In this document: positions 1 to 64,000 of the stretch, piece by piece
Numbering within the stretch: the first letter of the stretch is position 1
Layout of the letters: every line of letters begins with the position of its first letter
Source: a virus
Length of the DNA stretch: 64,000 nt
IMG/VR virus record: IMGVR_UViG_3300037465_000037
Location: 12,840 to 76,839 of that record
Direction: 5' to 3' (one strand)
Made by a program: the position numbers and the translations under genes
The notes under the pieces: model-generated
Seen by the model: only the letters and a program-made list of their open reading frames with translations
Database searches by the model: none
Told to the model about the DNA's origin: nothing

Positions 1-3
1 ACG

Positions 4-750
4 ATGTGGCCTACTCGACCAGCCGCAGAAGTTCTCGATGAGATTTACGAGAAGGGTTGTGTCACAGTTGCGTCGGTACATCATACCGGGACGTGGTTTG
101 CTTTAGAATTTCTGTTGTGGCATTCACAGTTTAGAGAAGTGGTTGAGCTTCACGAGTTAATAAGTGGGCAGAAGTTGGTGAGTAAAGAGAAGATTGTTCA
201 CTTTCATTTGACTGGGAGAAAGATTGATTCGAGAGGTGATATTGAGTGTGATTGGGAAAAGGTGAAGAAGTTTGTGAAAAGCGCGAAGGTGTTGGTGCCG
301 CTGCGAGATCCATTGTTGAGCTTGATTAGCAGGGAGAAGAGGCACCCTGGTGGAGATCATAGGTTTATCATAGATGGATTTGAGGCGTTGAGTGATATAT
401 GCGGTGATGTTGATAATGAATACAGAAAGGAGATGAATTGGTTGGTTGTAGATTTGAGTAGAATGTTGAGCGAGAATGATAGAGTGATTGCGTTGAAGAA
501 TAGATTGGTGCAGTTGAGATTGGACGAGCAACCATATGTGTATCGGTTTGCGAGAGATTGGAAGAAGTTCAATAGCTGGAATGATAGCAAACACCACGAT
601 TGCGTAGCATATGAAGATGCCTACTTGATGAATGATTGGGAGTGGCTAAAGCGTCAACTTGGTAATAATTGGGATTACCTAGTAAGCAAGATGGAGAAAA
701 TTAGACCAATGCTGATTAAGTTTGGGTATTCGTTGAAGTGGCTTGCCTAG
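4..750 (+). CDS. Sulfotransferase-family protein
   Basis: N-terminal SVHHTGTWF resembles the 5'-PSB loop (xxxxSGT/TGT) and VPLRDPLLSLISR matches the 3'-PB RDPxxxxxS motif of PAPS-dependent sulfotransferases. The start is at the window edge, so the true start may be upstream. Confidence 0.65.
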   Translation: MWPTRPAAEVLDEIYEKGCVTVASVHHTGTWFALEFLLWHSQFREVVELHELISGQKLVSKEKIVHFHLTGRKIDSRGDIECDWEKVKKFVKSAKVLVPLRDPLLSLISREKRHPGGDHRFIIDGFEALSDICGDVDNEYRKEMNWLVVDLSRMLSENDRVIALKNRLVQLRLDEQPYVYRFARDWKKFNSWNDSKHHDCVAYEDAYLMNDWEWLKRQLGNNWDYLVSKMEKIRPMLIKFGYSLKWLA

Positions 751-806
751 CCAGGCTATCGAAGTGCGGAACCTACGGCTTTCCATTGTTAGAGGAAGGT
801 TGACTA

Positions 807-1289
807 GTGGGATCTTGTAACATCTTGCTTGGTGCGCCCCGGACAGAGATTAATAATTATAATACGGTAAATAATCTGCCAGAGCGGTTTGAAGGGTCTA
901 GGGTTACGTTGGCTTCTACTGTTGGGGCGCTGCCTGTTCAGTATATGACAAGTGGAGTGCTGGGTACAACAGTTGGTGCTATGTATATGGTGCTATGGAC
1001 GATCTTGTGGGGACACGGGAATAACTCAACCAGTATTAGGATTTTCATTGATGAAAATGACGTTGGTGCTGGTGGTGGGTTGTATTTGAATCAGCAACCG
1101 CCGGCTGGAGTTGGAGCAATATTTACAAATCGTACGCCTAATGCAACTAGCGGAAGAGATCAGTATACAGGGTTCGCATTCATTACTGGAAATGGCTCTG
1201 ATAAGATTGACATTGACTTCGCTGCGGTTGGAGCGAGTGCGGTGAGTATTTATAGCGCGAATTTGCAAGTGATTAAGCTGGTTGAATAG
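807..1289 (+). CDS. Hypothetical beta-rich protein, possibly virion-associated
   Basis: 160-aa ORF with GTG start and AGGAAGG upstream; Gly/Thr/Asn-rich, beta-strand-like composition. Confidence 0.45.
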   Translation: MGSCNILLGAPRTEINNYNTVNNLPERFEGSRVTLASTVGALPVQYMTSGVLGTTVGAMYMVLWTILWGHGNNSTSIRIFIDENDVGAGGGLYLNQQPPAGVGAIFTNRTPNATSGRDQYTGFAFITGNGSDKIDIDFAAVGASAVSIYSANLQVIKLVE

Positions 1290-1300
1290 GAGCGAATCAA

Positions 1301-2230
1301 GTGAGCACGCATCTATATCCGTTAGCTAGCTTTCCAGATCCGACGAATGTTAGCCTGGATGTGTTGATTCATGATATTGAGGCTAGTACAATTAGCGTGC
1401 AGCTAGATAAAGCGCAAACGCAAATTAATGATGTTGGTAATCCGCCTATCTCGACATTCGTTGCTGTATTCAAGGCGCAGATTTCAGCGAGTGAATTGCA
1501 GGTATTAGATGGTATTGTAGGTAATCATGATGCGAATTCATTGCCACAATCTGCGATGCCTGTGGATATCAGTGGGTCCGTATCTACGGCTGGCGGTGTA
1601 GTTGGACTGCCTGTGCTACGAGCTTCGATCCAGCCACAGACTTTGAATTACGAGATGTGTAATAGGGATATCAAGTTGCGGACCAGTGTGATCGGGAATG
1701 GATCGTTCGAGGACTACAAAGTTGATTTGGTAAGTGGTGATTTTAGATTGAAGGATTGGGGTGAGGTTGTAGTAGTGGGAGTATATAAATACAAAGTGCC
1801 TGGGGATCCATTGCAGGGATACGAGGCTTGCGTAGACCAGTTGGACGCTGATATCAATGCTGCGCTGACGGTGTGGGACTTCCATCCGAATGACCAAACA
1901 CTAGCTAAGAATCCTATCAAGTGGGACATTCGCGGCGGGTATTTGTATATTGACCCAACGATTCAGCAGAGTGAGAGGCACGAGCTTTATGCTATTGCAG
2001 CCCCAAACATACCGTCTTCTTTTGGTGGCCAGGTGAGGTTGTTTGACGGATATCTTGCTGCATTTGCTGGAGAGTTCCAAGTTGCCGCAATTGACCCCAC
2101 TGCACGATCGCTAGATCCAACAACCTCACCAGAAGCTAGCAAATTCAGGATTTACTGTTATTATCCAGCAGGGCTGAAGAAGGAACACATCTTGCGCTTG
2201 ATTACTTATAGGCCAAGCGGGACATCTTAA
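1301..2230 (+). CDS. Hypothetical phage protein, possibly structural
   Basis: 309-aa ORF with AGGAG RBS; co-oriented in the cluster; no catalytic motif recognised. Confidence 0.5.
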   Translation: MSTHLYPLASFPDPTNVSLDVLIHDIEASTISVQLDKAQTQINDVGNPPISTFVAVFKAQISASELQVLDGIVGNHDANSLPQSAMPVDISGSVSTAGGVVGLPVLRASIQPQTLNYEMCNRDIKLRTSVIGNGSFEDYKVDLVSGDFRLKDWGEVVVVGVYKYKVPGDPLQGYEACVDQLDADINAALTVWDFHPNDQTLAKNPIKWDIRGGYLYIDPTIQQSERHELYAIAAPNIPSSFGGQVRLFDGYLAAFAGEFQVAAIDPTARSLDPTTSPEASKFRIYCYYPAGLKKEHILRLITYRPSGTS

Positions 2231-2259
2231 GTAGCGCAAGTGCGCCAGGAGTCACTCTC

Positions 2260-2748
2260 ATGATGATCGTAGTTAGGTACTGCGATTTGAGTGATGAGCA
2301 GAAGCAGTTGTTATTGAACGGCTGCGGGCCTGTTGGTGGTGGCGGTTGGTTTGTTCCTGATATGGTTTTCCACGAAGCTTGCAATAGGCACGACTTCGAT
2401 TATTTAGTGGGCGGGGAAAGAGATTTACCCGATGGTGATTCTAGTTGGAGATTGGAGGCGGAAGATAGATTTCTAGAGAATATGTTGATTGAAGCGAATA
2501 AGCAAGGTTGGTGGAGTCGGTGGTGGTATAAATGGATGGCATATACATATCATAAGGCAACGATGAAATTTGGGATGGGATATTTCAAGTATAGGGAGAA
2601 AGGCAGTCCAATGCTGGTGACTTTGGAATTGCTGATGGCTGAAGATAGATTCAGGAAAGCAAATGGTGAAAAACGGCCGTATGTTGTTTCGGCTTGTCGG
2701 TTGTGCAAGAGTGGCGTAAATGCCGAAAAGAAAGGCTGGTTTGCGTAA
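2260..2748 (+). CDS. Phospholipase A2-like (HD motif) protein
   Basis: NGCGP followed by ACNRHDFDY (CxxHDxxY) and a downstream helix EAEDRFLENM, the pattern of prokaryotic/phage sPLA2-like folds; AGGAG RBS. Confidence 0.6.
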   Translation: MMIVVRYCDLSDEQKQLLLNGCGPVGGGGWFVPDMVFHEACNRHDFDYLVGGERDLPDGDSSWRLEAEDRFLENMLIEANKQGWWSRWWYKWMAYTYHKATMKFGMGYFKYREKGSPMLVTLELLMAEDRFRKANGEKRPYVVSACRLCKSGVNAEKKGWFA

Positions 2749-2749
2749 A

Positions 2750-3586
2750 ATGGCAAGCCCAGTAACTCATCAGGCGCTGCAAAGGTTTTTCACCGACTTT
2801 GGCAAGAGCAACGTTGCATTTGCTAGGTATGCGACTGATCCAAGTGGTGATGTGTTACTTGGATTGAAGAATGGACATATCTGGTGGAACGAAACCGAGA
2901 AGAAGTGGAAGGGAGTCAGGGATGGCGTTATTGTGGTATTTGGAGAGGCGTTTACCGATGTGAGTGATTTCACTGTTGAATATGCTCCAACTGCATATAC
3001 GCCCGATGATCCTGATGATGAGGATGATGATAAGGTAATTGCGCATTTGAATGGGATTAATACTGAGCTTGCAGCGTTAAAAGGAAGAACGAGGAGAATT
3101 CAACTTCCGCTGACCCATGCCAGACTGGCAACGACATTGGCACCTGTTGATGCGAGCACTGTCCCAAAGATTCAATATAATGTTGGTGGTAACCTGCGCA
3201 CAAGAATTAGGTGGGGGCCTGGCGAGACTACTGGCATCATAATTAGTTCTGTATTGCCTTTCCCAGAAATCGACGTAAGCAGTGGATTTGCATTTACTGT
3301 CGAGGGATACCTTAGTCAGTTGGTTGTTGGTGATGCCGACCTAATTGGCGGTGCTGCTGCTGCCGGGCTTGGCAAGAAAGGGGGAGGTATTGGATTCAGT
3401 AGTTCACTGTTTGGTTGGCCTGGGACTTCAGTTGAAACAAAGACAACTATTGCTACTGGTAGTGTAGCTGTTGGTCCTGGAATTACCGACTTGTATGATT
3501 TCACATTAATGGTTGGACCTGGTGTTGGTTCTGATGATGATGAATTGATCATCCATGCGCTATGGGTGAACGTAACGTTACTGTAG
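2750..3586 (+). CDS. Tail fibre/receptor-binding-like protein 1
   Basis: The first ~105 aa are paralogous to the N-terminus of 3613-5871, followed by a beta-rich C-terminus. Start placed at ATG 2750, just after the upstream stop. Confidence 0.55.
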   Translation: MASPVTHQALQRFFTDFGKSNVAFARYATDPSGDVLLGLKNGHIWWNETEKKWKGVRDGVIVVFGEAFTDVSDFTVEYAPTAYTPDDPDDEDDDKVIAHLNGINTELAALKGRTRRIQLPLTHARLATTLAPVDASTVPKIQYNVGGNLRTRIRWGPGETTGIIISSVLPFPEIDVSSGFAFTVEGYLSQLVVGDADLIGGAAAAGLGKKGGGIGFSSSLFGWPGTSVETKTTIATGSVAVGPGITDLYDFTLMVGPGVGSDDDELIIHALWVNVTLL

Positions 3587-3612
3587 TAGAATAGATAGGA
3601 TCATAAACCTAC

Positions 3613-5871
3613 ATGGCTGGCCCACTCACCCATCAGTCGCTCCAGAAGTTCTTTACTGACTTCGGGAGAAGCAATGTCACATTCGCTAGGTATACAGAAG
3701 ATCCCAGTATTGCTGGATTGAAGGATGGACATGTTTGGTATAACGAGACTGAGAAACAATGGAAGGGATTGCAAGATGGTGTGGTTGTTGTGTTCTTCAG
3801 TGGTGAGTTTACTGACATTAGTGATTTCACCGTAGATTTCTCTCCTGAGACATACATTCCAGATGACCCAGAAGATGAAGATGATGATAAAATCATTGCG
3901 CATTTGAATGGAATTGATAGTAAGCTAAATGAACTACAAGCAACTTGGGATGGTACGAGATTCTTTGCAGTGGATTACGATAATGGTAATGATGGGAATG
4001 TTGGATACTCCGATACGAGCTTGGCATTGGCTGGTAGCGTGGCAATCAAGACCCTTGAGAGATTGGATGAGATTTTTCCTAAGATTGGAAACGGACGGAC
4101 AGCAGTTGTAGCGATTCGCGCTCGTATTGGTGGTGCGACTTACAGGAATCAAGCCGACACTGCTGACGATGTACTTGATTTCTTGAATGGTGTTACAGGC
4201 TACCAGCAAATTGTAGTAAGAGGTACCGATACTGTCGCAAGCGCTGGTGCGGTAGCCTTTGCTAACGATACAGCCGATAAGATCTCTTGCGGTGGGAAAA
4301 TTGTACCTGGGACCAATGTTGCTGGGTACAATCCTACAGGGGCTCCGAGTGTAAGCGTATTCGATTGCGTACTCGCTGGCGGTGGTGCGCCTGGGTTGAG
4401 CGCGGAGCCTGCGTTATTGGGTAAGCGTATTAGATTCGATTCTGCAACGACTACAGTTGCGTTAAGAAATATTTGCAGGATGATACATGCCAATGATACT
4501 GATACTATTACTATGAATGTAGATCTGCCAGCAGTCCCTGTTGCAACCGACGTGTTTTATATTGAAGAGCCTGGTGTTGCGATAGACGCAATTGTTGCTA
4601 ATACTGGAAATGCAACTTCTCTGGCATTGCCACCTAGTTTTTCTAACTCTGGGGTGATGATTGTTGGTTTCCGTTCTGCCAACGCTGGCGCATCGCATAT
4701 TGCTCTCACAGCACGTGCCTTGGCCGGTAGGATTCAGTTGGCGTTCGTGGATTTGGCTTCTCCATTTACCGGGGCTATCAGTTTCAGTGGCCCGGTCAGA
4801 GTTACAATTTCTCCTAGTTATCTTGATGAGGCTACACCACCATCAACGATAACTGTCGGGCCTGGGTTGCGCGTTGTTGGGTGGGGCACGTTTGCAAGCG
4901 TTGATTCTCTAATCATGAGCAGTGTTGTCAATTCTGCTGGTAGGATGCAACTGCTGAATATCGGACCTGGATTGAGTGTTGGGTCGGCTAGTTATGCTGC
5001 CCTGGGATACCTTTTTCAAAATTGCATGGCAGGCGGGGTGTCGGGGACGACGCTCGGCGGAAACAGCGTTGGCAATAATGCCTCCACGACGGCGCGGCGT
5101 TTCCGGGTAACTGGCGCATTCGCTGGCGCTGCGATCTCTTGCACAACCTCGAATTTGTTTATTCGTGGTGTTGACTTCGCTTCGGTTGGTTCTGCGGCTT
5201 GCATTGTATTGAATGGTGTGGGATTGGCAGTTGGAATCAATGATTGCGTTGGCACGACCGGGAACACTGGGCCGGGGCTCTCGCTGCTCGCGGCGCGCGG
5301 CTGCGAGGTCTTGCTTGGCAACCTCAATGCGAACACGTTTGGTGGCGCAGCGGGCGCGGACATCCTTGGGTTCGGTTCTGTCCGCTACGTCCACGCCGAC
5401 TACGCACGGACAGATTTGCGCGACCACGGCGGTAACCATTTGCAAGGCACCGCTGGATCGCCGGTCGGAACGACGACGCTCGTTACGAATGACGCAGCGA
5501 CCAGCATCGGACAATACCAAGTCGTCCGCGCGACCGGATTCGGTATAGGGACGCTTGCGCGGGCTAACACTGCGGCGAATGCAACCGGAGTCATTGGCGT
5601 CTCGCAAGGGATTGCGACAGCGGCTCCGGCGCAAGCAACGATGCTCGTCAATGGCGGCGGGACGTGGCTTCAGTTTGACGCAGCGCCGACGACTGGAGCC
5701 ATCGCGTACCTTTCGACTGCGACAGCAGGTAACGCGCAGCACACGGTACCCGCACTTTCCGGAACTAACCAAAAACTAAGGCTCGGACGCATCGCTGCTG
5801 TGCTAGGTACACTCGGCTTCGTCGTGTGGCATCCAGAAAATCTGCCAGTCTTAGCGGATGGGCTCGCATGA
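3613..5871 (+). CDS. Tail fibre/spike-like protein 2
   Basis: 752 aa, Gly/Ala/Thr/Val-rich, with a beta-helix-like middle, the shared N-terminal module and a C-terminal cement/decoration-like segment. Confidence 0.65.
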   Translation: MAGPLTHQSLQKFFTDFGRSNVTFARYTEDPSIAGLKDGHVWYNETEKQWKGLQDGVVVVFFSGEFTDISDFTVDFSPETYIPDDPEDEDDDKIIAHLNGIDSKLNELQATWDGTRFFAVDYDNGNDGNVGYSDTSLALAGSVAIKTLERLDEIFPKIGNGRTAVVAIRARIGGATYRNQADTADDVLDFLNGVTGYQQIVVRGTDTVASAGAVAFANDTADKISCGGKIVPGTNVAGYNPTGAPSVSVFDCVLAGGGAPGLSAEPALLGKRIRFDSATTTVALRNICRMIHANDTDTITMNVDLPAVPVATDVFYIEEPGVAIDAIVANTGNATSLALPPSFSNSGVMIVGFRSANAGASHIALTARALAGRIQLAFVDLASPFTGAISFSGPVRVTISPSYLDEATPPSTITVGPGLRVVGWGTFASVDSLIMSSVVNSAGRMQLLNIGPGLSVGSASYAALGYLFQNCMAGGVSGTTLGGNSVGNNASTTARRFRVTGAFAGAAISCTTSNLFIRGVDFASVGSAACIVLNGVGLAVGINDCVGTTGNTGPGLSLLAARGCEVLLGNLNANTFGGAAGADILGFGSVRYVHADYARTDLRDHGGNHLQGTAGSPVGTTTLVTNDAATSIGQYQVVRATGFGIGTLARANTAANATGVIGVSQGIATAAPAQATMLVNGGGTWLQFDAAPTTGAIAYLSTATAGNAQHTVPALSGTNQKLRLGRIAAVLGTLGFVVWHPENLPVLADGLA

Positions 5872-6101
5872 GTAATACATGGATCGTGAGTTTTATTGGC
5901 AGTCTGTATGAATTGGTTGGATTTGCAACACAGGATGAAGCACTTATAGCATTTCTTAGCAATTTCGGTGATGTAAATGGAGCAACTTCATTCATGGATG
6001 CACTTAGCATGATTTGTTCGCAGAAAGGCATGACGGTTGAAGATATTCAAGGATTACTTGATGGTTGCTCTATTGATCATGCGATGGTTGATGTGTTGTG
6101 A
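5868..6101 (+). CDS. Hypothetical protein
   Basis: ATGA overlap with the stop of the fibre gene; begins MSNTWIVSF. Confidence 0.5.
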   Translation: MSNTWIVSFIGSLYELVGFATQDEALIAFLSNFGDVNGATSFMDALSMICSQKGMTVEDIQGLLDGCSIDHAMVDVL

Positions 6102-6121
6102 TGTAATTAATGTGATGTAAT

Positions 6122-6328
6122 GTGAAGTATATGATCGACATACCTGGCGTAGTTTCGGTATGGCTATTCAGATGCCCGACTTGCAAAGCCAAACCGTTTG
6201 ATGCGTGTATGGAAGAGAGTGAGCTTATTGGTAGGCATGCAAGAGGTCCGCACCAGACGAGAATTGATAGGATGAATAGGTGGATGCGGGCGGCAAGGAA
6301 GATCGGGAAGCGCGGCAAGGCGAGATAA
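6122..6328 (+). CDS. Small Cys-containing (zinc-finger-like) protein
   Basis: CPTC...C...H pattern in a 68-aa ORF. Confidence 0.45.
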   Translation: MKYMIDIPGVVSVWLFRCPTCKAKPFDACMEESELIGRHARGPHQTRIDRMNRWMRAARKIGKRGKAR

Positions 6329-6350
6329 AGTTAACTCAACTGATATTCAC

Positions 6351-6602
6351 TTAGCCTTGCCTGCTGTGGAAGTCGCAATACATAGTTGAATGGTTGGCTG
6401 GCTGGTCGCAACCAGCCTTAGCGCATACAACCCTGACGCGCTGCTGATTCGTGAAGAAGTTACCGTGCTCGATATCAGTGGTGCTGGTGCTATTCTTCTC
6501 TGGTGGTAGATAGGGGCCGCACTTTGCACATCTAGGACAGAATGACGATCTTTCATGATCGCATTCTTCGCTGTTGGTGAAGAAAGTTCCCATATTACTC
6601 AC
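6351..6602 (-). CDS. Small Cys/His-rich hypothetical protein
   Basis: CPRCAKC and CAKAGC...YCDFH motifs; internal repeat GTFFTN/GNFFTN. Confidence 0.45.
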   Translation of the reverse strand: MSNMGTFFTNSEECDHERSSFCPRCAKCGPYLPPEKNSTSTTDIEHGNFFTNQQRVRVVCAKAGCDQPANHSTMYCDFHSRQG

Positions 6603-6806
6603 CCAAGATAGCAGACGTACGCCTTGATGGCTGTTGGCTCTCCGTCGATGATGTCAATGTTAGCATGACCGCCATCTTCAGTTTGTAAAACTCTGGAGGC
6701 TCGCCCGGTCGAGGTTAATTTCAATCATTGCATCAGATTCTACAAATGAAGCCATACTTCAACATCTGAGTCCATCCTCTCGTTTTCATTGCTCATTGCT
6801 CATAGC

Positions 6807-7172
6807 TCATACTTTCATCACTTTTCGCAACCTGTTGCGGGCATCACACGCCATTGCATGAACACTCTGCCGGCGCATGTCCATAATAACACCAAGCTGA
6901 GCGAGAGTGTATGGCTGGCAGCCGTCGAGTCCGTAGAGCCTCACGATGATAAATCTGAGCCTTCCTGGAAGGGAAGAAATAGCTCGGTGGAGTGCTTGGG
7001 CGTAGTCGAGCTTTTCAATGATGGCGTGAGGCTCGTAGCGGTGTGATTGGTGGTAGCGAATGCGCTCGATTGGGTAGCAAGTGCCTAGGATGTAAGGATC
7101 TAAAACTTGCCGATCAGTTTGCTTCATTGGATTTCCTTTGCTTCTCGTCTTCTTCCTTGCCAATGAGTTCAA
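6807..7172 (-). CDS. Sigma-70 region-4-only HTH protein
   Basis: AISSLPGRLRFIIVRLYGLDGCQPYTLAQLGVIMDMRRQSVHAMACDARNRLRK matches sigma region 4; regions 2 and 3 are absent. The start may be the internal MKQTD. Confidence 0.7.
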   Translation of the reverse strand: MNSLARKKTRSKGNPMKQTDRQVLDPYILGTCYPIERIRYHQSHRYEPHAIIEKLDYAQALHRAISSLPGRLRFIIVRLYGLDGCQPYTLAQLGVIMDMRRQSVHAMACDARNRLRKVMKV

Positions 7173-7419
7173 GGTAAATCAATAATAGGTTGCTGATTAC
7201 CGAATGATCGAACTTGATGACTGCGCGCTCTTTTAACTCCATTTCCATTGAGATTATGAAGAAAGCAGCAGCGTAGATCAAAGAGCTGATGACAGCTTTA
7301 GGTTCAGGAATGGCGTGCCCGAGCTTGCGTAGTTTCATGATGTAATTGTTGAAAGCTTCATGGTTGCTGGTGATGAGTAGCTTGCGTAGTTCGATGAATT
7401 GTTCGTGGTTAATGGACAT
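7114..7419 (-). CDS. Hypothetical protein
   Basis: 101-aa helical ORF in a tightly packed leftward series. Confidence 0.5.
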   Translation of the reverse strand: MSINHEQFIELRKLLITSNHEAFNNYIMKLRKLGHAIPEPKAVISSLIYAAAFFIISMEMELKERAVIKFDHSVISNLLLIYLELIGKEEDEKQRKSNEAN

Positions 7420-7420
7420 G

Positions 7421-7630
7421 TTATTTGGCTTTCAACTCAGCGTAGTCATTGTGCGCCTTGATGAGACGCAGGCAAGACTTGCACGTCACAAGCTGGGCAA
7501 TATAAGTATTCAGTCCAAGTCGGCGGATTTCGTCCGCTCGCGTGCCATGACAACAAGCAGCCCAGCCCGGCAATACTCTCATCCTTGCAGTGCGGATTGC
7601 GCCTGCAAAATGGATCTTCCTGTTGCTCAT
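7421..7630 (-). CDS. Hypothetical protein
   Basis: 69-aa ORF with CCH and CxxC, abutting the next gene. Confidence 0.45.
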   Translation of the reverse strand: MSNRKIHFAGAIRTARMRVLPGWAACCHGTRADEIRRLGLNTYIAQLVTCKSCLRLIKAHNDYAELKAK

Positions 7631-7719
7631 ATAGCCTCACTACTGGCTTTCGTTGCCTTCGCATGCAGGACAGCCATTGCCTTCACACTGGAATCAACTG
7701 TGGAAATTTCATCTTGCAT

Positions 7720-7995
7720 TCACTCCGGCCATTGCGGCGTATTCAACCCTGGATTGAACGTCACGCAAATCGCTCGAAAGTTCTGGTAGATCGACCTAAG
7801 CGTCTTGAAATCCTCCAGGCTCATTACCTCCTTGATCTTATCGCATCCGCAGTTGGTCATCGACGTATGAACAGTGACGAGCGCAGAGTGGACCTGAATA
7901 AGCTGCCCGTGCAACCTATTCAGCATCTTGACAACCTCTTGCTGTGGTGTGCGCTGAGGTTGCCGCTTGCGCTTCAGGATGATGTTCTTGTTCAT
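7720..7995 (-). CDS. Hypothetical protein
   Basis: Start placed at the internal MNKNIILKRKR; the longer upstream extension of the called ORF looks non-coding. Confidence 0.4.
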   Translation of the reverse strand: MNKNIILKRKRQPQRTPQQEVVKMLNRLHGQLIQVHSALVTVHTSMTNCGCDKIKEVMSLEDFKTLRSIYQNFRAICVTFNPGLNTPQWPE

Positions 7996-8170
7996 TGGTA
8001 GACCCTTTCGCGAGGTTGAATTAGCGCGTTGAGTGCTGGTGAAGTTATATTCAACGTTGTGTGTAATGTTGAAGTTGATGATGGAAGCTAATGCTCTTGT
8101 GTGCTCACTGCAAGATAGTACCACAATATCGAGATGCTGCGCGAAAGAATGGTGAGAGATGGCCGAAAAC

Positions 8171-8423
8171 TGAACTTGGTTGCCCGATTTCAAAAAAGGG
8201 GCAGTGAACTTCACTATACCTGCCAGGAATGCAGGATAATGATAGTGTCGATTTATGTTGAAAGACCATGCTAAAAACGGTACTCGGGACATCACCCCGG
8301 AGGATCTATACAAGAAATCAAACTTGTGAATTGAGCTTGGGGGTCTGGAAATTGGAGCCCGCACATAAATAGGGTACTTTTTGATTTAGACCCAAGTTCA
8401 CTTTTCTATGGACCCCCAAGCTC
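8171..8423. promoter_or_regulatory. Operator-like inverted repeats in the divergent intergenic region
   Basis: Perfect 13-bp inverted repeat GAGCTTGGGGGTC (8333-8345) / GACCCCCAAGCTC (8411-8423); TGAACTTGG (8171) / CCAAGTTCA (8392); palindrome AGTGAA-C-TTCACT (8203-8215). Confidence 0.5.
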
Positions 8424-8514
8424 TCTTCAAAAGTTTTCGTGGTAAGATCGCTTTGGAAGTCCGAGAACGATAAAGACCCTTTCCAGTGTGATTGCAACGA
8501 GGTAGAGAAAGAGC

Positions 8515-9390
8515 ATGGATACTGACACATTGAGAGAAGAAACACCACAAAGCAAGAATAAAATGATGGAAGGACTAGATTGCATAGACATTCCATTCTT
8601 ACTATTACCAAGTGAAGTACAATCCTCTCGGTGTCTTCCATACCCTGTTGCTATTCGTTTACTTAGAGCCAAGAATGAGCTATCGAAGAATCAATTCAGT
8701 AGTGCTCTGAGTGTCATCGTAGAGCACCACTCCAGAGTCAAGGTCAAGACGATAAAACTCTGGGAGAATGGGATCGCCACACCAAGAATCAAGATTAGGA
8801 CGGCGGTTGATAAACTGGTAGCAGACTCGGCGTTTACTATCGACTGGGAGAAACCAGATCGAAACGAGCTATCCAAAATAATCCGGCAGATTGGATACAA
8901 GCACTTGGACATCGAGCTATTCAAGACATTGGTTGAGAAGCTGAATACGTTAGAGCCAAGACAAGTTAGTAAATCTCTAAGACTTATTCCGACTGACACT
9001 ACAAAGTGGATTGAACAATACAAATCCTGGCGGTTAGTGAAGGTAGTAGGTGGTAACGATGAAAGTGGCAAGACACTACTGCAAATGTTTGGGTTGGACG
9101 TAATTATCTTCCTTGAGAAGTGGTTGCCGTTGTATGTGAGAAGAACACTACCTAGCGTCTTGGAGATCAATCCTCAGCTACTTAGGAAGTGGCGCTGCCA
9201 GTTTTGTTATCCTGGACAGCAAAAGCGGAATGAAATGACGAAGTTGGTAACGGAAGCATTTGCTAGTTTGGTGAAGGAAGATGTTGTGGTGAGAATCAAC
9301 TGGCATTCTTATCCTAGTGATTTGGGGAGTAAATGCACTGCTTCTTCTAACAGAAGCCCGTTCTTCCTCACTGCTAAGAGGTTGTGGTAG
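8515..9390 (+). CDS. XRE/Cro-like HTH transcriptional regulator, possibly with two HTH domains
   Basis: LRAKNELSKNQFSSAL...TIKLWENGIATP is XRE-like; a second HTH-like segment LPSVLEINPQLLRKW...P lies near the C-terminus; divergent from the leftward genes. Confidence 0.55.
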   Translation: MDTDTLREETPQSKNKMMEGLDCIDIPFLLLPSEVQSSRCLPYPVAIRLLRAKNELSKNQFSSALSVIVEHHSRVKVKTIKLWENGIATPRIKIRTAVDKLVADSAFTIDWEKPDRNELSKIIRQIGYKHLDIELFKTLVEKLNTLEPRQVSKSLRLIPTDTTKWIEQYKSWRLVKVVGGNDESGKTLLQMFGLDVIIFLEKWLPLYVRRTLPSVLEINPQLLRKWRCQFCYPGQQKRNEMTKLVTEAFASLVKEDVVVRINWHSYPSDLGSKCTASSNRSPFFLTAKRLW

Positions 9391-9564
9391 TATGTTGGTG
9401 ATGCTTGATCAAGAAAGTAGGAGAATGATATACAATAGCGGACGCTCAAGCGAGTATATATACAGAGAGTTAGAGAACAATGAGAATTGATGAAGAGCAA
9501 AAACAATGATTGTGCGAGCAACGGTCCATGGCAACTCATGCAGGGGTGGACGCACCGTGCCTAC

Positions 9565-9589
9565 GGCCGCCGTCTCGATTCCGGCGGCC
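9565..9589 (+). other. GC-rich hairpin with a T-loop-like loop, followed by ATCTCCA
   Basis: GGCCGCCG-TCTCGATTC-CGGCGGCC is a perfect 8-bp stem in a non-coding gap. Confidence 0.55.
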
Positions 9590-9738
9590 ATCTCCAAGGC
9601 GGGCTGCCGGTAGCTGACCTATGAACATCGTAACGGTGCTGAACCGGCTTTTCTGGGCTTGGAATTGGGTGGCAGGTAAATGCGGGTATAGGGACCAGGC
9701 GCGGAGGCTTTTGGCTCCTCTCTCCCTACCAGAAATAA

Positions 9739-9758
9739 TTTTCTCCTACCAGGGGAAA
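9739..9758 (+). repeat. Dispersed motif, variant copy
   Basis: TTTTCT CCTAC C AGGGG AAA; intergenic; a partial copy TCTCCCTACCAG sits at 9721. Confidence 0.7.
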
Positions 9759-9828
9759 GCCTGGGTTGATGCGAAAGCTTAGTTGTGGTTGTCGAGCTAG
9801 CATGAGCTAATATGAGAGAGTAAGAGTA

Positions 9829-10794
9829 ATGTCGAGCAAGAAGAAGGAAGATGCTGCATCTGGTACGGCCAACCTTCATTGCTGCGCTATTGACATTTGC
9901 ATCTACCATGCTGGATGCATGGATGGGTTAGTCGCAGCATGGTTGATTCGTGTTTTCAATCCAGATGCGCAATTCATTCCGGCGCAGTACGGAGATAAAC
10001 TCCTAGATTGTGTCGATGGGAAGAATGTGATTGTGGTTGACTTCTCATATCCGCGCGCAGTCTGTGAGGAGTTAAAGAGACGCGCCAAGCAAGTGTTGAT
10101 CTTAGATCATCACAAGACTGCTGAGGAAGACCTGCTTGGGTTGGATTATGCGATTTTCAATATCGAAATGAGCGGAGCGCAGCTGGTTGCGCATTGGTTG
10201 AATGGATTTAGTTTGGATGAAGAGAAAGCTAGCAAGTTGAACTATGCTTGCAAGTGGTTGATTGATTACACTGCTGACCGAGACTTGTGGGCTTGGAAGT
10301 TGCCGTATACTAAGTCCATCAACGCTTGCTTGAGGAGTTACGAGTTTAGTTTCCAGGGCTTGAATGCAGCATTGGATGACTTCGCTACCAATGGCATGCA
10401 TATGTTCACTGAGCAGGGTTTAGCTATTATGAGGCAAAATCAGAGATATGTTGATGATCATGTTGTATATGCTAAACGGAATAAGTTCCGCTTGCTGCCA
10501 GATATCATCGAGACGAGAAGAGATACTGTGTATGTAGCTTATGGTGTGAATGCGACGGTATTGCAAAGTGATATCTGCGATGCGATTTTGAAAGTCACAG
10601 ATGCGGATATTGCTTTTACATGGTCAACGAAGTGGAATGGAATGAGCGATGAGTGGTTGTTTAGCTTGAGGAGTCGCAAGGGCAGTGATGTTGATGTGAG
10701 TGTGATTGCCAGAAAGTTCGGCGGTGGTGGGCATAAGCATGCGGCGGGGTTCAAGAATATCGGCATGCCTGTGAGCTTCGTGGGGGTATATTAA
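9829..10794 (+). CDS. DHH/DHHA1-family phosphoesterase (NrnA-like)
   Basis: YHAGCMDG, VVDFS, ILDHHKT, DRDLW, SLRS and GGGGHKHAAGF motifs. Confidence 0.9.
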   Translation: MSSKKKEDAASGTANLHCCAIDICIYHAGCMDGLVAAWLIRVFNPDAQFIPAQYGDKLLDCVDGKNVIVVDFSYPRAVCEELKRRAKQVLILDHHKTAEEDLLGLDYAIFNIEMSGAQLVAHWLNGFSLDEEKASKLNYACKWLIDYTADRDLWAWKLPYTKSINACLRSYEFSFQGLNAALDDFATNGMHMFTEQGLAIMRQNQRYVDDHVVYAKRNKFRLLPDIIETRRDTVYVAYGVNATVLQSDICDAILKVTDADIAFTWSTKWNGMSDEWLFSLRSRKGSDVDVSVIARKFGGGGHKHAAGFKNIGMPVSFVGVY

Positions 10795-10797
10795 GTC

Positions 10798-11349
10798 ATG
10801 ACTCACTTTAACATCGTGGATTATAAAGTTGACTGGAAGAACACATCCATCTACGTCGATGGTGGCGTCATTGGGCGCAACCCGTCTAAACTCGGCGGGA
10901 CATGGGCTTATGTTGTTGTTGACAACCAAACGGACAGCATTATCCAATCCGATAGCGGGGTTGTCTTACCAGAGCATTTCAGCATCGTGCCGCGTATTGA
11001 GATTACGAATAACATTTCTGAGTATTACGCAATGATGAAAGGATTGCTAGCCGTGCCTACTGGTTATAACGGGACTATCTATAGCGATTCAGGTGTGACG
11101 ATTGGGCGGTTCTTCAACGGGTGGAAAAACACGAACGTACCGAATAGTCTGGTAGCGACAGGGCTGAGCCTAGCGAAGACGTTAGGCGAGAATGTGAAGG
11201 CTGTGCTATTAGACGGCCATCCGACCAAAGCGCAACTTGCCGCCGGTGTTGGTAAGCGCGGGCATCCGGTCAGCAAGTGGAATGTGTATGTCGATGCAAA
11301 GTGCAGCGAGGAAGCCAAGAAGTTCTTGAGTGGGCATAAGAAAGCATAA
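10798..11349 (+). CDS. rnhA: Ribonuclease HI-like protein
   Basis: YVDGG, TNNISEY, IYSDS and WNVYVD supply the D-E-D-D catalytic set in RNase H order. Confidence 0.8.
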   Translation: MTHFNIVDYKVDWKNTSIYVDGGVIGRNPSKLGGTWAYVVVDNQTDSIIQSDSGVVLPEHFSIVPRIEITNNISEYYAMMKGLLAVPTGYNGTIYSDSGVTIGRFFNGWKNTNVPNSLVATGLSLAKTLGENVKAVLLDGHPTKAQLAAGVGKRGHPVSKWNVYVDAKCSEEAKKFLSGHKKA

Positions 11350-11362
11350 GAAGTATTGAGGC

Positions 11363-11680
11363 ATGCTGTCAATGAATATGGTTGGTAAGCATGAATGGAA
11401 TGATGTAATACAAACGTGCGTTATCTGTGGTGTAAGCAAGCGGGATTACTTACTGTATAAGGTTGACGGAATTTGCAGACCTGTCGCTGGATGTATTAAA
11501 TGTACTAAGGTGGACGAACTAGTAAGTAACGAGAGTTTAGCTGTTTTCGTCCCCCTCTCTCCTCCCCAGTCAATTTTCCCTTACCGGGAGAAGGCCGAGG
11601 TTGATTGTTCGAAGTGCTTTCATTGTAATGGCGACGGGTGCACGAAGTGTGATCTAACTGGCATGGCGTTACATGACTGA
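11363..11680 (+). CDS. Cys-rich hypothetical protein
   Basis: Several CxxC pairs; overlaps the next start. Confidence 0.5.
   Translation: MLSMNMVGKHEWNDVIQTCVICGVSKRDYLLYKVDGICRPVAGCIKCTKVDELVSNESLAVFVPLSPPQSIFPYREKAEVDCSKCFHCNGDGCTKCDLTGMALHD
11574..11593 (+). repeat. Dispersed motif, variant copy
   Basis: TTTTCC CTTAC C GGGAG AAG, inside a CDS. Confidence 0.6.
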
Positions 11681-12062
11681 ATATAAGATTAACACTGGTT
11701 ATGCTAACTTAGTGAATGATGCGACATTTCGCGCACTATGCGACAGAGTTATCGAGCTAACAGGGATGCAAGTAACGATTGAGCAAATTGCAGCGAGACT
11801 GGTGCGTCCATTGGGGGCTCAAGATTATAAGTGCTATTGGAATCGTTTGGATGAAAGGTTGCGCACTAAATATGATAATGTAAATGGGAAACAGATTGGT
11901 TGGATTGTTCGTACGGCTTGCAACGATAAACGTAAGAATTCAATTGTATATATTGGGCATACTGTTTACAAATACCGGGCTCCTCATTACACTGTTTGCA
12001 CTCCTTCGAGAGTGACGTGCACTTTATGCATTGATTGGTTGAATAAGAATAAAACGGAGTAG
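11673..12062 (+). CDS. Hypothetical protein
   Basis: 129-aa ORF overlapping the upstream stop. Confidence 0.5.
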   Translation: MTEYKINTGYANLVNDATFRALCDRVIELTGMQVTIEQIAARLVRPLGAQDYKCYWNRLDERLRTKYDNVNGKQIGWIVRTACNDKRKNSIVYIGHTVYKYRAPHYTVCTPSRVTCTLCIDWLNKNKTE

Positions 12063-12090
12063 AGCCATGCTTGCTTAATCATCACACTGA

Positions 12091-12366
12091 TTGAATATAC
12101 ATATGCATAGTTTTCCACCAATATCAAAGATATACGCACCTTGGTCGCAGGCCCAGGTGCATCAACTCAATATCTTCCAATCTAAAGACCACCATCATCC
12201 GTTTACCTGCCCTCATGAGCATTGGTTATTGTTAGCTCATCCTGATGGATGGCGATGCCCACCAGAAGGAACATTGAATGACGCAGGCAAGCATCACCCG
12301 GCGCACGATGCGCGTCTTGTGCAGACTTGGGCGTGGAGTTTCATGTTTACGCACGAGTCATACTAG
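12091..12366 (+). CDS. Hypothetical phage protein
   Basis: APWSQAQVHQLNIFQ...HPFTC...GWRCP...QTWAW pattern typical of small phage proteins. Confidence 0.55.
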   Translation: MNIHMHSFPPISKIYAPWSQAQVHQLNIFQSKDHHHPFTCPHEHWLLLAHPDGWRCPPEGTLNDAGKHHPAHDARLVQTWAWSFMFTHESY

Positions 12367-12551
12367 GCTGACTTGCTCTCAATATCTTGCCTCTACTAGA
12401 CTTACGTTGATCTTGTTTTTCTGCTTGACTTCTTCGGTCTTCCACCGTAGACTCTGCGCGTTTTCTATGAGCGTCAGCCTGGGGACGAAGTAACTGCTGC
12501 TGCGCACAGCATCTACTTCAATAACGGTTGCGCTACCAATGAGGGAGGCGC

Positions 12552-13457
12552 ATGCGTACGAATTGCCCGAAGCCACAGAAGATCCACAATTGCTATTTGC
12601 GAGAGGTTCTATCTTATGAGTCTCTCGACTATGATTACGAGGCTAAATTACTACGCCTCGTAGCGCAAGGCGATCAAGCAGCCCGAGACATACTCATTAA
12701 GGCAAATTTGAAGTTCGTCGTGTTTATTGCTAAGGCTTACGCTAAGATTGATACAGCGCAATACTACGATTTGGTTAGCGAAGGCAACATTGGTTTGATG
12801 TTCGCTGTTGACAATTTCGATCCTGCCAAGGGGTATTTTCGTATCTATTTGAAGCGCGTGATTATCAGTAAGATGCTGCGGTTCATCTCAAGTTCAAAAG
12901 AGGTACGCATACCTGTGTATATCCCTGAGTGGATCTTGCCGGCATGGATTCGAGAAAAGACGAGGATGGAAACGCAGTTTGGAAGGATGGTGACTGATGA
13001 GGAAGTATCTGATTCGCTGAAGCTTAGCGAGAACGTTCGGAATGGGATCAAATTCTTGAGGGGACAGCATGTGCCAATGGACCCGATGCTAAAGATTAGC
13101 AGGCCCGATCAGGATCCGGTCGAGGAGTTGGCAATAAATGAGCTGCTGGAAATAGCGTATGCTGAATTGAGGAAGATGGATGAAAAGACTAAGACGATTA
13201 TGAGGAAAAGATACGGGTTCGTTGGTATGAAGCCAAAGACGAAACGCGAGATTGGTGAGGAGATGAACATTAGCAAACAACGAGTGCATCAACTTGAGCA
13301 AGAAGCATTGCGAAGGTTGTCGAAAGTCTTGTTTGGCATGAGCAGGAATGGCGCGAATGGTAAGCATAAGAAGAATGTGAATGGCAATGGCAATAATGAC
13401 AATCATCATAACGCTATCACTAGGAAGATTGTACGAACTTTAATGGTTGGAGAATGA
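12552..13457 (+). CDS. RNA polymerase sigma-70 family factor
   Basis: Region 1.2 YLREV, region 2 LIKANLKFVVFIAKAY...DLVSEGNIGLMFAVDNFDP, region 3 EVRIP, region 4 TKREIGEEMNISKQRVHQLEQEALRRL; GGGAGG RBS. Confidence 0.92.
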   Translation: MRTNCPKPQKIHNCYLREVLSYESLDYDYEAKLLRLVAQGDQAARDILIKANLKFVVFIAKAYAKIDTAQYYDLVSEGNIGLMFAVDNFDPAKGYFRIYLKRVIISKMLRFISSSKEVRIPVYIPEWILPAWIREKTRMETQFGRMVTDEEVSDSLKLSENVRNGIKFLRGQHVPMDPMLKISRPDQDPVEELAINELLEIAYAELRKMDEKTKTIMRKRYGFVGMKPKTKREIGEEMNISKQRVHQLEQEALRRLSKVLFGMSRNGANGKHKKNVNGNGNNDNHHNAITRKIVRTLMVGE

Positions 13458-13819
13458 ATTTGCAATGTGTGAAGTCGCGCAAGCGCGGATGTCAGGCCGG
13501 TAAGTTAGATGTCAAGCTTGCGAAGATTGCGGAACAGCAGATGCATGCTCAGCGACTTGAGGTTTGCTTGGTCAACGCACCTGATCAAAAGTTTAATGGT
13601 CATAAGATTCGTGTAGTCAGTGAACGTAATCCTGAGTGGTACAGAATTCTTGTTAGGCGTCGTCCGCGCACTCATTCGATTAGGCAGTATGTATTAAAAG
13701 CATTGCGTCGTGTGCAGAGTGGGTATATTGGACCTCATCCGTGGTGCATGGATTTAGAGATAGTTGAAGTATTGCGCGAATACGAGGAAGAGCTTTTTGA
13801 TTTCTCAGGTAGATTATAG
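13454..13819 (+). CDS. Hypothetical protein
   Basis: ATGA-type overlap with the sigma gene stop. Confidence 0.5.
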   Translation: MNLQCVKSRKRGCQAGKLDVKLAKIAEQQMHAQRLEVCLVNAPDQKFNGHKIRVVSERNPEWYRILVRRRPRTHSIRQYVLKALRRVQSGYIGPHPWCMDLEIVEVLREYEEELFDFSGRL

Positions 13820-14046
13820 TGAGCAAGTTATTGACCTGCATCTCATGTAACGGAGTGCGGCAAATGTGTTGCGGTGGCCGGAAGACCGACAAGCCTGCCA
13901 TTACGAAAGAGTTGAAAGAGCAATTGGTGACGAGTTGCGTGAAGTGTGCGAGTAAGGTGCGGTTTCGTCGGGCGCGTGGGGCAAATGGGAATCAGTATTT
14001 AGCTTACTGCACGAAGTGTGGCTGGACTGAGTGGGAAAAGAAATGA
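13819..14046 (+). CDS. Small zinc-ribbon-like protein
   Basis: CISC, CVKC and CTKC pairs. Confidence 0.5.
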   Translation: MSKLLTCISCNGVRQMCCGGRKTDKPAITKELKEQLVTSCVKCASKVRFRRARGANGNQYLAYCTKCGWTEWEKK

Positions 14047-14393
14047 GAACGATTTTCGTATTTGGTTCCAATACCGAAGGAAGGCATGGTGCTGGCGCTG
14101 CTTTGCACGCTCGTCAAAATAATGGAGCAGTCTACGGCCAGGCGAGAGGCTTACAAGGTGATTCGTGGGGCATTGTAACAAAAGACCTTGGAAGTGGCAA
14201 GAGGTCTGTAACACTTAATGATATAAAGACTCAGGTTGATGAATTGATAACATACGCAAACCAACATCCTGATGTAGTGTTTGAGGTAACAAGAATTGGT
14301 TGCGGGTTAGCCGGTTATATGGACCATGAGATTGCGCCGATGTTTGTTTCTGCTCCTGGGAACATGCGGCTTCCTTCTGGATGGCGAAAATGA
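14043..14393 (+). CDS. Macrodomain-like phage protein (A1S_2505-type)
   Basis: IFVFGSNTEGRHGAGAA and TRIGCGLAG correspond to the two Gly-rich macrodomain loops; ATGA overlap. Confidence 0.75.
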   Translation: MRTIFVFGSNTEGRHGAGAALHARQNNGAVYGQARGLQGDSWGIVTKDLGSGKRSVTLNDIKTQVDELITYANQHPDVVFEVTRIGCGLAGYMDHEIAPMFVSAPGNMRLPSGWRK

Positions 14394-14650
14394 AGCACCG
14401 TGCATACCATGCCACTACGATTGCATGTGCTAAAGAAATTCTTACGTCAGGTGTATTCAAGAAAGGGACTTACTTCGCGTTTAAGATTGAGGATGCACTC
14501 AAGTTTGCTGGACCTGTGATTTTTGTAGCTGAATTTGATGATGCCGGATTCCAGAATTGCGATCATGATAATGATTGGCAGTTTTGGCTCCGTGATGACT
14601 TTAGATTAGAAGAGCTTTGTTGCTCGTGGCATTGGAGGGGTGTGATATGA
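14390..14650 (+). CDS. Minimal ADP-ribosyltransferase-fold (H-Y clade)-like protein
   Basis: YHAT...AKEILTSGVF..GTYFA....DALKFAG matches the YHGT...G-F...YFA...A..Y/F pattern; ATGA overlap with the macrodomain-like gene. Confidence 0.5.
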   Translation: MKHRAYHATTIACAKEILTSGVFKKGTYFAFKIEDALKFAGPVIFVAEFDDAGFQNCDHDNDWQFWLRDDFRLEELCCSWHWRGVI

Positions 14651-14966
14651 TTGAGGCTCCGCGCTTAGTTAGCCCGAAGAAGACTAAGTGCGATAGATGT
14701 AATGCAAGGGGCATTACCAGCAGTATTTTCTTTCATTAGAGAAACGGCTTGGCGTTCCAGATCCACACCCAGATTGCAAGCGATGCGGAGTTCTTGCAGT
14801 AGCGATTGAAGACCTACAATACATGAAGTATAAGTACAAGCTCATGCTTCGATTATTGCTCAATGATGATGGGCATACTCCATGCGATGAGCTTGAGCTT
14901 CTGCGTAGGCTTGTAACACTCGAAGAGCGGAATAACCACTTGGTAGGAGAGATTCGAGATACATAG
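14647..14966 (+). pseudogene. Apparently frameshifted small Cys-rich gene
   Basis: ATG 14647 reads MIEAPR...KCDRC. A different frame that opens at 14703, right after TAA, continues CKGHYQQY...CKRC...EIRDT to TAG 14966. Confidence 0.35.
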
Positions 14967-15038
14967 CTGCGATTGCTGTAAGCATATCACTGAAGAGATT
15001 CCAGGTACTCATCCAGTTGAAGCGCGAATGTTCAATCC

Positions 15039-15425
15039 ATGAGCGAACCAACTTTCTCGCTCTTCGCCCAGCATAGTCTTTCCTTACTGGGGATAGCCGT
15101 AGGTTCGGCGCTCGCTACGGAGGCTCTCACCGAGCTAATTGTTGAATCCAAATTCTTCTTTCCATTGAGATACATCACATCATCTATCCCGATCATCTCA
15201 TACCTCCTCTCCTGTGGCTACTGCGTTTCAGTCTGGGTTGCAGCATTCTTCACCTACTTCGTTCTCATGAAATGCACATCATTCACATTCGTCTGCTCGT
15301 ATGTGTCATCCACCCAAGTACATCCACTTTTGTGCTTTCTTGTCGTAACTCTTGGCATTCACCGTACTTCCAACGCTCTTCATGCTCTACTTCAGCGGTT
15401 GTTCTGGCCTTCGCTCGATTCCTAG
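15039..15425 (+). CDS. DUF1360-like membrane protein
   Basis: Hydrophobic segments with the LLSCGYCVSVWVAA motif. Confidence 0.65.
   Translation: MSEPTFSLFAQHSLSLLGIAVGSALATEALTELIVESKFFFPLRYITSSIPIISYLLSCGYCVSVWVAAFFTYFVLMKCTSFTFVCSYVSSTQVHPLLCFLVVTLGIHRTSNALHALLQRLFWPSLDS
15077..15096 (+). repeat. Dispersed motif, variant copy
   Basis: TCTTTC CTTAC T GGGGA TAG, inside a CDS. Confidence 0.5.
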
Positions 15426-15557
15426 ATTTTTCTCCTGAACCACTTGACGAACTTGAGTGTCCTGGTGTAAGATCTTGGCAGAACGGTCAACTTAGCTGTA
15501 TCACTGGCCTGAAGATGATACAGCTTGAAACTCTAGAAACCTTGAAAGGGGCAGAAG

Positions 15558-16247
15558 ATGGGCGTGGCTGAGATCGAGGCACGGGCGAAGGAGAAGCTGG
15601 CTTCCATCGCTGAGGAGCGCGCTGCGCTTGAGGCGAAGCTGGAGGCATGCGACCACAAGGAGGGGCTCATCCGTGAGCTTCTCGGGCTCCAGGGTGAGGA
15701 GGGGCCGAAGCCTGCGAAGCGTGGTCGCAAGGCCAAGGAGTCCACCGGCGGTGCGAAGCGTGGTCGCAAGGGCAAGGGTGGAGGGCTGTCGGTTCGCCAG
15801 CGCATCCTCCATGTGCTCAACAAGGCGACTGCGCCGATGGCTGCTGGCGCGATTTACGAAGCTCTTGAGGCTGAGGGTGGTGGCACGTCCAAGGCGACGG
15901 TGTACACCACGCTCAACGGCATCAAGAAGGACTCGCTGGTGGACTCGCATGAGCACGAGGGGCGTGGCGATGCCTATGCGCTGAATGACGCTGGGCGTGC
16001 TGCGCTCCAGGCTGAGCCTGCCGAGGCTGAGGATGAGGCTGGCTCGACTGAGGCTGGCGATGCTCCCGCTGAGGGCACTGCTGCGTCTGCTGATGCGAGT
16101 GCGAGTGCGGCCGGCGAGGCTGGCAACGGCAACGACGAGCCCAAGGGGAAGCGTGGCCGCAAGGCGAAGGCGAAGGACGGAGAGGCGGGTTCGCCTGAGC
16201 CCGAGCCGGTTGGGGCAGTCGCCGGGCCGGACAACTCGCCCTTCTAG
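15558..16247 (+). CDS. Nucleoid-like DNA-binding protein (coiled coil + KRGRK repeats + winged helix + acidic tail)
   Basis: N-terminal heptads; KRGRK three times; LSVRQRILHVL...AGAIYEAL...SKATVYTTLNGIKKDSLV is winged-helix-like; strongly GC3-rich codons. Confidence 0.65.
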   Translation: MGVAEIEARAKEKLASIAEERAALEAKLEACDHKEGLIRELLGLQGEEGPKPAKRGRKAKESTGGAKRGRKGKGGGLSVRQRILHVLNKATAPMAAGAIYEALEAEGGGTSKATVYTTLNGIKKDSLVDSHEHEGRGDAYALNDAGRAALQAEPAEAEDEAGSTEAGDAPAEGTAASADASASAAGEAGNGNDEPKGKRGRKAKAKDGEAGSPEPEPVGAVAGPDNSPF

Positions 16248-16263
16248 TGGCCTGACTTCCTTG

Positions 16264-16300
16264 GAGAGCCGGTCATTCTAGTAATGGCCGGCTCTCTTTC
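16264..16300 (+). terminator. Intrinsic terminator
   Basis: 14-bp stem GAGAGCCGGTCATT / AATGGCCGGCTCTC (one G-U pair) followed by TTTC. Confidence 0.75.
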
Positions 16301-16328
16301 TATCTAACCAAGGGGCGAAGATACACCA

Positions 16329-17144
16329 ATGGCGAAGCCAGCTTTTGTGCTCTGCATCCCGACGCTCGGCGTCAAGGGTTTGATCTTCCGGTTGCTGAAT
16401 TCTATCGACACTCATTACAATTACAGGCTAGTAGTTAATGATTCTGTTTCGATGTCGGTTGCTGAGAAGTGGAACGAAGGGCTCAACTTAGCGAAGCAGT
16501 TATCTATTCCGGCAGTCTTTTTGAATGATGACATTATTCCTTGGCCTGGGACAATTGATGAAGCTATGCTTGCTGTCAATTCTTACCCTGATGCTGATAT
16601 TCTTACTGGTGTGACAACTAAGAATTTGCCTGCGAATGACCAAGAGCCTGATGTATTTTTGAGAGGAGGGTTCAGTTTCTTCGCTGTGCGACCAGAAACC
16701 ATCAAGAAGATGGCAGACTGGGAGTGCCAGCATTGGCAGGATTTTGATTTTGAGCGACGGTGGCCTGGCTACATTCCTGGATTCTTTGATGTCAACTTCC
16801 GCCCTGCGTACTATGAAGATTCTGACTGGTACTGGCGTTCGAAGCTCGCTGGGTTGAAGGAATATGTGAGTGAGACGTGCCCTTATTATCACGAGATGGT
16901 AGTCAAGATCGCCAGCAAGCAGGGTAAGGTTGTGGTTGGTTGTACTACCAACCTCTCCGACGCTGGCCGAGCGCGCAAGCATGAAGATATTCTGCGGCGT
17001 AATTCTTATCGCTTCATGGAAAAGTGGGGCGGCCCTCCGCACGAAGAAAAGTTCAAGGTTCCCTGGAATATGGATGCCAGCGCAGCAGGTGCAGGTGCAG
17101 GTGTAGGTGTAGCCAATGCTTCCGCTGCCGACACTCAATCGTAA
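16329..17144 (+). CDS. Glycosyltransferase family 2-like (GT-A)
   Basis: FLNDDII DxD motif and FFDVNFRPAYYEDSDWYWR acceptor-side motif. Confidence 0.8.
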   Translation: MAKPAFVLCIPTLGVKGLIFRLLNSIDTHYNYRLVVNDSVSMSVAEKWNEGLNLAKQLSIPAVFLNDDIIPWPGTIDEAMLAVNSYPDADILTGVTTKNLPANDQEPDVFLRGGFSFFAVRPETIKKMADWECQHWQDFDFERRWPGYIPGFFDVNFRPAYYEDSDWYWRSKLAGLKEYVSETCPYYHEMVVKIASKQGKVVVGCTTNLSDAGRARKHEDILRRNSYRFMEKWGGPPHEEKFKVPWNMDASAAGAGAGVGVANASAADTQS

Positions 17145-17691
17145 CTATCTCATCCATCTTGATGAGGAAGAGTTTGGTCGTCGGTCGGTAAACGTTCCGA
17201 GCACCAAACTCGATTTCATTGCTGAGTGGGTCCGGCTACTCTTCCGCTTAGATAACATTGCCCGCGACCCTGATGCTAACCATTCTGTTCGCGCGCGTGT
17301 CTTGCGCGAAATTGGTATTTGCATGAAGGAAATTCAAACCTTGATGGAGCAGCATTCAAAGGAAGAGAATAAGGAAGAAGCTATTAGTATTGAGGAGATG
17401 GTGCAGAAGAGCCCGGACAAAGCTCGTGAGTTGATTATGAGTCACATGAGTGAGTTGAATAGGTTGTTGTGCATGATTGAGTTGAATGGGAATGAAGATA
17501 CCAAGAATGGTGATGGTGATGGATCTAATGGTGAGTCTGTTGCTACTGCGAATGCATTGATTAAGCGATCTGCGCCTAAGCCGGTTTTGCGTCAGCATGA
17601 AGTTGATGAGCCCGAGGATGATGATGAGTCCGAATCTGATGATGATGATTCCTCCGAGTCCAATGCATCGCTCAATGCAGATGAATGGTAG
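17116..17691 (+). CDS. Hypothetical protein, terminase small subunit candidate
   Basis: Helical protein with an acidic tail, overlapping the terL start; the call is positional only. Confidence 0.35.
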   Translation: MLPLPTLNRNYLIHLDEEEFGRRSVNVPSTKLDFIAEWVRLLFRLDNIARDPDANHSVRARVLREIGICMKEIQTLMEQHSKEENKEEAISIEEMVQKSPDKARELIMSHMSELNRLLCMIELNGNEDTKNGDGDGSNGESVATANALIKRSAPKPVLRQHEVDEPEDDDESESDDDDSSESNASLNADEW

Positions 17692-19187
17692 CCGCCGCTG
17701 TTGCTACCGCTACTCCTGCGTGCGTTGATTTCGGTCGCACGCTCTTAGGTGGTATTTCAAGGGAAGATATCGAACGCGCTAAGTGCGCGCTCGACCCTTG
17801 GTATTGCATTAGTCGCTACGTCCACACCATAGACGACAACGGGGATGAATTACTCTTCCCTAACTATCCATATCTCAAGAAGTATATTTACGCTATTCAC
17901 AACAAGCGTAAGGTTCTCTGCTTCAAGACGCGCCAAATGCTAATCTCGTGGGCGTCTGTTGCTTATGCTTACCATCTTGCTACTTTCAAGTCCAATCAAA
18001 CTATTCTCTTCATTTCTAAGAAGAAGCCTGACGCGAATGAACTGGTCAAGCGAGTTCATGATATTCACCGTAACTTCCCTGATTTCCTCAAGATGCCATT
18101 CAAGCGTGGTCCTAAATCGCGCGTCAAGATTGAGTTTGCCAATAGCTCGCGTATTTTCTCTATGCCTTGCGTTGATGATGCAGCGCGTGGGTATACCGTG
18201 AACCTCGGCTTTCTTGACGAGATTGCGTTCTATAAGAATGCCAAGGGTGTATATCAAGGTTGTCGCCCGTCGTTAGGTAAAGGCGGCCGACTGGTTATGG
18301 TGTCAACGCCCAATGGCGATGCGCGTGGCAAGTTTTTCCGTGAGATGGTCAAAGACCATGTAAAATATGGATTTCATCGTATGGATGTAGATTTCACTAT
18401 GAATCCCCGGAAGGATGAACAATGGCTAAAAGAAGAGCGACAGAACCTCACTGAGATGCAATGGAAATACGAGCATGGACTTTACCTTGGCGTTGCTGGA
18501 GCCGGTGCAGTGTTCAAGAAGTACGACTCAGACATACATGTAATCGAGGCATTTGAGATTCCTTCAAACTGGAAGAAGTATCGCACGATTGACTTCGGTC
18601 CTAATCTTGCTTGTATTTGGGTGGCTGAAGATCCGCATGGGCGCTACTATGTTTACCGTGAGCTCTACATTAAAGGCAGGACAGTCGAAGATAGGGCGCG
18701 TATGATTATTGCACATTCGCACGATGAAAACTACGAATTAACGATTGGCGACGAAGCCGATCCACAGGCAATGACAGACTTCGCTTCGCATGGTATTTAT
18801 TGTATCCCGTCTGGCACTAAGGATACTATTGACTCCATTGCGATCCTTGAGAAGCTTTTTGAAGATGTTGGGCAATTCCAGATTTTCGATACATGCAAGA
18901 AAACTGCTGAATCTTTTGAAGATTACATGGGTGATGAGAATGGTGTCCCAGTCAAGCATCAATTCGACCACGGTATTGACGCTATTCGTTATCTGATTCG
19001 CAAGCTAAAGAAGATGAAGGTTTCCCACGCGCGCGAGATGGTTGAACAAACCGATAAGGGAAGCCTACTGCCTAATGATATGGTAATATCTTCAGAGTTA
19101 GGTATTGATGTGGGTCGCGGGTTCAATGAGAAGACATTTGGATTTGGCGAAGGGCATGGTGATCTATCGAAGGAGGTAGGTCTATAA
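17685..19187 (+). CDS. terL: Terminase large subunit
   Basis: KTRQMLISW Walker A variant, GFLDEIAF Walker B, VSTPNG coupling motif, nuclease IDFG...DHGIDAIRY. Confidence 0.93.
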   Translation: MVAAAVATATPACVDFGRTLLGGISREDIERAKCALDPWYCISRYVHTIDDNGDELLFPNYPYLKKYIYAIHNKRKVLCFKTRQMLISWASVAYAYHLATFKSNQTILFISKKKPDANELVKRVHDIHRNFPDFLKMPFKRGPKSRVKIEFANSSRIFSMPCVDDAARGYTVNLGFLDEIAFYKNAKGVYQGCRPSLGKGGRLVMVSTPNGDARGKFFREMVKDHVKYGFHRMDVDFTMNPRKDEQWLKEERQNLTEMQWKYEHGLYLGVAGAGAVFKKYDSDIHVIEAFEIPSNWKKYRTIDFGPNLACIWVAEDPHGRYYVYRELYIKGRTVEDRARMIIAHSHDENYELTIGDEADPQAMTDFASHGIYCIPSGTKDTIDSIAILEKLFEDVGQFQIFDTCKKTAESFEDYMGDENGVPVKHQFDHGIDAIRYLIRKLKKMKVSHAREMVEQTDKGSLLPNDMVISSELGIDVGRGFNEKTFGFGEGHGDLSKEVGL

Positions 19188-19188
19188 G

Positions 19189-19542
19189 ATGCTGTACGAC
19201 GATTGCGTGCTGCCGTCGGTGTTCAATAGGAAGCTGATTACGGCGCGACGTGAGCACAGATGCTCGGAATGCGAGCATCCGATCTTCAAAGGCGAGCAAT
19301 ACTGGAATATCCGTGGACTCTGGGAAGGCACTTGGGATACGTTCTATATTTGCACTTGCTGTGAGAACGCTCGATGTGCTGTTGCTGGCGAGATAGATGT
19401 TTCTTGTGTGCCGTACGGCTTCCTAGCAGAGTATATTGATTATTATGGTTTAGAAGACAAGCCTGCGACGGTTGAAGTTTGTCGGTTTTCGGCTCTTCTC
19501 TCCGATCAATCCAACATTTCTTCTACAGGGGGAGGGCTGTAG
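19189..19542 (+). CDS. Cys-rich hypothetical phage protein
   Basis: ARREHRCSECEHPIFKGEQY...CTCC pattern. Confidence 0.6.
   Translation: MLYDDCVLPSVFNRKLITARREHRCSECEHPIFKGEQYWNIRGLWEGTWDTFYICTCCENARCAVAGEIDVSCVPYGFLAEYIDYYGLEDKPATVEVCRFSALLSDQSNISSTGGGL
19516..19535 (+). repeat. Dispersed motif, variant copy
   Basis: ATTTCT TCTAC A GGGGG AGG at the end of a CDS, upstream of the portal region. Confidence 0.7.
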
Positions 19543-19781
19543 GTTGAATGCTCGTTCTGCTGATCATATTGGTCAGATTGTTATGACTGTTGCTCTTCAG
19601 TGTTTAGTTTTTTCGAAGATTAAAGACCCAATGGAGAAGTCTGAGTGTATTGAGAATCTTGTACTGCGTGCGCGTAGTGAGATTCTTCGAGTCATTAGTG
19701 AGAACTACGATGGCAATACTACTAATTCTAATTCAAATGGTAATATTGTTTCGCAGTTTCGCGTAGTTGAGGAGTATTCGA

Positions 19782-22433
19782 ATGCTACTACTCACTAGGC
19801 AACACAACCAACATCGCAACTTGCAAGCGCAGGAAGATACTTCCAGCACACTCACTCCTCAGCGCAATCCGGCCACTCTTCCTATTGAGCGTGCTGGAAA
19901 TGGTATTCATCCATTTACTGACGACACTCCTTCCAATGGTGTTGATGTTCCCAACATTGATGATAATGTCAAGGCTGCGCTTAATTCTGGTAAGGTGCTC
20001 TCTCGTATTACTATTGATGAGTTCAACAATTTCCTCAGTGGTGATTTGATTTTCGAGACTACGGATACGCTGGTCCGTGAAAAGGGAATGCGTGTCCTTG
20101 ACAAGATGCTCGACCAAGATGCGGATATTAAAAACGCATATCATCTCAAGAAGGCGATGCGCTTATCCTCTGGATGGCGTATCGACCCTTATGATTGCAA
20201 GTGCGTCGAGTCGGAATTTTGGGCCGAGTTTGTTCGCTGGAACTTTGCTAATTTTCTAGAAACTTCGATTGATGCTTTTCTAATGAAGATGTGGGACGGC
20301 ATGCGACAGGGCTTCAAGGTTGCTGAGATTGTTTGGGATATCATTCCTGATGGCAAGTTCAAGGGGATGATTGGTATTCGGCGATTGATTGTTCGCAATT
20401 CTCGTAATTACTCATTCAAGGCACGCGACCTTTCGGGTGAGCTTGATCCATTTGGACTAATTGAAGGCATTTCGCCGACTGGTATGGAATCTGCTTATTA
20501 CGCTCCTCGTCGTTTGCCAGTTGATAAGTTTGTCATCTGGACTTACAACGCACTCGATGACGATATTCAATCTCGATTTGGCAATAGCGATTTTCGTGTG
20601 CTTTGGCGATACTTCTATGGTTCGCTAATCGCGCACACGCATCGCCTGCGGTCTGGTGAGACGTTTTCTCGTCCTAACGTTGTTGTGTCTCTTGAAGAGG
20701 GGATGTTCACCAAGAAACAGCAGGCCAAGATTCGTGATGATATGGGTGAGGTTTACAATCGTGTCGTGACCATCATTCCGAAGGGCGCAGAGTGGAAGCT
20801 CGTTGAGACTCAGCGTACTGAGCCGGGTATGCATGAGCTAATGAAGTTTCATTCTGAGCAGCTAGACAAGGGTCAACTACTTGGGCCTTTTGTTCAGGGT
20901 GCGCAAGAGCGCGGCGTAACTTTGATGAAGGCGCAATTCCAAACCTTTATCTTTGTTCTTGACTGGCTTGGCATTGACACTTCTCAGAATATCATGGGTC
21001 GGCAACTTATCCATCGGTTGATTAACCTTAATACTAATTCTAAGCTTTATCCTAAGTTCGTCATGCCTAAGCTTTCCAAGAATAGTGAGTTGATGGGGAC
21101 GTTCATTAAGGATTTAGTGGAGGCTGGTGTAATTAGTCCGACCGAGGAATGGATTCGTCCGTTCTTGGATATCCCTGCCCCCAATTCTGACGATGGTGCG
21201 AACCCTGTTGGCGATGGTGATGTTGGCAATATTGATGATGAAGGGCAGGCTGATGAGGTTAACAAAATTGCTGATGCAGCTGATGGTAATGGTGGTGGTG
21301 TTGGTGATCCTAATGCCGACCCACCTGGCGAGAATCCTACTCGTCAAATGGTTCTCGCTCTTTCTGCGTCTACTACTGATAGCAGCAATCATGAGCCTCG
21401 CATTTCAATTGCAAGTCCAGAGTCTTATCTTGAGCTTTCGCTGGAGCATGGGATTCGTGAGATTGGTAAGGTTCTCCCTAAGGATTTCATTTCTATCACA
21501 CCTGGATCTTTAGGTGTTATCACAGAGCTCGACAATGGTGAGGCAAAGGTCTATCCAATTACTAGCACTACTGGTCGGTCTGTCATGGATATTTGCAAAT
21601 CCTTGAAGTCATACATTCAGCATCGTCGGGATATGAAGTTGCACGTAATTGAGCATATTGGAGTGTTGGAGAATCGGCCAGTGTTTCGGCGCTTGGCTGT
21701 GATCTCTCCTCCAACGTCGAATGCTGTAGTCAATTACATCGAAGTCGATGATGCTAACGCCAGTAACAACGTTCTTGCAGATGGTGTTGACATCAATCGT
21801 TCTGCTAAGGCGATTATTCGTGATGGGCAAGAGCGCATCCTTGTGCTCAAGGATAAGGGCACTCTGTTCTGGGATTTCCCTGGTGGGCATATGCAAGGTG
21901 ATGAAACCTTAGAAGATGCCGTGCGGCGCGAAGTTGAAGAGGAGTGCGGAATGCGTGTCAGTGCATCGCATCATCTTTTCACTGAGACGCTCAAACTAGG
22001 CGACGAAATGCGTCCGGTTGATTTCTTCAAGTGCGATGCGAATGGCGATATCAAGCTCTCGGATGAGCATACTGATTCTAAGTTTGCTACTCCGACTGAA
22101 CTACGCGAGTTGAACATGGGTGCGTTTGCTCCGCTCCTTGATCGTCTTATCGGCGACAAGCCGCAGAAACTCGCTGAGCTTCGTTCTAAGTCTACTAATG
22201 ATCGCACTGGTTTAGTTGTGCAAACGCTGATCCTAGACCGTGCGACATTCAATACTCTCGATGAAGCTAAGAAGTGGGTTACTTCTCATGGCTTCAAGAT
22301 TCACAAAGAGCCGGATATCACTGCTAAGTCATACCGCTTCCGCCAGGAAGATCCGTCCAGGTTCGTCCGTGGTTCATTCAGGACGGTCCTGATTCGCTCT
22401 GGTGTCCAGGCGGTTGTTGCTCGCTTGAAGTAG
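19782..22433 (+). CDS. Portal protein (DUF935/Mu gp29-like) with a C-terminal extension containing a Nudix hydrolase
   Basis: Portal-like N-terminal ~470 aa directly after terL (GFKVAEIVW, DKFVIWTY..SRFGNSDF); perfect Nudix box GHMQGDETLEDAVRREVEEECGM. Start at ATG 19782 behind GAGGAG. Confidence 0.85.
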   Translation: MLLLTRQHNQHRNLQAQEDTSSTLTPQRNPATLPIERAGNGIHPFTDDTPSNGVDVPNIDDNVKAALNSGKVLSRITIDEFNNFLSGDLIFETTDTLVREKGMRVLDKMLDQDADIKNAYHLKKAMRLSSGWRIDPYDCKCVESEFWAEFVRWNFANFLETSIDAFLMKMWDGMRQGFKVAEIVWDIIPDGKFKGMIGIRRLIVRNSRNYSFKARDLSGELDPFGLIEGISPTGMESAYYAPRRLPVDKFVIWTYNALDDDIQSRFGNSDFRVLWRYFYGSLIAHTHRLRSGETFSRPNVVVSLEEGMFTKKQQAKIRDDMGEVYNRVVTIIPKGAEWKLVETQRTEPGMHELMKFHSEQLDKGQLLGPFVQGAQERGVTLMKAQFQTFIFVLDWLGIDTSQNIMGRQLIHRLINLNTNSKLYPKFVMPKLSKNSELMGTFIKDLVEAGVISPTEEWIRPFLDIPAPNSDDGANPVGDGDVGNIDDEGQADEVNKIADAADGNGGGVGDPNADPPGENPTRQMVLALSASTTDSSNHEPRISIASPESYLELSLEHGIREIGKVLPKDFISITPGSLGVITELDNGEAKVYPITSTTGRSVMDICKSLKSYIQHRRDMKLHVIEHIGVLENRPVFRRLAVISPPTSNAVVNYIEVDDANASNNVLADGVDINRSAKAIIRDGQERILVLKDKGTLFWDFPGGHMQGDETLEDAVRREVEEECGMRVSASHHLFTETLKLGDEMRPVDFFKCDANGDIKLSDEHTDSKFATPTELRELNMGAFAPLLDRLIGDKPQKLAELRSKSTNDRTGLVVQTLILDRATFNTLDEAKKWVTSHGFKIHKEPDITAKSYRFRQEDPSRFVRGSFRTVLIRSGVQAVVARLK

Positions 22434-22463
22434 TGAGCGCATTCACCAATCAAGAAATCTTCC

Positions 22464-22491
22464 TTGACGACCATTTACGATCATGTAGTAT
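22464..22491 (+). promoter_or_regulatory. Sigma-70-like promoter for the head operon
   Basis: TTGACG-N16-TAGTAT in the gap between portal and protease. Confidence 0.5.
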
Positions 22492-22620
22492 CTCGCAGCA
22501 GCACATGCAGTAGTCATACCTAGTTGCGCTAGTTACTTCGCTGCGACCACTGCCAACGCTGCATCGCTGGCGGTTTTATCTGCCTGCTGGATGCGCTCCT
22601 TTCGTTGGCTTTTCGGTAAC

Positions 22621-24618
22621 ATGGCGCTTTCGACCGAGGAAAAGAACAACCTGCCTGATTCCTCCTTTGCGCTCATCCTTCCGGGTGGCGAAAAGGACGA
22701 TTCTGGTCGCACGGTTCCTCGCTCGAATCGCAAGTTCCCGTACAAGGATGCTGACGGGAAATTGCTATTTGAAAACGCTGTCAATGCTTTAGCGATTCTC
22801 AACGGTGCGCGTGGAGGCACTGAAGTTAGCGATGCCGACAAGCGCAAGGCTTGGAATACTATCGTAGCTGCAATCAAGTCTGAGCGATCTGATTATCAGC
22901 CTCCTGAGCAACGTTTCTCTATCTATGATTTTCCGATGCCATTCCCAATTATGCTCGCTGAGCATGGGCATGGTATAGAGTGCAATGATAATGAGTGTCC
23001 TCGTCACATGGATGGCATGTGTGATGAAATGATGAAATTGGATAATGTTACTGATGTAGAGAAGCAGAAACTTGCTGAGATTCGCAAGAAGATCAAAGAC
23101 AAGAATCACACTAAGCAGGATGTTGCGTTTGTCAATATGATGATGCGTAAGCTCAACCTCGCGCAACTTGCTGCTTCGATTCCTTACTACATTTCTGACG
23201 AGTTTCCGCATTATCCTTTCAAGGGTGACTTCAAGAAGTTTTCGACCAGGCTTCAGCATCCGTTAAATCTTTGTAGTATTGCTGAGCAGGATTGCCCGTG
23301 TGTTGGTGCTGTCAACCTGCGGCACGCGGCGCATTCTTGCGATCATGCTAAGCATTTTGGTTGTCCCGTTTTCTTGCAAGACACTGTGTATGCTGATCCC
23401 AAGATGTTTGAGTCCGTCTTCAAATTCTACGATGATGGCACTGCGACCATTGACAAATACGAGGTTTTGAGTGAAGGTAGATGGAACGGTGAAGATTTCA
23501 GTGCTGCTTATCTCAAGCAACTTTCAGATAACTTCTCTCATCTGCGTGGGTACTTAGAAGTCCCGGTCAAGATTGGACATCACAGCGACCAGTCGTTACT
23601 CACCAATAGTGGTGAGGTTGCTGCTGGTTGGTTCCAGAATGTTTGGTATGAGTATACTCCTAAAGGTTGTAAGTTATTTTCCAAGGTGATTGGCATTCCG
23701 CGCAAGGTTGCTCTTCTAATGGAGAAGAACGGCCTGCGTCATCGCTCGCTAGAAATCTTCCGTAATTTCAAGGATCGTACTGGTAAGTCGATTGGTCCGA
23801 CGATTAAAGCATTGGCATTGCTGGGTGTGTCTACCCCAGCGGTCAAGGGTATGGAAACGCTTGATGATATATTGTCGCTGTACCTTGCGGACAACAACAC
23901 AGCAGACGTGCTTTGCGTTTCGCTGGAGGAGCCGAAAGTGTCTGACCAGAATCAGGGAAAGCAGTATTCGCAGGCTGAGGTTGATGCTCTCATCAAGAAG
24001 TTGAGTGATGAGAAGGATGCTCAACTGAAGCAGCAGGATGCGCAGATCAAGGCGCTCTCTGCGACTGCGACCGCTCTTTCCAATACGGTCAAACTTCAGC
24101 AGGTCGAGGGCTCGAAGATTGCTAACGAGCGTACTTACGAGTCGTTACTTGGGGAAGGCAAGCTCCTGCCGAAGCAGAAGGATCATTTCCTGATGCTGAT
24201 GCAGATGGTTGATGGCGTCGAGGATCATCTGAAGGCTGCCAAGTTGGAGTCGGTGTACTTCACTGGCTTGGCTTGGAATCCTGAGTCGATCAAGCTTTCT
24301 GTCAAGGAAGCCGACGACAAGGGTGTCATTAGTGATCGTCATTACAGCATCAAGGATCTGATTGTCAAGCTCTTCAGTATTGCAAACAAGCAGGTCGAGT
24401 TCGGTACGGTGTCGCGTGATACCGACCAGAAGAAGCAGAAGGACAACGCTGATAGCGGCAGCAATGATGGTCAGCAGTTGATGAGTGACCGTGCTGCTGA
24501 GTTGATGGCGAAGGATAAGGCGCTTAGCTTCGGCGATGCGCTGGCTCTCGCTAGTAAGCAACTCATCACGGAAGGCAAGCTGACGATTGCCGATGTGATC
24601 GGCGAGGAGATCAAGTAA
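22621..24618 (+). CDS. Prohead protease/scaffold (Mu I-like) with extra N-terminal domains
   Basis: EVLSEGRWNG...PVKIGHH...AAGW...HRSLEI...ALALLGVSTPAVKGM is Mu-type-protease-like; coiled-coil scaffold C-terminus; N-terminal LSTEEKNNLPDSSFA...RKFP module. Confidence 0.8.
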   Translation: MALSTEEKNNLPDSSFALILPGGEKDDSGRTVPRSNRKFPYKDADGKLLFENAVNALAILNGARGGTEVSDADKRKAWNTIVAAIKSERSDYQPPEQRFSIYDFPMPFPIMLAEHGHGIECNDNECPRHMDGMCDEMMKLDNVTDVEKQKLAEIRKKIKDKNHTKQDVAFVNMMMRKLNLAQLAASIPYYISDEFPHYPFKGDFKKFSTRLQHPLNLCSIAEQDCPCVGAVNLRHAAHSCDHAKHFGCPVFLQDTVYADPKMFESVFKFYDDGTATIDKYEVLSEGRWNGEDFSAAYLKQLSDNFSHLRGYLEVPVKIGHHSDQSLLTNSGEVAAGWFQNVWYEYTPKGCKLFSKVIGIPRKVALLMEKNGLRHRSLEIFRNFKDRTGKSIGPTIKALALLGVSTPAVKGMETLDDILSLYLADNNTADVLCVSLEEPKVSDQNQGKQYSQAEVDALIKKLSDEKDAQLKQQDAQIKALSATATALSNTVKLQQVEGSKIANERTYESLLGEGKLLPKQKDHFLMLMQMVDGVEDHLKAAKLESVYFTGLAWNPESIKLSVKEADDKGVISDRHYSIKDLIVKLFSIANKQVEFGTVSRDTDQKKQKDNADSGSNDGQQLMSDRAAELMAKDKALSFGDALALASKQLITEGKLTIADVIGEEIK

Positions 24619-24619
24619 C

Positions 24620-24988
24620 ATGAGTGCTGGCGTCACCCCTGGGAATCTGGTCGCTAGCTCCGCTATCACCAAGTTCCGCATTCTTGCGCTTGATACTTCT
24701 GATGAGCGATTGGTTGAGCATGCTGTGCTCGCTGCGACTCGTCCTATCGGCGTGTCTGAGGTTGACGTGCCGGAGGGCGAGGCTGTCACGTTCGAAGGCC
24801 GTGATGGCTATGTCACGGCTGTCGAGGCTGGTGAAGCCATCGCGGTTGGCGACGACGTTGTTGCCGGCCTTCTCGGCAAGGGCTTCGTCGGTGGCTCTGG
24901 TGATGAGGCGATTGGAACGGCTCTCACGTCGGCTTCGGCTGACGGTGAGATCGTCAACCTCCTCATCGCCAAGCGAGTCATTCCGTAG
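24620..24988 (+). CDS. Capsid decoration/cement protein (DUF2190-like)
   Basis: IGVS...GYVTAVEAGEAIAVGDDV...IGTALTSASADGEIV pattern; lies between protease and major capsid. Confidence 0.8.
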   Translation: MSAGVTPGNLVASSAITKFRILALDTSDERLVEHAVLAATRPIGVSEVDVPEGEAVTFEGRDGYVTAVEAGEAIAVGDDVVAGLLGKGFVGGSGDEAIGTALTSASADGEIVNLLIAKRVIP

Positions 24989-25062
24989 TTTTTAGTATTT
25001 CATACTCTGTCGCCTGCTCAATCAGGTAAGCAAGAGCAAGAGATCAAAGAGGTCCAACTGAA

Positions 25063-25983
25063 ATGCCCCCACTCAGTCGTGCTGATGTCCATGTTGACAC
25101 CGCGCTATCCAATGTCAGCCAGAAGCTCATGCTTCCTGACTTGGTTGCGTTCATCATCGCTCCCGTGGTTCCAGTCGTCAAGGAGTCTGACGTATACTGG
25201 AAGTTCGGGCGCGAGGAGATGCGTGACCTGAAGGGGCGCGACGTGCGCGGCTTGAAGGAGGAAGCTACTGTCTTCCGTTGGGAGCCGAGTGGCACCGAGG
25301 GATACGTCTGCGAAGAGCGTGCTCTCAAGGATTGTGTGCCGGATCGCGTTGTCACCAACAGTGACGCTGTGATCCGTCCGATGATCCGCGCCGTTGAGAA
25401 GCTCACCTACGCGCTGCGCCTTCAGCATGAGATTCGCATTGCAGATCTCATCGTCGGGCCGGCGACGACGGTGCCCGGTGCGCCGGTCGCCGTCAAGTGG
25501 GATGACCCGGCTGCCGACATCGAGGCTGATGTCAAGGACGCGAAGGAGACGGTGCGCCTTGCCATCGGTGTCGAGCCCAACACGATCATCATGTCGGCTG
25601 CGGTTGCCAATAAGGTCGTGGACTTCCTCAAGGCGTCGGCTGAAATCTCGATCCAGCAGCGAATCTCGCTGTTCGAGATGCCTGACGTGTGGCTGGGCAT
25701 GCGCGTGGTCGTGGTCAGGTCGCAGAAGAACACGGCTGAGGAGGGCGCTGCCGAGGTTATCGCCGATGTCTGGCCGGACACTGTGACGCTCGCCTGGATC
25801 AACCCGCGCCAGCCTGCGCTCGACGACGCTTCGCTAGTCTGGACGATCCGCTCTCGCGACTTCCGCGTCAAGCGGTGGCGTGCTGAGGAGCGAGATAGCA
25901 CATGGCTTCAGGCTGACTGGGTTCTCACCGAGAAGCTGGTCACTCCGACTGCTGGCTTCAATCTCGAAGACGTGCTCACCTAG
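25063..25983 (+). CDS. Major capsid protein
   Basis: 306 aa; DVHVDTALSNVS N-terminus; position in the head operon; strongest GC3 codon bias; followed by a long hairpin. Confidence 0.85.
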   Translation: MPPLSRADVHVDTALSNVSQKLMLPDLVAFIIAPVVPVVKESDVYWKFGREEMRDLKGRDVRGLKEEATVFRWEPSGTEGYVCEERALKDCVPDRVVTNSDAVIRPMIRAVEKLTYALRLQHEIRIADLIVGPATTVPGAPVAVKWDDPAADIEADVKDAKETVRLAIGVEPNTIIMSAAVANKVVDFLKASAEISIQQRISLFEMPDVWLGMRVVVVRSQKNTAEEGAAEVIADVWPDTVTLAWINPRQPALDDASLVWTIRSRDFRVKRWRAEERDSTWLQADWVLTEKLVTPTAGFNLEDVLT

Positions 25984-25990
25984 TAATCTT

Positions 25991-26028
25991 GGCCGGCTAG
26001 CTATCATTTCAATGGTGGTTAGCCGGCC
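25991..26028 (+). terminator. Long hairpin after the capsid gene (terminator or mRNA stabiliser)
   Basis: GGCCGGCTA / TAGCCGGCC outer stem plus an inner stem with G-U pairs; no clear U-tract. Confidence 0.6.
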
Positions 26029-26041
26029 TGGATCAACTTAA

Positions 26042-26575
26042 ATGGGTAAGTACGCTACGCTTGAGGAAAATACATTCTATATCAAACGTCTGTTTGAATT
26101 AATTGGGACTGGTGAAACACACTTCACAGAAGAAGAAAGAGTACAGGCTGATAATTGGGGATCGGCAATGGTTGATGCTTACCTTGGTAACGTCACCATT
26201 CCTACTGGAATTGACACTCCAATTTTGATTAACGAGGTTGCACTAGCCTTATCTTCTCATCGCCTGTTGCGAAACCTCGTCGTAGCAAATGCTCCGAATC
26301 AAGATGAACATGTAAATGCTTTGCGTGATACTGCAATTGCAACACTAAAAGATATCCGTCATGGTCGTATTAGTTTGATTCTTTTGGATGGCTCTTTACA
26401 TCCAGACTATGTTGGACCTAGTGATGGTCATAGGTTTGCTCCCCAGAACGATGTTGACCACTTGCGTAGATTCTTCACTCAAATCAACAGACCTTTCGAG
26501 AAGATGGAACATCTTACATCTGAAGAAGCACCAGAAAACGAGCAGTACACCGACCCGGATTACGACGGTTTGTAG
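26042..26575 (+). CDS. Head-tail adaptor (Mu gp36/DUF1320-like)
   Basis: SAMVDAYLG...LINEVALALSSHRL...AIATLKDIRHGRISL pattern. Confidence 0.75.
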   Translation: MGKYATLEENTFYIKRLFELIGTGETHFTEEERVQADNWGSAMVDAYLGNVTIPTGIDTPILINEVALALSSHRLLRNLVVANAPNQDEHVNALRDTAIATLKDIRHGRISLILLDGSLHPDYVGPSDGHRFAPQNDVDHLRRFFTQINRPFEKMEHLTSEEAPENEQYTDPDYDGL

Positions 26576-26585
26576 GAGTTGAACG

Positions 26586-27032
26586 ATGGCTGGCCCTGTT
26601 AGTCCGCAGGATCTAAGGCGCAAGCTTGGTCGGCATGCAAGCAATCGTGGTGTGCTGTCTGGGTTGGTTGAGTACGTCTTGGCGAAGCGAGCCGAGCTTG
26701 TATTTTTTGGCCCTGATCCTGCTGCCGTCGATTCTGGTACCGAGTTTACGATTGCTGTCGTGGCGCGTGACTCTGCTGGTGACGAGATTCACGTCGAGGA
26801 TGCCAAGGCCAAGCTTTCGGTTGGCATGATTTCCAGTGATCCTAGCGTTGTTGAGATTCTGACCGAGCAACCCGTCGAGCAGGGTTATGAGTTTGATGAT
26901 GGTGTGCCGGTATTGCATTCGCGTTCGACTGCTCGGGCGAAGACTGCTGGTAGTGCAACGATCTCCATGTCTGGCACTGTCTCGACTACCGGACTGACTA
27001 TCAGCGATACGCTCACTGTCACGGTTAGCTAG
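26586..27032 (+). CDS. Ig-like domain virion protein
   Basis: SSDPSVVEI...AKTAGSATIS...LTVTVS is Big_2-like. Confidence 0.65.
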   Translation: MAGPVSPQDLRRKLGRHASNRGVLSGLVEYVLAKRAELVFFGPDPAAVDSGTEFTIAVVARDSAGDEIHVEDAKAKLSVGMISSDPSVVEILTEQPVEQGYEFDDGVPVLHSRSTARAKTAGSATISMSGTVSTTGLTISDTLTVTVS

Positions 27033-27047
27033 TAAAGCTAACGAGCA

Positions 27048-27428
27048 ATGGGATTACTTCATACACGTGGCGGTGCGTTGGGAGTTGTTGTTGTAGGCGG
27101 CGTTTCTATTACTGGCACTGTTCCAGACGTAGTTCCGAATGGTGTGGTACAACTTAATCGTGATGTCACGATTGCTGGCACCGAGCAAGTTGATCTTGTT
27201 GCGCTAGGTGCGATCAACGATGGTGTTGAAGTTGATAGTATTCTGTTCAACAATACTGCGCAATCTGGGACACTGAAGGTTTATCTTACGTCTGATTTGC
27301 TAGCCGGTGGTTTTACTTCCATCCTTCCGGGGGGCTCCCTTGGTTTTCGTCTGCAACTTGAAGAGTATGCCGTGAGTGGAACATACGCAGAGCAACCTTA
27401 CGAGATTACGATTCTCAAGCGTGTTTGA
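27048..27428 (+). CDS. Hypothetical virion protein
   Basis: Beta-rich ORF in the neck region. Confidence 0.5.
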   Translation: MGLLHTRGGALGVVVVGGVSITGTVPDVVPNGVVQLNRDVTIAGTEQVDLVALGAINDGVEVDSILFNNTAQSGTLKVYLTSDLLAGGFTSILPGGSLGFRLQLEEYAVSGTYAEQPYEITILKRV

Positions 27429-27440
27429 CATTCTCTAAAG

Positions 27441-27965
27441 ATGTGTGCTGAAATTCGAGTTGGGCTTGAGCTTCAGCTTGGCGAGCTCAAGCGAGTTGAA
27501 ACTAAGTTAGAATCATTTGTCAGTCGTTTTAGGAATATGGGTTTTTTCCTTAGCGAAGTTGAGAGGATTGTCGCTGACGAATACCAGAATCAGTTTGCTT
27601 CACGCGGTACATATTTTGGTCATCCGGCTTGGACTGGGCCGAGTGGCAATCAGTTAGACATGGTTGATCTTAATGAGTTTAGGCCAAGCTTTTCTCCTGG
27701 TAATCCAGATTGGCGAACCACGCTCTTCCTTGGTAATGGTTTTGCTTTCTCTTTTAGGATTCGCAATACGCATCGTAAATCAAATAAGGGATTGCGAACC
27801 AATCATTTAGCATTCTATGAAAAAGGTGCGCGTGGTGGTGGATTTTCTGTGCGTATCACTGGCAAGATTGGCGGCATCTCGCGGCGTGGGTCTAAGCGGG
27901 TTTTTAGGGCCTACCGAGAGCATTTCAAGAAGTCGCTAATTAGTGCAGGGTTCAGCGAGCGCTGA
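27441..27965 (+). CDS. Virion morphogenesis/tail completion protein (Mu G-like)
   Basis: QNQFASRG...HPAW pattern; basic protein; position in the neck module. Confidence 0.55.
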   Translation: MCAEIRVGLELQLGELKRVETKLESFVSRFRNMGFFLSEVERIVADEYQNQFASRGTYFGHPAWTGPSGNQLDMVDLNEFRPSFSPGNPDWRTTLFLGNGFAFSFRIRNTHRKSNKGLRTNHLAFYEKGARGGGFSVRITGKIGGISRRGSKRVFRAYREHFKKSLISAGFSER

Positions 27966-27966
27966 A

Positions 27967-28488
27967 GTGGCTGAGTGTTGTTGGGAGCTTGAGGAAGTTT
28001 GCGATGAGATCATTGATCTCATTAGAAGAAAGTACGACGAAGAGAAAGAAGTAGTTTGCTATAAGACGCCCAAGCTTCCTGCATTGAACGTGACAAATGT
28101 GTTCTTTGGATTACCAACATTGATCCGTTCGTTGACAGGAATTGCTGTTGTCGGCTTGGGGCAAGTTCCTATTCGTGATGGTTCGCCATCTACTTGTCCG
28201 TACGACATTATCAACCGTGTTGGTATTCATTGGTGGTACTATGATAGGGATTTCGAGACAGCCCATCGCAATACGATGCGCATGGGCGAAGTTATCAAAC
28301 GTATCTTGATTAGAAATCCACGGATCGTAGCATTCGGCAAGCCGCACACAGAGCCAATTGAGTTTGATGAGATTGTGCTTGGTGAAGACGTTCATGAAGC
28401 ATTTGAAGGTGTAAGGCAGGCTTATGCATCTGGTCGAATGCAAATTAGGTTCCGTCGTGTTTTCCAGCTTGCGCTGGATGAGAAGTAG
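27967..28488 (+). CDS. Tail terminator-like protein
   Basis: GTG start just after the upstream stop; position before the tube gene. Confidence 0.45.
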   Translation: MAECCWELEEVCDEIIDLIRRKYDEEKEVVCYKTPKLPALNVTNVFFGLPTLIRSLTGIAVVGLGQVPIRDGSPSTCPYDIINRVGIHWWYYDRDFETAHRNTMRMGEVIKRILIRNPRIVAFGKPHTEPIEFDEIVLGEDVHEAFEGVRQAYASGRMQIRFRRVFQLALDEK

Positions 28489-28536
28489 TCAAGCAAGCAA
28501 GTAGTTGAACGATAGTCCGGCACGAGGAGTAGGGCA

Positions 28537-28932
28537 ATGCCCGAGATGCCTGGAAGCTCGCTAGTTTTCTCTACTGGTATTGAAGTCATCGACTTCACCG
28601 TACAGCGGACTATCGACCGCATTCAGATTGACCGTGTGACTTTCGATTTCCTGAACGACCGTATTCAGCTTCGCTTGCAGAAGGGTTTTATTGACCCTGA
28701 GACAAGTGAAGAGACGTTCGTTAACATAGCCCAGACTCTAACGATTGAAAATCTGACTTCTGAAGAAACGATTGTGTACGATGGTCGGAGTTATACGATT
28801 CCGACTGGCACGCATTTTGATGACATCTTCGATGGCACGTCCACCGAGACGCTTGGCGAGCATATTGAAGATGCGATCTTTACGCAGCTTGAAGTTATGG
28901 GCATCTTCTCTGGCACTGAGACTGACTTGTAA
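28537..28932 (+). CDS. Hypothetical acidic virion protein
   Basis: 131-aa ORF in the tail module. Confidence 0.5.
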   Translation: MPEMPGSSLVFSTGIEVIDFTVQRTIDRIQIDRVTFDFLNDRIQLRLQKGFIDPETSEETFVNIAQTLTIENLTSEETIVYDGRSYTIPTGTHFDDIFDGTSTETLGEHIEDAIFTQLEVMGIFSGTETDL

Positions 28933-28977
28933 TTGAAGCATTCTGCACTCCACAGCACCAATAATCGGAGCTAAGCG

Positions 28978-29886
28978 ATGGCAACTCGATTCCGCGACGT
29001 TGATAAGGTGGTTTTCGGGTCCACTGAGATCAAGTGCGTCAATAGCGTCACGGTGGCGTTCGGCTCTGATGTGTTGCGTGGTCGGTGCAGTGCTGCGATT
29101 TCGGAGCGGTATCAGGGCCTCAGTAATCTCTCTGTCGAAGTTACTGTTGAGGCCGGCGATCCGTTCCTTCCGATCCATCCTGGCGATAAGGGTGAAATTG
29201 TTTTTGTTATCCCTGGAGCGATTGCAACTTCTGGTATTCCTTCGGATGGTATTGAAGTTACGGTTGACTCGTGCGTCTGCACTACGCATAGTGGGCGAGT
29301 CGAGAAGGATGCGCTAGCAAGCGGAACGTACGTGTTCCGTGGTCAGTCGCCGGATGGCCTCAGTTCTCCGGTTGTTATTGGATTTGGTTCTCCGAGTGAT
29401 GATGATGAGATTGGACCGTCTTCCTTTATCCGTGACATCGCTTCTTTCGTCTGGGCTCCGCTTGCAGGGCCTGGATTGACTGATAGCGACTTCTGCCCAC
29501 GCTCGTTTGAGTTTTCCGAGAACAGTGAACTTCTCGAAGATTCTTGCCAGGGTGCGCTCTGGCCTGAGTATGTTGGCATTACTGGATTGAATCTAACGGC
29601 GAGCGTTACCGGGCGCGGCATCGACGTTGGCGTTGCAGCTGCTGGCGAGGATCATGGGTTAGGAGCAAAGGGTTCTGTGAGTTTTACTGTGTCAGTTGGT
29701 TCTGATGAAGACTGCACTTCGCTTGAGCCCGGTGGTGGTGTTGTTCTTGATAATATGAACGTCAACGAGGTTTCGTTCACTGCAACTTCTGGTGACTTCG
29801 GAGAAATCACTATTAGTTGGGTTGGTCATGGTGCCTCTGGCGAACTGGCAACCGTGGGCCTCCGTGCTATTGCTAAGTTTACCTAA
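28978..29886 (+). CDS. Major tail tube-like protein with an apparent internal duplication
   Basis: Precedes the chaperone and tape-measure genes; beta-rich; the two halves begin RFRDV / FIRDI; followed by a terminator hairpin. Confidence 0.6.
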   Translation: MATRFRDVDKVVFGSTEIKCVNSVTVAFGSDVLRGRCSAAISERYQGLSNLSVEVTVEAGDPFLPIHPGDKGEIVFVIPGAIATSGIPSDGIEVTVDSCVCTTHSGRVEKDALASGTYVFRGQSPDGLSSPVVIGFGSPSDDDEIGPSSFIRDIASFVWAPLAGPGLTDSDFCPRSFEFSENSELLEDSCQGALWPEYVGITGLNLTASVTGRGIDVGVAAAGEDHGLGAKGSVSFTVSVGSDEDCTSLEPGGGVVLDNMNVNEVSFTATSGDFGEITISWVGHGASGELATVGLRAIAKFT

Positions 29887-29907
29887 TCAATTTGGAATCT
29901 CTCTCAC

Positions 29908-29941
29908 TGTTGCTGCTTAGTATTAGCAGCAACATGTTTCT
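29908..29941 (+). terminator. Intrinsic terminator
   Basis: 10-bp stem TGTTGCTGCT / AGCAGCAACA followed by TGTTTCT. Confidence 0.65.
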
Positions 29942-29962
29942 TACGCATGCAAGGGGCCAAAC

Positions 29963-30343
29963 GTGCTTGAGAAGGGTAAGGCGAAGAGTCTATTGAGCAA
30001 GAGTCCTCTCGGTGGGGAGGAAGTTCTACTCAACAATGGCGACAAGTTCATGGTTCCTTCGCTCCCTCTTGGACCAAAGGGGGAGTTTTTTTATGATTTG
30101 CTTCGGCAGTTCGAAACTGTCGATATGATGACTGTTGATGGTAACCGTTTCATGCACAACTTCTTCACGGAGATTTTAAAGATCAACTATCCTGCACTTA
30201 CGCTTGAAGATACTGATGGACTATTTAGTATGTCGCATGTGGCGAAGGTGTTGGCAGTATTTTACGGGGCTGATGAGCAAGCTATGCGGCGTGGTGCTGC
30301 GAGCCCTTTGCCAGAGCAGCCCGAACCGCGCGTCAGACGGTAG
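29963..30343 (+). CDS. Tail assembly chaperone (G-like)
   Basis: Between tube and tape measure; in-frame slippery heptamer near the 3' end. Confidence 0.7.
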   Translation: MLEKGKAKSLLSKSPLGGEEVLLNNGDKFMVPSLPLGPKGEFFYDLLRQFETVDMMTVDGNRFMHNFFTEILKINYPALTLEDTDGLFSMSHVAKVLAVFYGADEQAMRRGAASPLPEQPEPRVRR

Positions 30344-30663
30344 ACGAATTAAAGCTCAAGGTTCGTTGGTTGCGAGCGTTGCTCATTGCAAATGGTGTTG
30401 ACTATACTCAGATTTGCTTGAAAGAAGGACTTGACGCAGCGGTCGTGCTTGGCGCAACCATGCGTGCAATTCCGTTTGATGATTTCATCAAGGCTGTGCG
30501 TGGGCAGGCGGTCAAGGTTGATAAGCAAACCGCAGCCGGCGAGAATCAGAATGCTATTATGCAGCTTGCCGGGATGTCGCTTAGTCCGAAGAGCAAACAC
30601 TTCATAAGGATGGACCCTGCTCTCAGGCAACGGCTACTCTCTGGTAAACCAAATAAGGTATAG
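30304..30663 (+). CDS. Tail assembly chaperone -1 frameshift extension (GT-like)
   Basis: C-CCT-TTG at 30304-30310. The -1 frame is open from there (PFARAARTARQTVDELKLKVRWLRALL...) to TAG 30663. Confidence 0.7.
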   Translation, partial: PFARAARTARQTVDELKLKVRWLRALLIANGVDYTQICLKEGLDAAVVLGATMRAIPFDDFIKAVRGQAVKVDKQTAAGENQNAIMQLAGMSLSPKSKHFIRMDPALRQRLLSGKPNKV

Positions 30664-30681
30664 ATAAACCAAGAGCATGCA

Positions 30682-33600
30682 GTGGCCTTTGAGGATCTGA
30701 TATTCAGACTCAAGTCCGAAACTGAGGACTTGAAGAAGCAGATTGTAACCGCTCTGCGCGAGGCGGCTAGGTCTGCGAAGATTAAGATACCTGTTCAGCT
30801 TGACGCTAAGGCTGCTGCTGAATCGTTGCAAGCCGGCCTAGCGAAGCGCACATTCAAAGTCAAGCTGCAATTTACTGAGACGCAGAGGGAAGCGCGGAAG
30901 GCTGCGACTCAAGCTGCGAAGGCTGCAGCGCAAGCACCAAAGTTTCAGCCGAGCGGACCGCAATTAGGACTTGGTGCGCTACGGACTGAACAAATTAAGC
31001 AAGCTGAAGCGGCGGCAAAGAATACCGCTGAGGCCGCTAAGAAGTCTGCGTCTGATGCGCAGAAAGCTGCTGCTGCCGAAATCAAAGAACTTGAGAAGAT
31101 CGCCGCCGCTCGCCAAAAGATCATCGACAAGAATGTCAATGCTCAGCGTAAGGCATTCAACGAGCAAGCAAGGCAATCTAAGCAGCAAGCGCAGATTGAC
31201 AAGGTGCTCTTCAAAGAGCGCGTAGCTGAGATTGTTCGTCAACCTCGTGCTCTTGGTGCTCTTATTCCACGGCAAGAGCCTCGCGGGCTGATCTCTCAAC
31301 GGCTCGCACCTGAAATCCAGCAACTTGAGATCGCACGCAAGGGATTAGAGCGTGCTTTCGCGCGTCGGCTTCCTGAGCAGCGTCGTCTTGTTGCTGAAGA
31401 ACGTGCATTCCCGACTGAAGCCCCGGCCCGTCGGTTTGCTGCGCTCGAAACTCCTCGAATTGACCCTCGTCTTATCCGTGCTCAACAAGACAAGATCGAG
31501 GCTGAATTTAAGAATGGTTTGCGGCGCTTTACTGCTGCCAGTGAGATTCAAGCTGGCGGGATCTTCAAGCGGTCCTTCGATGAACTAAAGAAGACCAACA
31601 TCTTCCAAATTCTATCTGCTCGTGCTGCCACCTTCGGCGAACAAATCAAAGGGCTTGGTCTAGGAATTCAAGCTAGCTTCTTCAATCGCTTCGGGCGTGC
31701 TGGCGTCACAGCATTCAATGCTATTACGACTCCAGCGAGTCTATTTTCTTCCCTACTGGGGGGCATTGCGGGTAAGGCCGCTCAAGCTGGCGCTAGCATG
31801 TTGCGTAACTTTACTAATGTTCGTGGACTAATTGGCTCTCTCTCCGGTGTAGTTGGTAAGCTAGGATTTAGCCTTACTCGTATTGTTGGTATTCTTAGCG
31901 GTGGATTCCTACTTGGTGGCGCAATTGCTGTTCCGATTGCTGCATTCAAGTTCCTCTCTTCAACTTTAGAGAAGACTGCTGAATTTGGCGATCAAGTTGC
32001 GCAATCCATGACGCTTTTGGTTGACCAATTCCAGAATTTGCAAGGTCAGGCTCGTCTTGATGTTATTAACCGCAACATGGCTGACCTTAGTGCATCTATC
32101 AAGGACGTTGCAGTTAGTGCGGGCTTGTCGTTCAAGGAAGTTGGTCAAGGTTTGCGTGATATTATTTCGGCTGGTGTTGGTTTGGATGACCTAAAAGAAC
32201 GTCAAGAAGCTCTCAGAGTTTCGGCTGACGTGGCGGTCGGTGGTGTGGTTGAGCTTCAGGATGCGTTTCGTGGGTTGTTGGGGCTTGTGCGTCCGTTCAA
32301 GGTTTCTTTTCAAGAAGCCGGCGACGTGCTATTCGCAATTGAGAAACTTGGTATTGCTCCTGTGCGTGAGCTTGCTGGACAGATTGGCCGCATCACTCCA
32401 ATTGCTGCATCTGGTGGGGTGAGTTTGCATGAGTTCGCTGCGGCTATTTCAACTGCGACTTCTCAGTCAGTGCCGCTTGAGTCTACGCTAATCGGTTTGC
32501 GGCAAATCTTCGCTGAGTTCTCCAAAGGAGGGACTGACGAAGCTAACAAAGCAATCAAGGAATTGCAAAAGAGTTTCCCAGCATTCAATCTTGAGCTTAG
32601 TGCAACTTTCCTACGTCAAAAGGGTTTGGTTGGTGTGCTCAAAGAGCTAGGTAAGGTTTCGCAAGATCGTATTGGTAGTATCTTCCGCGAGGTTCGTGCG
32701 CTTGCGCCTTTGCTGGCGATCTTGCGCAATATGACGAAGTTTGAAAGTGACTTGGCTAAGATTAAGGATTCTAGTGGTCAGGCTTCATTGGCTGCTTCTA
32801 TTCGGAATGAGTCTCTAAGGAAGTCGTTGGATAGATTGAGTTCTGCAATTGATGTTGCACAGATTGCGATTGGAGATCAACTTGCTAGATTGATCAACCT
32901 GAAGGGCATCATTGATGGTGTGCAGGCTGGGATCAAGAGGTTTGCGGATTCTCTTTCTGCGATCCCGGCTGATACCTTCAGGAAGTTCATTGACCAATTC
33001 AATAGCTTGAAAGGATTGAATGTAATCTTTGAGTTCTTGGCGCGAAGTTATGTGAAGTTCATTACGGTGTTCGTTGCTGGTTCATTGAAGCTTGCGCCAG
33101 TGATTGCGCAAGCGTTGACACCATTGTTTACGTTGATTGTGGTTGGATTCAAGAGTATGGTCAACGTTGTTGGTGGTATCTTGGCGCAGTTTACTGATTT
33201 AGTGGCTGAGGTTTTTATTGGTAAGCTAGGTGATATTGTCAAGGACGGATTGCTCAGCACTATCAAGATTATCGCTGCCGGTGGTGGCCCTGCTGCAGCA
33301 ACCCTTGCTGATGTTCTTATCAAAGCGTTTAGTTCTTCTGAAGAGGATATCAAGAAAGAGCGCCAGGCTCTCATTCAGCGCATTAAATCTACTACTGAGA
33401 AGTTTGAGTTGTTCTCGGCTGAAGACCTTGATCCAGCGAAGATATCCAAGAATCTTCAGGGGTTCCCGCAAGTTGTTGCTGATGTTGCATCTAAAGCTTC
33501 TAAGGCATTGACTGAATTTTTCAAGGATTCTCCTGATCTGGTTACTCAGTTGTTTGGATTGCAGCGCGGGGAGAGGCTTGAAGATATCTTTACCAGGCTA

Positions 33601-35811
33601 ATCAGCGGTGGTGCTGCTACTAATGTTGCTGATAGATTGAAGCTAGTCGGTGAGGCTATGCAAGACCTTGGTGGTAATGCTAAGTTTGTTCAAGACGCTG
33701 TTAAGCGAGTCAGTTTAATCAATGAGTTTGCATTTAGGCAAGACCCTGCCAAGGAATTCAATCTTGAGCTTGCTAAGGTAGAGAATAATGCCAATAAAAT
33801 TAGGTCTAGGTTGCAGTCGATTGGTGCTGGAGGGTTCAGGGCTGCGTTCACTATTGAAGGGCTCAAGCAACGCAAACAAGAGATCAAGGATCTTGAGGCT
33901 TCTCTTAGGAGCCTGAATGCCAGGTTAGCCGAATTGCAGTCCGTTCGTGCTGCATTCAAGAAACGCGAGTTTGATCCATCCAAGACACTTGAAGTTGCCA
34001 CTAATGAAGGCGTTGACTCTTTCATTGAGTCTGCTAATCGCATCAATGATGCTCTTTCGTTCATTGGTCAAGTCAAGCTTCGTGAGCCAAAAGAACTCAC
34101 TGAGGCAATTGAGAAGTCTATCAAGCGTGTCAAAGTTGGCGCTGCGATTCGTGATGTGATTGCAACCACTGCTGGTCAAACTGGTGCCGGAATTGGTGCT
34201 ATCGCTCTTCGTCAGATTCTTGAAGTTACTCCAATTGGTGGCGCTGAGGCTCTTGGTGTCAAGGATATTTTGAAGAAGTTTGAGCCACTCAGCAAGAAAA
34301 CATTTATTCTTGAGGATGAGAACAACAAGGCGATTGATAGTATTCTTGATTCTTTTGTTGCTCTTGCTAACCGTGGTCCTGATGCCTTCAAGGCTGAGAT
34401 TGCTCGTCTTGGTATTGAGATCCAGCGATATGAAGACGCTGCTGTAACTGGGAATAAGGTTGTTGATGATTCCTTTAGGCGTACCGCTGGTCAACTCAGC
34501 AACATTCGTGACGTACTCAAGCAAATTGAACGTCAATTCTTCGACATTGGCAAGGCTTCTGATGACGCATTCAAGGTTGACCCTGATGCGGACACGTTCT
34601 TCTTTGTCGTCGCTGACCGCGCTAAGGCTCTCCAAGCAACTCTTGAGGCCATCGGTGCGCGTTCTGCTGATGTACAAAAAGCTATTCAAGCTGCTGGTGG
34701 TTTCACTGCGACTGCTGGTGGTAGGCAAGGCGCTCAGGGTATCATCGGCAATGTTGCTGAGCGTGCGAGTGAAGTCCAGCGCATTGCTTCTAACGTCTTC
34801 AGTTTAGCTGTTGAGCGATTTGCTTCAATAATTGAGAAATTTCTTGGCATTGGTATTCGTCCAGGCGTGAATCCAATTATTGGCAATGTCCTTGCTCCCG
34901 GCAGTAAAGGTGGTGCTAGCGCAGGAGCAGGCGTGAATCCAATTATTGGCAATGTCCTTGCTCCCGGCAGTAAAGGTGGTGCTAGCGCAGGAGTCAAGAC
35001 AGCTAATCCTTTCGGTGCTCCCGGCACTCCTATCTCTCCGTTCGACGTATTCTTTAGTCCTTCTGTTGCTGTTGCTAATCGGCTAAAACAACTTCCGTTA
35101 GCTCAAACTCAAACTGGCACTTCAGAATTACAGGAGGGTATCCAGCAACTCATCTCTTCTGTTGCTGATGGTGGTCAAATTTCGCAACTGCCAACTGATG
35201 CTTTCCGTTCCGTCATTGACGCTGCTACTAAGCTTGGCGATCCAGGGGTTGCTCAGACGCTCAACATTGCCTCGCAACTCTTCAAGAATCTCGGACTCAA
35301 CCTTGGTCTTGCTGGTCCCGTAGGCCAGACTGCCGTGCTTCAGGATATTCAGAACAGGTTAAGCACTATCACTAGCCCTGCTGCCGCTGCTGCTGCACTT
35401 GCTCCTCCCGTGGCAACGCCAACTGGCTTCGCTTTTGCCAACACTATTGATTTGCTTACTTCAACTTTTGGCATTCAAGAAGACTTATTCGCTAAGGTTC
35501 AATCTATTCGTGATAGTCTTGTTGCTGGTGGTGCTGCGCCTGCTGAATTGACTGGTAAGCTTTCTGTCATCGAGCAGATGATTACCAACCTTGAGCGCAA
35601 CCAAGGGCAAACAACTCAAGAGCAAGAGGATACTGTTCTTCGCACCATTGTTTCACGTCTTGAGGCTCTCTTCGAGAAGTTTGGCACTTCTGCTGATTTC
35701 CGTTCTAACTTCGACAATCGTATTGTCAACAACTACTTCAATGATAGCAACTTCTCTGTATTTGAGACTCGTGCTGCGCTTGGAGTTGATGAGCCTCGTG
35801 GTAGTCGCTAG
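30682..35811 (+). CDS. Tape measure protein
   Basis: 1709 aa, helical, Ala/Leu-rich; TP901-like core (AIEKLGIAPVRELAGQIGRITPIAAS); follows the chaperone pair. Confidence 0.9.
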   Translation: MAFEDLIFRLKSETEDLKKQIVTALREAARSAKIKIPVQLDAKAAAESLQAGLAKRTFKVKLQFTETQREARKAATQAAKAAAQAPKFQPSGPQLGLGALRTEQIKQAEAAAKNTAEAAKKSASDAQKAAAAEIKELEKIAAARQKIIDKNVNAQRKAFNEQARQSKQQAQIDKVLFKERVAEIVRQPRALGALIPRQEPRGLISQRLAPEIQQLEIARKGLERAFARRLPEQRRLVAEERAFPTEAPARRFAALETPRIDPRLIRAQQDKIEAEFKNGLRRFTAASEIQAGGIFKRSFDELKKTNIFQILSARAATFGEQIKGLGLGIQASFFNRFGRAGVTAFNAITTPASLFSSLLGGIAGKAAQAGASMLRNFTNVRGLIGSLSGVVGKLGFSLTRIVGILSGGFLLGGAIAVPIAAFKFLSSTLEKTAEFGDQVAQSMTLLVDQFQNLQGQARLDVINRNMADLSASIKDVAVSAGLSFKEVGQGLRDIISAGVGLDDLKERQEALRVSADVAVGGVVELQDAFRGLLGLVRPFKVSFQEAGDVLFAIEKLGIAPVRELAGQIGRITPIAASGGVSLHEFAAAISTATSQSVPLESTLIGLRQIFAEFSKGGTDEANKAIKELQKSFPAFNLELSATFLRQKGLVGVLKELGKVSQDRIGSIFREVRALAPLLAILRNMTKFESDLAKIKDSSGQASLAASIRNESLRKSLDRLSSAIDVAQIAIGDQLARLINLKGIIDGVQAGIKRFADSLSAIPADTFRKFIDQFNSLKGLNVIFEFLARSYVKFITVFVAGSLKLAPVIAQALTPLFTLIVVGFKSMVNVVGGILAQFTDLVAEVFIGKLGDIVKDGLLSTIKIIAAGGGPAAATLADVLIKAFSSSEEDIKKERQALIQRIKSTTEKFELFSAEDLDPAKISKNLQGFPQVVADVASKASKALTEFFKDSPDLVTQLFGLQRGERLEDIFTRLISGGAATNVADRLKLVGEAMQDLGGNAKFVQDAVKRVSLINEFAFRQDPAKEFNLELAKVENNANKIRSRLQSIGAGGFRAAFTIEGLKQRKQEIKDLEASLRSLNARLAELQSVRAAFKKREFDPSKTLEVATNEGVDSFIESANRINDALSFIGQVKLREPKELTEAIEKSIKRVKVGAAIRDVIATTAGQTGAGIGAIALRQILEVTPIGGAEALGVKDILKKFEPLSKKTFILEDENNKAIDSILDSFVALANRGPDAFKAEIARLGIEIQRYEDAAVTGNKVVDDSFRRTAGQLSNIRDVLKQIERQFFDIGKASDDAFKVDPDADTFFFVVADRAKALQATLEAIGARSADVQKAIQAAGGFTATAGGRQGAQGIIGNVAERASEVQRIASNVFSLAVERFASIIEKFLGIGIRPGVNPIIGNVLAPGSKGGASAGAGVNPIIGNVLAPGSKGGASAGVKTANPFGAPGTPISPFDVFFSPSVAVANRLKQLPLAQTQTGTSELQEGIQQLISSVADGGQISQLPTDAFRSVIDAATKLGDPGVAQTLNIASQLFKNLGLNLGLAGPVGQTAVLQDIQNRLSTITSPAAAAAALAPPVATPTGFAFANTIDLLTSTFGIQEDLFAKVQSIRDSLVAGGAAPAELTGKLSVIEQMITNLERNQGQTTQEQEDTVLRTIVSRLEALFEKFGTSADFRSNFDNRIVNNYFNDSNFSVFETRAALGVDEPRGSR
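31746..31765 (+). repeat. Dispersed motif, exact-core copy
   Basis: TTCTTC CCTAC T GGGGG GCA, inside the tape measure gene. Confidence 0.8.
34862..34993 (+). repeat. Perfect 66-bp tandem duplication in the tape measure gene
   Basis: Two identical 66-nt units (34862-34927 and 34928-34993) encoding GVNPIIGNVLAPGSKGGASAG. Confidence 0.95.
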
Positions 35812-35833
35812 TCACTAGTCGGTAGCTAATCTC

Positions 35834-36232
35834 ATGGCTGACTGTCCAACTTACCGTGGTGCTGAACTCGAAAACGGCGAGATTGAGTTTGGCTCTTTCG
35901 AGCGAGCCGTCAAAGAGATTCACCCTCCAGGGTTCGATGGGACGCTTGTTCAGCATCATGGCAAGACTGTACGACGTTTCTCTTGTCGCGGCATCCTTGA
36001 AGGTGGCGTTACTACTGGTGCTGGCTCTACAACTACTGCGAAAATGAAAGCATTTGAAGCGATGGCAGATACTGCAATTGGCACTCTCATCATTCCTCCA
36101 TTGGATCGAACGTTTGAAAAGGTGCGTCTTATCTCAGTGCGCTGGACGCGGTTTCTTGGTAATGCTACCAGTGGTGAGATTGATGTAGAATATCAAATGG
36201 AGTTTGCACAACTCGCTGATGTTGGCGGCTAG
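35834..36232 (+). CDS. Distal tail-like protein
   Basis: Small beta-rich ORF directly after the tape measure gene. Confidence 0.5.
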   Translation: MADCPTYRGAELENGEIEFGSFERAVKEIHPPGFDGTLVQHHGKTVRRFSCRGILEGGVTTGAGSTTTAKMKAFEAMADTAIGTLIIPPLDRTFEKVRLISVRWTRFLGNATSGEIDVEYQMEFAQLADVGG

Positions 36233-36251
36233 TTAGGCTAGGTAATCTCCA

Positions 36252-37385
36252 ATGTCTCAATTCCCTGGACAGATCCCGGTTCTTGAAACCAAGAGCGAAG
36301 CTCGTGATGCTGTTTCTTCTACCGAAAAGTTCATCAACGGTCGAGATATCAATGATATCCATGATGAGATTGGAGCCATTGCAGCAAATCTTGGGGCATT
36401 CCAGAAGTTTGAGTCTACGTTTGAAGGTGAAGACGTAACAGTTGGTAGTGGTACAACATTCTTCGGATTAGAGAAGATCGACTTCCCTGGCGACATCATC
36501 ACTGTAACTGGGTCAGTTTCAATTTGGCTCACTGTTGATGGCGTGCTTGAGCAAGGTGATTCTTTCCCTTCCGGGGCGCATTTTCCGGTCTGCTCGGTAA
36601 CACATGATGGATTTGAGATTACCGAAATTGAAGACAAGCGCATCTTTTTCACTGTTGCTGGCATATCAGCATCGGGGACTGCTTATGAGCCTTCTTCTCC
36701 TGCGGCGTGGCCTGACCCCGACCCTACTACCGTTCAAGAAGCCCTTGACGATCTCATTCTTCTCGTTGGCTCTGGTGCTGGCACTGCTTCCGGGATTACC
36801 TACACTCCTGAAGTACCTGCTGACTGGGATGCTCCTGATCCTACCAACGTTCAAGATGCGCTTGATGACATTGCGGCGCGTGTTTCTGATATTGAGCGAG
36901 TTGTTCCGACTGTAGGCAGTGGTTCGCTCTTCAACGAATACCCAATTCATCCAGTCTATCCGCAAGCTGTTGAGTTTGGTGATGGACCCATTGCAATTGC
37001 TTATGGTCGTGAAGCGATTGAAGCCCGAGAGCAATACTATCATATTGTTCAACCAATTGCTGCGACTGGTAGCGCTATCATTCAATTTAAATATCAACTT
37101 CCTAAGCGCATGGATTCATTGGATTCTATTGGAATCAATTCTTATAAGTCTGGTACGCCTGATGAGATGGTCATTTCTCTTTTCGGTGAGGATGGTACGC
37201 CCGATGTAGGCATTGATGAAACTTCGATCATTCCTTCCGTATCTGAGGATTTCGAAATGGTGCTGCTCACACCTTCCGGGACTTACGATCCTGGTGAAGT
37301 GATTTGTATTGAGTTGAAGGTTACGCTAAGCACAACAACTGCTGAGGCGCGCCTTGGTCGCATTGTGTTAGGATTGAGCCAATAA
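36252..37385 (+). CDS. Minor tail protein with internal repeats
   Basis: Repeats YEPSSPAAWPDPDPTTVQEALDDL / YTPEVPADWDAPDPTNVQDALDDI. Confidence 0.6.
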   Translation: MSQFPGQIPVLETKSEARDAVSSTEKFINGRDINDIHDEIGAIAANLGAFQKFESTFEGEDVTVGSGTTFFGLEKIDFPGDIITVTGSVSIWLTVDGVLEQGDSFPSGAHFPVCSVTHDGFEITEIEDKRIFFTVAGISASGTAYEPSSPAAWPDPDPTTVQEALDDLILLVGSGAGTASGITYTPEVPADWDAPDPTNVQDALDDIAARVSDIERVVPTVGSGSLFNEYPIHPVYPQAVEFGDGPIAIAYGREAIEAREQYYHIVQPIAATGSAIIQFKYQLPKRMDSLDSIGINSYKSGTPDEMVISLFGEDGTPDVGIDETSIIPSVSEDFEMVLLTPSGTYDPGEVICIELKVTLSTTTAEARLGRIVLGLSQ

Positions 37386-37396
37386 GACTGACTATT

Positions 37397-38647
37397 ATGG
37401 TTGAGCTTGGTCGATTCTTAGGCAATTACCTCGGAGGCAAGCAGCCCGAGCGTATCTTAGATATTCGTCGCATGCCTGGGACTAACAGATTTGAAATCTT
37501 CTGGCCGCAGAATGGAAGAACTGAAAGCTGCGAGCATATCTTTGTCAACCGTACTAGGTTCACTGTTGAGTATTTCGGCAAGGTGCGCAGTGAGTTTGCA
37601 ATCTTTGATAGCAATAGGCATTTCGTTGAGATCCTTAGTAGTGGTCCTAAGAATAGCGATGAGCCCGAAGATATACTTAGGCAATTCTTGGAAGACTTCA
37701 GTAAGCGTAGAGTTGAGCTAAACTGGGAGCCGTCGCTAGACGACAGCGATGTGCAGTCTTACAAGATTTACTCTAATGATGGATCTGGTTCACCAGTAAT
37801 TGATACACTGATTACGACGGTAGATAGAAATACTAGAAGATTTGTTACGGATGACCTTGAGCCCGGTACGTGGAAATTCAGGGTGGACCCTGTTGACGCC
37901 CTTGGCAATCAGTTCACGTCAGTATTAACTGTAACTGTTATAGTTCCAGACTTTGTTGAACCACCTGGGTTGCCCGTTGAGTTCGAATTGCTCTCCAGTA
38001 CGGTTGGTAAGGTTTCGTGGGATGCATCACCCACGCCTTCGCCAACTGAGTACAATGTTTATGCTAATAGTGGCACCGGGTTCATTGACCAAGATGTACC
38101 TTGGGCGACGGTTCCGGGAACAGAGCTAACCGCGACTGGTACTGTATTTGAAGGTGATTGGGTGTTCGTGGTTAGAACAACCAAGACAGGAATTGACCCT
38201 GAAGAGGATGATAACTTTGATAGGCGTGCTGAGGTTAGACTAGAAGGTGTGCCGCTTGCTATTGTTGGTTCATTGCCTAACCCTGTTGCATTCTTCCGCG
38301 CCCGTGCTGCTGCTGGTGGCGAAATCATTGCTGATGTGATTTACGATCCGAGGAACGAGGGCTCTAAGGGTAAGTATTTGAACTTCTATCTGGTGCCTGA
38401 AGATGATGAGTTTGCGTTCGATGATCCGCCAACGGAAGTAGGCACGATCCCGGCACATACATTAGGAACTGAAGGGCCATTTGCAATTTCAGTGAGCCTT
38501 GGGTTGTTTGCTGAGGATACTTACAAGGTGACAGTTAGGGTGGAGAGCGAGAGCGGCGTAGAAGAAAAGAGCGATCCGGTGGTGTTCGTGACAAGTGATG
38601 CCTCAAGTCCCGATGATCTGATTTCTCTGAGTGGGATGCTGGTCTAG
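37397..38647 (+). CDS. Fibronectin type III-domain tail protein
   Basis: LNWEPS...YKIY...DDLEPGTWKFRVDPVD...GN and VSWDAS...YNVY are FN3 patterns. Confidence 0.75.
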   Translation: MVELGRFLGNYLGGKQPERILDIRRMPGTNRFEIFWPQNGRTESCEHIFVNRTRFTVEYFGKVRSEFAIFDSNRHFVEILSSGPKNSDEPEDILRQFLEDFSKRRVELNWEPSLDDSDVQSYKIYSNDGSGSPVIDTLITTVDRNTRRFVTDDLEPGTWKFRVDPVDALGNQFTSVLTVTVIVPDFVEPPGLPVEFELLSSTVGKVSWDASPTPSPTEYNVYANSGTGFIDQDVPWATVPGTELTATGTVFEGDWVFVVRTTKTGIDPEEDDNFDRRAEVRLEGVPLAIVGSLPNPVAFFRARAAAGGEIIADVIYDPRNEGSKGKYLNFYLVPEDDEFAFDDPPTEVGTIPAHTLGTEGPFAISVSLGLFAEDTYKVTVRVESESGVEEKSDPVVFVTSDASSPDDLISLSGMLV

Positions 38648-41124
38648 TGTCGTCGGTCGAAGCTATACCTGGCCTTACAGTAGACACCGTTAACTGTAGG
38701 GTCGCACTCCCTCATGTTAGCATTGTCATGCCTGAAAGTTCTACTACAACCTTCGGCATTCGCTCTGAAGTTCTCAGTGTTGAATGGGCGCGTGATTCAT
38801 CTTTCTCTCGTGCCGTCGTTCGATTGCATGGGAAGCGCGTTGGCTTCTCTTCTGGCCTTTCTGACGAATCTGCAATCGCTGTTGGTGATCGCCTTATCAT
38901 TCGTGTTAGGCCAGAAGGTGTTCACTCTTCCTCTGTTGATATCTTTCATGGAAGAATCTTGAACATCACCCACACTTGGAGTGATCCTGATAGCGAGACT
39001 GTTGATGTGATGGCGGTTGATTTGCGTTACGATATGTTTAGGGAGGCAATCTTTGGTCAACTCGCTGTTGGGGTTGATGAGACTACTGGTTTAGAAACAA
39101 AAAGCGGGCCGTATGGAGGATTGAACTTCTTATCTGGCTTGCCGTGCTTATTCAATCCAAAGGAACTTGAAAAGAATATCGAAGGGCTAGACGAGCCAAC
39201 TAACGAGGTCAACAAAGTTCGCGGTAATGCTCGTAAGATTACCGGCTTTTCAGCCGAGCAACCATTTGTCTTCGACTGCTTTCCATTTGCCCCTGAAGGG
39301 GAAGAGGACGATGCGGACAAGGACCGTGGCATTCGTTGGTCTGCTTATGAGATGTTACGATATTTGTATTTGTACATGGTTGAGCCCCCTGTTTCGGCGA
39401 TTGACGATTTGCTTGAAGACGAAGCACCATTGCCGGCATTCCTGAATCCTGATTTCGTTGGCCTTGGCGCTGGTGAAGGGCTCGATGATGAGTTTCCAAC
39501 TAATATAAGTGTAGAAGGTGAAAATGGTATGGAGGCGTTTACTACTGTTTGCGACGCTGCTGGATTTAGTTGGTGGTTTGACCCGGTTGAGGCTGAGCTT
39601 CGCTTTTGGCGGCGTGGTGTTGGACGTGGCAAAAACTTCTTCTATCTTGAAGATACCTCTGATGGGCTTTCTCCAGACGAAGCTGTTACACTCCCTGAAT
39701 TAGTTACTGCAAGTTGGAACGTTTCGGCTGGTGAGATTGTGTTCAACCATATGGGTATTATCGACGCTTTCATTGGAGTTACTGAGCGGCAGCGCATCCA
39801 GCAAATCTATCCACTTCGAAAGGGATGGAGTGATAGGGTTCATCGTATTTTCGTAGACGTGCTCAGACAGTCGCCTTCCGAAGAGTTCGATGTAGTCGCG
39901 CAACCACAAGGCACACACGAGAGCACAATCTACAAGCTCAAGGGTGACTTCACTGGGTTGCGCTTGATTCGACATCAAGATGGCAAGAAAATTGCAATCG
40001 CACTTACAGTTGATGATAAGGCATTGATGAAGTCCAAGAAAGGTGCGATCTTTGATTTCGGTCGCAAATGGGTGACTGACGAAGCCGGGCGGGGGAAGTC
40101 TGTTACTGGTGCTGCGAGAACGCCTTACGGTTATAACAAGATCGGGTTTGGCAAGATCGGTGGTTCTACTTACTGCATTGCGCCACGTCCATTCTTGGGA
40201 CGGAATAACCAAACTGATGAGCTTGGCGAGCAGTACGGTCCTGTTGTGTTCTTCGGGAAGTTTCATCCAGCGCAGACTAATGAATCCTCTGACAAGTCTA
40301 GGACTTCGGATCTTCGTGCAACATTGGACTCACTAGGGCCTGGCGCTTTCTTGAAAGAAGACGAAGGAGGCAGCAAGCATTATCCATTCGTCGGCAAGCA
40401 GGGTGCTACGCATTTCTTGAAGAACATTGGTGGAATTAGAATCGACGGTGGGAACCTTGAGTATTATGGATTTACTTGGGATGCAGAGCGCCAGGAGATG
40501 TTTGCATTCCCTCCGATTGCACTTGCAACCTGTGAGCATGATCAAGGCGCAGTAAAGTATATTCGAAAGGATTTGAGCAGGTTCTTCTTCGCTCGTCGTA
40601 AGTTCGATGGGAGTAGATTCAAATTTCGCAAGATTCTGGCCGAGGATGCGCGCAAGTATATTCCGCCTTCCCGGGCAAGTGATGATCCAATTCATCCTGG
40701 TGGCGAGGGGAGTGGCGTTCCGCCATCTACTGAGATTTTGCAAGATGTTGATGAATCTGATCAGATGCTTGAGTTTATGACCACACAAATTGATGGTTCG
40801 GCATTCTTGCGCGCCGCTGGCAGGGTGACGATTCCAACGATTACCACGGACTACAGATTGGGTGATAGGGTTGCTGGGCTGAGAGGAAGGATTACAGACT
40901 TCTTGGCTGTGATTGTTGCGATTAGGTTTGACTTCACTACGATGAGCACTGAGATTTCGCTTGAGACTGAAGCATTCAACGTGCGTGGTAATAACTTGGC
41001 AGTGCAACGAGCTAGGGATAGGGCTGTTCTTGGTAGTGGGGCGTTTGATGCTCTTAGCGGAACTAAGGATTTGGCTATGGCTAGGGCGATTCGGCGAAGC
41101 ACGAATAGCACGTTGAGGAAGTAG
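38647..41124 (+). CDS. Large tail tip/hub protein
   Basis: 825 aa; hub-like segments (FTTVCDAAGFSWWFD; YRLGDRV...IVAIRFDFTTMSTEI). Confidence 0.6.
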   Translation: MSSVEAIPGLTVDTVNCRVALPHVSIVMPESSTTTFGIRSEVLSVEWARDSSFSRAVVRLHGKRVGFSSGLSDESAIAVGDRLIIRVRPEGVHSSSVDIFHGRILNITHTWSDPDSETVDVMAVDLRYDMFREAIFGQLAVGVDETTGLETKSGPYGGLNFLSGLPCLFNPKELEKNIEGLDEPTNEVNKVRGNARKITGFSAEQPFVFDCFPFAPEGEEDDADKDRGIRWSAYEMLRYLYLYMVEPPVSAIDDLLEDEAPLPAFLNPDFVGLGAGEGLDDEFPTNISVEGENGMEAFTTVCDAAGFSWWFDPVEAELRFWRRGVGRGKNFFYLEDTSDGLSPDEAVTLPELVTASWNVSAGEIVFNHMGIIDAFIGVTERQRIQQIYPLRKGWSDRVHRIFVDVLRQSPSEEFDVVAQPQGTHESTIYKLKGDFTGLRLIRHQDGKKIAIALTVDDKALMKSKKGAIFDFGRKWVTDEAGRGKSVTGAARTPYGYNKIGFGKIGGSTYCIAPRPFLGRNNQTDELGEQYGPVVFFGKFHPAQTNESSDKSRTSDLRATLDSLGPGAFLKEDEGGSKHYPFVGKQGATHFLKNIGGIRIDGGNLEYYGFTWDAERQEMFAFPPIALATCEHDQGAVKYIRKDLSRFFFARRKFDGSRFKFRKILAEDARKYIPPSRASDDPIHPGGEGSGVPPSTEILQDVDESDQMLEFMTTQIDGSAFLRAAGRVTIPTITTDYRLGDRVAGLRGRITDFLAVIVAIRFDFTTMSTEISLETEAFNVRGNNLAVQRARDRAVLGSGAFDALSGTKDLAMARAIRRSTNSTLRK

Positions 41125-41133
41125 GCGAAGCAA

Positions 41134-41382
41134 ATGCCACTAGACGAACGCCAAATTGCAGACATCATCGAGCGTGTAATCTCTCAACGATTGCATGACG
41201 TAGCTGATTCTACGCCATACATTCCAATGGTCTGCGACCATGGAGAATGGCTGCCTAAAGACAACTATCCTATCGTCGTACCTGGATTGATTGCTAGTTT
41301 CTTCATTGAGGAGATTGAGGCTGAGACATGGGCTACGACATTTGACCCGACTCCGTTTGAAGCACCATGTGAGGATGATTAA
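41134..41382 (+). CDS. Hypothetical protein
   Basis: Acidic 82-aa ORF; its stop abuts the next start. Confidence 0.5.
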   Translation: MPLDERQIADIIERVISQRLHDVADSTPYIPMVCDHGEWLPKDNYPIVVPGLIASFFIEEIEAETWATTFDPTPFEAPCEDD

Positions 41383-42501
41383 ATGGAGAACTCGAAGGAG
41401 ATTTACGAAGGTAGCAAGAGGTTCTATGGCTTGCTGTCCGACTTATTCAAGATTAGGCATACGTCGCTAATTGTGACTGATAGATTAGATACACCAGACT
41501 TGTATGATCCAGTAGCAGGTACGCTGCAAGCTGAGCTTGAATCTTTTGTCCGTGGTCCACAACGATTGTCCTTGGATCTCGACCACGGGTACATCACGCA
41601 AACTGTCAGTCGGCATGGCAGGCCAATTCCTTTCTCATTTGAGAGCGAAACTCATCTGCCTGATGAATTGCGTACTGTTGAAGGCGAAGAAGAGCGACCG
41701 GGACTCAACCAAGAGTCCGTCGGTGCCCTAGCTCGTTTGTCAGATATTATTCATATCTCGATTGCTGAGCCTGCTGACGCTGTAGATTCTGGTGTTGAGC
41801 CTCGCATCTGGAACGACAGGTTCGGGATTGGTGTCGTAGGAGAGGCATCAGACTTAATTGAGCCAACTGAACCAAACTCGGACTTGGTTCATGGGCGCGG
41901 CGAGATACGCACCTCTGCCCACTATTGGCTGAACGAGCTCCATACTGGGCCAATCAATTTTCGTAAAGATTCTGGCGATGAATTTCCGAAAGACTGCTTT
42001 GATCCAGTGAAGTATCGCGTAATGTCGCGCGGGGCTGAGACTGATTTTGAGATTGGGGGTGATCTACGAGGAGAATTCTTTACTGGCGCAATGATGTTCA
42101 ACCGGCAACTGCGCTGTTGGGTGCCGGTGTGTGGGATTAATCCAAAGCCATGTGATTTGCCTACTCCGGTTGATGATGATGATACGCTAGACGAACGTGT
42201 TGATGCGTTTGGGTTTGATTGCTTGGTTGAGGGATTCGGTGGTCCGAATTGTTCGATTCCAGAGGGCTGCGGTCCAATTACTTGTGCTGAGCTTGGATTG
42301 GCGACTATTCAGGAGAGGTTTATTATTCTTGCTGATAGGTTTAATTGCTTGCGGTTTGAGATTGACAAAATGCATTGCATTATGCGGTGCGTGATTACGG
42401 CATTGAATACGGCTAAACTTGCTGAAGGTATTGAGCCAACAGTAACGAGCACGTGCTGCGCTGATGATATTATCTCCAGCACTGAGAGTGGGATCGGCTA
42501 G
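41383..42501 (+). CDS. Minor tail-like protein with a Cys-rich C-terminus
   Basis: 372 aa at the end of the tail module; about ten Cys in the last ~130 aa. Confidence 0.5.
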   Translation: MENSKEIYEGSKRFYGLLSDLFKIRHTSLIVTDRLDTPDLYDPVAGTLQAELESFVRGPQRLSLDLDHGYITQTVSRHGRPIPFSFESETHLPDELRTVEGEEERPGLNQESVGALARLSDIIHISIAEPADAVDSGVEPRIWNDRFGIGVVGEASDLIEPTEPNSDLVHGRGEIRTSAHYWLNELHTGPINFRKDSGDEFPKDCFDPVKYRVMSRGAETDFEIGGDLRGEFFTGAMMFNRQLRCWVPVCGINPKPCDLPTPVDDDDTLDERVDAFGFDCLVEGFGGPNCSIPEGCGPITCAELGLATIQERFIILADRFNCLRFEIDKMHCIMRCVITALNTAKLAEGIEPTVTSTCCADDIISSTESGIG

Positions 42502-42515
42502 TCAAGGGGCGAAGA

Positions 42516-43001
42516 ATGGAAAGCAATAACGTGAGCGAGTTAGAAGTCAGCGAAATGCTGCGCAAGGCGGTCGCCGACAGCAAGAGCGTTGCTACCGAGC
42601 TTCACGCAGAAGCGCAAAGGCTATCTGAGCGGGTTGCATTGGAGCCAGATGAGCTTCAACTAAAGACTGCGAAGCAGGCCGAGCAACGTGCAAGCAATCA
42701 AATGAAGGCCCTAGTTGTTGACGTTGATTTGTACGCCTTGATGAAACTAACGTTGCGTAGCTATGAGGTTTTCATGGCGCGCGACACCAAGCAAGTCATT
42801 CCGCTTACGCCAGAAGAAATTCAAGTTATTGAATCACACGCTGCGACCTTGAATCGCATCATCAAGAATGCGTTTCGTGTGTGCCACGATAAGAAAGCTT
42901 ATTGTCGATTCAGGAATGGAGCGTGTTACTACAGCGACGAGCAATTGACGAAGCAGCCAGCCTTGCTCTCGATGTGCAAGTACAGAGGCAAGGCGATTTG
43001 A
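42516..43001 (+). CDS. Hypothetical coiled-coil protein
   Basis: AAGGGG RBS; helical; Cys-containing C-terminus. Confidence 0.55.
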   Translation: MESNNVSELEVSEMLRKAVADSKSVATELHAEAQRLSERVALEPDELQLKTAKQAEQRASNQMKALVVDVDLYALMKLTLRSYEVFMARDTKQVIPLTPEEIQVIESHAATLNRIIKNAFRVCHDKKAYCRFRNGACYYSDEQLTKQPALLSMCKYRGKAI

Positions 43002-43065
43002 GGAAATGGCAATAAGCTCCGTCAGTTGATGAAGAGCAAAGGAATAACGTAAGGACGGACGAGCA

Positions 43066-43644
43066 ATGAGAACGCTTTTCGGGCGGCCCCTCTCTCCTCA
43101 ACCCAAACTCAATCTTCTCCTACAGGGGGCAGCGTGGTTGATCACCGCACTTGTTTTGCTCTCTACTGGGTGCGTCACTGGCCCGACCAAGGAAGCAGCG
43201 CAAGTCAAATTGACTGGCGATCAAGAGGTATTGAAACTCAAGTATATTGCTGAGGATTTCTGTGACAAGGATTTCACCGCACGTCGGCAGCGTGTTGTTG
43301 AAGTGTGGGAGGAGGGTTGGAAGAAGGCGCAGGGTGCTGATGGCAAGGTATCTGCTGAGTTTGCCGAGGCGTATATCACCAAGAAGAACTTAGCTCTAAC
43401 TGCATTGCGTTTGCTTGAAGAGGAAGCAATGCAGGATATTGATGGTCTATATACAAACTATGTGCGTGCTTCTGGTGGATTGTACGAAGAGTGGGAACGC
43501 CAGGGTAAGCTCACTGCTGCGCATATTGAGGCTTTACGAGAATTTGGTGTGACTGGATTGGAGATGTATCGAAGTCACCAGAAGAAGAAAGCCGAAGAGA
43601 AGGCAGCCAAGAAGGCACTCGAAGCAATGGAGAGCGAGGAGTAA
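43066..43644 (+). CDS. Putative lipoprotein (spanin-like candidate)
   Basis: Hydrophobic AAWLITALVLL followed by lipobox LSTG-C, then a helical body. Confidence 0.6.
   Translation: MRTLFGRPLSPQPKLNLLLQGAAWLITALVLLSTGCVTGPTKEAAQVKLTGDQEVLKLKYIAEDFCDKDFTARRQRVVEVWEEGWKKAQGADGKVSAEFAEAYITKKNLALTALRLLEEEAMQDIDGLYTNYVRASGGLYEEWERQGKLTAAHIEALREFGVTGLEMYRSHQKKKAEEKAAKKALEAMESEE
43113..43132 (+). repeat. Dispersed motif, exact-core copy
   Basis: TCTTCT CCTAC A GGGGG CAG. Confidence 0.8.
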
Positions 43645-43651
43645 GCCAGCC

Positions 43652-43882
43652 ATGCCTATGAGCGATGAAGAGCGGCGCATTCTTGAAGAGTACGGCAGCA
43701 AGATTGATGCTGTTGTCAGCAGTGCGCCCAAGGTCACGGCAATGAACAAGCCTGTGCCGAATGATGTTCTTGACGATCTACTTGCCAAGATGAAAGAAGC
43801 TGGCGCGAAGAGTCAAGAGGAGTTCTTGCGGACGCTACTTAGCGGCGCAAAGGCAATTGCAACACTGGTAGCTACAGCCTAA
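43652..43882 (+). CDS. Small helical protein
   Basis: Last gene of the late operon; amphipathic C-terminal helix. Confidence 0.55.
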   Translation: MPMSDEERRILEEYGSKIDAVVSSAPKVTAMNKPVPNDVLDDLLAKMKEAGAKSQEEFLRTLLSGAKAIATLVATA

Positions 43883-43924
43883 AACACTCCGGTTGCGGTA
43901 CTTCGCCATCGCAATCGGTAGTGT

Positions 43925-43963
43925 CTTGCCCCTGGAAAGGCCCCTTGCCAGGGGCAAGTTTAT
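43925..43963 (+). terminator. Terminator closing the structural operon
   Basis: 11-bp stem CTTGCCCCTGG / CCAGGGGCAAG followed by TTTAT. Confidence 0.7.
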
Positions 43964-44137
43964 CTAATTGTTATCTAGTTCCTCTTCATAGTCCTTTTTG
44001 TCAAACTCGCACCGGTCTGTCAACTTTCGTCCATTCGCCCCAGCGATGGGTCGGGGTGGGAAGTGTGTCTTTGTCAGTAGCACTTGCCGATCTGACATGG
44101 TTCTAATTTTTGATTCGCGGTGTGTCTTTTCGTGCGC

Positions 44138-44166
44138 TTGACAGGTTGTTTAGCTCTTGGTACGGT
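44138..44166 (+). promoter_or_regulatory. Sigma-70-type promoter for the replication operon
   Basis: TTGACA-N17-TACGGT with an extended -10 TG. Confidence 0.75.
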
Positions 44167-44227
44167 TTTAGTACCCGCTTGATGGATGGGTAGATGGATG
44201 GACAAGCGGAGTGTGGAGAGATAAGAC

Positions 44228-44662
44228 GTGCCAGAGATTGACTGGAACGACGGCGACTACGATACAATTACCGCTTTCCTGTTGCAAGTGCAGACAGTCG
44301 AGAGCGATCTATTGAGCCGGGAGGCATTCGTTGAGTGCGCATGTTATCCCGACGATATTGATGCAGATTTACTGGCCTGGACTTTCAGGCATAATATCCA
44401 TTGCGTTTGGTGGGCGAAATATCAAGAGACGTGGCGTGTTGGTGTTACCTACAGTTACATCTCCCCTCTTCGTTGCCAGGATGGCCCGAGGGTGATGTAT
44501 CTTCCGCTCAATGAGTGCGAGATTGACGTTGCTGTCGCAGCGTTGCAATATGTGAAGCATCTGATTCACTGGATCATCCCGAGTGTATTGAATGGTATGA
44601 AGGTTCATTTCAATGAATGGTCTGGAGAGTTGGCATTGACGATGAAGGAGGATGAAAAGTAG
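44228..44662 (+). CDS. Hypothetical protein
   Basis: First ORF after the promoter; GTG start. Confidence 0.55.
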   Translation: MPEIDWNDGDYDTITAFLLQVQTVESDLLSREAFVECACYPDDIDADLLAWTFRHNIHCVWWAKYQETWRVGVTYSYISPLRCQDGPRVMYLPLNECEIDVAVAALQYVKHLIHWIIPSVLNGMKVHFNEWSGELALTMKEDEK

Positions 44663-46045
44663 GTGGCTGATTTCGCAGTTGCGCTTGCTGGGTTGAATGA
44701 CATGCATGATTCCAAAGATATCTACGGGTTCGATGTTGATTTAGCCATTCGCAATCCAACATCTGCTGATACGCTTACCGAAGAGCAAATAAATTACTTG
44801 ATTGAGATTCTAAATGCTAGAGTGAGTAGGTTTACCGAAGCTTTGGATATGTATGATACTGTCATTGGCAAGTATAAGTCTAGGCGTGATGAGTTTGTCA
44901 ATCGAGTTGGCGTAGAGATTGACCGCTACGTTGCGATTATTTCGAGATGGTTTGACGTTCGAAAGAAGACCGGGAAAGTTGAATTACCTGCTGGTAAGGT
45001 TTTCAAGCGTCGAATGCCGCAGAGTGTAGCTGTCGAGGACTTGAAAACATTTATTCAATGGGTTACAGAGAACGGTCGAGAGAATGAGTTGCTGAAGATT
45101 GAACCTGAGATTGCTAAGATTCACAAGTATATCAAGGAGTATGGTGAGATTCCGGCTGGAGTTGAGCTGGTCGGTGGTGATCGTTCTAGGATATATGTAA
45201 GGTTGGAGTGCCAAGTTGATAAGTGTTTGAAGAGTAGGATGATGTGCGAAGTTGCAGAACATGGCAGTGAGTTTGAGATCGGGGAAATTGAGGAAGCTCA
45301 TGATGATCATCCAATGGACGGTGTTGAGGCTGGATGCGCTGCGGCACCACTAGATGTCATTGCCAATGAAAAAGAGTGCGAGACTGCATTTGAGGGTGTT
45401 GTATCTGAGCCTGCGTCAACAACTACAACTGACATTCATTCATTACACCCAGATAAGGAATGGCTCATGCTCAATCTTGGTGAGAGTTACACCAAGGACG
45501 AGCTTAGGGTCCGAGTGAAGGCAGTATTTGACAAGCTGAATCTCACGCAAGAACAACGCAAGGAGTTTGTTATTTCTGCGACTGGAGTTGAGAATCCCTC
45601 GCCTGCTACGCTTGAGTTAAAGCATTACGAAGATATTCTTTACCAGGGCATGCTAGCTCTTGAGCTTCGCAATCGGATTGCACAGGTTGCAAATTACTCC
45701 GAGGATTCTCCAGCACGACCTACGCCTGAAGTTGTAGAGCGCGAGGAGAAGAAGTTTGCTGGCAGTGATAGTGATGACACTGGCGAAGACGCTGGCGAAG
45801 GTGAGTCTGGAGAAGTTGAGGTTGACTGGCGCAACAAGGCAGAGCGTGCTGTCGATGATTGCGATAAGATTGTAGAGATTTGTAAGTCTTTGCCGGGTGA
45901 TGCGAATACTACCGAGCTTCGGGAGCGATTCACTAAGCGAGCACAGGATATCGCGCTCGACATTCGCGGAAAGAATCGCGTGACGAAGCGGCATCAGGAA
46001 GCGATTGACTTGATGTTGCAGGGGCTTTCGGTCTGGTCTAAGTAG
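44663..46045 (+). CDS. Gam-like host-nuclease inhibitor domain plus an acidic C-terminal region
   Basis: Long helix, then KKTGKVELPAGKVFKRR...IAKIHKYIKEYGEIPAGVELV (Mu Gam/gp157-type ending) at about aa 175, plus ~280 extra aa. Confidence 0.65.
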   Translation: MADFAVALAGLNDMHDSKDIYGFDVDLAIRNPTSADTLTEEQINYLIEILNARVSRFTEALDMYDTVIGKYKSRRDEFVNRVGVEIDRYVAIISRWFDVRKKTGKVELPAGKVFKRRMPQSVAVEDLKTFIQWVTENGRENELLKIEPEIAKIHKYIKEYGEIPAGVELVGGDRSRIYVRLECQVDKCLKSRMMCEVAEHGSEFEIGEIEEAHDDHPMDGVEAGCAAAPLDVIANEKECETAFEGVVSEPASTTTTDIHSLHPDKEWLMLNLGESYTKDELRVRVKAVFDKLNLTQEQRKEFVISATGVENPSPATLELKHYEDILYQGMLALELRNRIAQVANYSEDSPARPTPEVVEREEKKFAGSDSDDTGEDAGEGESGEVEVDWRNKAERAVDDCDKIVEICKSLPGDANTTELRERFTKRAQDIALDIRGKNRVTKRHQEAIDLMLQGLSVWSK

Positions 46046-46062
46046 TTAAGGGGCACAACGAA

Positions 46063-46986
46063 ATGGCGAAGCCAAGTCCTTTTATCAAATCGAATGCGCG
46101 TCCTAAGCGCATTCGCATGATGGTTTATGGTGATAGCGGAACAGGCAAGACAACATTTGCGCTTCGTCTTGGTAAGTGTGCTGTCATGGATCTGGAGCGT
46201 AGTTCTGTTGCATATTCTGACGTTGGTGAGTTTGATTTTGAGGTTTCGCCAATCGAGGATATCGGCAAGGCGCTCTCCGACATAAACTGGTTGCTTACTG
46301 AAAAGCACAACTATGTAACATTGGTGATCGACCCAATCACTGTGTTGTACGAAATGTTGATCCGTGAGTGGACGAAGCGATTCTTGAAGTTCCGGCGTTC
46401 TGGTGTGGTTGGGCACAAGCATGAGTTTTACGACATTCAACCCAATGACTGGAGACTCATCAAGCAAGACCTGAAGAGCTTCATTGCTACTCTGCATCGG
46501 CTCGATATGAATTTGGTATGCATTGCGCGTGAGAAGACGCTATATTCTGATTCTAGTGATGAGATGATGAAAAAGGTTGGTAAGACATTCGACGGCGACA
46601 GGTCTTTGGTTTATGAGTTCGACACTGTGCTGCATCTTACAAAGGATGACACTGGTTATTATTGCCAAGTTGAGAAGGATCGGTCGTTGGCCGGGCGGTT
46701 CCCACCGAAGTTCAAGGTTGACAACGATTTCACCAAGCCGCCTACTGAGATTATTAAAGCGATTGGTACTGACTTGTTCCGCGAGCCTGAGCCAATCAAG
46801 CTCGCTACTATTGAGCAGGTTTCTTCAATCAATGCAATGCTTGCTGTGTTGAAGATTAGCGAAGAGGATACGCAGAAGTCTCTAGCTAAGTACAACGTCA
46901 CGCAAGTGAAGGATCTTTCGGAGGAAGATGCACGTCAAGTGATGGCGAAACTCAATGAGCGCATGGACAAGGAAACGCCAATCTAG
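46063..46986 (+). CDS. AAA_24-type ATPase (Sak4-like recombinase)
   Basis: MMVYGDSGTGKTTFA Walker A and LVIDPIT Walker B; adjacent to an SSB-like gene. Confidence 0.8.
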   Translation: MAKPSPFIKSNARPKRIRMMVYGDSGTGKTTFALRLGKCAVMDLERSSVAYSDVGEFDFEVSPIEDIGKALSDINWLLTEKHNYVTLVIDPITVLYEMLIREWTKRFLKFRRSGVVGHKHEFYDIQPNDWRLIKQDLKSFIATLHRLDMNLVCIAREKTLYSDSSDEMMKKVGKTFDGDRSLVYEFDTVLHLTKDDTGYYCQVEKDRSLAGRFPPKFKVDNDFTKPPTEIIKAIGTDLFREPEPIKLATIEQVSSINAMLAVLKISEEDTQKSLAKYNVTQVKDLSEEDARQVMAKLNERMDKETPI

Positions 46987-47026
46987 TCGTAGTGAATAGG
47001 TTGGCATATACAAGCTGGGAGGCTGG

Positions 47027-47512
47027 ATGGCTGGGGAAGCGTCAGTCGAGCAAGAGTTTGACATCAATTGGGATGAGCATGATGAGGCTAGTGGCACTAG
47101 GATCTTCGATCCTGGCGTGTACTTGTGCAAGATTAGCGATGTTTACACCAACCGGACGACGGAGAAGGGCGATCCGTACTGGAGCTTGATGTTCACTGTG
47201 GTGCATGATGAGGAGGGTGACGACACCAACCGGGGCTGTGTCTTTTTCGACAACATCACCTTCAGCAAGGCTGGTACTGGGCGAGCTAAGTTGCTTGCTA
47301 GGTGCGTCGGTTGCGAAACGAGCGGTACTCGTAAGTTCAGCAGCAATGAACTGAAGGGCAAGTATGTCCTTGTTGATATCACGAAGGGCAAGGACAATCG
47401 TGGCAACGACAAGATGCAAGTGTCGTTCGCTGGGTACAGCAAGTACGAAGGGCCGGCTCCGGTAGACCCAGAGCAAACCAATCCGAGCGATCCGACTGAT
47501 ACGCCGTTCTAG
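47027..47512 (+). CDS. DUF669-like single-stranded DNA-binding protein
   Basis: FDPGVYLCKI...GDPYWSL..F..., with an acidic tail ending DTPF. Confidence 0.75.
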   Translation: MAGEASVEQEFDINWDEHDEASGTRIFDPGVYLCKISDVYTNRTTEKGDPYWSLMFTVVHDEEGDDTNRGCVFFDNITFSKAGTGRAKLLARCVGCETSGTRKFSSNELKGKYVLVDITKGKDNRGNDKMQVSFAGYSKYEGPAPVDPEQTNPSDPTDTPF

Positions 47513-47582
47513 TTAGCTAGCTTGCGTATCTGCTCTCAATAGAACAAGGCGCTCCACTTTACGGAACCGCCGCTCGCCTTCC

Positions 47583-49790
47583 ATGCCTCAGCCAAAACTA
47601 ACAACTGAGCTTGAGTCATTCACCGGACGACTCATCAAGACCATCTACAGCAAGGGAGATGGTTTTTTTGTTGGCTTGGCCCAGGGCGTGGACAATTGTC
47701 ATGAGATTCGTAAGGTTGTTGGTGAAATCTTTAGTCCGATGCTTGGGAGTATTTATAAGTTTGAAGGCTGGATGCAGGCTCCATCTAACCCCAAGTACAG
47801 AGAGCCTGAATTCAAATTCAAGAGTTGTGAACGTGCGCTAGAGAACGATACGGTTGGCATTGAGATTTTCTTGCAAGAGAATGTCGATGGCATTGGGTGG
47901 AGGTTAGCGCATAGCATGGTCGAGGCTTTCGGTAAGGATGCATTAAACATACTAGCTAACGAACCTGAAAAGATGGTTGGCAAGGTTGCTGGCGTGAGCT
48001 TTGACAGGCTCAAATATTTCAGCGAGCAGGCCGCCAAGCATCTACAAGATCACGGATTTGAAGTGAACCTGATGGGGTTATTTGATGGGACGAGCATTAA
48101 TCGTAGGCAAAAAGCTGGGATTATCGAGAAGTGGGGTAGGCAAGCGTTTGATGTCATCAAAGAGAATCCGTATGTATTGACGACCATTCATGGCATTGGT
48201 TTCAAGACTGCGGACTCAGTTGCAATGAAGGTTGGATATGATAAGAATGGTCGGCCAAGGGTTGAGGCTGGCATCATGTATGCGATGAAGGAAAGCGAGA
48301 ATAACGACGGGCATACTTGCCTAGGATTCGAGGAGTTGATTGGAGTTAGCGAGAAGTTGCTGGGCGTGGCTGAGGAGTTGATTGAATGTAGAGTGTTGGA
48401 AATGATTGATGATGGCAGGCTGGTGCAATATTTTGATGATGGTGGCAAGAAGTGGGTGTATCGGTTATTCATGTATACCATTGAAGATAAGTTGGCGAAG
48501 TTGCTGCATGGGTTGAACTATGCACATGAAGTTAATTTGTATGATGAGAAATGCTTAGATGGGTTGGATGATGAACAAGTATGCGCAGTAGATATGGTAA
48601 GATTGCGGAACTTGTCTATCATTACGGGAAGCCCAGGAACGGGAAAGAGCTACACAATTTGGAGAATCATTAAAGGATTCAGTGAAGAGCGCATCTTGCT
48701 TGCTGCTCCGACAGGCAAAGCTGCCAAGCGCATCGAAGAATTATCTGGCATGCCAGCCTCAACTATCCATCGTTTGCTTGGTGCTACATTCAGCTACGTC
48801 ACTGGGAGGTTTGAATTCCAGTACAATGAGTACAACCAACTTGATTGCGACTTGTTAATTATTGACGAATCCTCAATGCTCGACGTACAACTTGCTTACC
48901 ATCTACTATCAGCAGTGCGTACTTCCACGCGCGTGCTTTTTGTTGGCGACCGTTACCAGCTTCCGCCTGTTGGTGCTGGCTTCTTATTCGCCGACATGCT
49001 TAGGTCTGCCAAGATTCCGTTCACTGAGCTTCGCCAAATCAAGCGTCAGGCTGAAGGCTCTGACATCTTTAAGTTTTGCCACAAGATTCGTGACGGTTGG
49101 CGTCCTAAGATTGATAACGGAAATAGTGTGGACCTATTCATCTTCCAGTGCAGCGGCGAGGAAACGATCTCGAAGACCTTGCAAGATGTTGTGATGAAAC
49201 GTATTCCTAGTAAATTCGGCGCTGCGCCATCCGAGATCCAACTCATCACGCCTGTTCGCTCGCGTACTGACCTAAGTGTCGATAAGCTCAACCAAGTCTT
49301 TCGTCCATTGATTAACCAGGCAGGTGAGAAGATTGGAAATTCTAAGTGGCATATTGGCGACAGGATAATCAACAAGCAGAATGATTACGAAAACGATGTG
49401 ATGAATGGCGACACTGGGTGCATCATTGGGTATGACTATGAAAGCAAGAGCTTGATTGTCAGGTTCGATTGTCCGCAGCGGATTGTGAATTTGAGTATTG
49501 TTGATAATAGTTTGCAGCATGCGTATGCAATTACTTGTCATTCAGCGCAGGGCTCAGAATATCCATATGTGGTGATCCCCGCGTTCAGCGGGTTTCCAAA
49601 TCCTCTGAAGAGTAAGAAGTGGATCTACACTGCAGTGAGTAGGGCGAAGAAATTGTGTGTCATTGTGGGCGAAGATAAATTCATTGAGGATTGCCATAAG
49701 ATCAATTGGGATGATAGGAGAAATACGAACCTGTGCGGGATGATTAAGAGTGTGAGCGAGAGAGTGAATAAAGTTGAGGAGGAATGGTAG
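47583..49790 (+). CDS. recD2: RecD2-like SF1B helicase
   Basis: HhH region GIGFKTAD; GSPGTGKS; APTGKAAKR; IDESSM; GDRYQLPPVG; AYAITCHSAQGSEY; YTAVSRAK. Confidence 0.93.
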   Translation: MPQPKLTTELESFTGRLIKTIYSKGDGFFVGLAQGVDNCHEIRKVVGEIFSPMLGSIYKFEGWMQAPSNPKYREPEFKFKSCERALENDTVGIEIFLQENVDGIGWRLAHSMVEAFGKDALNILANEPEKMVGKVAGVSFDRLKYFSEQAAKHLQDHGFEVNLMGLFDGTSINRRQKAGIIEKWGRQAFDVIKENPYVLTTIHGIGFKTADSVAMKVGYDKNGRPRVEAGIMYAMKESENNDGHTCLGFEELIGVSEKLLGVAEELIECRVLEMIDDGRLVQYFDDGGKKWVYRLFMYTIEDKLAKLLHGLNYAHEVNLYDEKCLDGLDDEQVCAVDMVRLRNLSIITGSPGTGKSYTIWRIIKGFSEERILLAAPTGKAAKRIEELSGMPASTIHRLLGATFSYVTGRFEFQYNEYNQLDCDLLIIDESSMLDVQLAYHLLSAVRTSTRVLFVGDRYQLPPVGAGFLFADMLRSAKIPFTELRQIKRQAEGSDIFKFCHKIRDGWRPKIDNGNSVDLFIFQCSGEETISKTLQDVVMKRIPSKFGAAPSEIQLITPVRSRTDLSVDKLNQVFRPLINQAGEKIGNSKWHIGDRIINKQNDYENDVMNGDTGCIIGYDYESKSLIVRFDCPQRIVNLSIVDNSLQHAYAITCHSAQGSEYPYVVIPAFSGFPNPLKSKKWIYTAVSRAKKLCVIVGEDKFIEDCHKINWDDRRNTNLCGMIKSVSERVNKVEEEW

Positions 49791-49791
49791 T

Positions 49792-50064
49792 ATGAGTGAA
49801 TATATTGATGGAGAGTACATACCGCTCTTCTGGAGTTACGGTAATCCAGACTTCTACCTTGTCTGCGGGCACGTTAGCAAGAAAGTTGCTCTCTCCGAGG
49901 TGGCTTCTTGCGAATCGTTGCAAGTGGAAGATCTCGACGGGATGACGTGCTGGCATGCTTGGTGTCGGTGGTCGATGTGCGGTAGCGGAGGAGAATGCGA
50001 CCGCTGGGCTAGGATTTACGATGCTCCAGGGCGCGGCCGTTTCAAAGTGACGGTGCTTGAATGA
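49792..50064 (+). CDS. Hypothetical protein
   Basis: ATG directly after the recD2 stop. Confidence 0.5.
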   Translation: MSEYIDGEYIPLFWSYGNPDFYLVCGHVSKKVALSEVASCESLQVEDLDGMTCWHAWCRWSMCGSGGECDRWARIYDAPGRGRFKVTVLE

Positions 50065-50113
50065 GTTTTTCATACAGTGACGTTCACTGCATCTTCACTA
50101 TGGCTGATGGGGA

Positions 50114-50458
50114 ATGGCAATGAGTCGTTGTGGTGGAGCTGCTGCTCAATATTCCATCTTTCAACATTCTCTTTCATACTTAGACCTTCACCGAATCTTC
50201 ACCATCCTAGTTGAAGAATGTCAGGCCGACGAAAAGGAACGCTATTGCTTTGTCTGGTCATTCCCAGATTGCGTTGAGTACTATTTCCGTGGTTTATTAG
50301 GATTCGGAAGCAGGGTTTGGTGGAGTTCGCTTCTAGGATGCCGCATTACTTGCTACAGAGAAGATGAAACCAAAGACCGTCTTGCCATCATTGCTCGCAC
50401 CAACCAACGCTTAGCCCGTCTTCTTCAGCATGAGCGACCCGTTCACAATCTTGATTGA
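50114..50458 (+). CDS. Hypothetical protein
   Basis: 114-aa ORF in the operon; start uncertain. Confidence 0.45.
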   Translation: MAMSRCGGAAAQYSIFQHSLSYLDLHRIFTILVEECQADEKERYCFVWSFPDCVEYYFRGLLGFGSRVWWSSLLGCRITCYREDETKDRLAIIARTNQRLARLLQHERPVHNLD

Positions 50459-50918
50459 CCACCGTGAGCAAAGGGCTGGGTATACAGAATTGCTAACTTG
50501 TGCTACCGAAGTTGGACATTTACTAACAGGCGACTACTCAGTCAAGGAGATGCCTGGGCTAGCCGTAGTTGAACGAAAAGCCAAGGCTGATCTTTACGGC
50601 GTGGTTGGTCAAGGCCGTGAGCGATTCGAGAAAGAACTCAAGCGTATCACCGATGAATTTATTTATTCTGCAATCGTAGTCGAGGCAACCTATGCCTCGC
50701 TGCTTATGTCGCCAGGATTTACTAACATTCGACCGGATCAGGTTGTTACTGCTATCATTAGTTGGAACCAAGTTTACAATGTACCCTTCTTTTTCGTCGG
50801 TAATCGTGAGCAGGGAGCGGAATTTACGCAAAAGTTTCTTGCGCATGCGTGGAAGTACCGGCATGCTTTAGTTGAGCGACTGTTGTTGAACCACGAAGAC
50901 GACGATGATGATGCGTAA
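50430..50918 (+). CDS. ERCC4-domain nuclease
   Basis: ILIDHREQ, LLTGDYSV and VERKAKADL motifs. Confidence 0.88.
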   Translation: MSDPFTILIDHREQRAGYTELLTCATEVGHLLTGDYSVKEMPGLAVVERKAKADLYGVVGQGRERFEKELKRITDEFIYSAIVVEATYASLLMSPGFTNIRPDQVVTAIISWNQVYNVPFFFVGNREQGAEFTQKFLAHAWKYRHALVERLLLNHEDDDDDA

Positions 50919-51768
50919 AATCATACTGGCTGATTGTCTTGACGGGCTGTCTAGCCTTCCTGATTCTTTTGCTCAGTTAATCTATATCGACCCACCTTTC
51001 AATACCGGAAAGAAACAGGTACGAAATAGAATCAAAGTTGAAGCTGATGCAGAAGGTATTCGTCAAGGATTTGGTGATAAGAGATACAATGTTGAGCATA
51101 TTTCCAGTAGTAGTTACGATGATTGCTTCGATGATTACATTGGTTTTCTGATGCCTCGCATTGAGGCAGGAATGAGATGCCTGAGTAAAGACGGAAGTCT
51201 CTTCGTGCATCTTGATTCTAACGAGGTTCATTATGTTAAGGTTGCGCTTGATGGCATGCTTGGACGCGATTTATTTATCAACGAGATTATTTGGGCGTTT
51301 GATTATGGTGGTCGTCCAAGGACACGCTGGCCTGCGAAGCATAATACAATCTTGTGGTATGCGCGTGATCCAGAGAATTACGTTTTCAATTATGATGCAA
51401 TCGACCGCATACCATACATGGCACCAGCGTTAGTGGGAGCAGAGAAAGCTGAACGTGGAAAGACACCAACAGATGTTTGGTGGCATACGATTGTTCCAAC
51501 TAATGGAAAAGAGAAAACTGGTTATGCAACTCAAAAGCCATTGGGGATTCTGAATCGCATTGTTCAGGTTCATAGTAATCCTGGGTCTATTGTTCTTGAT
51601 TTCTTCGCTGTTAGTGGCACGCTTGGAGAGGCGGCAGTTAGGAATGGCAGGGGTTTCTTACTCATAGATAAGAACCCTGAAGCTGCCCAGGTCATGGCGA
51701 AGCGACTTAGGTTTTGCTGTCCAGAGTATGTTGGATTCAGACCGCAAGACGACTCGGATAATGCATGA
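50905..51768 (+). CDS. DNA N6-adenine/N4-cytosine methyltransferase (beta class)
   Basis: IYIDPPF (motif IV) precedes TQKP and VLDFFAVSGT (motif I with a G-to-V change). Confidence 0.88.
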   Translation: MMMRKIILADCLDGLSSLPDSFAQLIYIDPPFNTGKKQVRNRIKVEADAEGIRQGFGDKRYNVEHISSSSYDDCFDDYIGFLMPRIEAGMRCLSKDGSLFVHLDSNEVHYVKVALDGMLGRDLFINEIIWAFDYGGRPRTRWPAKHNTILWYARDPENYVFNYDAIDRIPYMAPALVGAEKAERGKTPTDVWWHTIVPTNGKEKTGYATQKPLGILNRIVQVHSNPGSIVLDFFAVSGTLGEAAVRNGRGFLLIDKNPEAAQVMAKRLRFCCPEYVGFRPQDDSDNA

Positions 51769-54700
51769 GCACTTGTGATATAAGCAAGGAAAAGTGGAGG
51801 CAATTCCGCGAGCAAGTCTTGCGTGCCTTGGACATTGAATTGGTTTATCGAGACATTCGTCGGTCTGGGCGTAACAATGCAAATGGCTGGGTGTCGGCTT
51901 ATTGCCCGTTCCATGAGGATAACAATTCGTCGTTTGCTTTCTGTGTAGAGGACGGCCCATCTAAGGGTAATTGGAATTGCTTTGCTGGCTGTGGACATGG
52001 TTCAGTATTTGACTTCTGGTCGAAGACTCATGGCGGTATTCAGTATATTGACTGCTTGGAAGCGTTGGCGAAGATGTTCCAGGTTGAGTTGATTTGGACT
52101 AATGCAAATAAAGAGGAAGTAGCGAGGATCGAGCAAAAGCCATTCGAGCAGCAAGTTGAAGAGCAAGCGCAAACACAAGCGGAACCAAGCCAAGCCACAG
52201 AAACAAATCAACCGATCATACAGCCGGCTCCCCCTGTAGGGGAAAAGTTGGCTAGGGATGAGAATGATCTATCAGCCAAGAAGAACCGGCAAGTAGATAT
52301 CCAAGTTGTCATTGGCTGGCACAAGCGGCTATTGTCATTGCCTGACCGTCTTGAGTACCTGCATTCTAAGCGTGGGCTCTCCATCGAAACTATCAAGGAA
52401 TTCAAGATTGGCTGGTCGAGTCGCTTGCATCGCTATACCATTCCGATTCTTGATGAGAATGGAATCTGCCGCAACATTCGCATGTACGATCCGCACCGGA
52501 CTAGCGGGAAGGTCATCAACTTCACTGAAACGCTAGACGGCAAACGCATTTCATACGGTTCCCCTATCAGGCTCTTCAATCTCGACCAGCTTGTCAAGCG
52601 CAAGGACGAGCCAATTATTCTTACCGAGGGTGAAACAGATGCGCTAGTCACATACCAGCATGGCTTTCTTGCTGTCTCTGGCACTGGTGGTTGCATGGCT
52701 TTCCGGCCTGAATGGCTGCCATTCTTCGAGGGCCGGGATGTTATAATATGCTACGATTGCGATGAGAAGGGCAAGAAGGCTGTCGTTGAAGTTGTTGGTC
52801 CAGTCCTTTCCTCGCTCAAGCTCAACTCGCTCAAGATCCTCACGCTTCCTCTCGCCGGCACGAGCGACGACAAAGACCTAACCGACTTCTTCGTCAAGCG
52901 TCAGAAGACTGCCGATGATCTAAAGAAGCTCATTCAGGACCAAGGCAAAACAGATTCATCCGAGTTCAATTCTTTCCCTACCGGGGGAGGCGTTGGCATT
53001 CCCGGCGATGTGATTATGCTAAGCTCTTTTACTGAGGTTGAGAAGAATGAATATATTGGCAAAAAGGTGCGCTGCATAATTGTAGCATCTGGTGAAACAT
53101 CTGAGTCCTTTCATGCTGTCAAGAAATTCAAGATTGCACATTGCAAGAATTATGAATCTGGGCGGTGTCCTTGTATATTGAAGAATAATGGTGTGTATGA
53201 TATTCCACCTAATGCGCGTGAGCGTATTGGTAGTTGTATGGCAACTGATATCACAGTGATGAATATGCTGCGAGATTTTTGTTGTTCTCGTGGGGCCAGG
53301 CCGACGATTGAGATACTTGAGAAAGAAACAATCACTGAGTTCTTCTGCCATCAAGATGCGACTCGCTTTACAATTAGCGACGATACGCTTGCGGACAATG
53401 AAGGGAATGAACTACTAGAGAAGCGAGTTTATTTAACCTCACCCGAGCGACCCAAGCTTGGTAGGTATGCGGCTATCGGTTGGGTAACGTCCAATCCACG
53501 GACGCAGCAGATTACTTTACTGATTGAGCATCTTCAAGCTCTTGAAGACGATTACCAATCGTTTGATCTTGCTAAGCATAAGCATGAACTAGAATACTTG
53601 CAGGGGCTAGAGTACGACGACATCGTTAATTTCCTTTCGACTAACGTTGTGAAGATTTACAAGCGACCTCAGTTGATCCTCGCAGTATTGCTAACATTGC
53701 TCTCTCCTCGCTGGCTACATTTCAACGACGAGCGCATTCGAGGTTGGATTAACTCGCTAGTAGTTGGTGACGTTGGCGCAGGCAAATCTCAAACCTACAC
53801 GCGCATTTCCGATTTCGTTAGTGTTGGCGACGTGTTCTCTGGACTGACTGGTTCGCGTACTGGTTTGGTCTATGGCTTGTCTGAGCATAAGCAGAAGGGT
53901 TGGCAAGTCAGAGCCGGGCGTATTCCATCAAACTCTCGCAAAGCACTCATGATTGACGAAGCTCATATGCTTCAAGCTGAAGATATTCGCACCATGAGTA
54001 AAGGCATGGATGAAGGGTTCGTGCAGATTGACAGGATCTCATCTGGTGGATATGAAACTCAGACACGCATTCAGATCATTGCTAATCCTGCTGGCGACGG
54101 AACGATGGATAAGTATTTGTATGGTTGCGAGGCGATCAAGGAGTTACTGCCACCAGCGGTTGTGAGAAGATTGGACTTCGCTGTGATTGTCAATGCAATG
54201 GACGTGGCTGATCTTGATATCCTCAATTTGCAGCACGATGTTGGTAAGTTATCTAACTTGAAGATCGTTGGTAGCACATTGCGATCTTTGATCTACTGGG
54301 CGTGGAACTTAGATATGCGTGATATTCATTATGAGAGCGAAGCAGTGAGTGCAGTATTGACAAATGCTAAGAATTTGTCAATGATGTTTGGCGATGCGCA
54401 TGACATCCCACTTGTCAATCCTTCTGACGTGCGCAAGAAGCTTGCGCGAATTGCTGCAGCCGTTGCAGTATTAGATGTGAGTACCGAGTTTGGCAATCCT
54501 GCTCTGGTCATCAAAGCGCGTCATGTTGAGTATGCAACCAATTTCTTGAAGCAAATCTATACCGCTGAGAACTTCAAGCTTGATGAGTATGCTACCGTGC
54601 AAGGTATGAAGGTCAATATTACAGACTATGATGAGCTTGATGAAGTTATCATGAAAGCGGATGAGCTTATGATGGCAATGCTTTTTATGCTCAAGCATCA

Positions 54701-55073
54701 GCCAGTGGTTAGAAGGTCAGACTTGCCAATTGTGCTTGGCGTGAAAGATGGTGATGTTGCTAAATGCATTCAGGTATTGCGTGCGTACAACTTAATATCG
54801 CCATACAAGTTTGGCAACTTCATTCGCACGACTAGATTTAATAGATTCATGCGAAAGTTCAGCTCGTTACACTTGGATTACATGGATAGGGCAACTGGGT
54901 TGTATATGTCCAAGGTAAAGAATAGCAAGGGTGTGAGTATTGATAAGATTTCAAGCAAGAACGGGAAAGGCAAGAACAAGAATAGGCTTACAAACATAGA
55001 TGAAGAGCTTGATATTGACTTCGACGGAGTGGATGAGGCGGTCGATGAGGAGCTAGGGGATGACGGATACTAA
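51765..55073 (+). CDS. DnaG-type primase fused to an MCM-type helicase
   Basis: CHC2 zinc finger (CPFHED...CFAGC); Toprim (LTEGETDAL, YDCD); AAA+ GDVGAGKS, SRTGL, LMIDEAH, IANP and VRRLDF with MCM-like spacing. Confidence 0.82.
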   Translation: MSTCDISKEKWRQFREQVLRALDIELVYRDIRRSGRNNANGWVSAYCPFHEDNNSSFAFCVEDGPSKGNWNCFAGCGHGSVFDFWSKTHGGIQYIDCLEALAKMFQVELIWTNANKEEVARIEQKPFEQQVEEQAQTQAEPSQATETNQPIIQPAPPVGEKLARDENDLSAKKNRQVDIQVVIGWHKRLLSLPDRLEYLHSKRGLSIETIKEFKIGWSSRLHRYTIPILDENGICRNIRMYDPHRTSGKVINFTETLDGKRISYGSPIRLFNLDQLVKRKDEPIILTEGETDALVTYQHGFLAVSGTGGCMAFRPEWLPFFEGRDVIICYDCDEKGKKAVVEVVGPVLSSLKLNSLKILTLPLAGTSDDKDLTDFFVKRQKTADDLKKLIQDQGKTDSSEFNSFPTGGGVGIPGDVIMLSSFTEVEKNEYIGKKVRCIIVASGETSESFHAVKKFKIAHCKNYESGRCPCILKNNGVYDIPPNARERIGSCMATDITVMNMLRDFCCSRGARPTIEILEKETITEFFCHQDATRFTISDDTLADNEGNELLEKRVYLTSPERPKLGRYAAIGWVTSNPRTQQITLLIEHLQALEDDYQSFDLAKHKHELEYLQGLEYDDIVNFLSTNVVKIYKRPQLILAVLLTLLSPRWLHFNDERIRGWINSLVVGDVGAGKSQTYTRISDFVSVGDVFSGLTGSRTGLVYGLSEHKQKGWQVRAGRIPSNSRKALMIDEAHMLQAEDIRTMSKGMDEGFVQIDRISSGGYETQTRIQIIANPAGDGTMDKYLYGCEAIKELLPPAVVRRLDFAVIVNAMDVADLDILNLQHDVGKLSNLKIVGSTLRSLIYWAWNLDMRDIHYESEAVSAVLTNAKNLSMMFGDAHDIPLVNPSDVRKKLARIAAAVAVLDVSTEFGNPALVIKARHVEYATNFLKQIYTAENFKLDEYATVQGMKVNITDYDELDEVIMKADELMMAMLFMLKHQPVVRRSDLPIVLGVKDGDVAKCIQVLRAYNLISPYKFGNFIRTTRFNRFMRKFSSLHLDYMDRATGLYMSKVKNSKGVSIDKISSKNGKGKNKNRLTNIDEELDIDFDGVDEAVDEELGDDGY
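52227..52246 (-). repeat. Dispersed motif, exact-core copy
   Basis: Minus strand TTTTCC CCTAC A GGGGG AGC, in the primase linker. Confidence 0.8.
52971..52990 (+). repeat. Dispersed motif, exact-core copy
   Basis: TCTTTC CCTAC C GGGGG AGG, at the primase/helicase junction. Confidence 0.8.
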
Positions 55074-55761
55074 TACTAATACTAATACTGAGAATACTAG
55101 GAATGAAGTTCTACTGGCTGCTGAGTGCGTTGAAGGTGAAAGTCCACGTTGGGTGGTCATTCATTCTGCAATCCTGAATGATAGGATTATTGTTGCGCTT
55201 GACGTACAAGGACTCAAGGAAGCGCGTGATTACTTACTCAAGATTGGCTACGACAACCCTAAGTTTACTGGCAGGCTCGTTGGTTATACATTTGATGAAG
55301 TGCAAGCAATATCCAAACTTCCTGCTGATCAGTTGCGTTATCTCCATACCATCAAAATGATGTTCCGTGGAAAGATTGAAACTGATCCTGAAACCATTGA
55401 CAAGTTATCTAGTATGAGGTATCCATATAACAAAGTTGATGATTGCTCGCAGAAGGTAGTTCGCAAGACAGAGAAGAAACAAAGCGAGATATCTTGTGAG
55501 GTATGTGCTGGTTTTGAGGTAAGATTGACAGTGTGTATCCACTGTGGGCGTTCGGCGTGCGATCATTTGTGTGGGTTTCGGCAAGTCGAGATTTCCGATG
55601 TCGGGCAACGCGATCAGGCTGTCTGCGTTGATTGCCAGTTTAGTGAGGGTTATTTGATTTTCAAGGACTGTGTTAACTGCAAGAAGAACTTCAGATGGCG
55701 TGAGCTTGATTTAGATGGGAGATGCGAGGAGTGTCGGAAGAAGTTCTTCAAAAAGAAGTAG
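55060..55761 (+). CDS. Hypothetical protein with C-terminal zinc fingers
   Basis: Multiple CxxC pairs. Confidence 0.6.
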   Translation: MTDTNTNTNTENTRNEVLLAAECVEGESPRWVVIHSAILNDRIIVALDVQGLKEARDYLLKIGYDNPKFTGRLVGYTFDEVQAISKLPADQLRYLHTIKMMFRGKIETDPETIDKLSSMRYPYNKVDDCSQKVVRKTEKKQSEISCEVCAGFEVRLTVCIHCGRSACDHLCGFRQVEISDVGQRDQAVCVDCQFSEGYLIFKDCVNCKKNFRWRELDLDGRCEECRKKFFKKK

Positions 55762-56012
55762 CGATACCAAGTCCAGGCGAGGAGTCTGGTTATAGGATCG
55801 AGCCTGACTCGATTCGCATAGGGTTACTTCAGAAGTACATCTTCCATGTGCTGAATACTAGCGCGCATGATGGCTCGTTCATGACGTTTGAGGATTTCTT
55901 GCTATTCTTAGTGTTTGACTATAAGATCATTCGTGATATGTTGGCATATGAGGCATTCGAGAAGGTTGGGCCAACCAAGAACCAGGCTGACGATAGCGAG
56001 AAGAGAGGCTAG
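55722..56012 (+). CDS. Hypothetical protein
   Basis: Fills the operon gap; start uncertain. Confidence 0.4.
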   Translation: MRGVSEEVLQKEVAIPSPGEESGYRIEPDSIRIGLLQKYIFHVLNTSAHDGSFMTFEDFLLFLVFDYKIIRDMLAYEAFEKVGPTKNQADDSEKRG

Positions 56013-56014
56013 CG

Positions 56015-56608
56015 GTGGCTGAGAATAAGCAAGAGAAGACTACGATTGCAACAACTAATGCAGCCTCGGCGAAGGCTGTTGCTATTGCAACTCCTGCTGG
56101 CACCGCATCCGCGCCAACGCCTGCGCCATCTGCTCCTCCACCGAAGAAAGATACGCGCTATTACAAGCTTCGGTGTTTTAAGTGCGAGCGTGATTACAAG
56201 CAGGTTCCAATTACTTACGTCACGTTTGCTTTTGGTGGCACGCGCAATCATATCAGCATGTGTTTGCAGTGCTTGCTTGGTGCTGAGATTGCTGCGCATC
56301 CTATTTTTGCTACCATCAAGGAGCGCATGGGACAGCCAAAGATTGCTGACCGTATCCGCGCAGCACGTCAGCAGCAAATCAACGCGAACGCTGGCGATGA
56401 TGCTGATGTTGCTAGTGATGTTATTCCTATTGGTATGTGGCCTGTCACTAAGGTTTCTAAGTATTTGAATGTCTCGGTTGAGTCTACAATGAAGTTGATT
56501 TTGCAGAATCAAATCAAGGTGATGAAGTTCGAGAATCAAGATTGTATCCCACGGAAGTTCGTGGAGAAACTGAAGCAAGATATTGAATCTGCGCTTATCA
56601 AGAAGTAG
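56015..56608 (+). CDS. Zinc-finger plus HTH (excisionase/MerR-like) protein
   Basis: CFKC and CLQC pairs; C-terminal WPVTKVSKYLNVS...KLILQNQIK resembles HTH_17. Confidence 0.55.
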   Translation: MAENKQEKTTIATTNAASAKAVAIATPAGTASAPTPAPSAPPPKKDTRYYKLRCFKCERDYKQVPITYVTFAFGGTRNHISMCLQCLLGAEIAAHPIFATIKERMGQPKIADRIRAARQQQINANAGDDADVASDVIPIGMWPVTKVSKYLNVSVESTMKLILQNQIKVMKFENQDCIPRKFVEKLKQDIESALIKK

Positions 56609-56648
56609 CAAGTAGCAAGTAACAACAATAGCAAGAGCAAGGGGCTAC

Positions 56649-57929
56649 ATGAAGCCGCATATCCTATGGTACGGCGATTCGCCAACCGCTTCGTCAGGGT
56701 TCGGCAATGTCAGTGCTGGTATTATTGGAGAGCTTCATAGTAAGTATGATTTCACTGTATTTGGAATCAACTACGATGGCTTCCCACATGAGCACCCGTT
56801 TAGAATTGTTCCTGCGTTCAGTCGCATGGACCCAGGTGATTTGTACGGCAAGAAGCCATTCTTGAAGTTACTTGAGGATGGTGGGCGTCAGTATGATCTA
56901 GTTTTCATGATGCAAGACTCATTCATCCTCTCGCACAGGTTTGAAGATAACACGCTCTTCATTGAGCGAGTGGCGCAGGTTTGCAAGGAACGCAACATTG
57001 CGCTTGTTGTGTACTTCCCAATCGACGCTATTCCGTTTGCTGATTGGTTGAAGCCTCTGACTTGTGCTGACGTTGCTGTCACTTACACCAACTGGGGGCA
57101 GGAAGCGTGTGCTAAGATTTGTCCAGAATTAAAGACTATCGTCATTCCGCATGGCACTTCGCCAGATGTTTTTTTCCCTCTTCCTGGGGCTGCCAAGAAA
57201 GCGATTCGGCATAACTATTTCTCGCCGCATGGTGAGCAAGATTTAGATACTTTTACTGCATTGTACGTCGGACAAAATCAGCGTCGCAAGATTATTGACT
57301 GGGTGCTGATTGTCTGGGCTGAATTCTTGCGTAAGTTGGGCAGTGAAGCACGCAGGCGCAGTCCGTTGTTGCTCTTGCATACTCAACCCAAGGGACATGC
57401 TGGTTGGGATATTGCCAGAATGATTAGATCGCTTGGGTTCGATAAGGCTGACGTGAAACTGACATCAGCAAATGGTAAGAGTATTTCGCAGAGTGAGCTG
57501 AATGAGTATTACAACTTGGCGGATTGCTTAATCTTGCCTTCTGCCGAAGGCTGGGGCTTGCCGGCAACAGAAGCGATGTGCGCTGGTTGCTTGACGGTGT
57601 TGGGCAACCATGCTTCACTCGCTGAAATTGGAAGCCATGACAGATCGTTCTTGGTTGATTGCCCGAGAGATCCTAACTTCATTCGAATTGATACAAGAGA
57701 CAATGAAGTATTGCGCCGGCGTCCTGATGTCAATGAAGGCGTAAAGATTTTGTTGGAGTTGTATAGCAAGCAGTATATTGAGCACGAAGAGAATGTGAGG
57801 CAGAATGCGCTGAAGTGGGCGCGGTCTATTAGTTGGCAAGTAATTGCGTCTGTCTGGGATGAGATTTTTAGTCACCAGATTGAGCGCAGGCGAGAGAATC
57901 CAGTTTCGATTGCAATGGGAAGAGATTAG
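56649..57929 (+). CDS. Glycosyltransferase family 4-like (GT-B)
   Basis: LWYGDSPTASSGFGNVS, IPHG, and LPSAEGWGLPATEAMCAG (EX7E motif). Confidence 0.9.
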   Translation: MKPHILWYGDSPTASSGFGNVSAGIIGELHSKYDFTVFGINYDGFPHEHPFRIVPAFSRMDPGDLYGKKPFLKLLEDGGRQYDLVFMMQDSFILSHRFEDNTLFIERVAQVCKERNIALVVYFPIDAIPFADWLKPLTCADVAVTYTNWGQEACAKICPELKTIVIPHGTSPDVFFPLPGAAKKAIRHNYFSPHGEQDLDTFTALYVGQNQRRKIIDWVLIVWAEFLRKLGSEARRRSPLLLLHTQPKGHAGWDIARMIRSLGFDKADVKLTSANGKSISQSELNEYYNLADCLILPSAEGWGLPATEAMCAGCLTVLGNHASLAEIGSHDRSFLVDCPRDPNFIRIDTRDNEVLRRRPDVNEGVKILLELYSKQYIEHEENVRQNALKWARSISWQVIASVWDEIFSHQIERRRENPVSIAMGRD

Positions 57930-57933
57930 AAAT

Positions 57934-58548
57934 ATGACAGCAGTATACCGCCCAAGATTAATCGGCCTGCTTGGCTATGCTGGCACAGGCAAAGATTCTG
58001 TTGCTATTGCATTACGGCGTTTTGGGTATCAGCGTGTTTCTCTTGCTGATCCTCTGCGAGAAATCGCTAAGAAGGTCGGTTGGGATGGCAATAAAGATGA
58101 GGCTGGGCGTAAGTTATTGCAAAATCTTGGGGTTGCTTGCCGTGAGCATTTGAATAGTCCGTTCATTATTCAAGCGCGGTTTGAGATTGCTGGATGGCTA
58201 GTTCGCGGGCATCGCGTTGTCGTCACTGACGTACGCTTTCATGATGAAGCTGATTTGATTCGCGAACATGGTGGTGTGCTATGGAAAGTGAGGCGGCCTG
58301 GTATTCAGCCAGCCCTTGGGCATATCAGCGATACCACTTGCGATCGTATCGTGATGTTTAGTGACATTGATTCAGAAATTGATAACGATGGAGATTTATA
58401 TGCCCTTGAGGAGAAAATTGATAAAATCATGCTGGCTATTCCAAGATGTAGGAATTGCAAGGATGACATTGGTTTAGTCAAGACCTGCAGTCGTTGCAAT
58501 GGAAATGGTTGTGAGCCTCATTATTATAGGGTTAAATGCAGTGAGTGA
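57934..58548 (+). CDS. Deoxynucleoside monophosphate kinase
   Basis: LIGLLGYAGTGKDSVA P-loop, LADPLR, RKLLQNLG and VVTDVRFHDE; C-terminal CxxC pairs; start at ATG 57934. Confidence 0.88.
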   Translation: MTAVYRPRLIGLLGYAGTGKDSVAIALRRFGYQRVSLADPLREIAKKVGWDGNKDEAGRKLLQNLGVACREHLNSPFIIQARFEIAGWLVRGHRVVVTDVRFHDEADLIREHGGVLWKVRRPGIQPALGHISDTTCDRIVMFSDIDSEIDNDGDLYALEEKIDKIMLAIPRCRNCKDDIGLVKTCSRCNGNGCEPHYYRVKCSE

Positions 58549-58772
58549 TGAGTAATTCAATTCGTAAGCTCAAGCGTGGGATGCATGGTACAAATGGCAA
58601 GCAACGTAAGTATCGGCATGTTGAGATTTACAAAGACAAGGCTGGACGTGAATTACTAAGGCGAGCAGTAACTTGGAAGGAATACGAAGAACGAAAGCGC
58701 GGGTCAGTCAGGTCGAACGAGACTAATAATGACCATCCCAGTGAAGATGGTGCATCGCAAGCGCAATCGTAA
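58545..58772 (+). CDS. Small basic hypothetical protein
   Basis: Overlaps the flanking genes. Confidence 0.45.
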   Translation: MMSNSIRKLKRGMHGTNGKQRKYRHVEIYKDKAGRELLRRAVTWKEYEERKRGSVRSNETNNDHPSEDGASQAQS

Positions 58773-59841
58773 GTCCTATCCAGTTGTCTATACTGGTTCG
58801 CTTATTGCTAGAAAGCAGAAAGAGCGTCGGGCCGCAGTTGCCGCTAAGGCGCAAGCCAAGCAACTCGCTAGTCAACAAGCGGAAGCCGCTGCCATGAGAG
58901 TGATTAGCGTTGCGCTTCCGTTAGGCATTGGTGACGTGCATTGGTGCGCTCAAAAGTTTGTTGGTTTGCGAGCATTCTACCCAGGCAAGCCGTTGCATTG
59001 CTATGTGAATGAAAGTCCAAATCATAAGACGGTTGAGTATTTGAAGTTGCTCTCTGTGGTTGATGAAGCATACCAATCTAACCGTGCGCCTTACGATATT
59101 ATACGTGAGCTTCCAGGGACGTATAAAGATCCGAAGTATGCCACGCTGCGGGGCAGCCGGAATTGGCGTGACTTTTCATTTGTCTTTGTAGCGAATGCTC
59201 ATGTCGAGGCTGGTAAGCATATCAAGGATTGGATGCCCGAGCTAGCGACTGAGTATACGCTGGCTTACAAATTCCCGACTGATGTTCATCAACGTTGTTC
59301 TGGATTGATGCCTCATGGTAGGACGGTATTGTTATACCCAAGCGGCATTGGCCCTAACTATGGCTTCCACCGTGACTGGTGGAGTCCGCTATTGTGGGCG
59401 TTGGTTGTGCTTGAGTTTAACAAATACAACATCATTCCTACATTTGTCGGTGCGAATACTGCTGATGATGTGAATTATATGAAGTCAGTAGAAGGGTATT
59501 TGAAAACATACGAATGTGCTCAATATTTCAATGCAGTCGGCAAGACGGATATGGCATCGTACATATACATGATTATGAAAGCACGAGGATGGATGGGGTT
59601 GAATTCTGGTGGTGGGATTGTAGCTATTTCAGTTAATTGCCCAACAGTCATGTTCTGGGCAGACAATCGCTTCCCAATTAAAGATGAAATGGGATTGACT
59701 GCGCAAAATTTCAATCCAATGATGCAATACAGTTGGCAGTCAGCAGAGCAATTGAAGGTATATCGCACGCTGAGTTATGGCTCGCCTAGTTTGACACCAC
59801 AGGAAGCGGTCAAGCAAATGCTGGAGGTAATCCGGCCATGA
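58729..59841 (+). CDS. Glycosyltransferase family 9-like (GT-B)
   Basis: GIGDV motif and WMGLNSGGGIVAISVNCPTVMFW, matching the G.DSG..H.A....PTV region of heptosyltransferase-like enzymes. Confidence 0.65.
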   Translation: MTIPVKMVHRKRNRKSYPVVYTGSLIARKQKERRAAVAAKAQAKQLASQQAEAAAMRVISVALPLGIGDVHWCAQKFVGLRAFYPGKPLHCYVNESPNHKTVEYLKLLSVVDEAYQSNRAPYDIIRELPGTYKDPKYATLRGSRNWRDFSFVFVANAHVEAGKHIKDWMPELATEYTLAYKFPTDVHQRCSGLMPHGRTVLLYPSGIGPNYGFHRDWWSPLLWALVVLEFNKYNIIPTFVGANTADDVNYMKSVEGYLKTYECAQYFNAVGKTDMASYIYMIMKARGWMGLNSGGGIVAISVNCPTVMFWADNRFPIKDEMGLTAQNFNPMMQYSWQSAEQLKVYRTLSYGSPSLTPQEAVKQMLEVIRP

Positions 59842-60512
59842 AGATCGAGCGCGCAGAGGGGCTACTGCGAAGTGGGGATTTGGTGTGGTTCTATGATCGT
59901 GGGATTGGGTATGTTGATCCGCAGGGCGCTGGCAGTACGCCGTACAATGAAGATTACCAGCAAGAGTATGAGAATAGGGCGGCGAGTGAGATTGGGTATA
60001 AGTTAATTGAGGCTCGACGGAAGTTAGTGGAACGTCATTGGAGTGGAGAAGCCAATAGCACTACACCAGAATTCCAGTTGCTTGATTTTGGTGCTGGTTA
60101 CGGTGCTTTTGTTCAGCATATGCGTTCCTTGGGATTCAATAATGTGTATGGATACGACGTTAATCCATTCTCGTGCTATCGTCTAATTGAGAATGGATGG
60201 TTTGCTGATCCATATAAGAGAAAGTGGCGGCACATTTCATTCTGGGATTCATTGGAGCATTTGCCTGATCCTGAAATGATTCTCAGGCAGGCTTCACATA
60301 TGGTATTCATGTCGTTGCCAATTTTTGAGGCACCTGATAAATGTAGGGTGTCCAAGCACTTTAAGCCAATGGAGCATGTATATTATTATTCAGAGCGTGG
60401 GTTAATTAGGATGATGCGTGAGTTCGGGTTTGATCTTGCTGAGGTTAATGATGAAGAAGTTCAAATCGGACGGGAAGAAGTGCTGAGTTTTGCGTTCAGG
60501 AGGATTCTGTAA
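59838..60512 (+). CDS. Class I SAM-dependent methyltransferase
   Basis: LLDFGAGYG, GYDVNP and FWDSLEHL motifs. Confidence 0.85.
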   Translation: MKIERAEGLLRSGDLVWFYDRGIGYVDPQGAGSTPYNEDYQQEYENRAASEIGYKLIEARRKLVERHWSGEANSTTPEFQLLDFGAGYGAFVQHMRSLGFNNVYGYDVNPFSCYRLIENGWFADPYKRKWRHISFWDSLEHLPDPEMILRQASHMVFMSLPIFEAPDKCRVSKHFKPMEHVYYYSERGLIRMMREFGFDLAEVNDEEVQIGREEVLSFAFRRIL

Positions 60513-61171
60513 TGAGCGATACCCAGAAAAAGCTTGACTATTCAAACTGGCTCACTGCTGAGAGGCTTGCTGCCCAAGAGAAAGCCTCGCTCGACTCGCG
60601 GCTACATGAATGGCCTGCGCTTGTGCTTGTCCGTGATTTGTACGAGTGCGGACGTGCTGGTATGCAGACAGTCTATGAATTTGGATGTGGCACTGGGATT
60701 CTAGCGTCACTATTACCCAGGAATCTCAGGTATATCGGCATCGACAATCATGCTGAGTCTATTAGCATTGCTCGCGCACGTTGCCAACGCAATGATTTCA
60801 GGTTCGACCAATTCGACATTCACGATGGCGTGCCTGATTATATGATGCGACGTGCAAACTGGGTTATCGCTTGGGCGTTTTTCAAGCACTTCTCGCTCAA
60901 CGGATGGGTAAACCTAGTTAGCAATCTCATTCGTACGGGAGATCGGGCCGTATTCAATTGCTGCGTGAGTGAGCATGCGCATGATGACGGGATTGAGTTT
61001 CATCATGTGCATGTGACACGCGAGATGGTTAATGAGGCTGTGAGCAAGGCTGGACATACTGTTGTGCTAGAGCGGACACGAGGCGAGCCATTCAAGACCA
61101 GCCAAGGATATACCTCGGTCCAGCCATTATTCCTGACGAGGAGGAATGCTCGTCAGGATCGCATGGATTGA
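60512..61171 (+). CDS. Class I SAM-dependent methyltransferase
   Basis: VYEFGCGTG, YIGID and AFFKHF motifs. Confidence 0.8.
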   Translation: MSDTQKKLDYSNWLTAERLAAQEKASLDSRLHEWPALVLVRDLYECGRAGMQTVYEFGCGTGILASLLPRNLRYIGIDNHAESISIARARCQRNDFRFDQFDIHDGVPDYMMRRANWVIAWAFFKHFSLNGWVNLVSNLIRTGDRAVFNCCVSEHAHDDGIEFHHVHVTREMVNEAVSKAGHTVVLERTRGEPFKTSQGYTSVQPLFLTRRNARQDRMD

Positions 61172-61283
61172 GATGTATTGAGATTTACGTAGTTGAAAGA
61201 ACAAGCGAGACAAGCTGGAGTTACAACGCGCACAGAGGAACCTGACCAAACCCTCGTGCCGTCAAGGTGAGAGATTTGACTTG

Positions 61284-61451
61284 GTTGTTGCCTGTCTCGC
61301 TAGTTGAGAAATGCTAGACAGCGTAAATTATAGAATGGATTAGCTTTGCTCGTTTAATGCACTGATCATCATACCAGCGGTTCATAGTCGCGCCATCGAC
61401 CTAAAGCGGAGGTTAGAGTTGCTGCCTCTCTCGCTAGGTTGGGAAATGCTA
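61284..61451. repeat. Imperfect 33-34-bp direct repeat pair
   Basis: GTTGTTGCCTGTCTCGCTAG-TTGAGAAATGCTA (61284-61316) and GTTGCTGCCTCTCTCGCTAGGTTGGGAAATGCTA (61418-61451). Confidence 0.8.
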
Positions 61452-61452
61452 A

Positions 61453-61839
61453 CTATATTTCCGTAAGTCGTTTCAGGGCTTGAACGCTCTTCTGAGCGAT
61501 ACCCATTGTGTACCTCTCTCTGAAACTCAGATAAGTTATATACGCCCTCTGATTCTGCCTTAACTGATTTACGTTGACCATCCAATCAATGCTTCTCGTT
61601 TCTCTCTGGAAATGGTCAGCGACGGCTTCTCTTGCTTCATCAATACTAGCAAACGTCCCTCCGAAGTTCAATCCACTAATATGCGAGACTGTATACAACC
61701 ATGGCGTTTGTGGGATTACATGAACGACAATCCCATGCACGTCTGTTTTATATGTATCAACTGTGCAGATGGCTTGTCCAGACTTATTGCGAATTGTAAG
61801 TTCACCCATTGAAGCGATACTTCTTCCCTTCGGCTTCAA
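61453..61839 (-). CDS. Hypothetical protein
   Basis: 128-aa ORF in the leftward block; start uncertain. Confidence 0.5.
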   Translation of the reverse strand: MKPKGRSIASMGELTIRNKSGQAICTVDTYKTDVHGIVVHVIPQTPWLYTVSHISGLNFGGTFASIDEAREAVADHFQRETRSIDWMVNVNQLRQNQRAYITYLSFRERYTMGIAQKSVQALKRLTEI

Positions 61840-62224
61840 CGTTCTTATTGCTGCGAATGTACTTCAATGCGGTGCGCCAGTGGTCGTCGGCGAAAATAAT
61901 ATGCTTCGGGATGCAATCTATGATTTGCTTCTTCGACATCCACTGACCGGCGTGCTGTCTCAAGATCTCGACAACAATATGCGTGGTCGAGTAGTCATTG
62001 ACGAGTGCCATGCCGCCTCCCAAGATACTGCGGAACTTAGCCGCAGTTAGGCGCTTGGCTAATTTTAGCGTGGTGCTGAAGGTATCAGTATCGAAGATCG
62101 TTGTTGCTTTATCGAGAAAGCAACGCCTTGCAAACCTGAACTTATATGGCAGCGATACCCGGATCTCCTTACGGATAGCCGCAATTGTGCAGCTTTCGTC
62201 CGACGATTCGTCCTCGCTCATCAT
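61802..62224 (-). CDS. Hypothetical protein, possible C-terminal winged helix
   Basis: IVVEILRQHAGQWMSKKQII...WRTALKYI...KYR pattern. Confidence 0.45.
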   Translation of the reverse strand: MMSEDESSDESCTIAAIRKEIRVSLPYKFRFARRCFLDKATTIFDTDTFSTTLKLAKRLTAAKFRSILGGGMALVNDYSTTHIVVEILRQHAGQWMSKKQIIDCIPKHIIFADDHWRTALKYIRSNKNVEAEGKKYRFNG

Positions 62225-62615
62225 CCCGAATACCTATAAGAATACTACCACCATCAGTCAAAATGTCGCAGGCTTCGGGGACGGCATGCGAGGCTGGTTT
62301 ATATCTATGCTGGTCTGATTCCACAAAAACGAGCCTGCCACCATTAGCCATCATCATGAAGGTTTGCGTATTGCACTTGCGGCAGCGATACCCATATTTA
62401 GGCGAGTGAGCGGAAAGAGGAGAGCAAGACACATGTTTTGGGCTCTTCTCGCCCAACGAATCAATTTCTTCCCTACTGGGGGAAGGCTTAGGTTGATCGC
62501 TCAACCTATTATTACTACTATGCTGCTGCTCCTCGGCTTTCTTTAATGGTAGCACGGAAGAGCACTTCCTTTCGCCACAGGATTTGAGCGAGCCTGCGAT
62601 CAAGCGGATGGTCAA
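62169..62615 (-). CDS. Hypothetical protein
   Basis: CRKC and HNC motifs; start uncertain. Confidence 0.4.
   Translation of the reverse strand: MTIRLIAGSLKSCGERKCSSVLPLKKAEEQQHSSNNRLSDQPKPSPSREEIDSLGEKSPKHVSCSPLSAHSPKYGYRCRKCNTQTFMMMANGGRLVFVESDQHRYKPASHAVPEACDILTDGGSILIGIRDDERGRIVGRKLHNCGYP
62466..62485 (+). repeat. Dispersed motif, exact-core copy
   Basis: TTCTTC CCTAC T GGGGG AAG; shares 17 nt with the copy at 31746. Confidence 0.8.
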
Positions 62616-63810
62616 TCACCAGCGTTGTGTACAGGCAAGCATTGCGCTGTCCATTACGATAGATGCGACCCTCGGCTTGAATGTTGGCTGCGGGAGTCCA
62701 GTCAAGATCGATGAACAAGAGTTGGTTGGAGGAGTGAAGGTTGATGCCTTCACGTCCGGCACCGATGGTGAGAGCGATACCCCTGTACTGCTTAGCTTGG
62801 AAAGCCATCGTGCGCTTGTGACGCTCGGTGTCGCTAACGTCGCCGGTGATGTACGTCCAGCCTTCGCGCTTGCCAAGAATTTCAACCGGCTCCTTGTAAG
62901 CGCAAAATACCACAAGCTGCTCGCCCTGCGCTTCAAGATCTTCAATAATCTGCTCAGCAGCAGGGAGCTTCGCCATTGCCATCTGTGCTCGCACTCGCGC
63001 AATCTCTGGCATAGGCGGAAGATTCGTGACTTCTTTGTCTGGTGGTTGCAGTGCGAGGTATTGCTCAAGCCTGTCGGATGCATCATCCATCAAGAGCTCG
63101 AGCTTATTGTAATTGAGGATAGAATCTGGGTCAACTTGAATGGTTCGCCAGCGGCGTTCTGGCATGTCAGACAAGACAGTTTCAGTCTCACGTCTAAGCA
63201 TTACAGAATTGAGAGTAGTAAGAGCAGCAGTGGAAGGGAAGCCCCACTTAGCATGCGGCTTGCGATCCACATTGAAGTCAAGCTGCATCATATACTCACG
63301 AGGCCAGGTTTGGTCTTCTAGGCCAAGCGAGTAGAGCACAGCCCAAAGCTCGCCTGGATGATTGACCATCGGCGTGCCAGTCACGCCGTATACAAAAGAG
63401 TCAGGATGCAAACGCTCTACGATTTTCCGAATGCGCTTAGCCTTTTGGGTATCACGGTTGCGCAAGCAATGGCACTCGTCAACGATGAGCGTTGTAGGCG
63501 TTGCTGGGTCGATGACGGCAGGGTTGACTAGTTCGTAGTTTGAAACTACGGCTTCCCCCGGTAGGGGAAAACTAAACTCGGACTTGGACTTAATGATGGT
63601 GGTGTTGAGTGGAGAGTCCCAGAGTTGAAGTTCATGCATCCAGTTGTACTTGATAGACGCAGGACAGATGATGAGTGCAGATGGAGTATTGATGGCGTTG
63701 ATGAGTTGGGCTGATTTACCAACGCCACACGAGTCGGCCAGCAAAGCGCGCTTACGAGCGCACAGCCAGGTGACTCCAGTGCGCTGATAAGGGTAGAGTT
63801 GTAGGCTCAT
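62518..63810 (-). CDS. SNF2-family (SF2) helicase/ATPase
   Basis: LADSCGVGKS, LIVDECH, GVTGTP, GREGINL and QAEGRIYRNGQ motifs. Confidence 0.9.
   Translation of the reverse strand: MSLQLYPYQRTGVTWLCARKRALLADSCGVGKSAQLINAINTPSALIICPASIKYNWMHELQLWDSPLNTTIIKSKSEFSFPLPGEAVVSNYELVNPAVIDPATPTTLIVDECHCLRNRDTQKAKRIRKIVERLHPDSFVYGVTGTPMVNHPGELWAVLYSLGLEDQTWPREYMMQLDFNVDRKPHAKWGFPSTAALTTLNSVMLRRETETVLSDMPERRWRTIQVDPDSILNYNKLELLMDDASDRLEQYLALQPPDKEVTNLPPMPEIARVRAQMAMAKLPAAEQIIEDLEAQGEQLVVFCAYKEPVEILGKREGWTYITGDVSDTERHKRTMAFQAKQYRGIALTIGAGREGINLHSSNQLLFIDLDWTPAANIQAEGRIYRNGQRNACLYTTLVIDHPLDRRLAQILWRKEVLFRATIKESRGAAA
63552..63571 (-). repeat. Dispersed motif, exact-core copy
   Basis: Minus strand TTTTCC CCTAC C GGGGG AAG, inside the SNF2 gene. 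Confidence 0.8.
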
Positions 63811-64000
63811 CTAGTTGGTCCGATAGCCGTACGGTCACGTGTATGATACACGCAACTAGCCAGGTTTTCTGGCAAGTCATCTGGGTTGATGCGCATGAAG
63901 AAGATTTCTCGCATTTTAGTTACTCCTTTTTCTCTTGCTTATACTCAAACCAGTCTGACACAGAGAACCAGGCGAACATCAGAGCAATGAGCGCATTGAC

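Follow-up and report, generated by a model that had tools for sequence, protein, structure and literature searches.

A dispersed, asymmetric 45-bp motif in an uncultured freshwater phage: candidate promoters for a phage-encoded sigma factor

Promoters of the T7 group are unbroken, directional elements of about 23 nt with an AT-rich upstream part, in which an AT-rich block and CYCC precede a TA right before the GGG start (TA at -4/-3, non-G at -1), and each genome has 10-20 of them, placed at gene boundaries or at the 3' ends of upstream genes. Promoters that depend on phage sigma factors have been described for phiEco32 gp36 (tAATGTAtA), phage 7-11 gp47 (GTAAtg-16-aCTA), and SPO1 gp28 and gp33/34. 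The phi32_gp36 and 7-11 gp47 sigmas use 6-8 conserved non-sigma-70 promoters, and at the phi32_gp36 element transcripts begin 6-8 bp downstream (PMC8948821). Dispersed sites of another kind are found in mycobacteriophage L5, which carries more than 20 copies of a 13-mer (PMC9283540). Here, we show that the 77,165-bp contig of an uncultured freshwater phage contains about 17 copies of a single asymmetric motif and encodes a sigma-70-family protein. With a probability of roughly 0.45, we propose that the motif represents the phage's own promoters, read by host core polymerase together with this sigma factor (12552-13457).

The contig was assembled from a DNA metagenome. The window analyzed is a stretch of 64,000 nt of the contig, to which all positions refer; it holds 10 of the 17 clean copies, the other seven being in the 12.8 kb to its left. 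An earlier note on the window had described a 20-bp quasi-palindrome, but the consensus unit, cAATTTTYYCCTACNGGGGGAAGGC-N-TAGGTTGAT, extends over about 45 bp and is clearly asymmetric. Conservation is unbroken over about 21-23 nt (roughly -8 to +12 relative to CCTACNGGGGG) and weakens in the flanks, and a GGTTGAT block sits 8 nt past the G-run. TAC and one G (G8) are invariant across the 17 copies, and the N of the core, as had already been noticed, is never G (17/17, P=0.0075). The arms of the core form a TTCCCC/GGGGAA dyad that has accumulated changes unequally, 17 in the left arm vs 5 in the right (P=0.008), which argues against a symmetric dimer operator. In the window, six exact copies of CCTACNGGGGG and 11 one-mismatch cores compare with 0.00 and 0.92 expected from dinucleotide shuffles, and the enrichment claimed earlier holds against a codon-preserving shuffle of the whole contig (8 exact cores vs 0.13, 16 one-mismatch cores vs 3.5). 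Scored with a position weight matrix that includes the flanks, the 17 copies reach 19-40 bits and the next-best site 15.9 bits. The six exact cores listed in the earlier note were all recovered at their positions and on their strands, and its four near copies (9745, 11580, 15083, and 19522; 28.9-31.8 bits with flanks) are true members of the family, whereas three weaker copies that it proposed, at 27323 (15.9 bits), 36567 (9.1 bits), and 4333 (<8 bits), are probably chance or decayed. No relatives sharing the motif were found; the best match to the large terminase is 44% identical and is located on short contigs that lack the motif.

At least seven of the 17 copies are located in non-coding DNA, which makes up 13.75% of the contig (P=0.005), and another three are found at gene boundaries, bringing non-coding or boundary copies to 10/17. 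Four copies precede a start codon by 59-94 nt, three of the four with a Shine-Dalgarno sequence. Module boundaries are marked by copies at the left end, 9745, 15083, and 43119. More generally, the copies concentrate at operon heads of the early, regulatory, and replication regions, where large gaps are preferred over short intercistronic spaces. The 23-kb structural module holds a single copy, contrary to the idea that the whole genome is marked, and the motif is better explained as a set of phage transcription signals than as a genome-wide marking system. The proposed orientation along transcription survives as a majority (12/17 co-directional with local genes), but over the whole contig the bias is weak (P=0.07), with 5/17 copies opposed, including the best-scoring one. 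Thirteen copies are on the plus strand vs four on the minus strand, and there are four facing minus/plus pairs, 0.9-1.4 kb apart.

The copies in the left part of the window are all on the plus strand. At 9721..9771 (core CCTACCAGGGG at 9745, 31.4 bits), the motif is intergenic, in the gap 9391-9828, 85 nt before the ATG (9829) of a DHH-phosphoesterase gene, and a partial duplicate, CTCCCTACCAG at 9721, is present upstream of the core. The copy at 11556..11606 (core CTTACCGGGAG at 11580, 31.8 bits) precedes an ATG at 11673 by 94 nt and is overlapped only by a doubtful ORF (105 aa, coding score 4.4). That at 15059..15109 (core CTTACTGGGGA at 15083, 28.9 bits) is within a 591-bp non-coding gap, 476 nt before a winged-helix gene (15558), and that at 19498..19548 (core TCTACAGGGGG at 19522, 29.9 bits) coincides with the 3' end of a small Cys-rich ORF following the large terminase, with the portal ATG 261 nt downstream. 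The exact core at 31752 (31728..31778, 25.5 bits) is on the sense strand within the tape-measure gene and is without the GGTTGAT block. At 43119 (43095..43145, 31.9 bits), an exact core is found where the tail genes give way to the replication module, 118 nt past the stop of the preceding gene.

In the primase-MCM gene, the part for the primase catalytic core has a high-scoring copy on either side, and the two diverge. One (52214..52264, minus strand, exact core 52230-52240, 37.7 bits) is antisense to the gene and located in an extended linker following the zinc ribbon; the other (52953..53003, plus strand, exact core at 52977, 36.4 bits) is sense, has an in-frame ATG 40 nt downstream, and encodes in its core TGGGVG, six residues inserted between the Toprim and MCM parts and missing in nine homologues. 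Because both occupy linker or insertion segments without counterpart in homologues, they appear to be selected as nucleic acid, as the earlier note had supposed, and to have been placed there at the DNA level. The best-scoring copy (62448..62498, plus strand, exact core at 62472, 40.4 bits) is in a gap between two minus-strand genes and oriented against both, while the last (63539..63589, minus strand, exact core 63555-63565, 37.7 bits) is sense, in the 5' third of an SNF2 helicase gene. Thus, rather than most copies, only those at 31752, 52230, 52977, and 63555 are clearly intragenic in the window. The high-scoring antisense copies argue for action at the DNA level rather than through sense RNA.

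What could read the motif? The gene at 12552..13457 on the plus strand, overlooked in the earlier note, encodes a protein with domain matches to sigma-70 region 2 (Sigma70_r2, 2e-11), region 4 (8e-11), and, weakly, region 3, and among structures it comes closest to SigA and RpoS (1e-24). These matches identify it as a sigma-70-family protein, putatively able to bind host core polymerase, and as the candidate reader. With this gene, the likeliest reading turns into an ordinary one, phage-specific promoters. In an alignment to SigA (7l7b_F), region 2.3 has RV in place of the contact residues WW, and region 4.2 has K/Q/H in place of R/E/R; as residues that read -10 and -35 elements in SigA/RpoD are replaced, the protein would need a non-consensus promoter set. 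No relative sharing the sigma was found, and its best match is 34% identical and cellular. About 100 nt before the gene is a host-type promoter-like site, TTGACT-17-TAGACT (12425..12453, plus strand), a match to the consensus only, from which the sigma would be made early. A 121-aa ORF on the minus strand (6807..7172) has similarity only to sigma region 4. It shares 33% identity with that region of the phage sigma, including the Q..VH in the recognition helix, and could encode a second reader or a competitor. The phage also encodes HTH_3 and HTH_17 proteins in the left arm, a winged-helix protein (15558-16247), and an NYN + cold-shock-domain (CSD) protein. A phage-encoded reader, as suggested in the earlier note, is hence plausible, although no XRE or HTH domain is detectable in the product of 8515-9390, which it had named as an XRE candidate.

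If the motif copies are promoters, the early sigma would redirect host core RNA polymerase to the copies that head early/middle, replication, and some of the late transcription units, while a host-type sigma-70 holoenzyme would not recognize the element. As at phage sigma promoters that consist of a single element, transcription would follow the direction of the motif and start within the G-run or a few bases past it. Intragenic copies may then act as internal promoters, for instance for an MCM-only product, or as antisense promoters. We favor this reading because the family is a clean one of 17 copies in excess over both shuffle nulls, because of its non-coding and operon-head placement and its spacing to start codons, and because the phage encodes a sigma with changed contacts behind a host-type promoter. 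In addition, no other over-represented long motif was found in the contig, and the phi32_gp36 and 7-11 gp47 sigmas provide a precedent. The reading is weakened by the five copies, including the best-scoring one, that oppose local genes, by the absence of a clear bipartite -35/-10 geometry, and by the G-richness of the stretch to be melted, which is unusual for a bacterial polymerase. Moreover, the GGTTGAT block has no explanation in a promoter model, and the AT-rich/CYCC/TACN/GGG layout is nearer to T7-type than to sigma promoters.

The copies might instead be oriented operator- or stoperator-like sites for a phage regulator that binds as a monomer or asymmetrically, and that would block initiation or elongation or loop the DNA between facing copies. 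We regard this as doubtful, yet as the strongest of the rivals. Many dispersed asymmetric copies in both orientations, biased along transcription, recall L5, and the dyad in the core, the four facing pairs, and the several HTH proteins of the phage fit such sites, which also easily explain the antisense and intragenic high scorers at the DNA level. The candidate binders would be the 121-aa region-4-like protein, the HTH_3 and HTH_17 proteins, and the winged-helix protein. However, the conserved unit of about 45 bp far exceeds a 13-17-bp operator, its arms are unequally conserved, large operon-head gaps are preferred over short intercistronic spaces, and the scanned proteins include no integrase, CI-like repressor, or immunity module. 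As to strict co-orientation, the criterion for stoperators, 12/17 copies run along transcription and the best-scoring copy is opposed. The stoperator analogy drawn in the earlier note thus stays alive without being the best reading, whereas its analogies to parS, matS, KOPS, and primase hairpins find no supporting genes or geometry.

It is less likely still that the element works as RNA in the sense transcript, where UUCCCC-UACNG-GGGGAA would fold into a hairpin, in leaders and between cistrons, with a role in nut-like antitermination, in processing, for example by the NYN-cold-shock-domain nuclease that the phage may encode as its NYN + CSD protein, or in mRNA stability. The sense hairpin is stabler than the antisense one in 14/17 copies, 16 of the 17 changes in the left arm are C to T, keeping G-U pairing, the G arm is nearly fixed, and CGCTCTT/GGCTCTT tracts (boxA-like GCUCUU) precede several copies. 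Yet the two candidate compensatory double changes (T-A, pair -2:11) compare with about 1.2 expected by chance, the TAC loop and the flanks are kept as sequence rather than structure, and five copies, the two top-scoring ones included, are antisense to or outside any expected mRNA. A second, downstream hairpin is unsupported (mean z ~0), no Rfam family matches, and the distance to start codons is too great for a translational operator.

Similarly improbable is a signal outside the plain promoter, a new oriented DNA element, placed even within coding linkers and acting as a G-rich hairpin promoter or a polar roadblock system. The divergent sigma and its free-standing region-4 paralogue could be the readers of a hairpin promoter, and facing or diverging copies (primase-MCM, SNF2) could serve as antisense/interference switches or as R-loop (transcription-primed) origins. 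A roadblock system could be analogous to stoperators, yet in a lytic phage.

We consider it very unlikely that a single-subunit (T7-type) or other phage polymerase, encoded outside the sequenced part of the genome, uses the copies as promoters. In layout they do resemble T7-group promoters, with unbroken conservation over about 23 nt and an N that is never G, as fits a fixed +1 G, and the contig is incomplete, its run contig continuing 4.7 kb past the right end. But those 4.7 kb carry only small genes, the scanned ORFs of at least 300 aa in the 77 kb of this incomplete contig contain no polymerase domain, a 752-aa orphan is tailspike-like by its atlas look-alikes, and a phage with its own sigma is expected to rely on host core polymerase. 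A role as strand-specific nick sites, transcription-activated replication origin, or partition or packaging sites has hardly any probability, since the strand bias (13 plus to 4 minus), the divergent pair in a replication gene, and the CCTAC shared with the phiKMV nick consensus among T5/phiKMV-like nick sites are set against a dispersal over 77 kb unlike iteron clusters and scanned proteins among which no ParA/ParB domain or nickase gene was recognized.

Most likely, then, the kind of control element is familiar in phages, and what is new is its sequence. If the promoter reading is true, the phage has a compact orthogonal pair, one sigma with its cognate promoter, which measures about 21 nt and is unusual in its G-rich sequence with a dyad, in a lineage without cultured relatives. 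Such a pair would help in studying the divergence of sigma specificity and would also serve synthetic biology as a part. The primase-MCM gene, with two copies in segments that homologues lack, would then show regulatory DNA written into protein linkers.

In comparison with known systems, the motif is like lambda-type nut sites in offering a short potential hairpin with a 5-nt loop after a GCTCTT-like tract in operon leaders. However, lambdoid phages have two such sites and this phage 17, the boxA-like tract accompanies about half of the copies at a distance varying from 12 to 21 nt, antisense copies are conserved as well as sense copies, and no N-like protein was identified. Like the stoperators of cluster A mycobacteriophages (L5 gp71-type), the sites are dispersed, asymmetric, and in the majority run along transcription (PMC9283540). 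Stoperators, in contrast, are only 13 nt long and occupy the short spaces between genes in temperate phages that have a defined immunity repressor, whereas the unit here is about 45 bp, occupies large operon-head gaps with 12/17 copies co-directional, and comes without a repressor/integrase module that we could find. With T7-group promoters the motif shares length, direction, layout, copy number, and placement, but no such polymerase gene was recognized among the scanned ORFs of the 77 kb or the genes of the next 4.7 kb, and the virus is long-tailed, has a tape measure of 1709 aa, and encodes its own sigma. Known phage-sigma promoters are much shorter than this element, which has an unbroken stretch of about 21 nt with additional flanks, contains a dyad, and is rich in G at the place where the strands would be expected to melt. 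Its 17 copies include antisense and intragenic ones, and its candidate sigma, full-length and RpoS/SigA-like, is unrelated to those of phiEco32, 7-11, and SPO1. As in those systems, nonetheless, the phage has its own sigma-70-family factor and conserved non-sigma-70 elements, in numbers from a handful to a score, that would serve non-early genes (PMC8948821), while host-type promoters would serve its other genes.

A directional element of about 45 bp with the core CCTAC-N-GGGGG is dispersed over the source contig, and its excess over chance is large. In the window, six exact CCTACNGGGGG cores were observed, all where the earlier note had placed them, against 0.00 in dinucleotide shuffles, and one-mismatch matches numbered 11 against 0.92. 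The whole contig (77,165 bp, of which the window is bases 12,840-76,839) holds 8 exact and 16 one-mismatch matches, compared with 0.13 and 3.5 in a shuffle that keeps proteins and codon usage. As the enrichment persists against this codon-preserving null, it is no by-product of coding. After masking of the 17 copies that we recognize, no other long over-represented word was found apart from codon repeats, in a test that a weakly conserved bipartite promoter would escape. An 18-mer search of IMG/VR matched ten contigs with one copy apiece, seven of them having one homologous locus in common; each of the five whole records searched contains exactly one match, and we set these contigs aside as unrelated to the dispersed motif. 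Seven IMG/VR contigs that come from one metagenome and measure 69-138 kb (L005, L006 and L008-L012) have in common a near-identical 37-mer, TCyCTCTTCCCCTACCGGGGGAAGTACGGTTCGCG, which occurs once per record in the five whole records searched; it thus marks one conserved locus and is not repeated over the genome.

The element was previously described as a 20-bp quasi-palindrome. The dyad is real though lopsided, and the core forms the middle of a unit that is longer and has a direction. In the aligned copies the unit runs, 5' to 3', from a pyrimidine tract (CTCTTCTCTCC) or a ccGAG block through cAATTTT to YYCCTAC-N-GGGGGAAGGC, and in most copies (T/G)(A/G)GGTTGAT stands 8 nt past the G-run. A position weight matrix spanning -10 to +27 sets apart 17 copies cleanly, 10 within the window and 7 in the 12.8 kb to its left: the fifteen copies used for training score 24.7-40.4 bits, the two others 22.8 and 19.4, and the next best match 15.9. 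None of the 17 copies departs from T3, A4, C5 or G8, and the N position is always filled by A, C or T (17/17, P=0.0075), which bears out the earlier observation that N is never G. Within the TTCCCC/GGGGAA dyad, 17 changes fall on the four C positions, of which 16 replace C by T, versus 5 on the four partner G positions (P=0.008). With the left arm varying mainly from C to T and the G arm nearly fixed, the hairpin is in most copies more stable on the sense strand than on the antisense strand.

This long-tailed phage encodes a large terminase, a Mu-type portal fused to a Nudix domain, a head protease, a tape measure of 1709 aa, a RecD-like helicase, a primase-MCM protein, a DNA methylase and glycosyltransferases, nearly all its genes lying on the plus strand. 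The only near-identical match to the contig is one freshwater metagenome run, and no close relative was found in any collection searched: 12 kb compared by megablast with phage records and the large terminase searched against IMG/VR gave no match, the motif is absent from loci L013 and L014, where the best protein relatives (42-44% identical) occur, and none of the RNA runs contains the sequence. The contig is incomplete. Past its right end, beyond window position 64000, a 7623-bp run contig continues for 4.7 kb with 11 more small genes, all minus-strand, which include those for DUF932 and DUF2786/DUF7168 proteins; on the left, the contig stops at the same point as another run contig. In the numbering of the whole contig (L001), a full-length tmRNA lies just left of the window at 12306-12701 (Rfam 111.7 bits, CCA end; missed by ARAGORN), and for host inference it had no exact match in the genome collection. 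A tRNA-Leu(TAA) lies at L001:4844-4929 and a tRNA-Met at L001:10340-10413. The early region also holds a fusion of an NYN nuclease and a cold-shock domain (L001:4900-5988), a possible RNA-processing enzyme, beside which stand a staphylococcal-nuclease-like gene and a stand-alone response-regulator receiver protein (L001:2466-3017).

Where does the element lie relative to genes? A simple gene call based on coding potential leaves 13.75% of the contig as non-coding. Seven copies fall squarely in this fraction (P=0.005), and 10 of the 17 do so when three are added that overlap nothing more than a gene boundary or a doubtful ORF (P=2e-5). Copies stand at the left end ahead of the first gene, at the start of the DHH-phosphoesterase operon (9745), in the gap ahead of the winged-helix gene (15083), at the terminase-portal junction (19522) and where the tail genes meet the replication module (43119). 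A start codon follows four of the copies at a distance of 59-94 nt, and a Shine-Dalgarno sequence accompanies three of these four. The 23-kb structural module contains a single copy, which lies within the tape-measure gene and has no GGTTGAT block. The earlier proposal that mostly intragenic copies mark the whole genome therefore fails. Of the 17 copies, 12 are oriented with local transcription, no more than a suggestive tendency (P=0.07), and the best-scoring copy (62472) opposes its neighbouring genes. Between the motif copy at L001 3295 and an excisionase-like HTH_17 gene, 270 nt are GC-rich and structured, contain no ORF and may give a small RNA. At L001:3531-3565 we noted TTGACT-16-TAATAT with TG ahead of the second hexamer; 7 nt separate the end of the site from the HTH_17 start codon (ATG), which suggests a leaderless mRNA.

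Two copies are located inside the primase-MCM gene (51765-55073). Fusions of a DnaG primase and MCM of ~1000 aa are common in metagenomes (100 matches beyond the query, E below 1e-10), and in an alignment with nine homologues of this length the phage protein is ~100 aa longer owing to linker insertions, two of which bear the motif. The sense copy at 52977 corresponds to TGGGVG, an insertion of 6 aa that the G-run and following bases encode within the linker joining the Toprim and MCM parts, and the antisense copy at 52230-52240 occupies an extended linker past the zinc ribbon. The element thus appears fitted into protein segments that tolerate insertion, which supports the earlier view that selection acts at the nucleic-acid level. 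An in-frame ATG lies 40 nt beyond the 52977 core, making an MCM-only product conceivable.

What reads the element? We favour, with a probability of about 0.45, a promoter of the phage's own that consists of a single long conserved element. A candidate reader is a sigma-70-family protein with regions 2, 3 and 4 (12552-13457, plus strand), whose best structural relatives are SigA and RpoS and for which a homologue search returned no close match. Aligned to SigA, it carries RV..S..L in place of WW..Q..T (the tryptophan pair and neighbours) in region 2.3/2.4, and K-Q-R-V-H in place of R-E-R-I-R in the region 4.2 recognition helix. In sigma-70 these residues read the -10 and -35 elements, so the phage sigma should need a different promoter. 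A 121-aa minus-strand ORF (6807-7172) resembles region 4 only, being 33% identical to that of the phage sigma with the Q..VH recognition-helix residues in common, within a 2.6-kb stretch (5871-8515) of otherwise poor coding signal on both strands. If T3 and A4 take the -12 and -11 roles, the G-run would be the discriminator and transcription would start in the purine-rich AAGG, while the weak TYCAYCC block (columns -21 to -16) would fall near -35. However, five copies are antisense, a G-rich stretch occupies the place where melting is expected, and the GGTTGAT block has no explanation in this scheme.

A TTGACT-17-TAGACT site lies ~100 nt upstream of the sigma gene, and by eye similar TTGAC-N17-TAnnnT sites occur in several other gaps, so some of the genome is probably served by the host holoenzyme. 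Readings of the motif itself as a host sigma-70 promoter (GGTTGAT as -35; TAGGTT or TCAAT as -10) were discarded by eye, as none has a partner hexamer that recurs consistently and the key A of position -11 is absent or variable. Generic promoter and terminator scans stayed at chance level, and an intrinsic terminator was rejected because the T-run precedes the hairpin and the relation to stop codons is inconsistent.

The well-conserved antisense copies would suit oriented sites for a regulator, comparable to cluster A mycobacteriophage stoperators (PMC9283540), as would the dispersed, asymmetric arrangement; we nonetheless consider such sites unlikely, given the 45-bp length, the placement at operon heads and the lack of an immunity module among the proteins scanned. 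A hairpin in the sense RNA, whether nut-like, processing or stabilizing, is rather less probable. The variation tolerates G-U pairs and GCTCTT-like tracts are present, but the antisense copies, the conservation of loop and flanks as sequence and the want of covariation speak against it, and no known RNA family in Rfam falls on the sites. A second conserved hairpin using GGTTGAT was no better than shuffles (z below -1.8 in just 2 of 17 copies), and a CCTAC/GTAGG pseudoknot or alternative helix was set aside as sterically implausible and only moderately conserved. A system of hairpin-type promoters or roadblocks, in which paired copies would act as switches or origins, is about as doubtful as the sense-RNA hairpin. 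A T7-type promoter would best match the layout of the element but is improbable, with no such polymerase among the large ORFs scanned in the 77 kb of this incomplete contig or encoded in the 4.7 kb that follow; as hidden RNA polymerases, a 752-aa orphan resembling a tailspike and a 460-aa orphan resembling a Gam/Gp157-like protein were discarded. Nick, origin or partition sites are very improbable.

In conclusion, the finding is real and an extraordinary reading is needless. Conserved promoter sets that are specific to a phage and read by its sigma factor are well known. The single long conserved element proposed here resembles the promoters of phiEco32 gp36, six of which were found by experiment, with a tAATGTAtA element and starts 6-8 bp downstream (PMC8948821). 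To such systems, the motif set would add sigma-read phage promoters of unusual sequence, together with some odd copies.

Follow-up and report, generated by a model that had tools for sequence, protein, structure and literature searches.

Phage Nudix domains joined to head proteins have a published precedent. Section 3.5.2 of Iyer et al. 2022 (Viruses 14:1977, PMC9503650) describes phage Nudix domains fused to MuF, portal and capsid peptidase proteins, infers that such fused enzymes are packaged and injected, and places them in a T4 NudE-like clade. The same source treats the T4 internal proteins, Alt and the polyvalent proteins (Iyer et al. 2017, via PMC9503650) as enzymes packed in the head for delivery along with the DNA, the T4 cargo carrying an N-terminal capsid-targeting sequence that is removed by gp21. 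In Burkholderia phage Bcep1, gp18 (NP_944326.1; 698 aa) consists of a portal of the Phage_portal_3 family followed by a C-terminal Nudix domain, and a separate MuF gene comes after it; gp18, Bcep43 gp17 and Bcep781 gp17 are all annotated as 'portal protein ... similar to nudix hydrolase family proteins'. Arthrobacter phage Sonali gp3 (QAY16116.1), annotated as a 'portal and MuF-like fusion protein', carries a Phage_portal type portal and a Nudix domain in one chain, with the Nudix domain in the middle of the C-terminal extension and MuF at the end. Our literature search returned no experiment on any portal-Nudix fusion, and nothing usable on cleavage of Mu gpH, on the Bcep781 Nudix domain or on virion proteomics of Nudix proteins.

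The protein described here is a further example of this portal-Nudix architecture, known in cultured phages, and is not a new class. It is encoded in the window (the whole stretch of DNA analysed, 64,000 nt, corresponding to positions 12,840 to 76,839 of IMG/VR record IMGVR_UViG_3300037465_000037), which derives from a freshwater phage; phage and host are both uncultured. The portal-fusion gene (P0001; 19782..22433, + strand) comprises 883 codons read through to a stop codon that lies within this range, has no internal stop and translates to 883 aa. The frame is opened by a TTG at 19767, and the ATG at 19782 has a GAGGAG ribosome-binding site 8 nt upstream (19768..19773, +), as read off the sequence; no strong internal ribosome-binding site and start for a separate Nudix protein was found within the gene. 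Its domains run in the order Mu-type portal, acidic linker, small alpha/beta domain, Nudix domain and basic terminal module of ~75 residues. As in the fusions of Iyer et al. 2022 (PMC9503650), the Nudix domain is in frame with a head protein, here the portal, and the gene lies beside that for the terminase; P0001 further carries the small domain and the terminal module, both without a Pfam or PHROG family. The concept of head-loaded cargo is shared with the T4 proteins, whereas in P0001 the portal itself would be the vehicle. Several effector enzyme domains would characterize a polyvalent protein, and a single enzymatic domain was detected in P0001. Relatives of its Nudix cassette do occur in polyvalent-type proteins.

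The portal-fusion gene sits just downstream of the large terminase gene (17685..19187, +; phrog_2, E 1.4e-29) and upstream of the protease/scaffold and major capsid genes. The protease/scaffold gene (22591..24618, +; phrog_976 and phrog_3894) encodes a 675-aa protein with a Cys/His-rich N-terminal part, a Mu-type head maturation protease (aa ~282-453) and a coiled-coil, scaffold-like tail, and is 30 % identical to the gene after the portal in a related locus (L003). Its N-terminal 280 aa returned no Pfam or PHROG match and no MuF similarity. The major head protein (25063..25983, +; phrog_1005, E 2.6e-44) is followed by a Mu Gp36-like gene. The preliminary description, made from the sequence alone, had reported that no MuF gene separates portal and protease, and this agrees with our search, in which MuF (PF04233) had no match at E ≤ 1 across the 77-kb record (~67 % complete by CheckV). 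A neighbouring 'macrodomain' was set aside, as it lacked Pfam support and showed a sub-threshold match to DUF7831 only.

The portal core (aa 104-459; 20091..21158, +) matches Pfam PF06074 (DUF935, Portal_Mu; E 6.7e-19, score 68.8 bits against a curated cut-off of 23.9) and shares 48 % identity with the related portal P0114 over aa 71-472. Searched against the 77-kb record, P0001 matched nothing but itself; it is the genuine and sole portal gene of this uncultured tailed phage, whose head module is Mu-like. The core is followed by an acidic Gly/Asp/Asn-rich linker (aa ~466-546; 21177..21419, +), which is predicted to be disordered, varies in length and sequence among relatives, carries a 6-nt in-frame deletion at 21229 in a related strain and has a pLDDT below 50 in its modelled part (aa 520-564); the anatomy of portal plus acidic linker thus stands as first described. 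Next comes a small alpha/beta domain (aa ~547-654; 21420..21743, +; motif E-x-D-N-G ... G-R ... F-R), modelled with a strand-strand-helix-strand-strand topology at a pLDDT of 80-90. It is kept in portals P0003 to P0008, P0114 and that of locus L004, and is confined to this portal lineage. What had been taken for an unknown domain of ~140 aa is therefore a true domain, conserved in the lineage and confidently modelled, but its size is ~100 aa. Sequence searches of Pfam, PHROGs and the PDB gave no match for it, and a word-based search returned P0001 alone. Using the C-terminal model, Foldseek gave nothing at E ≤ 0.001 against the PDB, and BFVD and the ESM Atlas returned unnamed viral proteins only, as did a feature search of the Atlas. 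A wide VIA-align search gave a best Z of 5.7; its partners (2H phosphoesterase halves, AcrIF9, Dmd, DUF54 and a subtilisin propeptide) were rejected, such Z scores being usual for common small alpha/beta arrangements.

The Nudix cassette (aa ~654-800; 21741..22181, +) contains a domain that matches PF00293 over aa 673-776 (21798..22109, +; E 1e-13 with the whole protein, 3.9e-15 with the excised part). Reading the translation bears out the claim of a perfect GX5EX7REUXEEXGU Nudix box (aa 702-724; 21885..21953, +), as all required positions are filled (G702-x5-E708-x7-R716 E717 V-x-E720 E721-x-G723 M724, the final U being Met). R716, E717, E720 and E721 are invariant among 72 relatives. Downstream of the box lies the subfamily motif L-S-D-E-H-T (aa 759-764; 22056..22073, +), in which E762 never varies and conservation reaches at least 90 % at S760 and H763 (alignment A8). 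The AF2 model has the alpha/beta/alpha Nudix fold with a core pLDDT of 91-98, superposes on BdRppH at an rmsd of 1.9-2.4 and retrieves Nudix hydrolases as the top hits of a Foldseek search of the PDB (best 1vc8, E 3e-10, TM 0.81). Given the invariant box residues, the confident model and the lead of Nudix hydrolases in the structural search, the domain looks active and is predicted to be a pyrophosphohydrolase. ADP-ribose and NAD weighed most among the substrates first suggested for it, whereas the nearest solved relatives are of the compact MutT, RppH and Ap6A-hydrolase types, with NudG and NudI also among them. ADP-ribose pyrophosphatases have a proline 15-16 residues after the Nudix box, and none is present at +15/16 in P0001, where the first proline past M724 is P745 (+21).

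Comparison with relatives places this domain in a variable part of the portal. Within this lineage, the small domain is the last one in some portals (P0007, P0003 and that of L004), others add the terminal module only (P0114, P0004) and others add MuF (P0005, P0006). In alignment A7, the Nudix cassette is absent from P0004 and P0114 and forms one clean insertion of ~150 aa before the terminal module; the portal has a variable slot at its C-terminus, into which the Nudix domain has been inserted. The cassette is also common to unrelated portals. A 1041-aa Portal_Mu plus NUDIX protein from a metagenome-assembled genome (P0157; GCA_025464665.1, locus L007) has a Nudix domain 64 % identical to that of P0001 over 123 aa, on a Mu-type portal without BLASTP similarity to the P0001 portal; unlike P0001, it has Cys-rich and hydrophobic Ala/Gly-rich segments in place of the small domain, lacks the terminal module and is followed by a separate MuF gene downstream. 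The subfamily profile matched the Nudix domain of Bcep1 gp18 (E 3.8e-19, D-E-H-T motif included), which is of the P0001 subtype, although gp18 belongs to a different portal family and lacks both the small domain and the terminal module. It also matched that of Sonali gp3 (E 1.5e-15), which resembles P0001 in the position of the Nudix domain within the C-terminal extension but lacks the E-H motif and ends in MuF where P0001 has the basic module. The same Nudix subtype is thus found on two, probably three, unrelated portals. With regard to the published clade assignment, the P0001 profile aligned to T4 NudE with an E value of 6.9e-10 (hhalign), but over only 61 columns around the box, and it matched Bcep1 gp18 far better. 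A single-sequence Nudix scan of GenBank phages gave no match. Among the closest relatives in IMG/VR, 34 of 37 lie within ORFs of 310-1858 aa, with MuF (4), 2H (3), ART-PolyVal (1), S78 protease (1) and PAP2 (7) among their Pfam partners, whereas more distant relatives are mostly standalone proteins of ~140 aa.

The protein ends in a basic module of ~75 aa (aa 809-883; 22206..22430, +) with a strand-helix-strands fold. A terminal domain had been proposed at this position, and its existence is confirmed by a model pLDDT of 97-98 and by 1294 representative (cluster) relatives at E ≤ 1e-3. The module has a pI of 10.6 in P0001 (median 9.6 over 76 members) and conserved Arg, Gln, His and Thr positions, and standalone viral clusters of 77-78 aa in the ESM Atlas match it at a TM of 0.86-0.89. 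In 98 long proteins that bear it, the partners include XkdF-type proteases (28), S78 proteases (16), portals (8), capsid proteins (2) and MuF (1), along with 2H, DRAT, UDG and methylase enzymes; PHROGs confirmed head maturation proteases among these partners. It has no Pfam or PHROG match, and in all of ten module-bearing proteins the source name was absent or 'hypothetical'. Searches of GenBank phages gave no hit by tblastn, with either the P0001 copy or the most typical family member, and no match in degenerate-pattern scans. No second copy was found in the window or in related loci, and the 675-aa protein has none. We also considered the module as a remote MuF and rejected this, since its profile failed to match MuF from either P0006 or Bcep1 gp17.

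We favour, with a probability of roughly 55 %, the reading that the P0001 Nudix domain is a portal-borne, packaged and probably released and ejected pyrophosphohydrolase. In the course of events that we infer, from interior location through cleavage and ejection to substrate, the portal C-terminus would point into the capsid and carry a flexible acidic tether, the fixed small domain and then a variable cargo slot, filled here by the compact Nudix cassette ahead of the basic module. Up to twelve copies of the enzyme could enter every procapsid with the portal ring; the head maturation protease probably frees them from the ring, after which they would exit with the DNA and, in the newly infected cell, hydrolyse a pyrophosphate-linked nucleotide. 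Candidate substrates are an NTP or dNTP derivative, a dinucleoside polyphosphate, an RNA 5′ end or cap, or an ADP-ribose-type signal.

An interior location of the extension is favoured by the comparative evidence, since the slot holds MuF in relatives, relatives of the Nudix domain are partnered with MuF, ART-PolyVal, 2H and PAP2, fusions of the terminal module mostly involve prohead proteases, portals and capsid proteins, and in the Mu-like phage JBD30 (PMC11445458) the crown and wing domains of the portal remain within the capsid. A packaged Nudix enzyme inside the capsid was already proposed in the preliminary description; the domain anatomy and the favoured location agree with it, but the idea is not new, as Iyer et al. 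2022 precedes it. Covalent attachment to the portal means that the domain has to be cut before it can leave, and for P0001 it was not possible to deduce a cleavage site. The Mu portal gpH is reportedly trimmed at its C-terminus during head maturation, a finding ascribed to Grimaud in 1996. With ~46 kDa in each of twelve extensions, the portal would be heavily loaded, and some of them may therefore be cut back or shed. An enzyme that needs only late, stoichiometric expression would likewise be compatible with fusion to a late structural gene.

An alternative that we consider unlikely, yet worth weighing, is that the Nudix domain acts solely in the producing cell, late in infection, with the portal gene giving it timing, a fixed dose or a position at the packaging vertex, and with no injection. 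Roles of this kind could be cleaning of the nucleotide pool or removal of alarmones or other signals during assembly. The gene order is consistent with this, as an enzyme fused in this way is necessarily expressed late, together with the head genes, and so are the housekeeping character of the nearest solved relatives and our failure to find a cleavage site or an ejection signal. However, MuF, prohead protease and polyvalent-type proteins also bear the cassette, and all of them are capsid-interior vehicles; a late cytoplasmic enzyme needs no tether to three different portal families, and the more distant standalone relatives would be available for such a role.

It is less probable still that the extension is mainly structural, forming at the portal an inner core or plug to organize or retain the DNA end. 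In that case DNA would be bound by the basic module, and the Nudix domain would act as a spacer or to bind nucleotides, not as an effector. Some support comes from MuF-type proteins such as SPP1 gp7, which bind the portal as well as DNA, and the terminal module, with its basic pI and conserved residues, occupies the place of MuF in relatives. Yet the invariance of the catalytic Nudix residues argues for catalysis, and the same-lineage portals P0007 and that of L004 have no extension past the small domain, so the extension is accessory.

Finally, although the window derives from a metagenome assembly and the relative P0008 shows an implausible join of a portal to an MFS transporter, an artefactual fusion, be it an assembly chimera or distinct genes merged by sequencing error, is highly improbable, given that a 47.7-kb Logan contig, assembled independently by a second assembler from the probable source run, matches 19700-22600 with 0 differences and 0 gaps, that fragments from two other studies of hot-spring metagenomes (short contigs, which are no evidence of habitat) span aa 611-674 and differ by substitutions and two 6-nt in-frame indels only, that GC is even across the ORF (0.44-0.49), that the order of portal, small domain and terminal module is common to P0004 and P0114, and that complete genomes of cultured phages also encode portal-Nudix fusions. 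The single 883-aa frame first reported accordingly holds, and the assembly chimera named there as a possible refutation is largely ruled out.

The locus offers a clean natural case in which a Nudix cassette is a mobile insertion within the variable slot at the portal C-terminus, and it supplies an unannotated module that marks head-interior proteins. We suggest tentatively, at somewhat less than even odds, that this module is an undescribed and very widespread component of the capsid interior, either a small DNA- or phosphate-binding internal head protein carried on any procapsid vehicle, be it protease, portal, MuF or capsid protein, or a general encapsidation tag, and that in this lineage it marks a C-terminal cargo slot that takes a mobile 'virion Nudix' cassette. 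In that case, a search for the module could reveal packaged phage effectors in metagenomic data. Enzymes carried in the capsid act ahead of phage gene expression, which makes them candidates for first-strike counter-defence.

The genes flanking the portal fusion (19782-22433, + strand) form a Mu-like head module. They encode a large terminase (17685-19187), a protease-scaffold protein of 675 aa (22591-24618), a scaffold- or decoration-like protein of 122 aa, a major head protein (25063-25983) and a Mu Gp36-like product. As the preliminary description had stated, portal and protease have no MuF gene between them; PF04233 gave no match across the whole 77,165-bp parent record (linear, about 67 % complete by CheckV), in which the Nudix domain of the portal fusion is the sole Nudix. 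The protease-scaffold protein is alignable with its equivalent in the related locus L003 over aa 129-604 only (30 % identity), and its ATG at 22591 has no visible ribosome-binding site in front. Its first ~280 aa (22591-23430) are Cys- and His-rich, with no Pfam match and only a weak PHROG match (phrog_9153, E 0.013). In 24700-25900, at the gene for the major head protein, GC content rises to 0.57-0.63, vs 0.44-0.49 in the portal and protease genes. Other genes in the region encode a sigma-70 family factor with regions 2, 3 and 4 (12552-13457) and a protein of 229 aa (15558-16247) whose winged helix is of the FUR/PadR type. Two small coupled genes (14031-14650) had been read as macrodomain-like and ART-like, a reading that Pfam does not back: it gives neither Macro nor ART, and its lone match is a sub-threshold DUF7831 on the first gene of the pair.

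Within the 883-aa product, Pfam places Portal_Mu at aa 104-459 (E 6.7e-19). A search for portals of this lineage gave six, which were aligned (35-44 % identity, full-length alignment), and the portal part of a seventh, P0114, shares 48 % identity with that of the window protein. Common to all are the portal core, an acidic linker that varies and whose modelled part (aa 520-564) is predicted by AlphaFold2 to be disordered, and a domain of ~100 aa with the motif E-x-D-N-G; among all sequences compared, this domain is confined to the one portal lineage. The small domain, first described as an unknown domain of ~140 aa, is real and conserved across the lineage, but shorter than proposed. AlphaFold2 models it as strand-strand-helix-strand-strand (pLDDT 80-90), and structure searches returned no convincing solved relative of either this domain or the terminal module (best Z 5.7).

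What follows the small domain varies. P0007, P0003 and the portal of locus L004 end there, P0114 and P0004 carry the ~75-aa terminal module only, P0005 (the portal of locus L002) and P0006 carry MuF, P0008 carries an MFS transporter in a suspect join, and the window protein carries Nudix plus the terminal module. In a three-way alignment the Nudix is a single clean insert of ~150 aa (aa ~654-800), with the small domain before it and the terminal module after it. Judging from these differing ends and the clean insert, the portal C-terminus in this lineage behaves as a plug-in slot. The 837-aa P0008, from an ENA metagenome, has its Major Facilitator Superfamily domain behind the small domain, and the join probably reflects chimeric assembly of the contig or the decayed junction of a prophage. 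Cys-rich mini-domains lie between portal and cargo in several relatives, namely P0157 (aa ~520-565 and ~725-790) and, as inserts preceding the small domain, P0003 and P0004. In L002, the next large gene after the MuF-fused portal (L002:8972-11665, 897 aa) occupies the expected place of the protease-scaffold gene; aa 582-776 of its product form an ATP-dependent DNA ligase domain.

Pfam locates NUDIX at aa 673-776 (E 1.1e-13), and the Nudix box, reported as perfect from the sequence, is indeed complete at aa 702-724, with all required positions filled. The AlphaFold2 model, built on a 72-sequence alignment, is confident (core pLDDT 91-98). The PDB structures closest to it are compact enzymes (about 125 residues), headed by the Ap6A hydrolase Ndx1 of Thermus (E 3.1e-10, TM 0.81) and including archaeal MutT, Bdellovibrio RppH, NudG (E. 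coli ORF135), NudI and E. coli MutT. Outside the box, the same alignment shows conservation of W-D-[LF]-P-G-G-H and a downstream S-x-E-H motif; the proline of ADP-ribose-type enzymes is not at its usual position. The modelled fold points to NTP/dNTP derivatives, dinucleoside polyphosphates or RNA 5' ends as candidate substrates at least as much as to ADP-ribose. Cyclic oligonucleotide signals are poor candidates because they have no pyrophosphate bond; ADP-ribose-derived signals retain one.

A word-based search for longer proteins recovered P0157 (1041 aa, metagenome-assembled genome), which combines Portal_Mu with NUDIX. Over 123 aa its Nudix shares 64 % identity with that of the window, whereas BLASTP finds no similarity between the two portal parts, suggesting that the cassette was exchanged or separately acquired rather than inherited along with the portal. 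A long hydrophobic, Ala/Gly-rich, membrane-like stretch directly precedes the P0157 Nudix. The subfamily profile also matched the Nudix domains in Burkholderia phage Bcep1 gp18 (E 3.8e-19, 102 columns, including a D-E-H-T motif) and Arthrobacter phage Sonali gp3 (E 1.5e-15), and T4 NudE over 61 columns only (E 6.9e-10). Bcep1 gp18 pairs Phage_portal_3 with NUDIX, and MuF is encoded by a separate gene next to it, while Sonali gp3 joins Phage_portal, NUDIX and MuF in one chain. Three Pfam families of portals thus include members with a Nudix attached, and in at least two of these families it is of the E-H subtype. Among 80 IMG/VR loci whose Nudix domains are related to this one, 34 of the closest 37 lie within ORFs of 310-1858 aa; more distant relatives are mostly standalone (~140 aa). 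Pfam partners in 39 long Nudix ORFs were PAP2 (7), MuF (4), 2H/LigT (3), DNA methylase (2) and topoisomerase I core, ART-PolyVal and S78 protease (1 each), a set that virion-carried polyvalent proteins would be expected to keep.

The terminal ~75-aa domain, also singled out in the preliminary description, is modelled at pLDDT 97-98, and an exhaustive HMMER search matched aa 800-883 to 1294 cluster representatives at E<=1e-3. It has no family in Pfam or PHROG, tblastn found no match across 50,697 GenBank phage records, and profile comparison with MuF showed no kinship. The module is basic (pI 10.6 in the window copy; the median is 9.6), and Gln, His, Asp, Thr and three Arg positions are conserved in it. 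Of its 166 copies in the proteins listed, 33 stand alone, 32 are N-terminal, 35 C-terminal and 66 internal; some proteins have it duplicated. Its Pfam partners in 98 longer proteins were XkdF-type (28) and S78 (16) prohead proteases, portals of three families (8), capsid protein (2), MuF, DUF2213 and Mu-like_Pro (1 each), and enzymes (2H phosphoesterase, DRAT-type ADP-ribosyltransferase, UDG, cytosine methylase and pterin dehydratase); PHROGs agrees, placing it on head maturation proteases and protease-capsid fusions. One module-bearing protein also has a Pfam HIPIP match. In the ESM Atlas, standalone viral protein clusters of 77-78 aa match the module at TM 0.86-0.89. The module may itself be a small internal protein of the head, carried along by whichever procapsid vehicle is at hand, or it may be a tag binding the capsid interior or scaffold; that standalone copies exist speaks for the former. 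At L091:6001-9903, a standalone 90-aa copy leads an operon and adjoins genes of 867 aa and 341 aa, whose products have no match in Pfam or PHROG.

Tailed-phage portals keep their crown and wing inside the capsid, as is shown for the Mu-like phage JBD30 (PMC11445458). The C-terminal extension is accordingly expected inside the head, in up to twelve copies per particle. The Mu portal gpH was reportedly trimmed at its C-terminus (Grimaud, 1996), which, with the disordered acidic tether and the adjoining Mu-type protease, makes proteolytic release plausible. Freed domains could exit with the DNA and act ahead of any phage gene expression. We give a packaged, delivered enzyme a probability of roughly 0.55; a purely late, intracellular role for the Nudix seems unlikely, and a mainly structural role is less likely still.

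The single frame first described is open throughout its 883 codons, with GAGGAG 8 nt 5' of the ATG at 19782. A 47.7-kb Logan contig, made by a second assembler, reads through 19700-22600 with zero differences or gaps; its reads come from a freshwater metagenome, the probable source run, which is not independent of the window. Fragments from two hot-spring metagenome runs, which are independent of the window, differ by substitutions and two 6-nt in-frame indels, and two of them cross aa 611-674. Over 22088-22380 (Nudix end and terminal module), short contigs from these two metagenomes, which belong to other studies, are identical or one base off; their portal and linker pieces are only ~88-95 % alike. 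As the second contig and the hot-spring fragments keep the frame and GC is level along the whole gene, an assembly artefact, such as the chimera that the preliminary description raised, is very improbable.

The fusion joins a kind already known: the account of head-protein-fused phage Nudix domains in Iyer et al. (2022, PMC9503650) is a published precedent, and for Bcep1 gp18 the GenBank Nudix remark is two decades old. What the locus adds is a clear Nudix insertion in a variable portal slot, one Nudix subtype common to unrelated portals and a widespread head-associated module without annotation.
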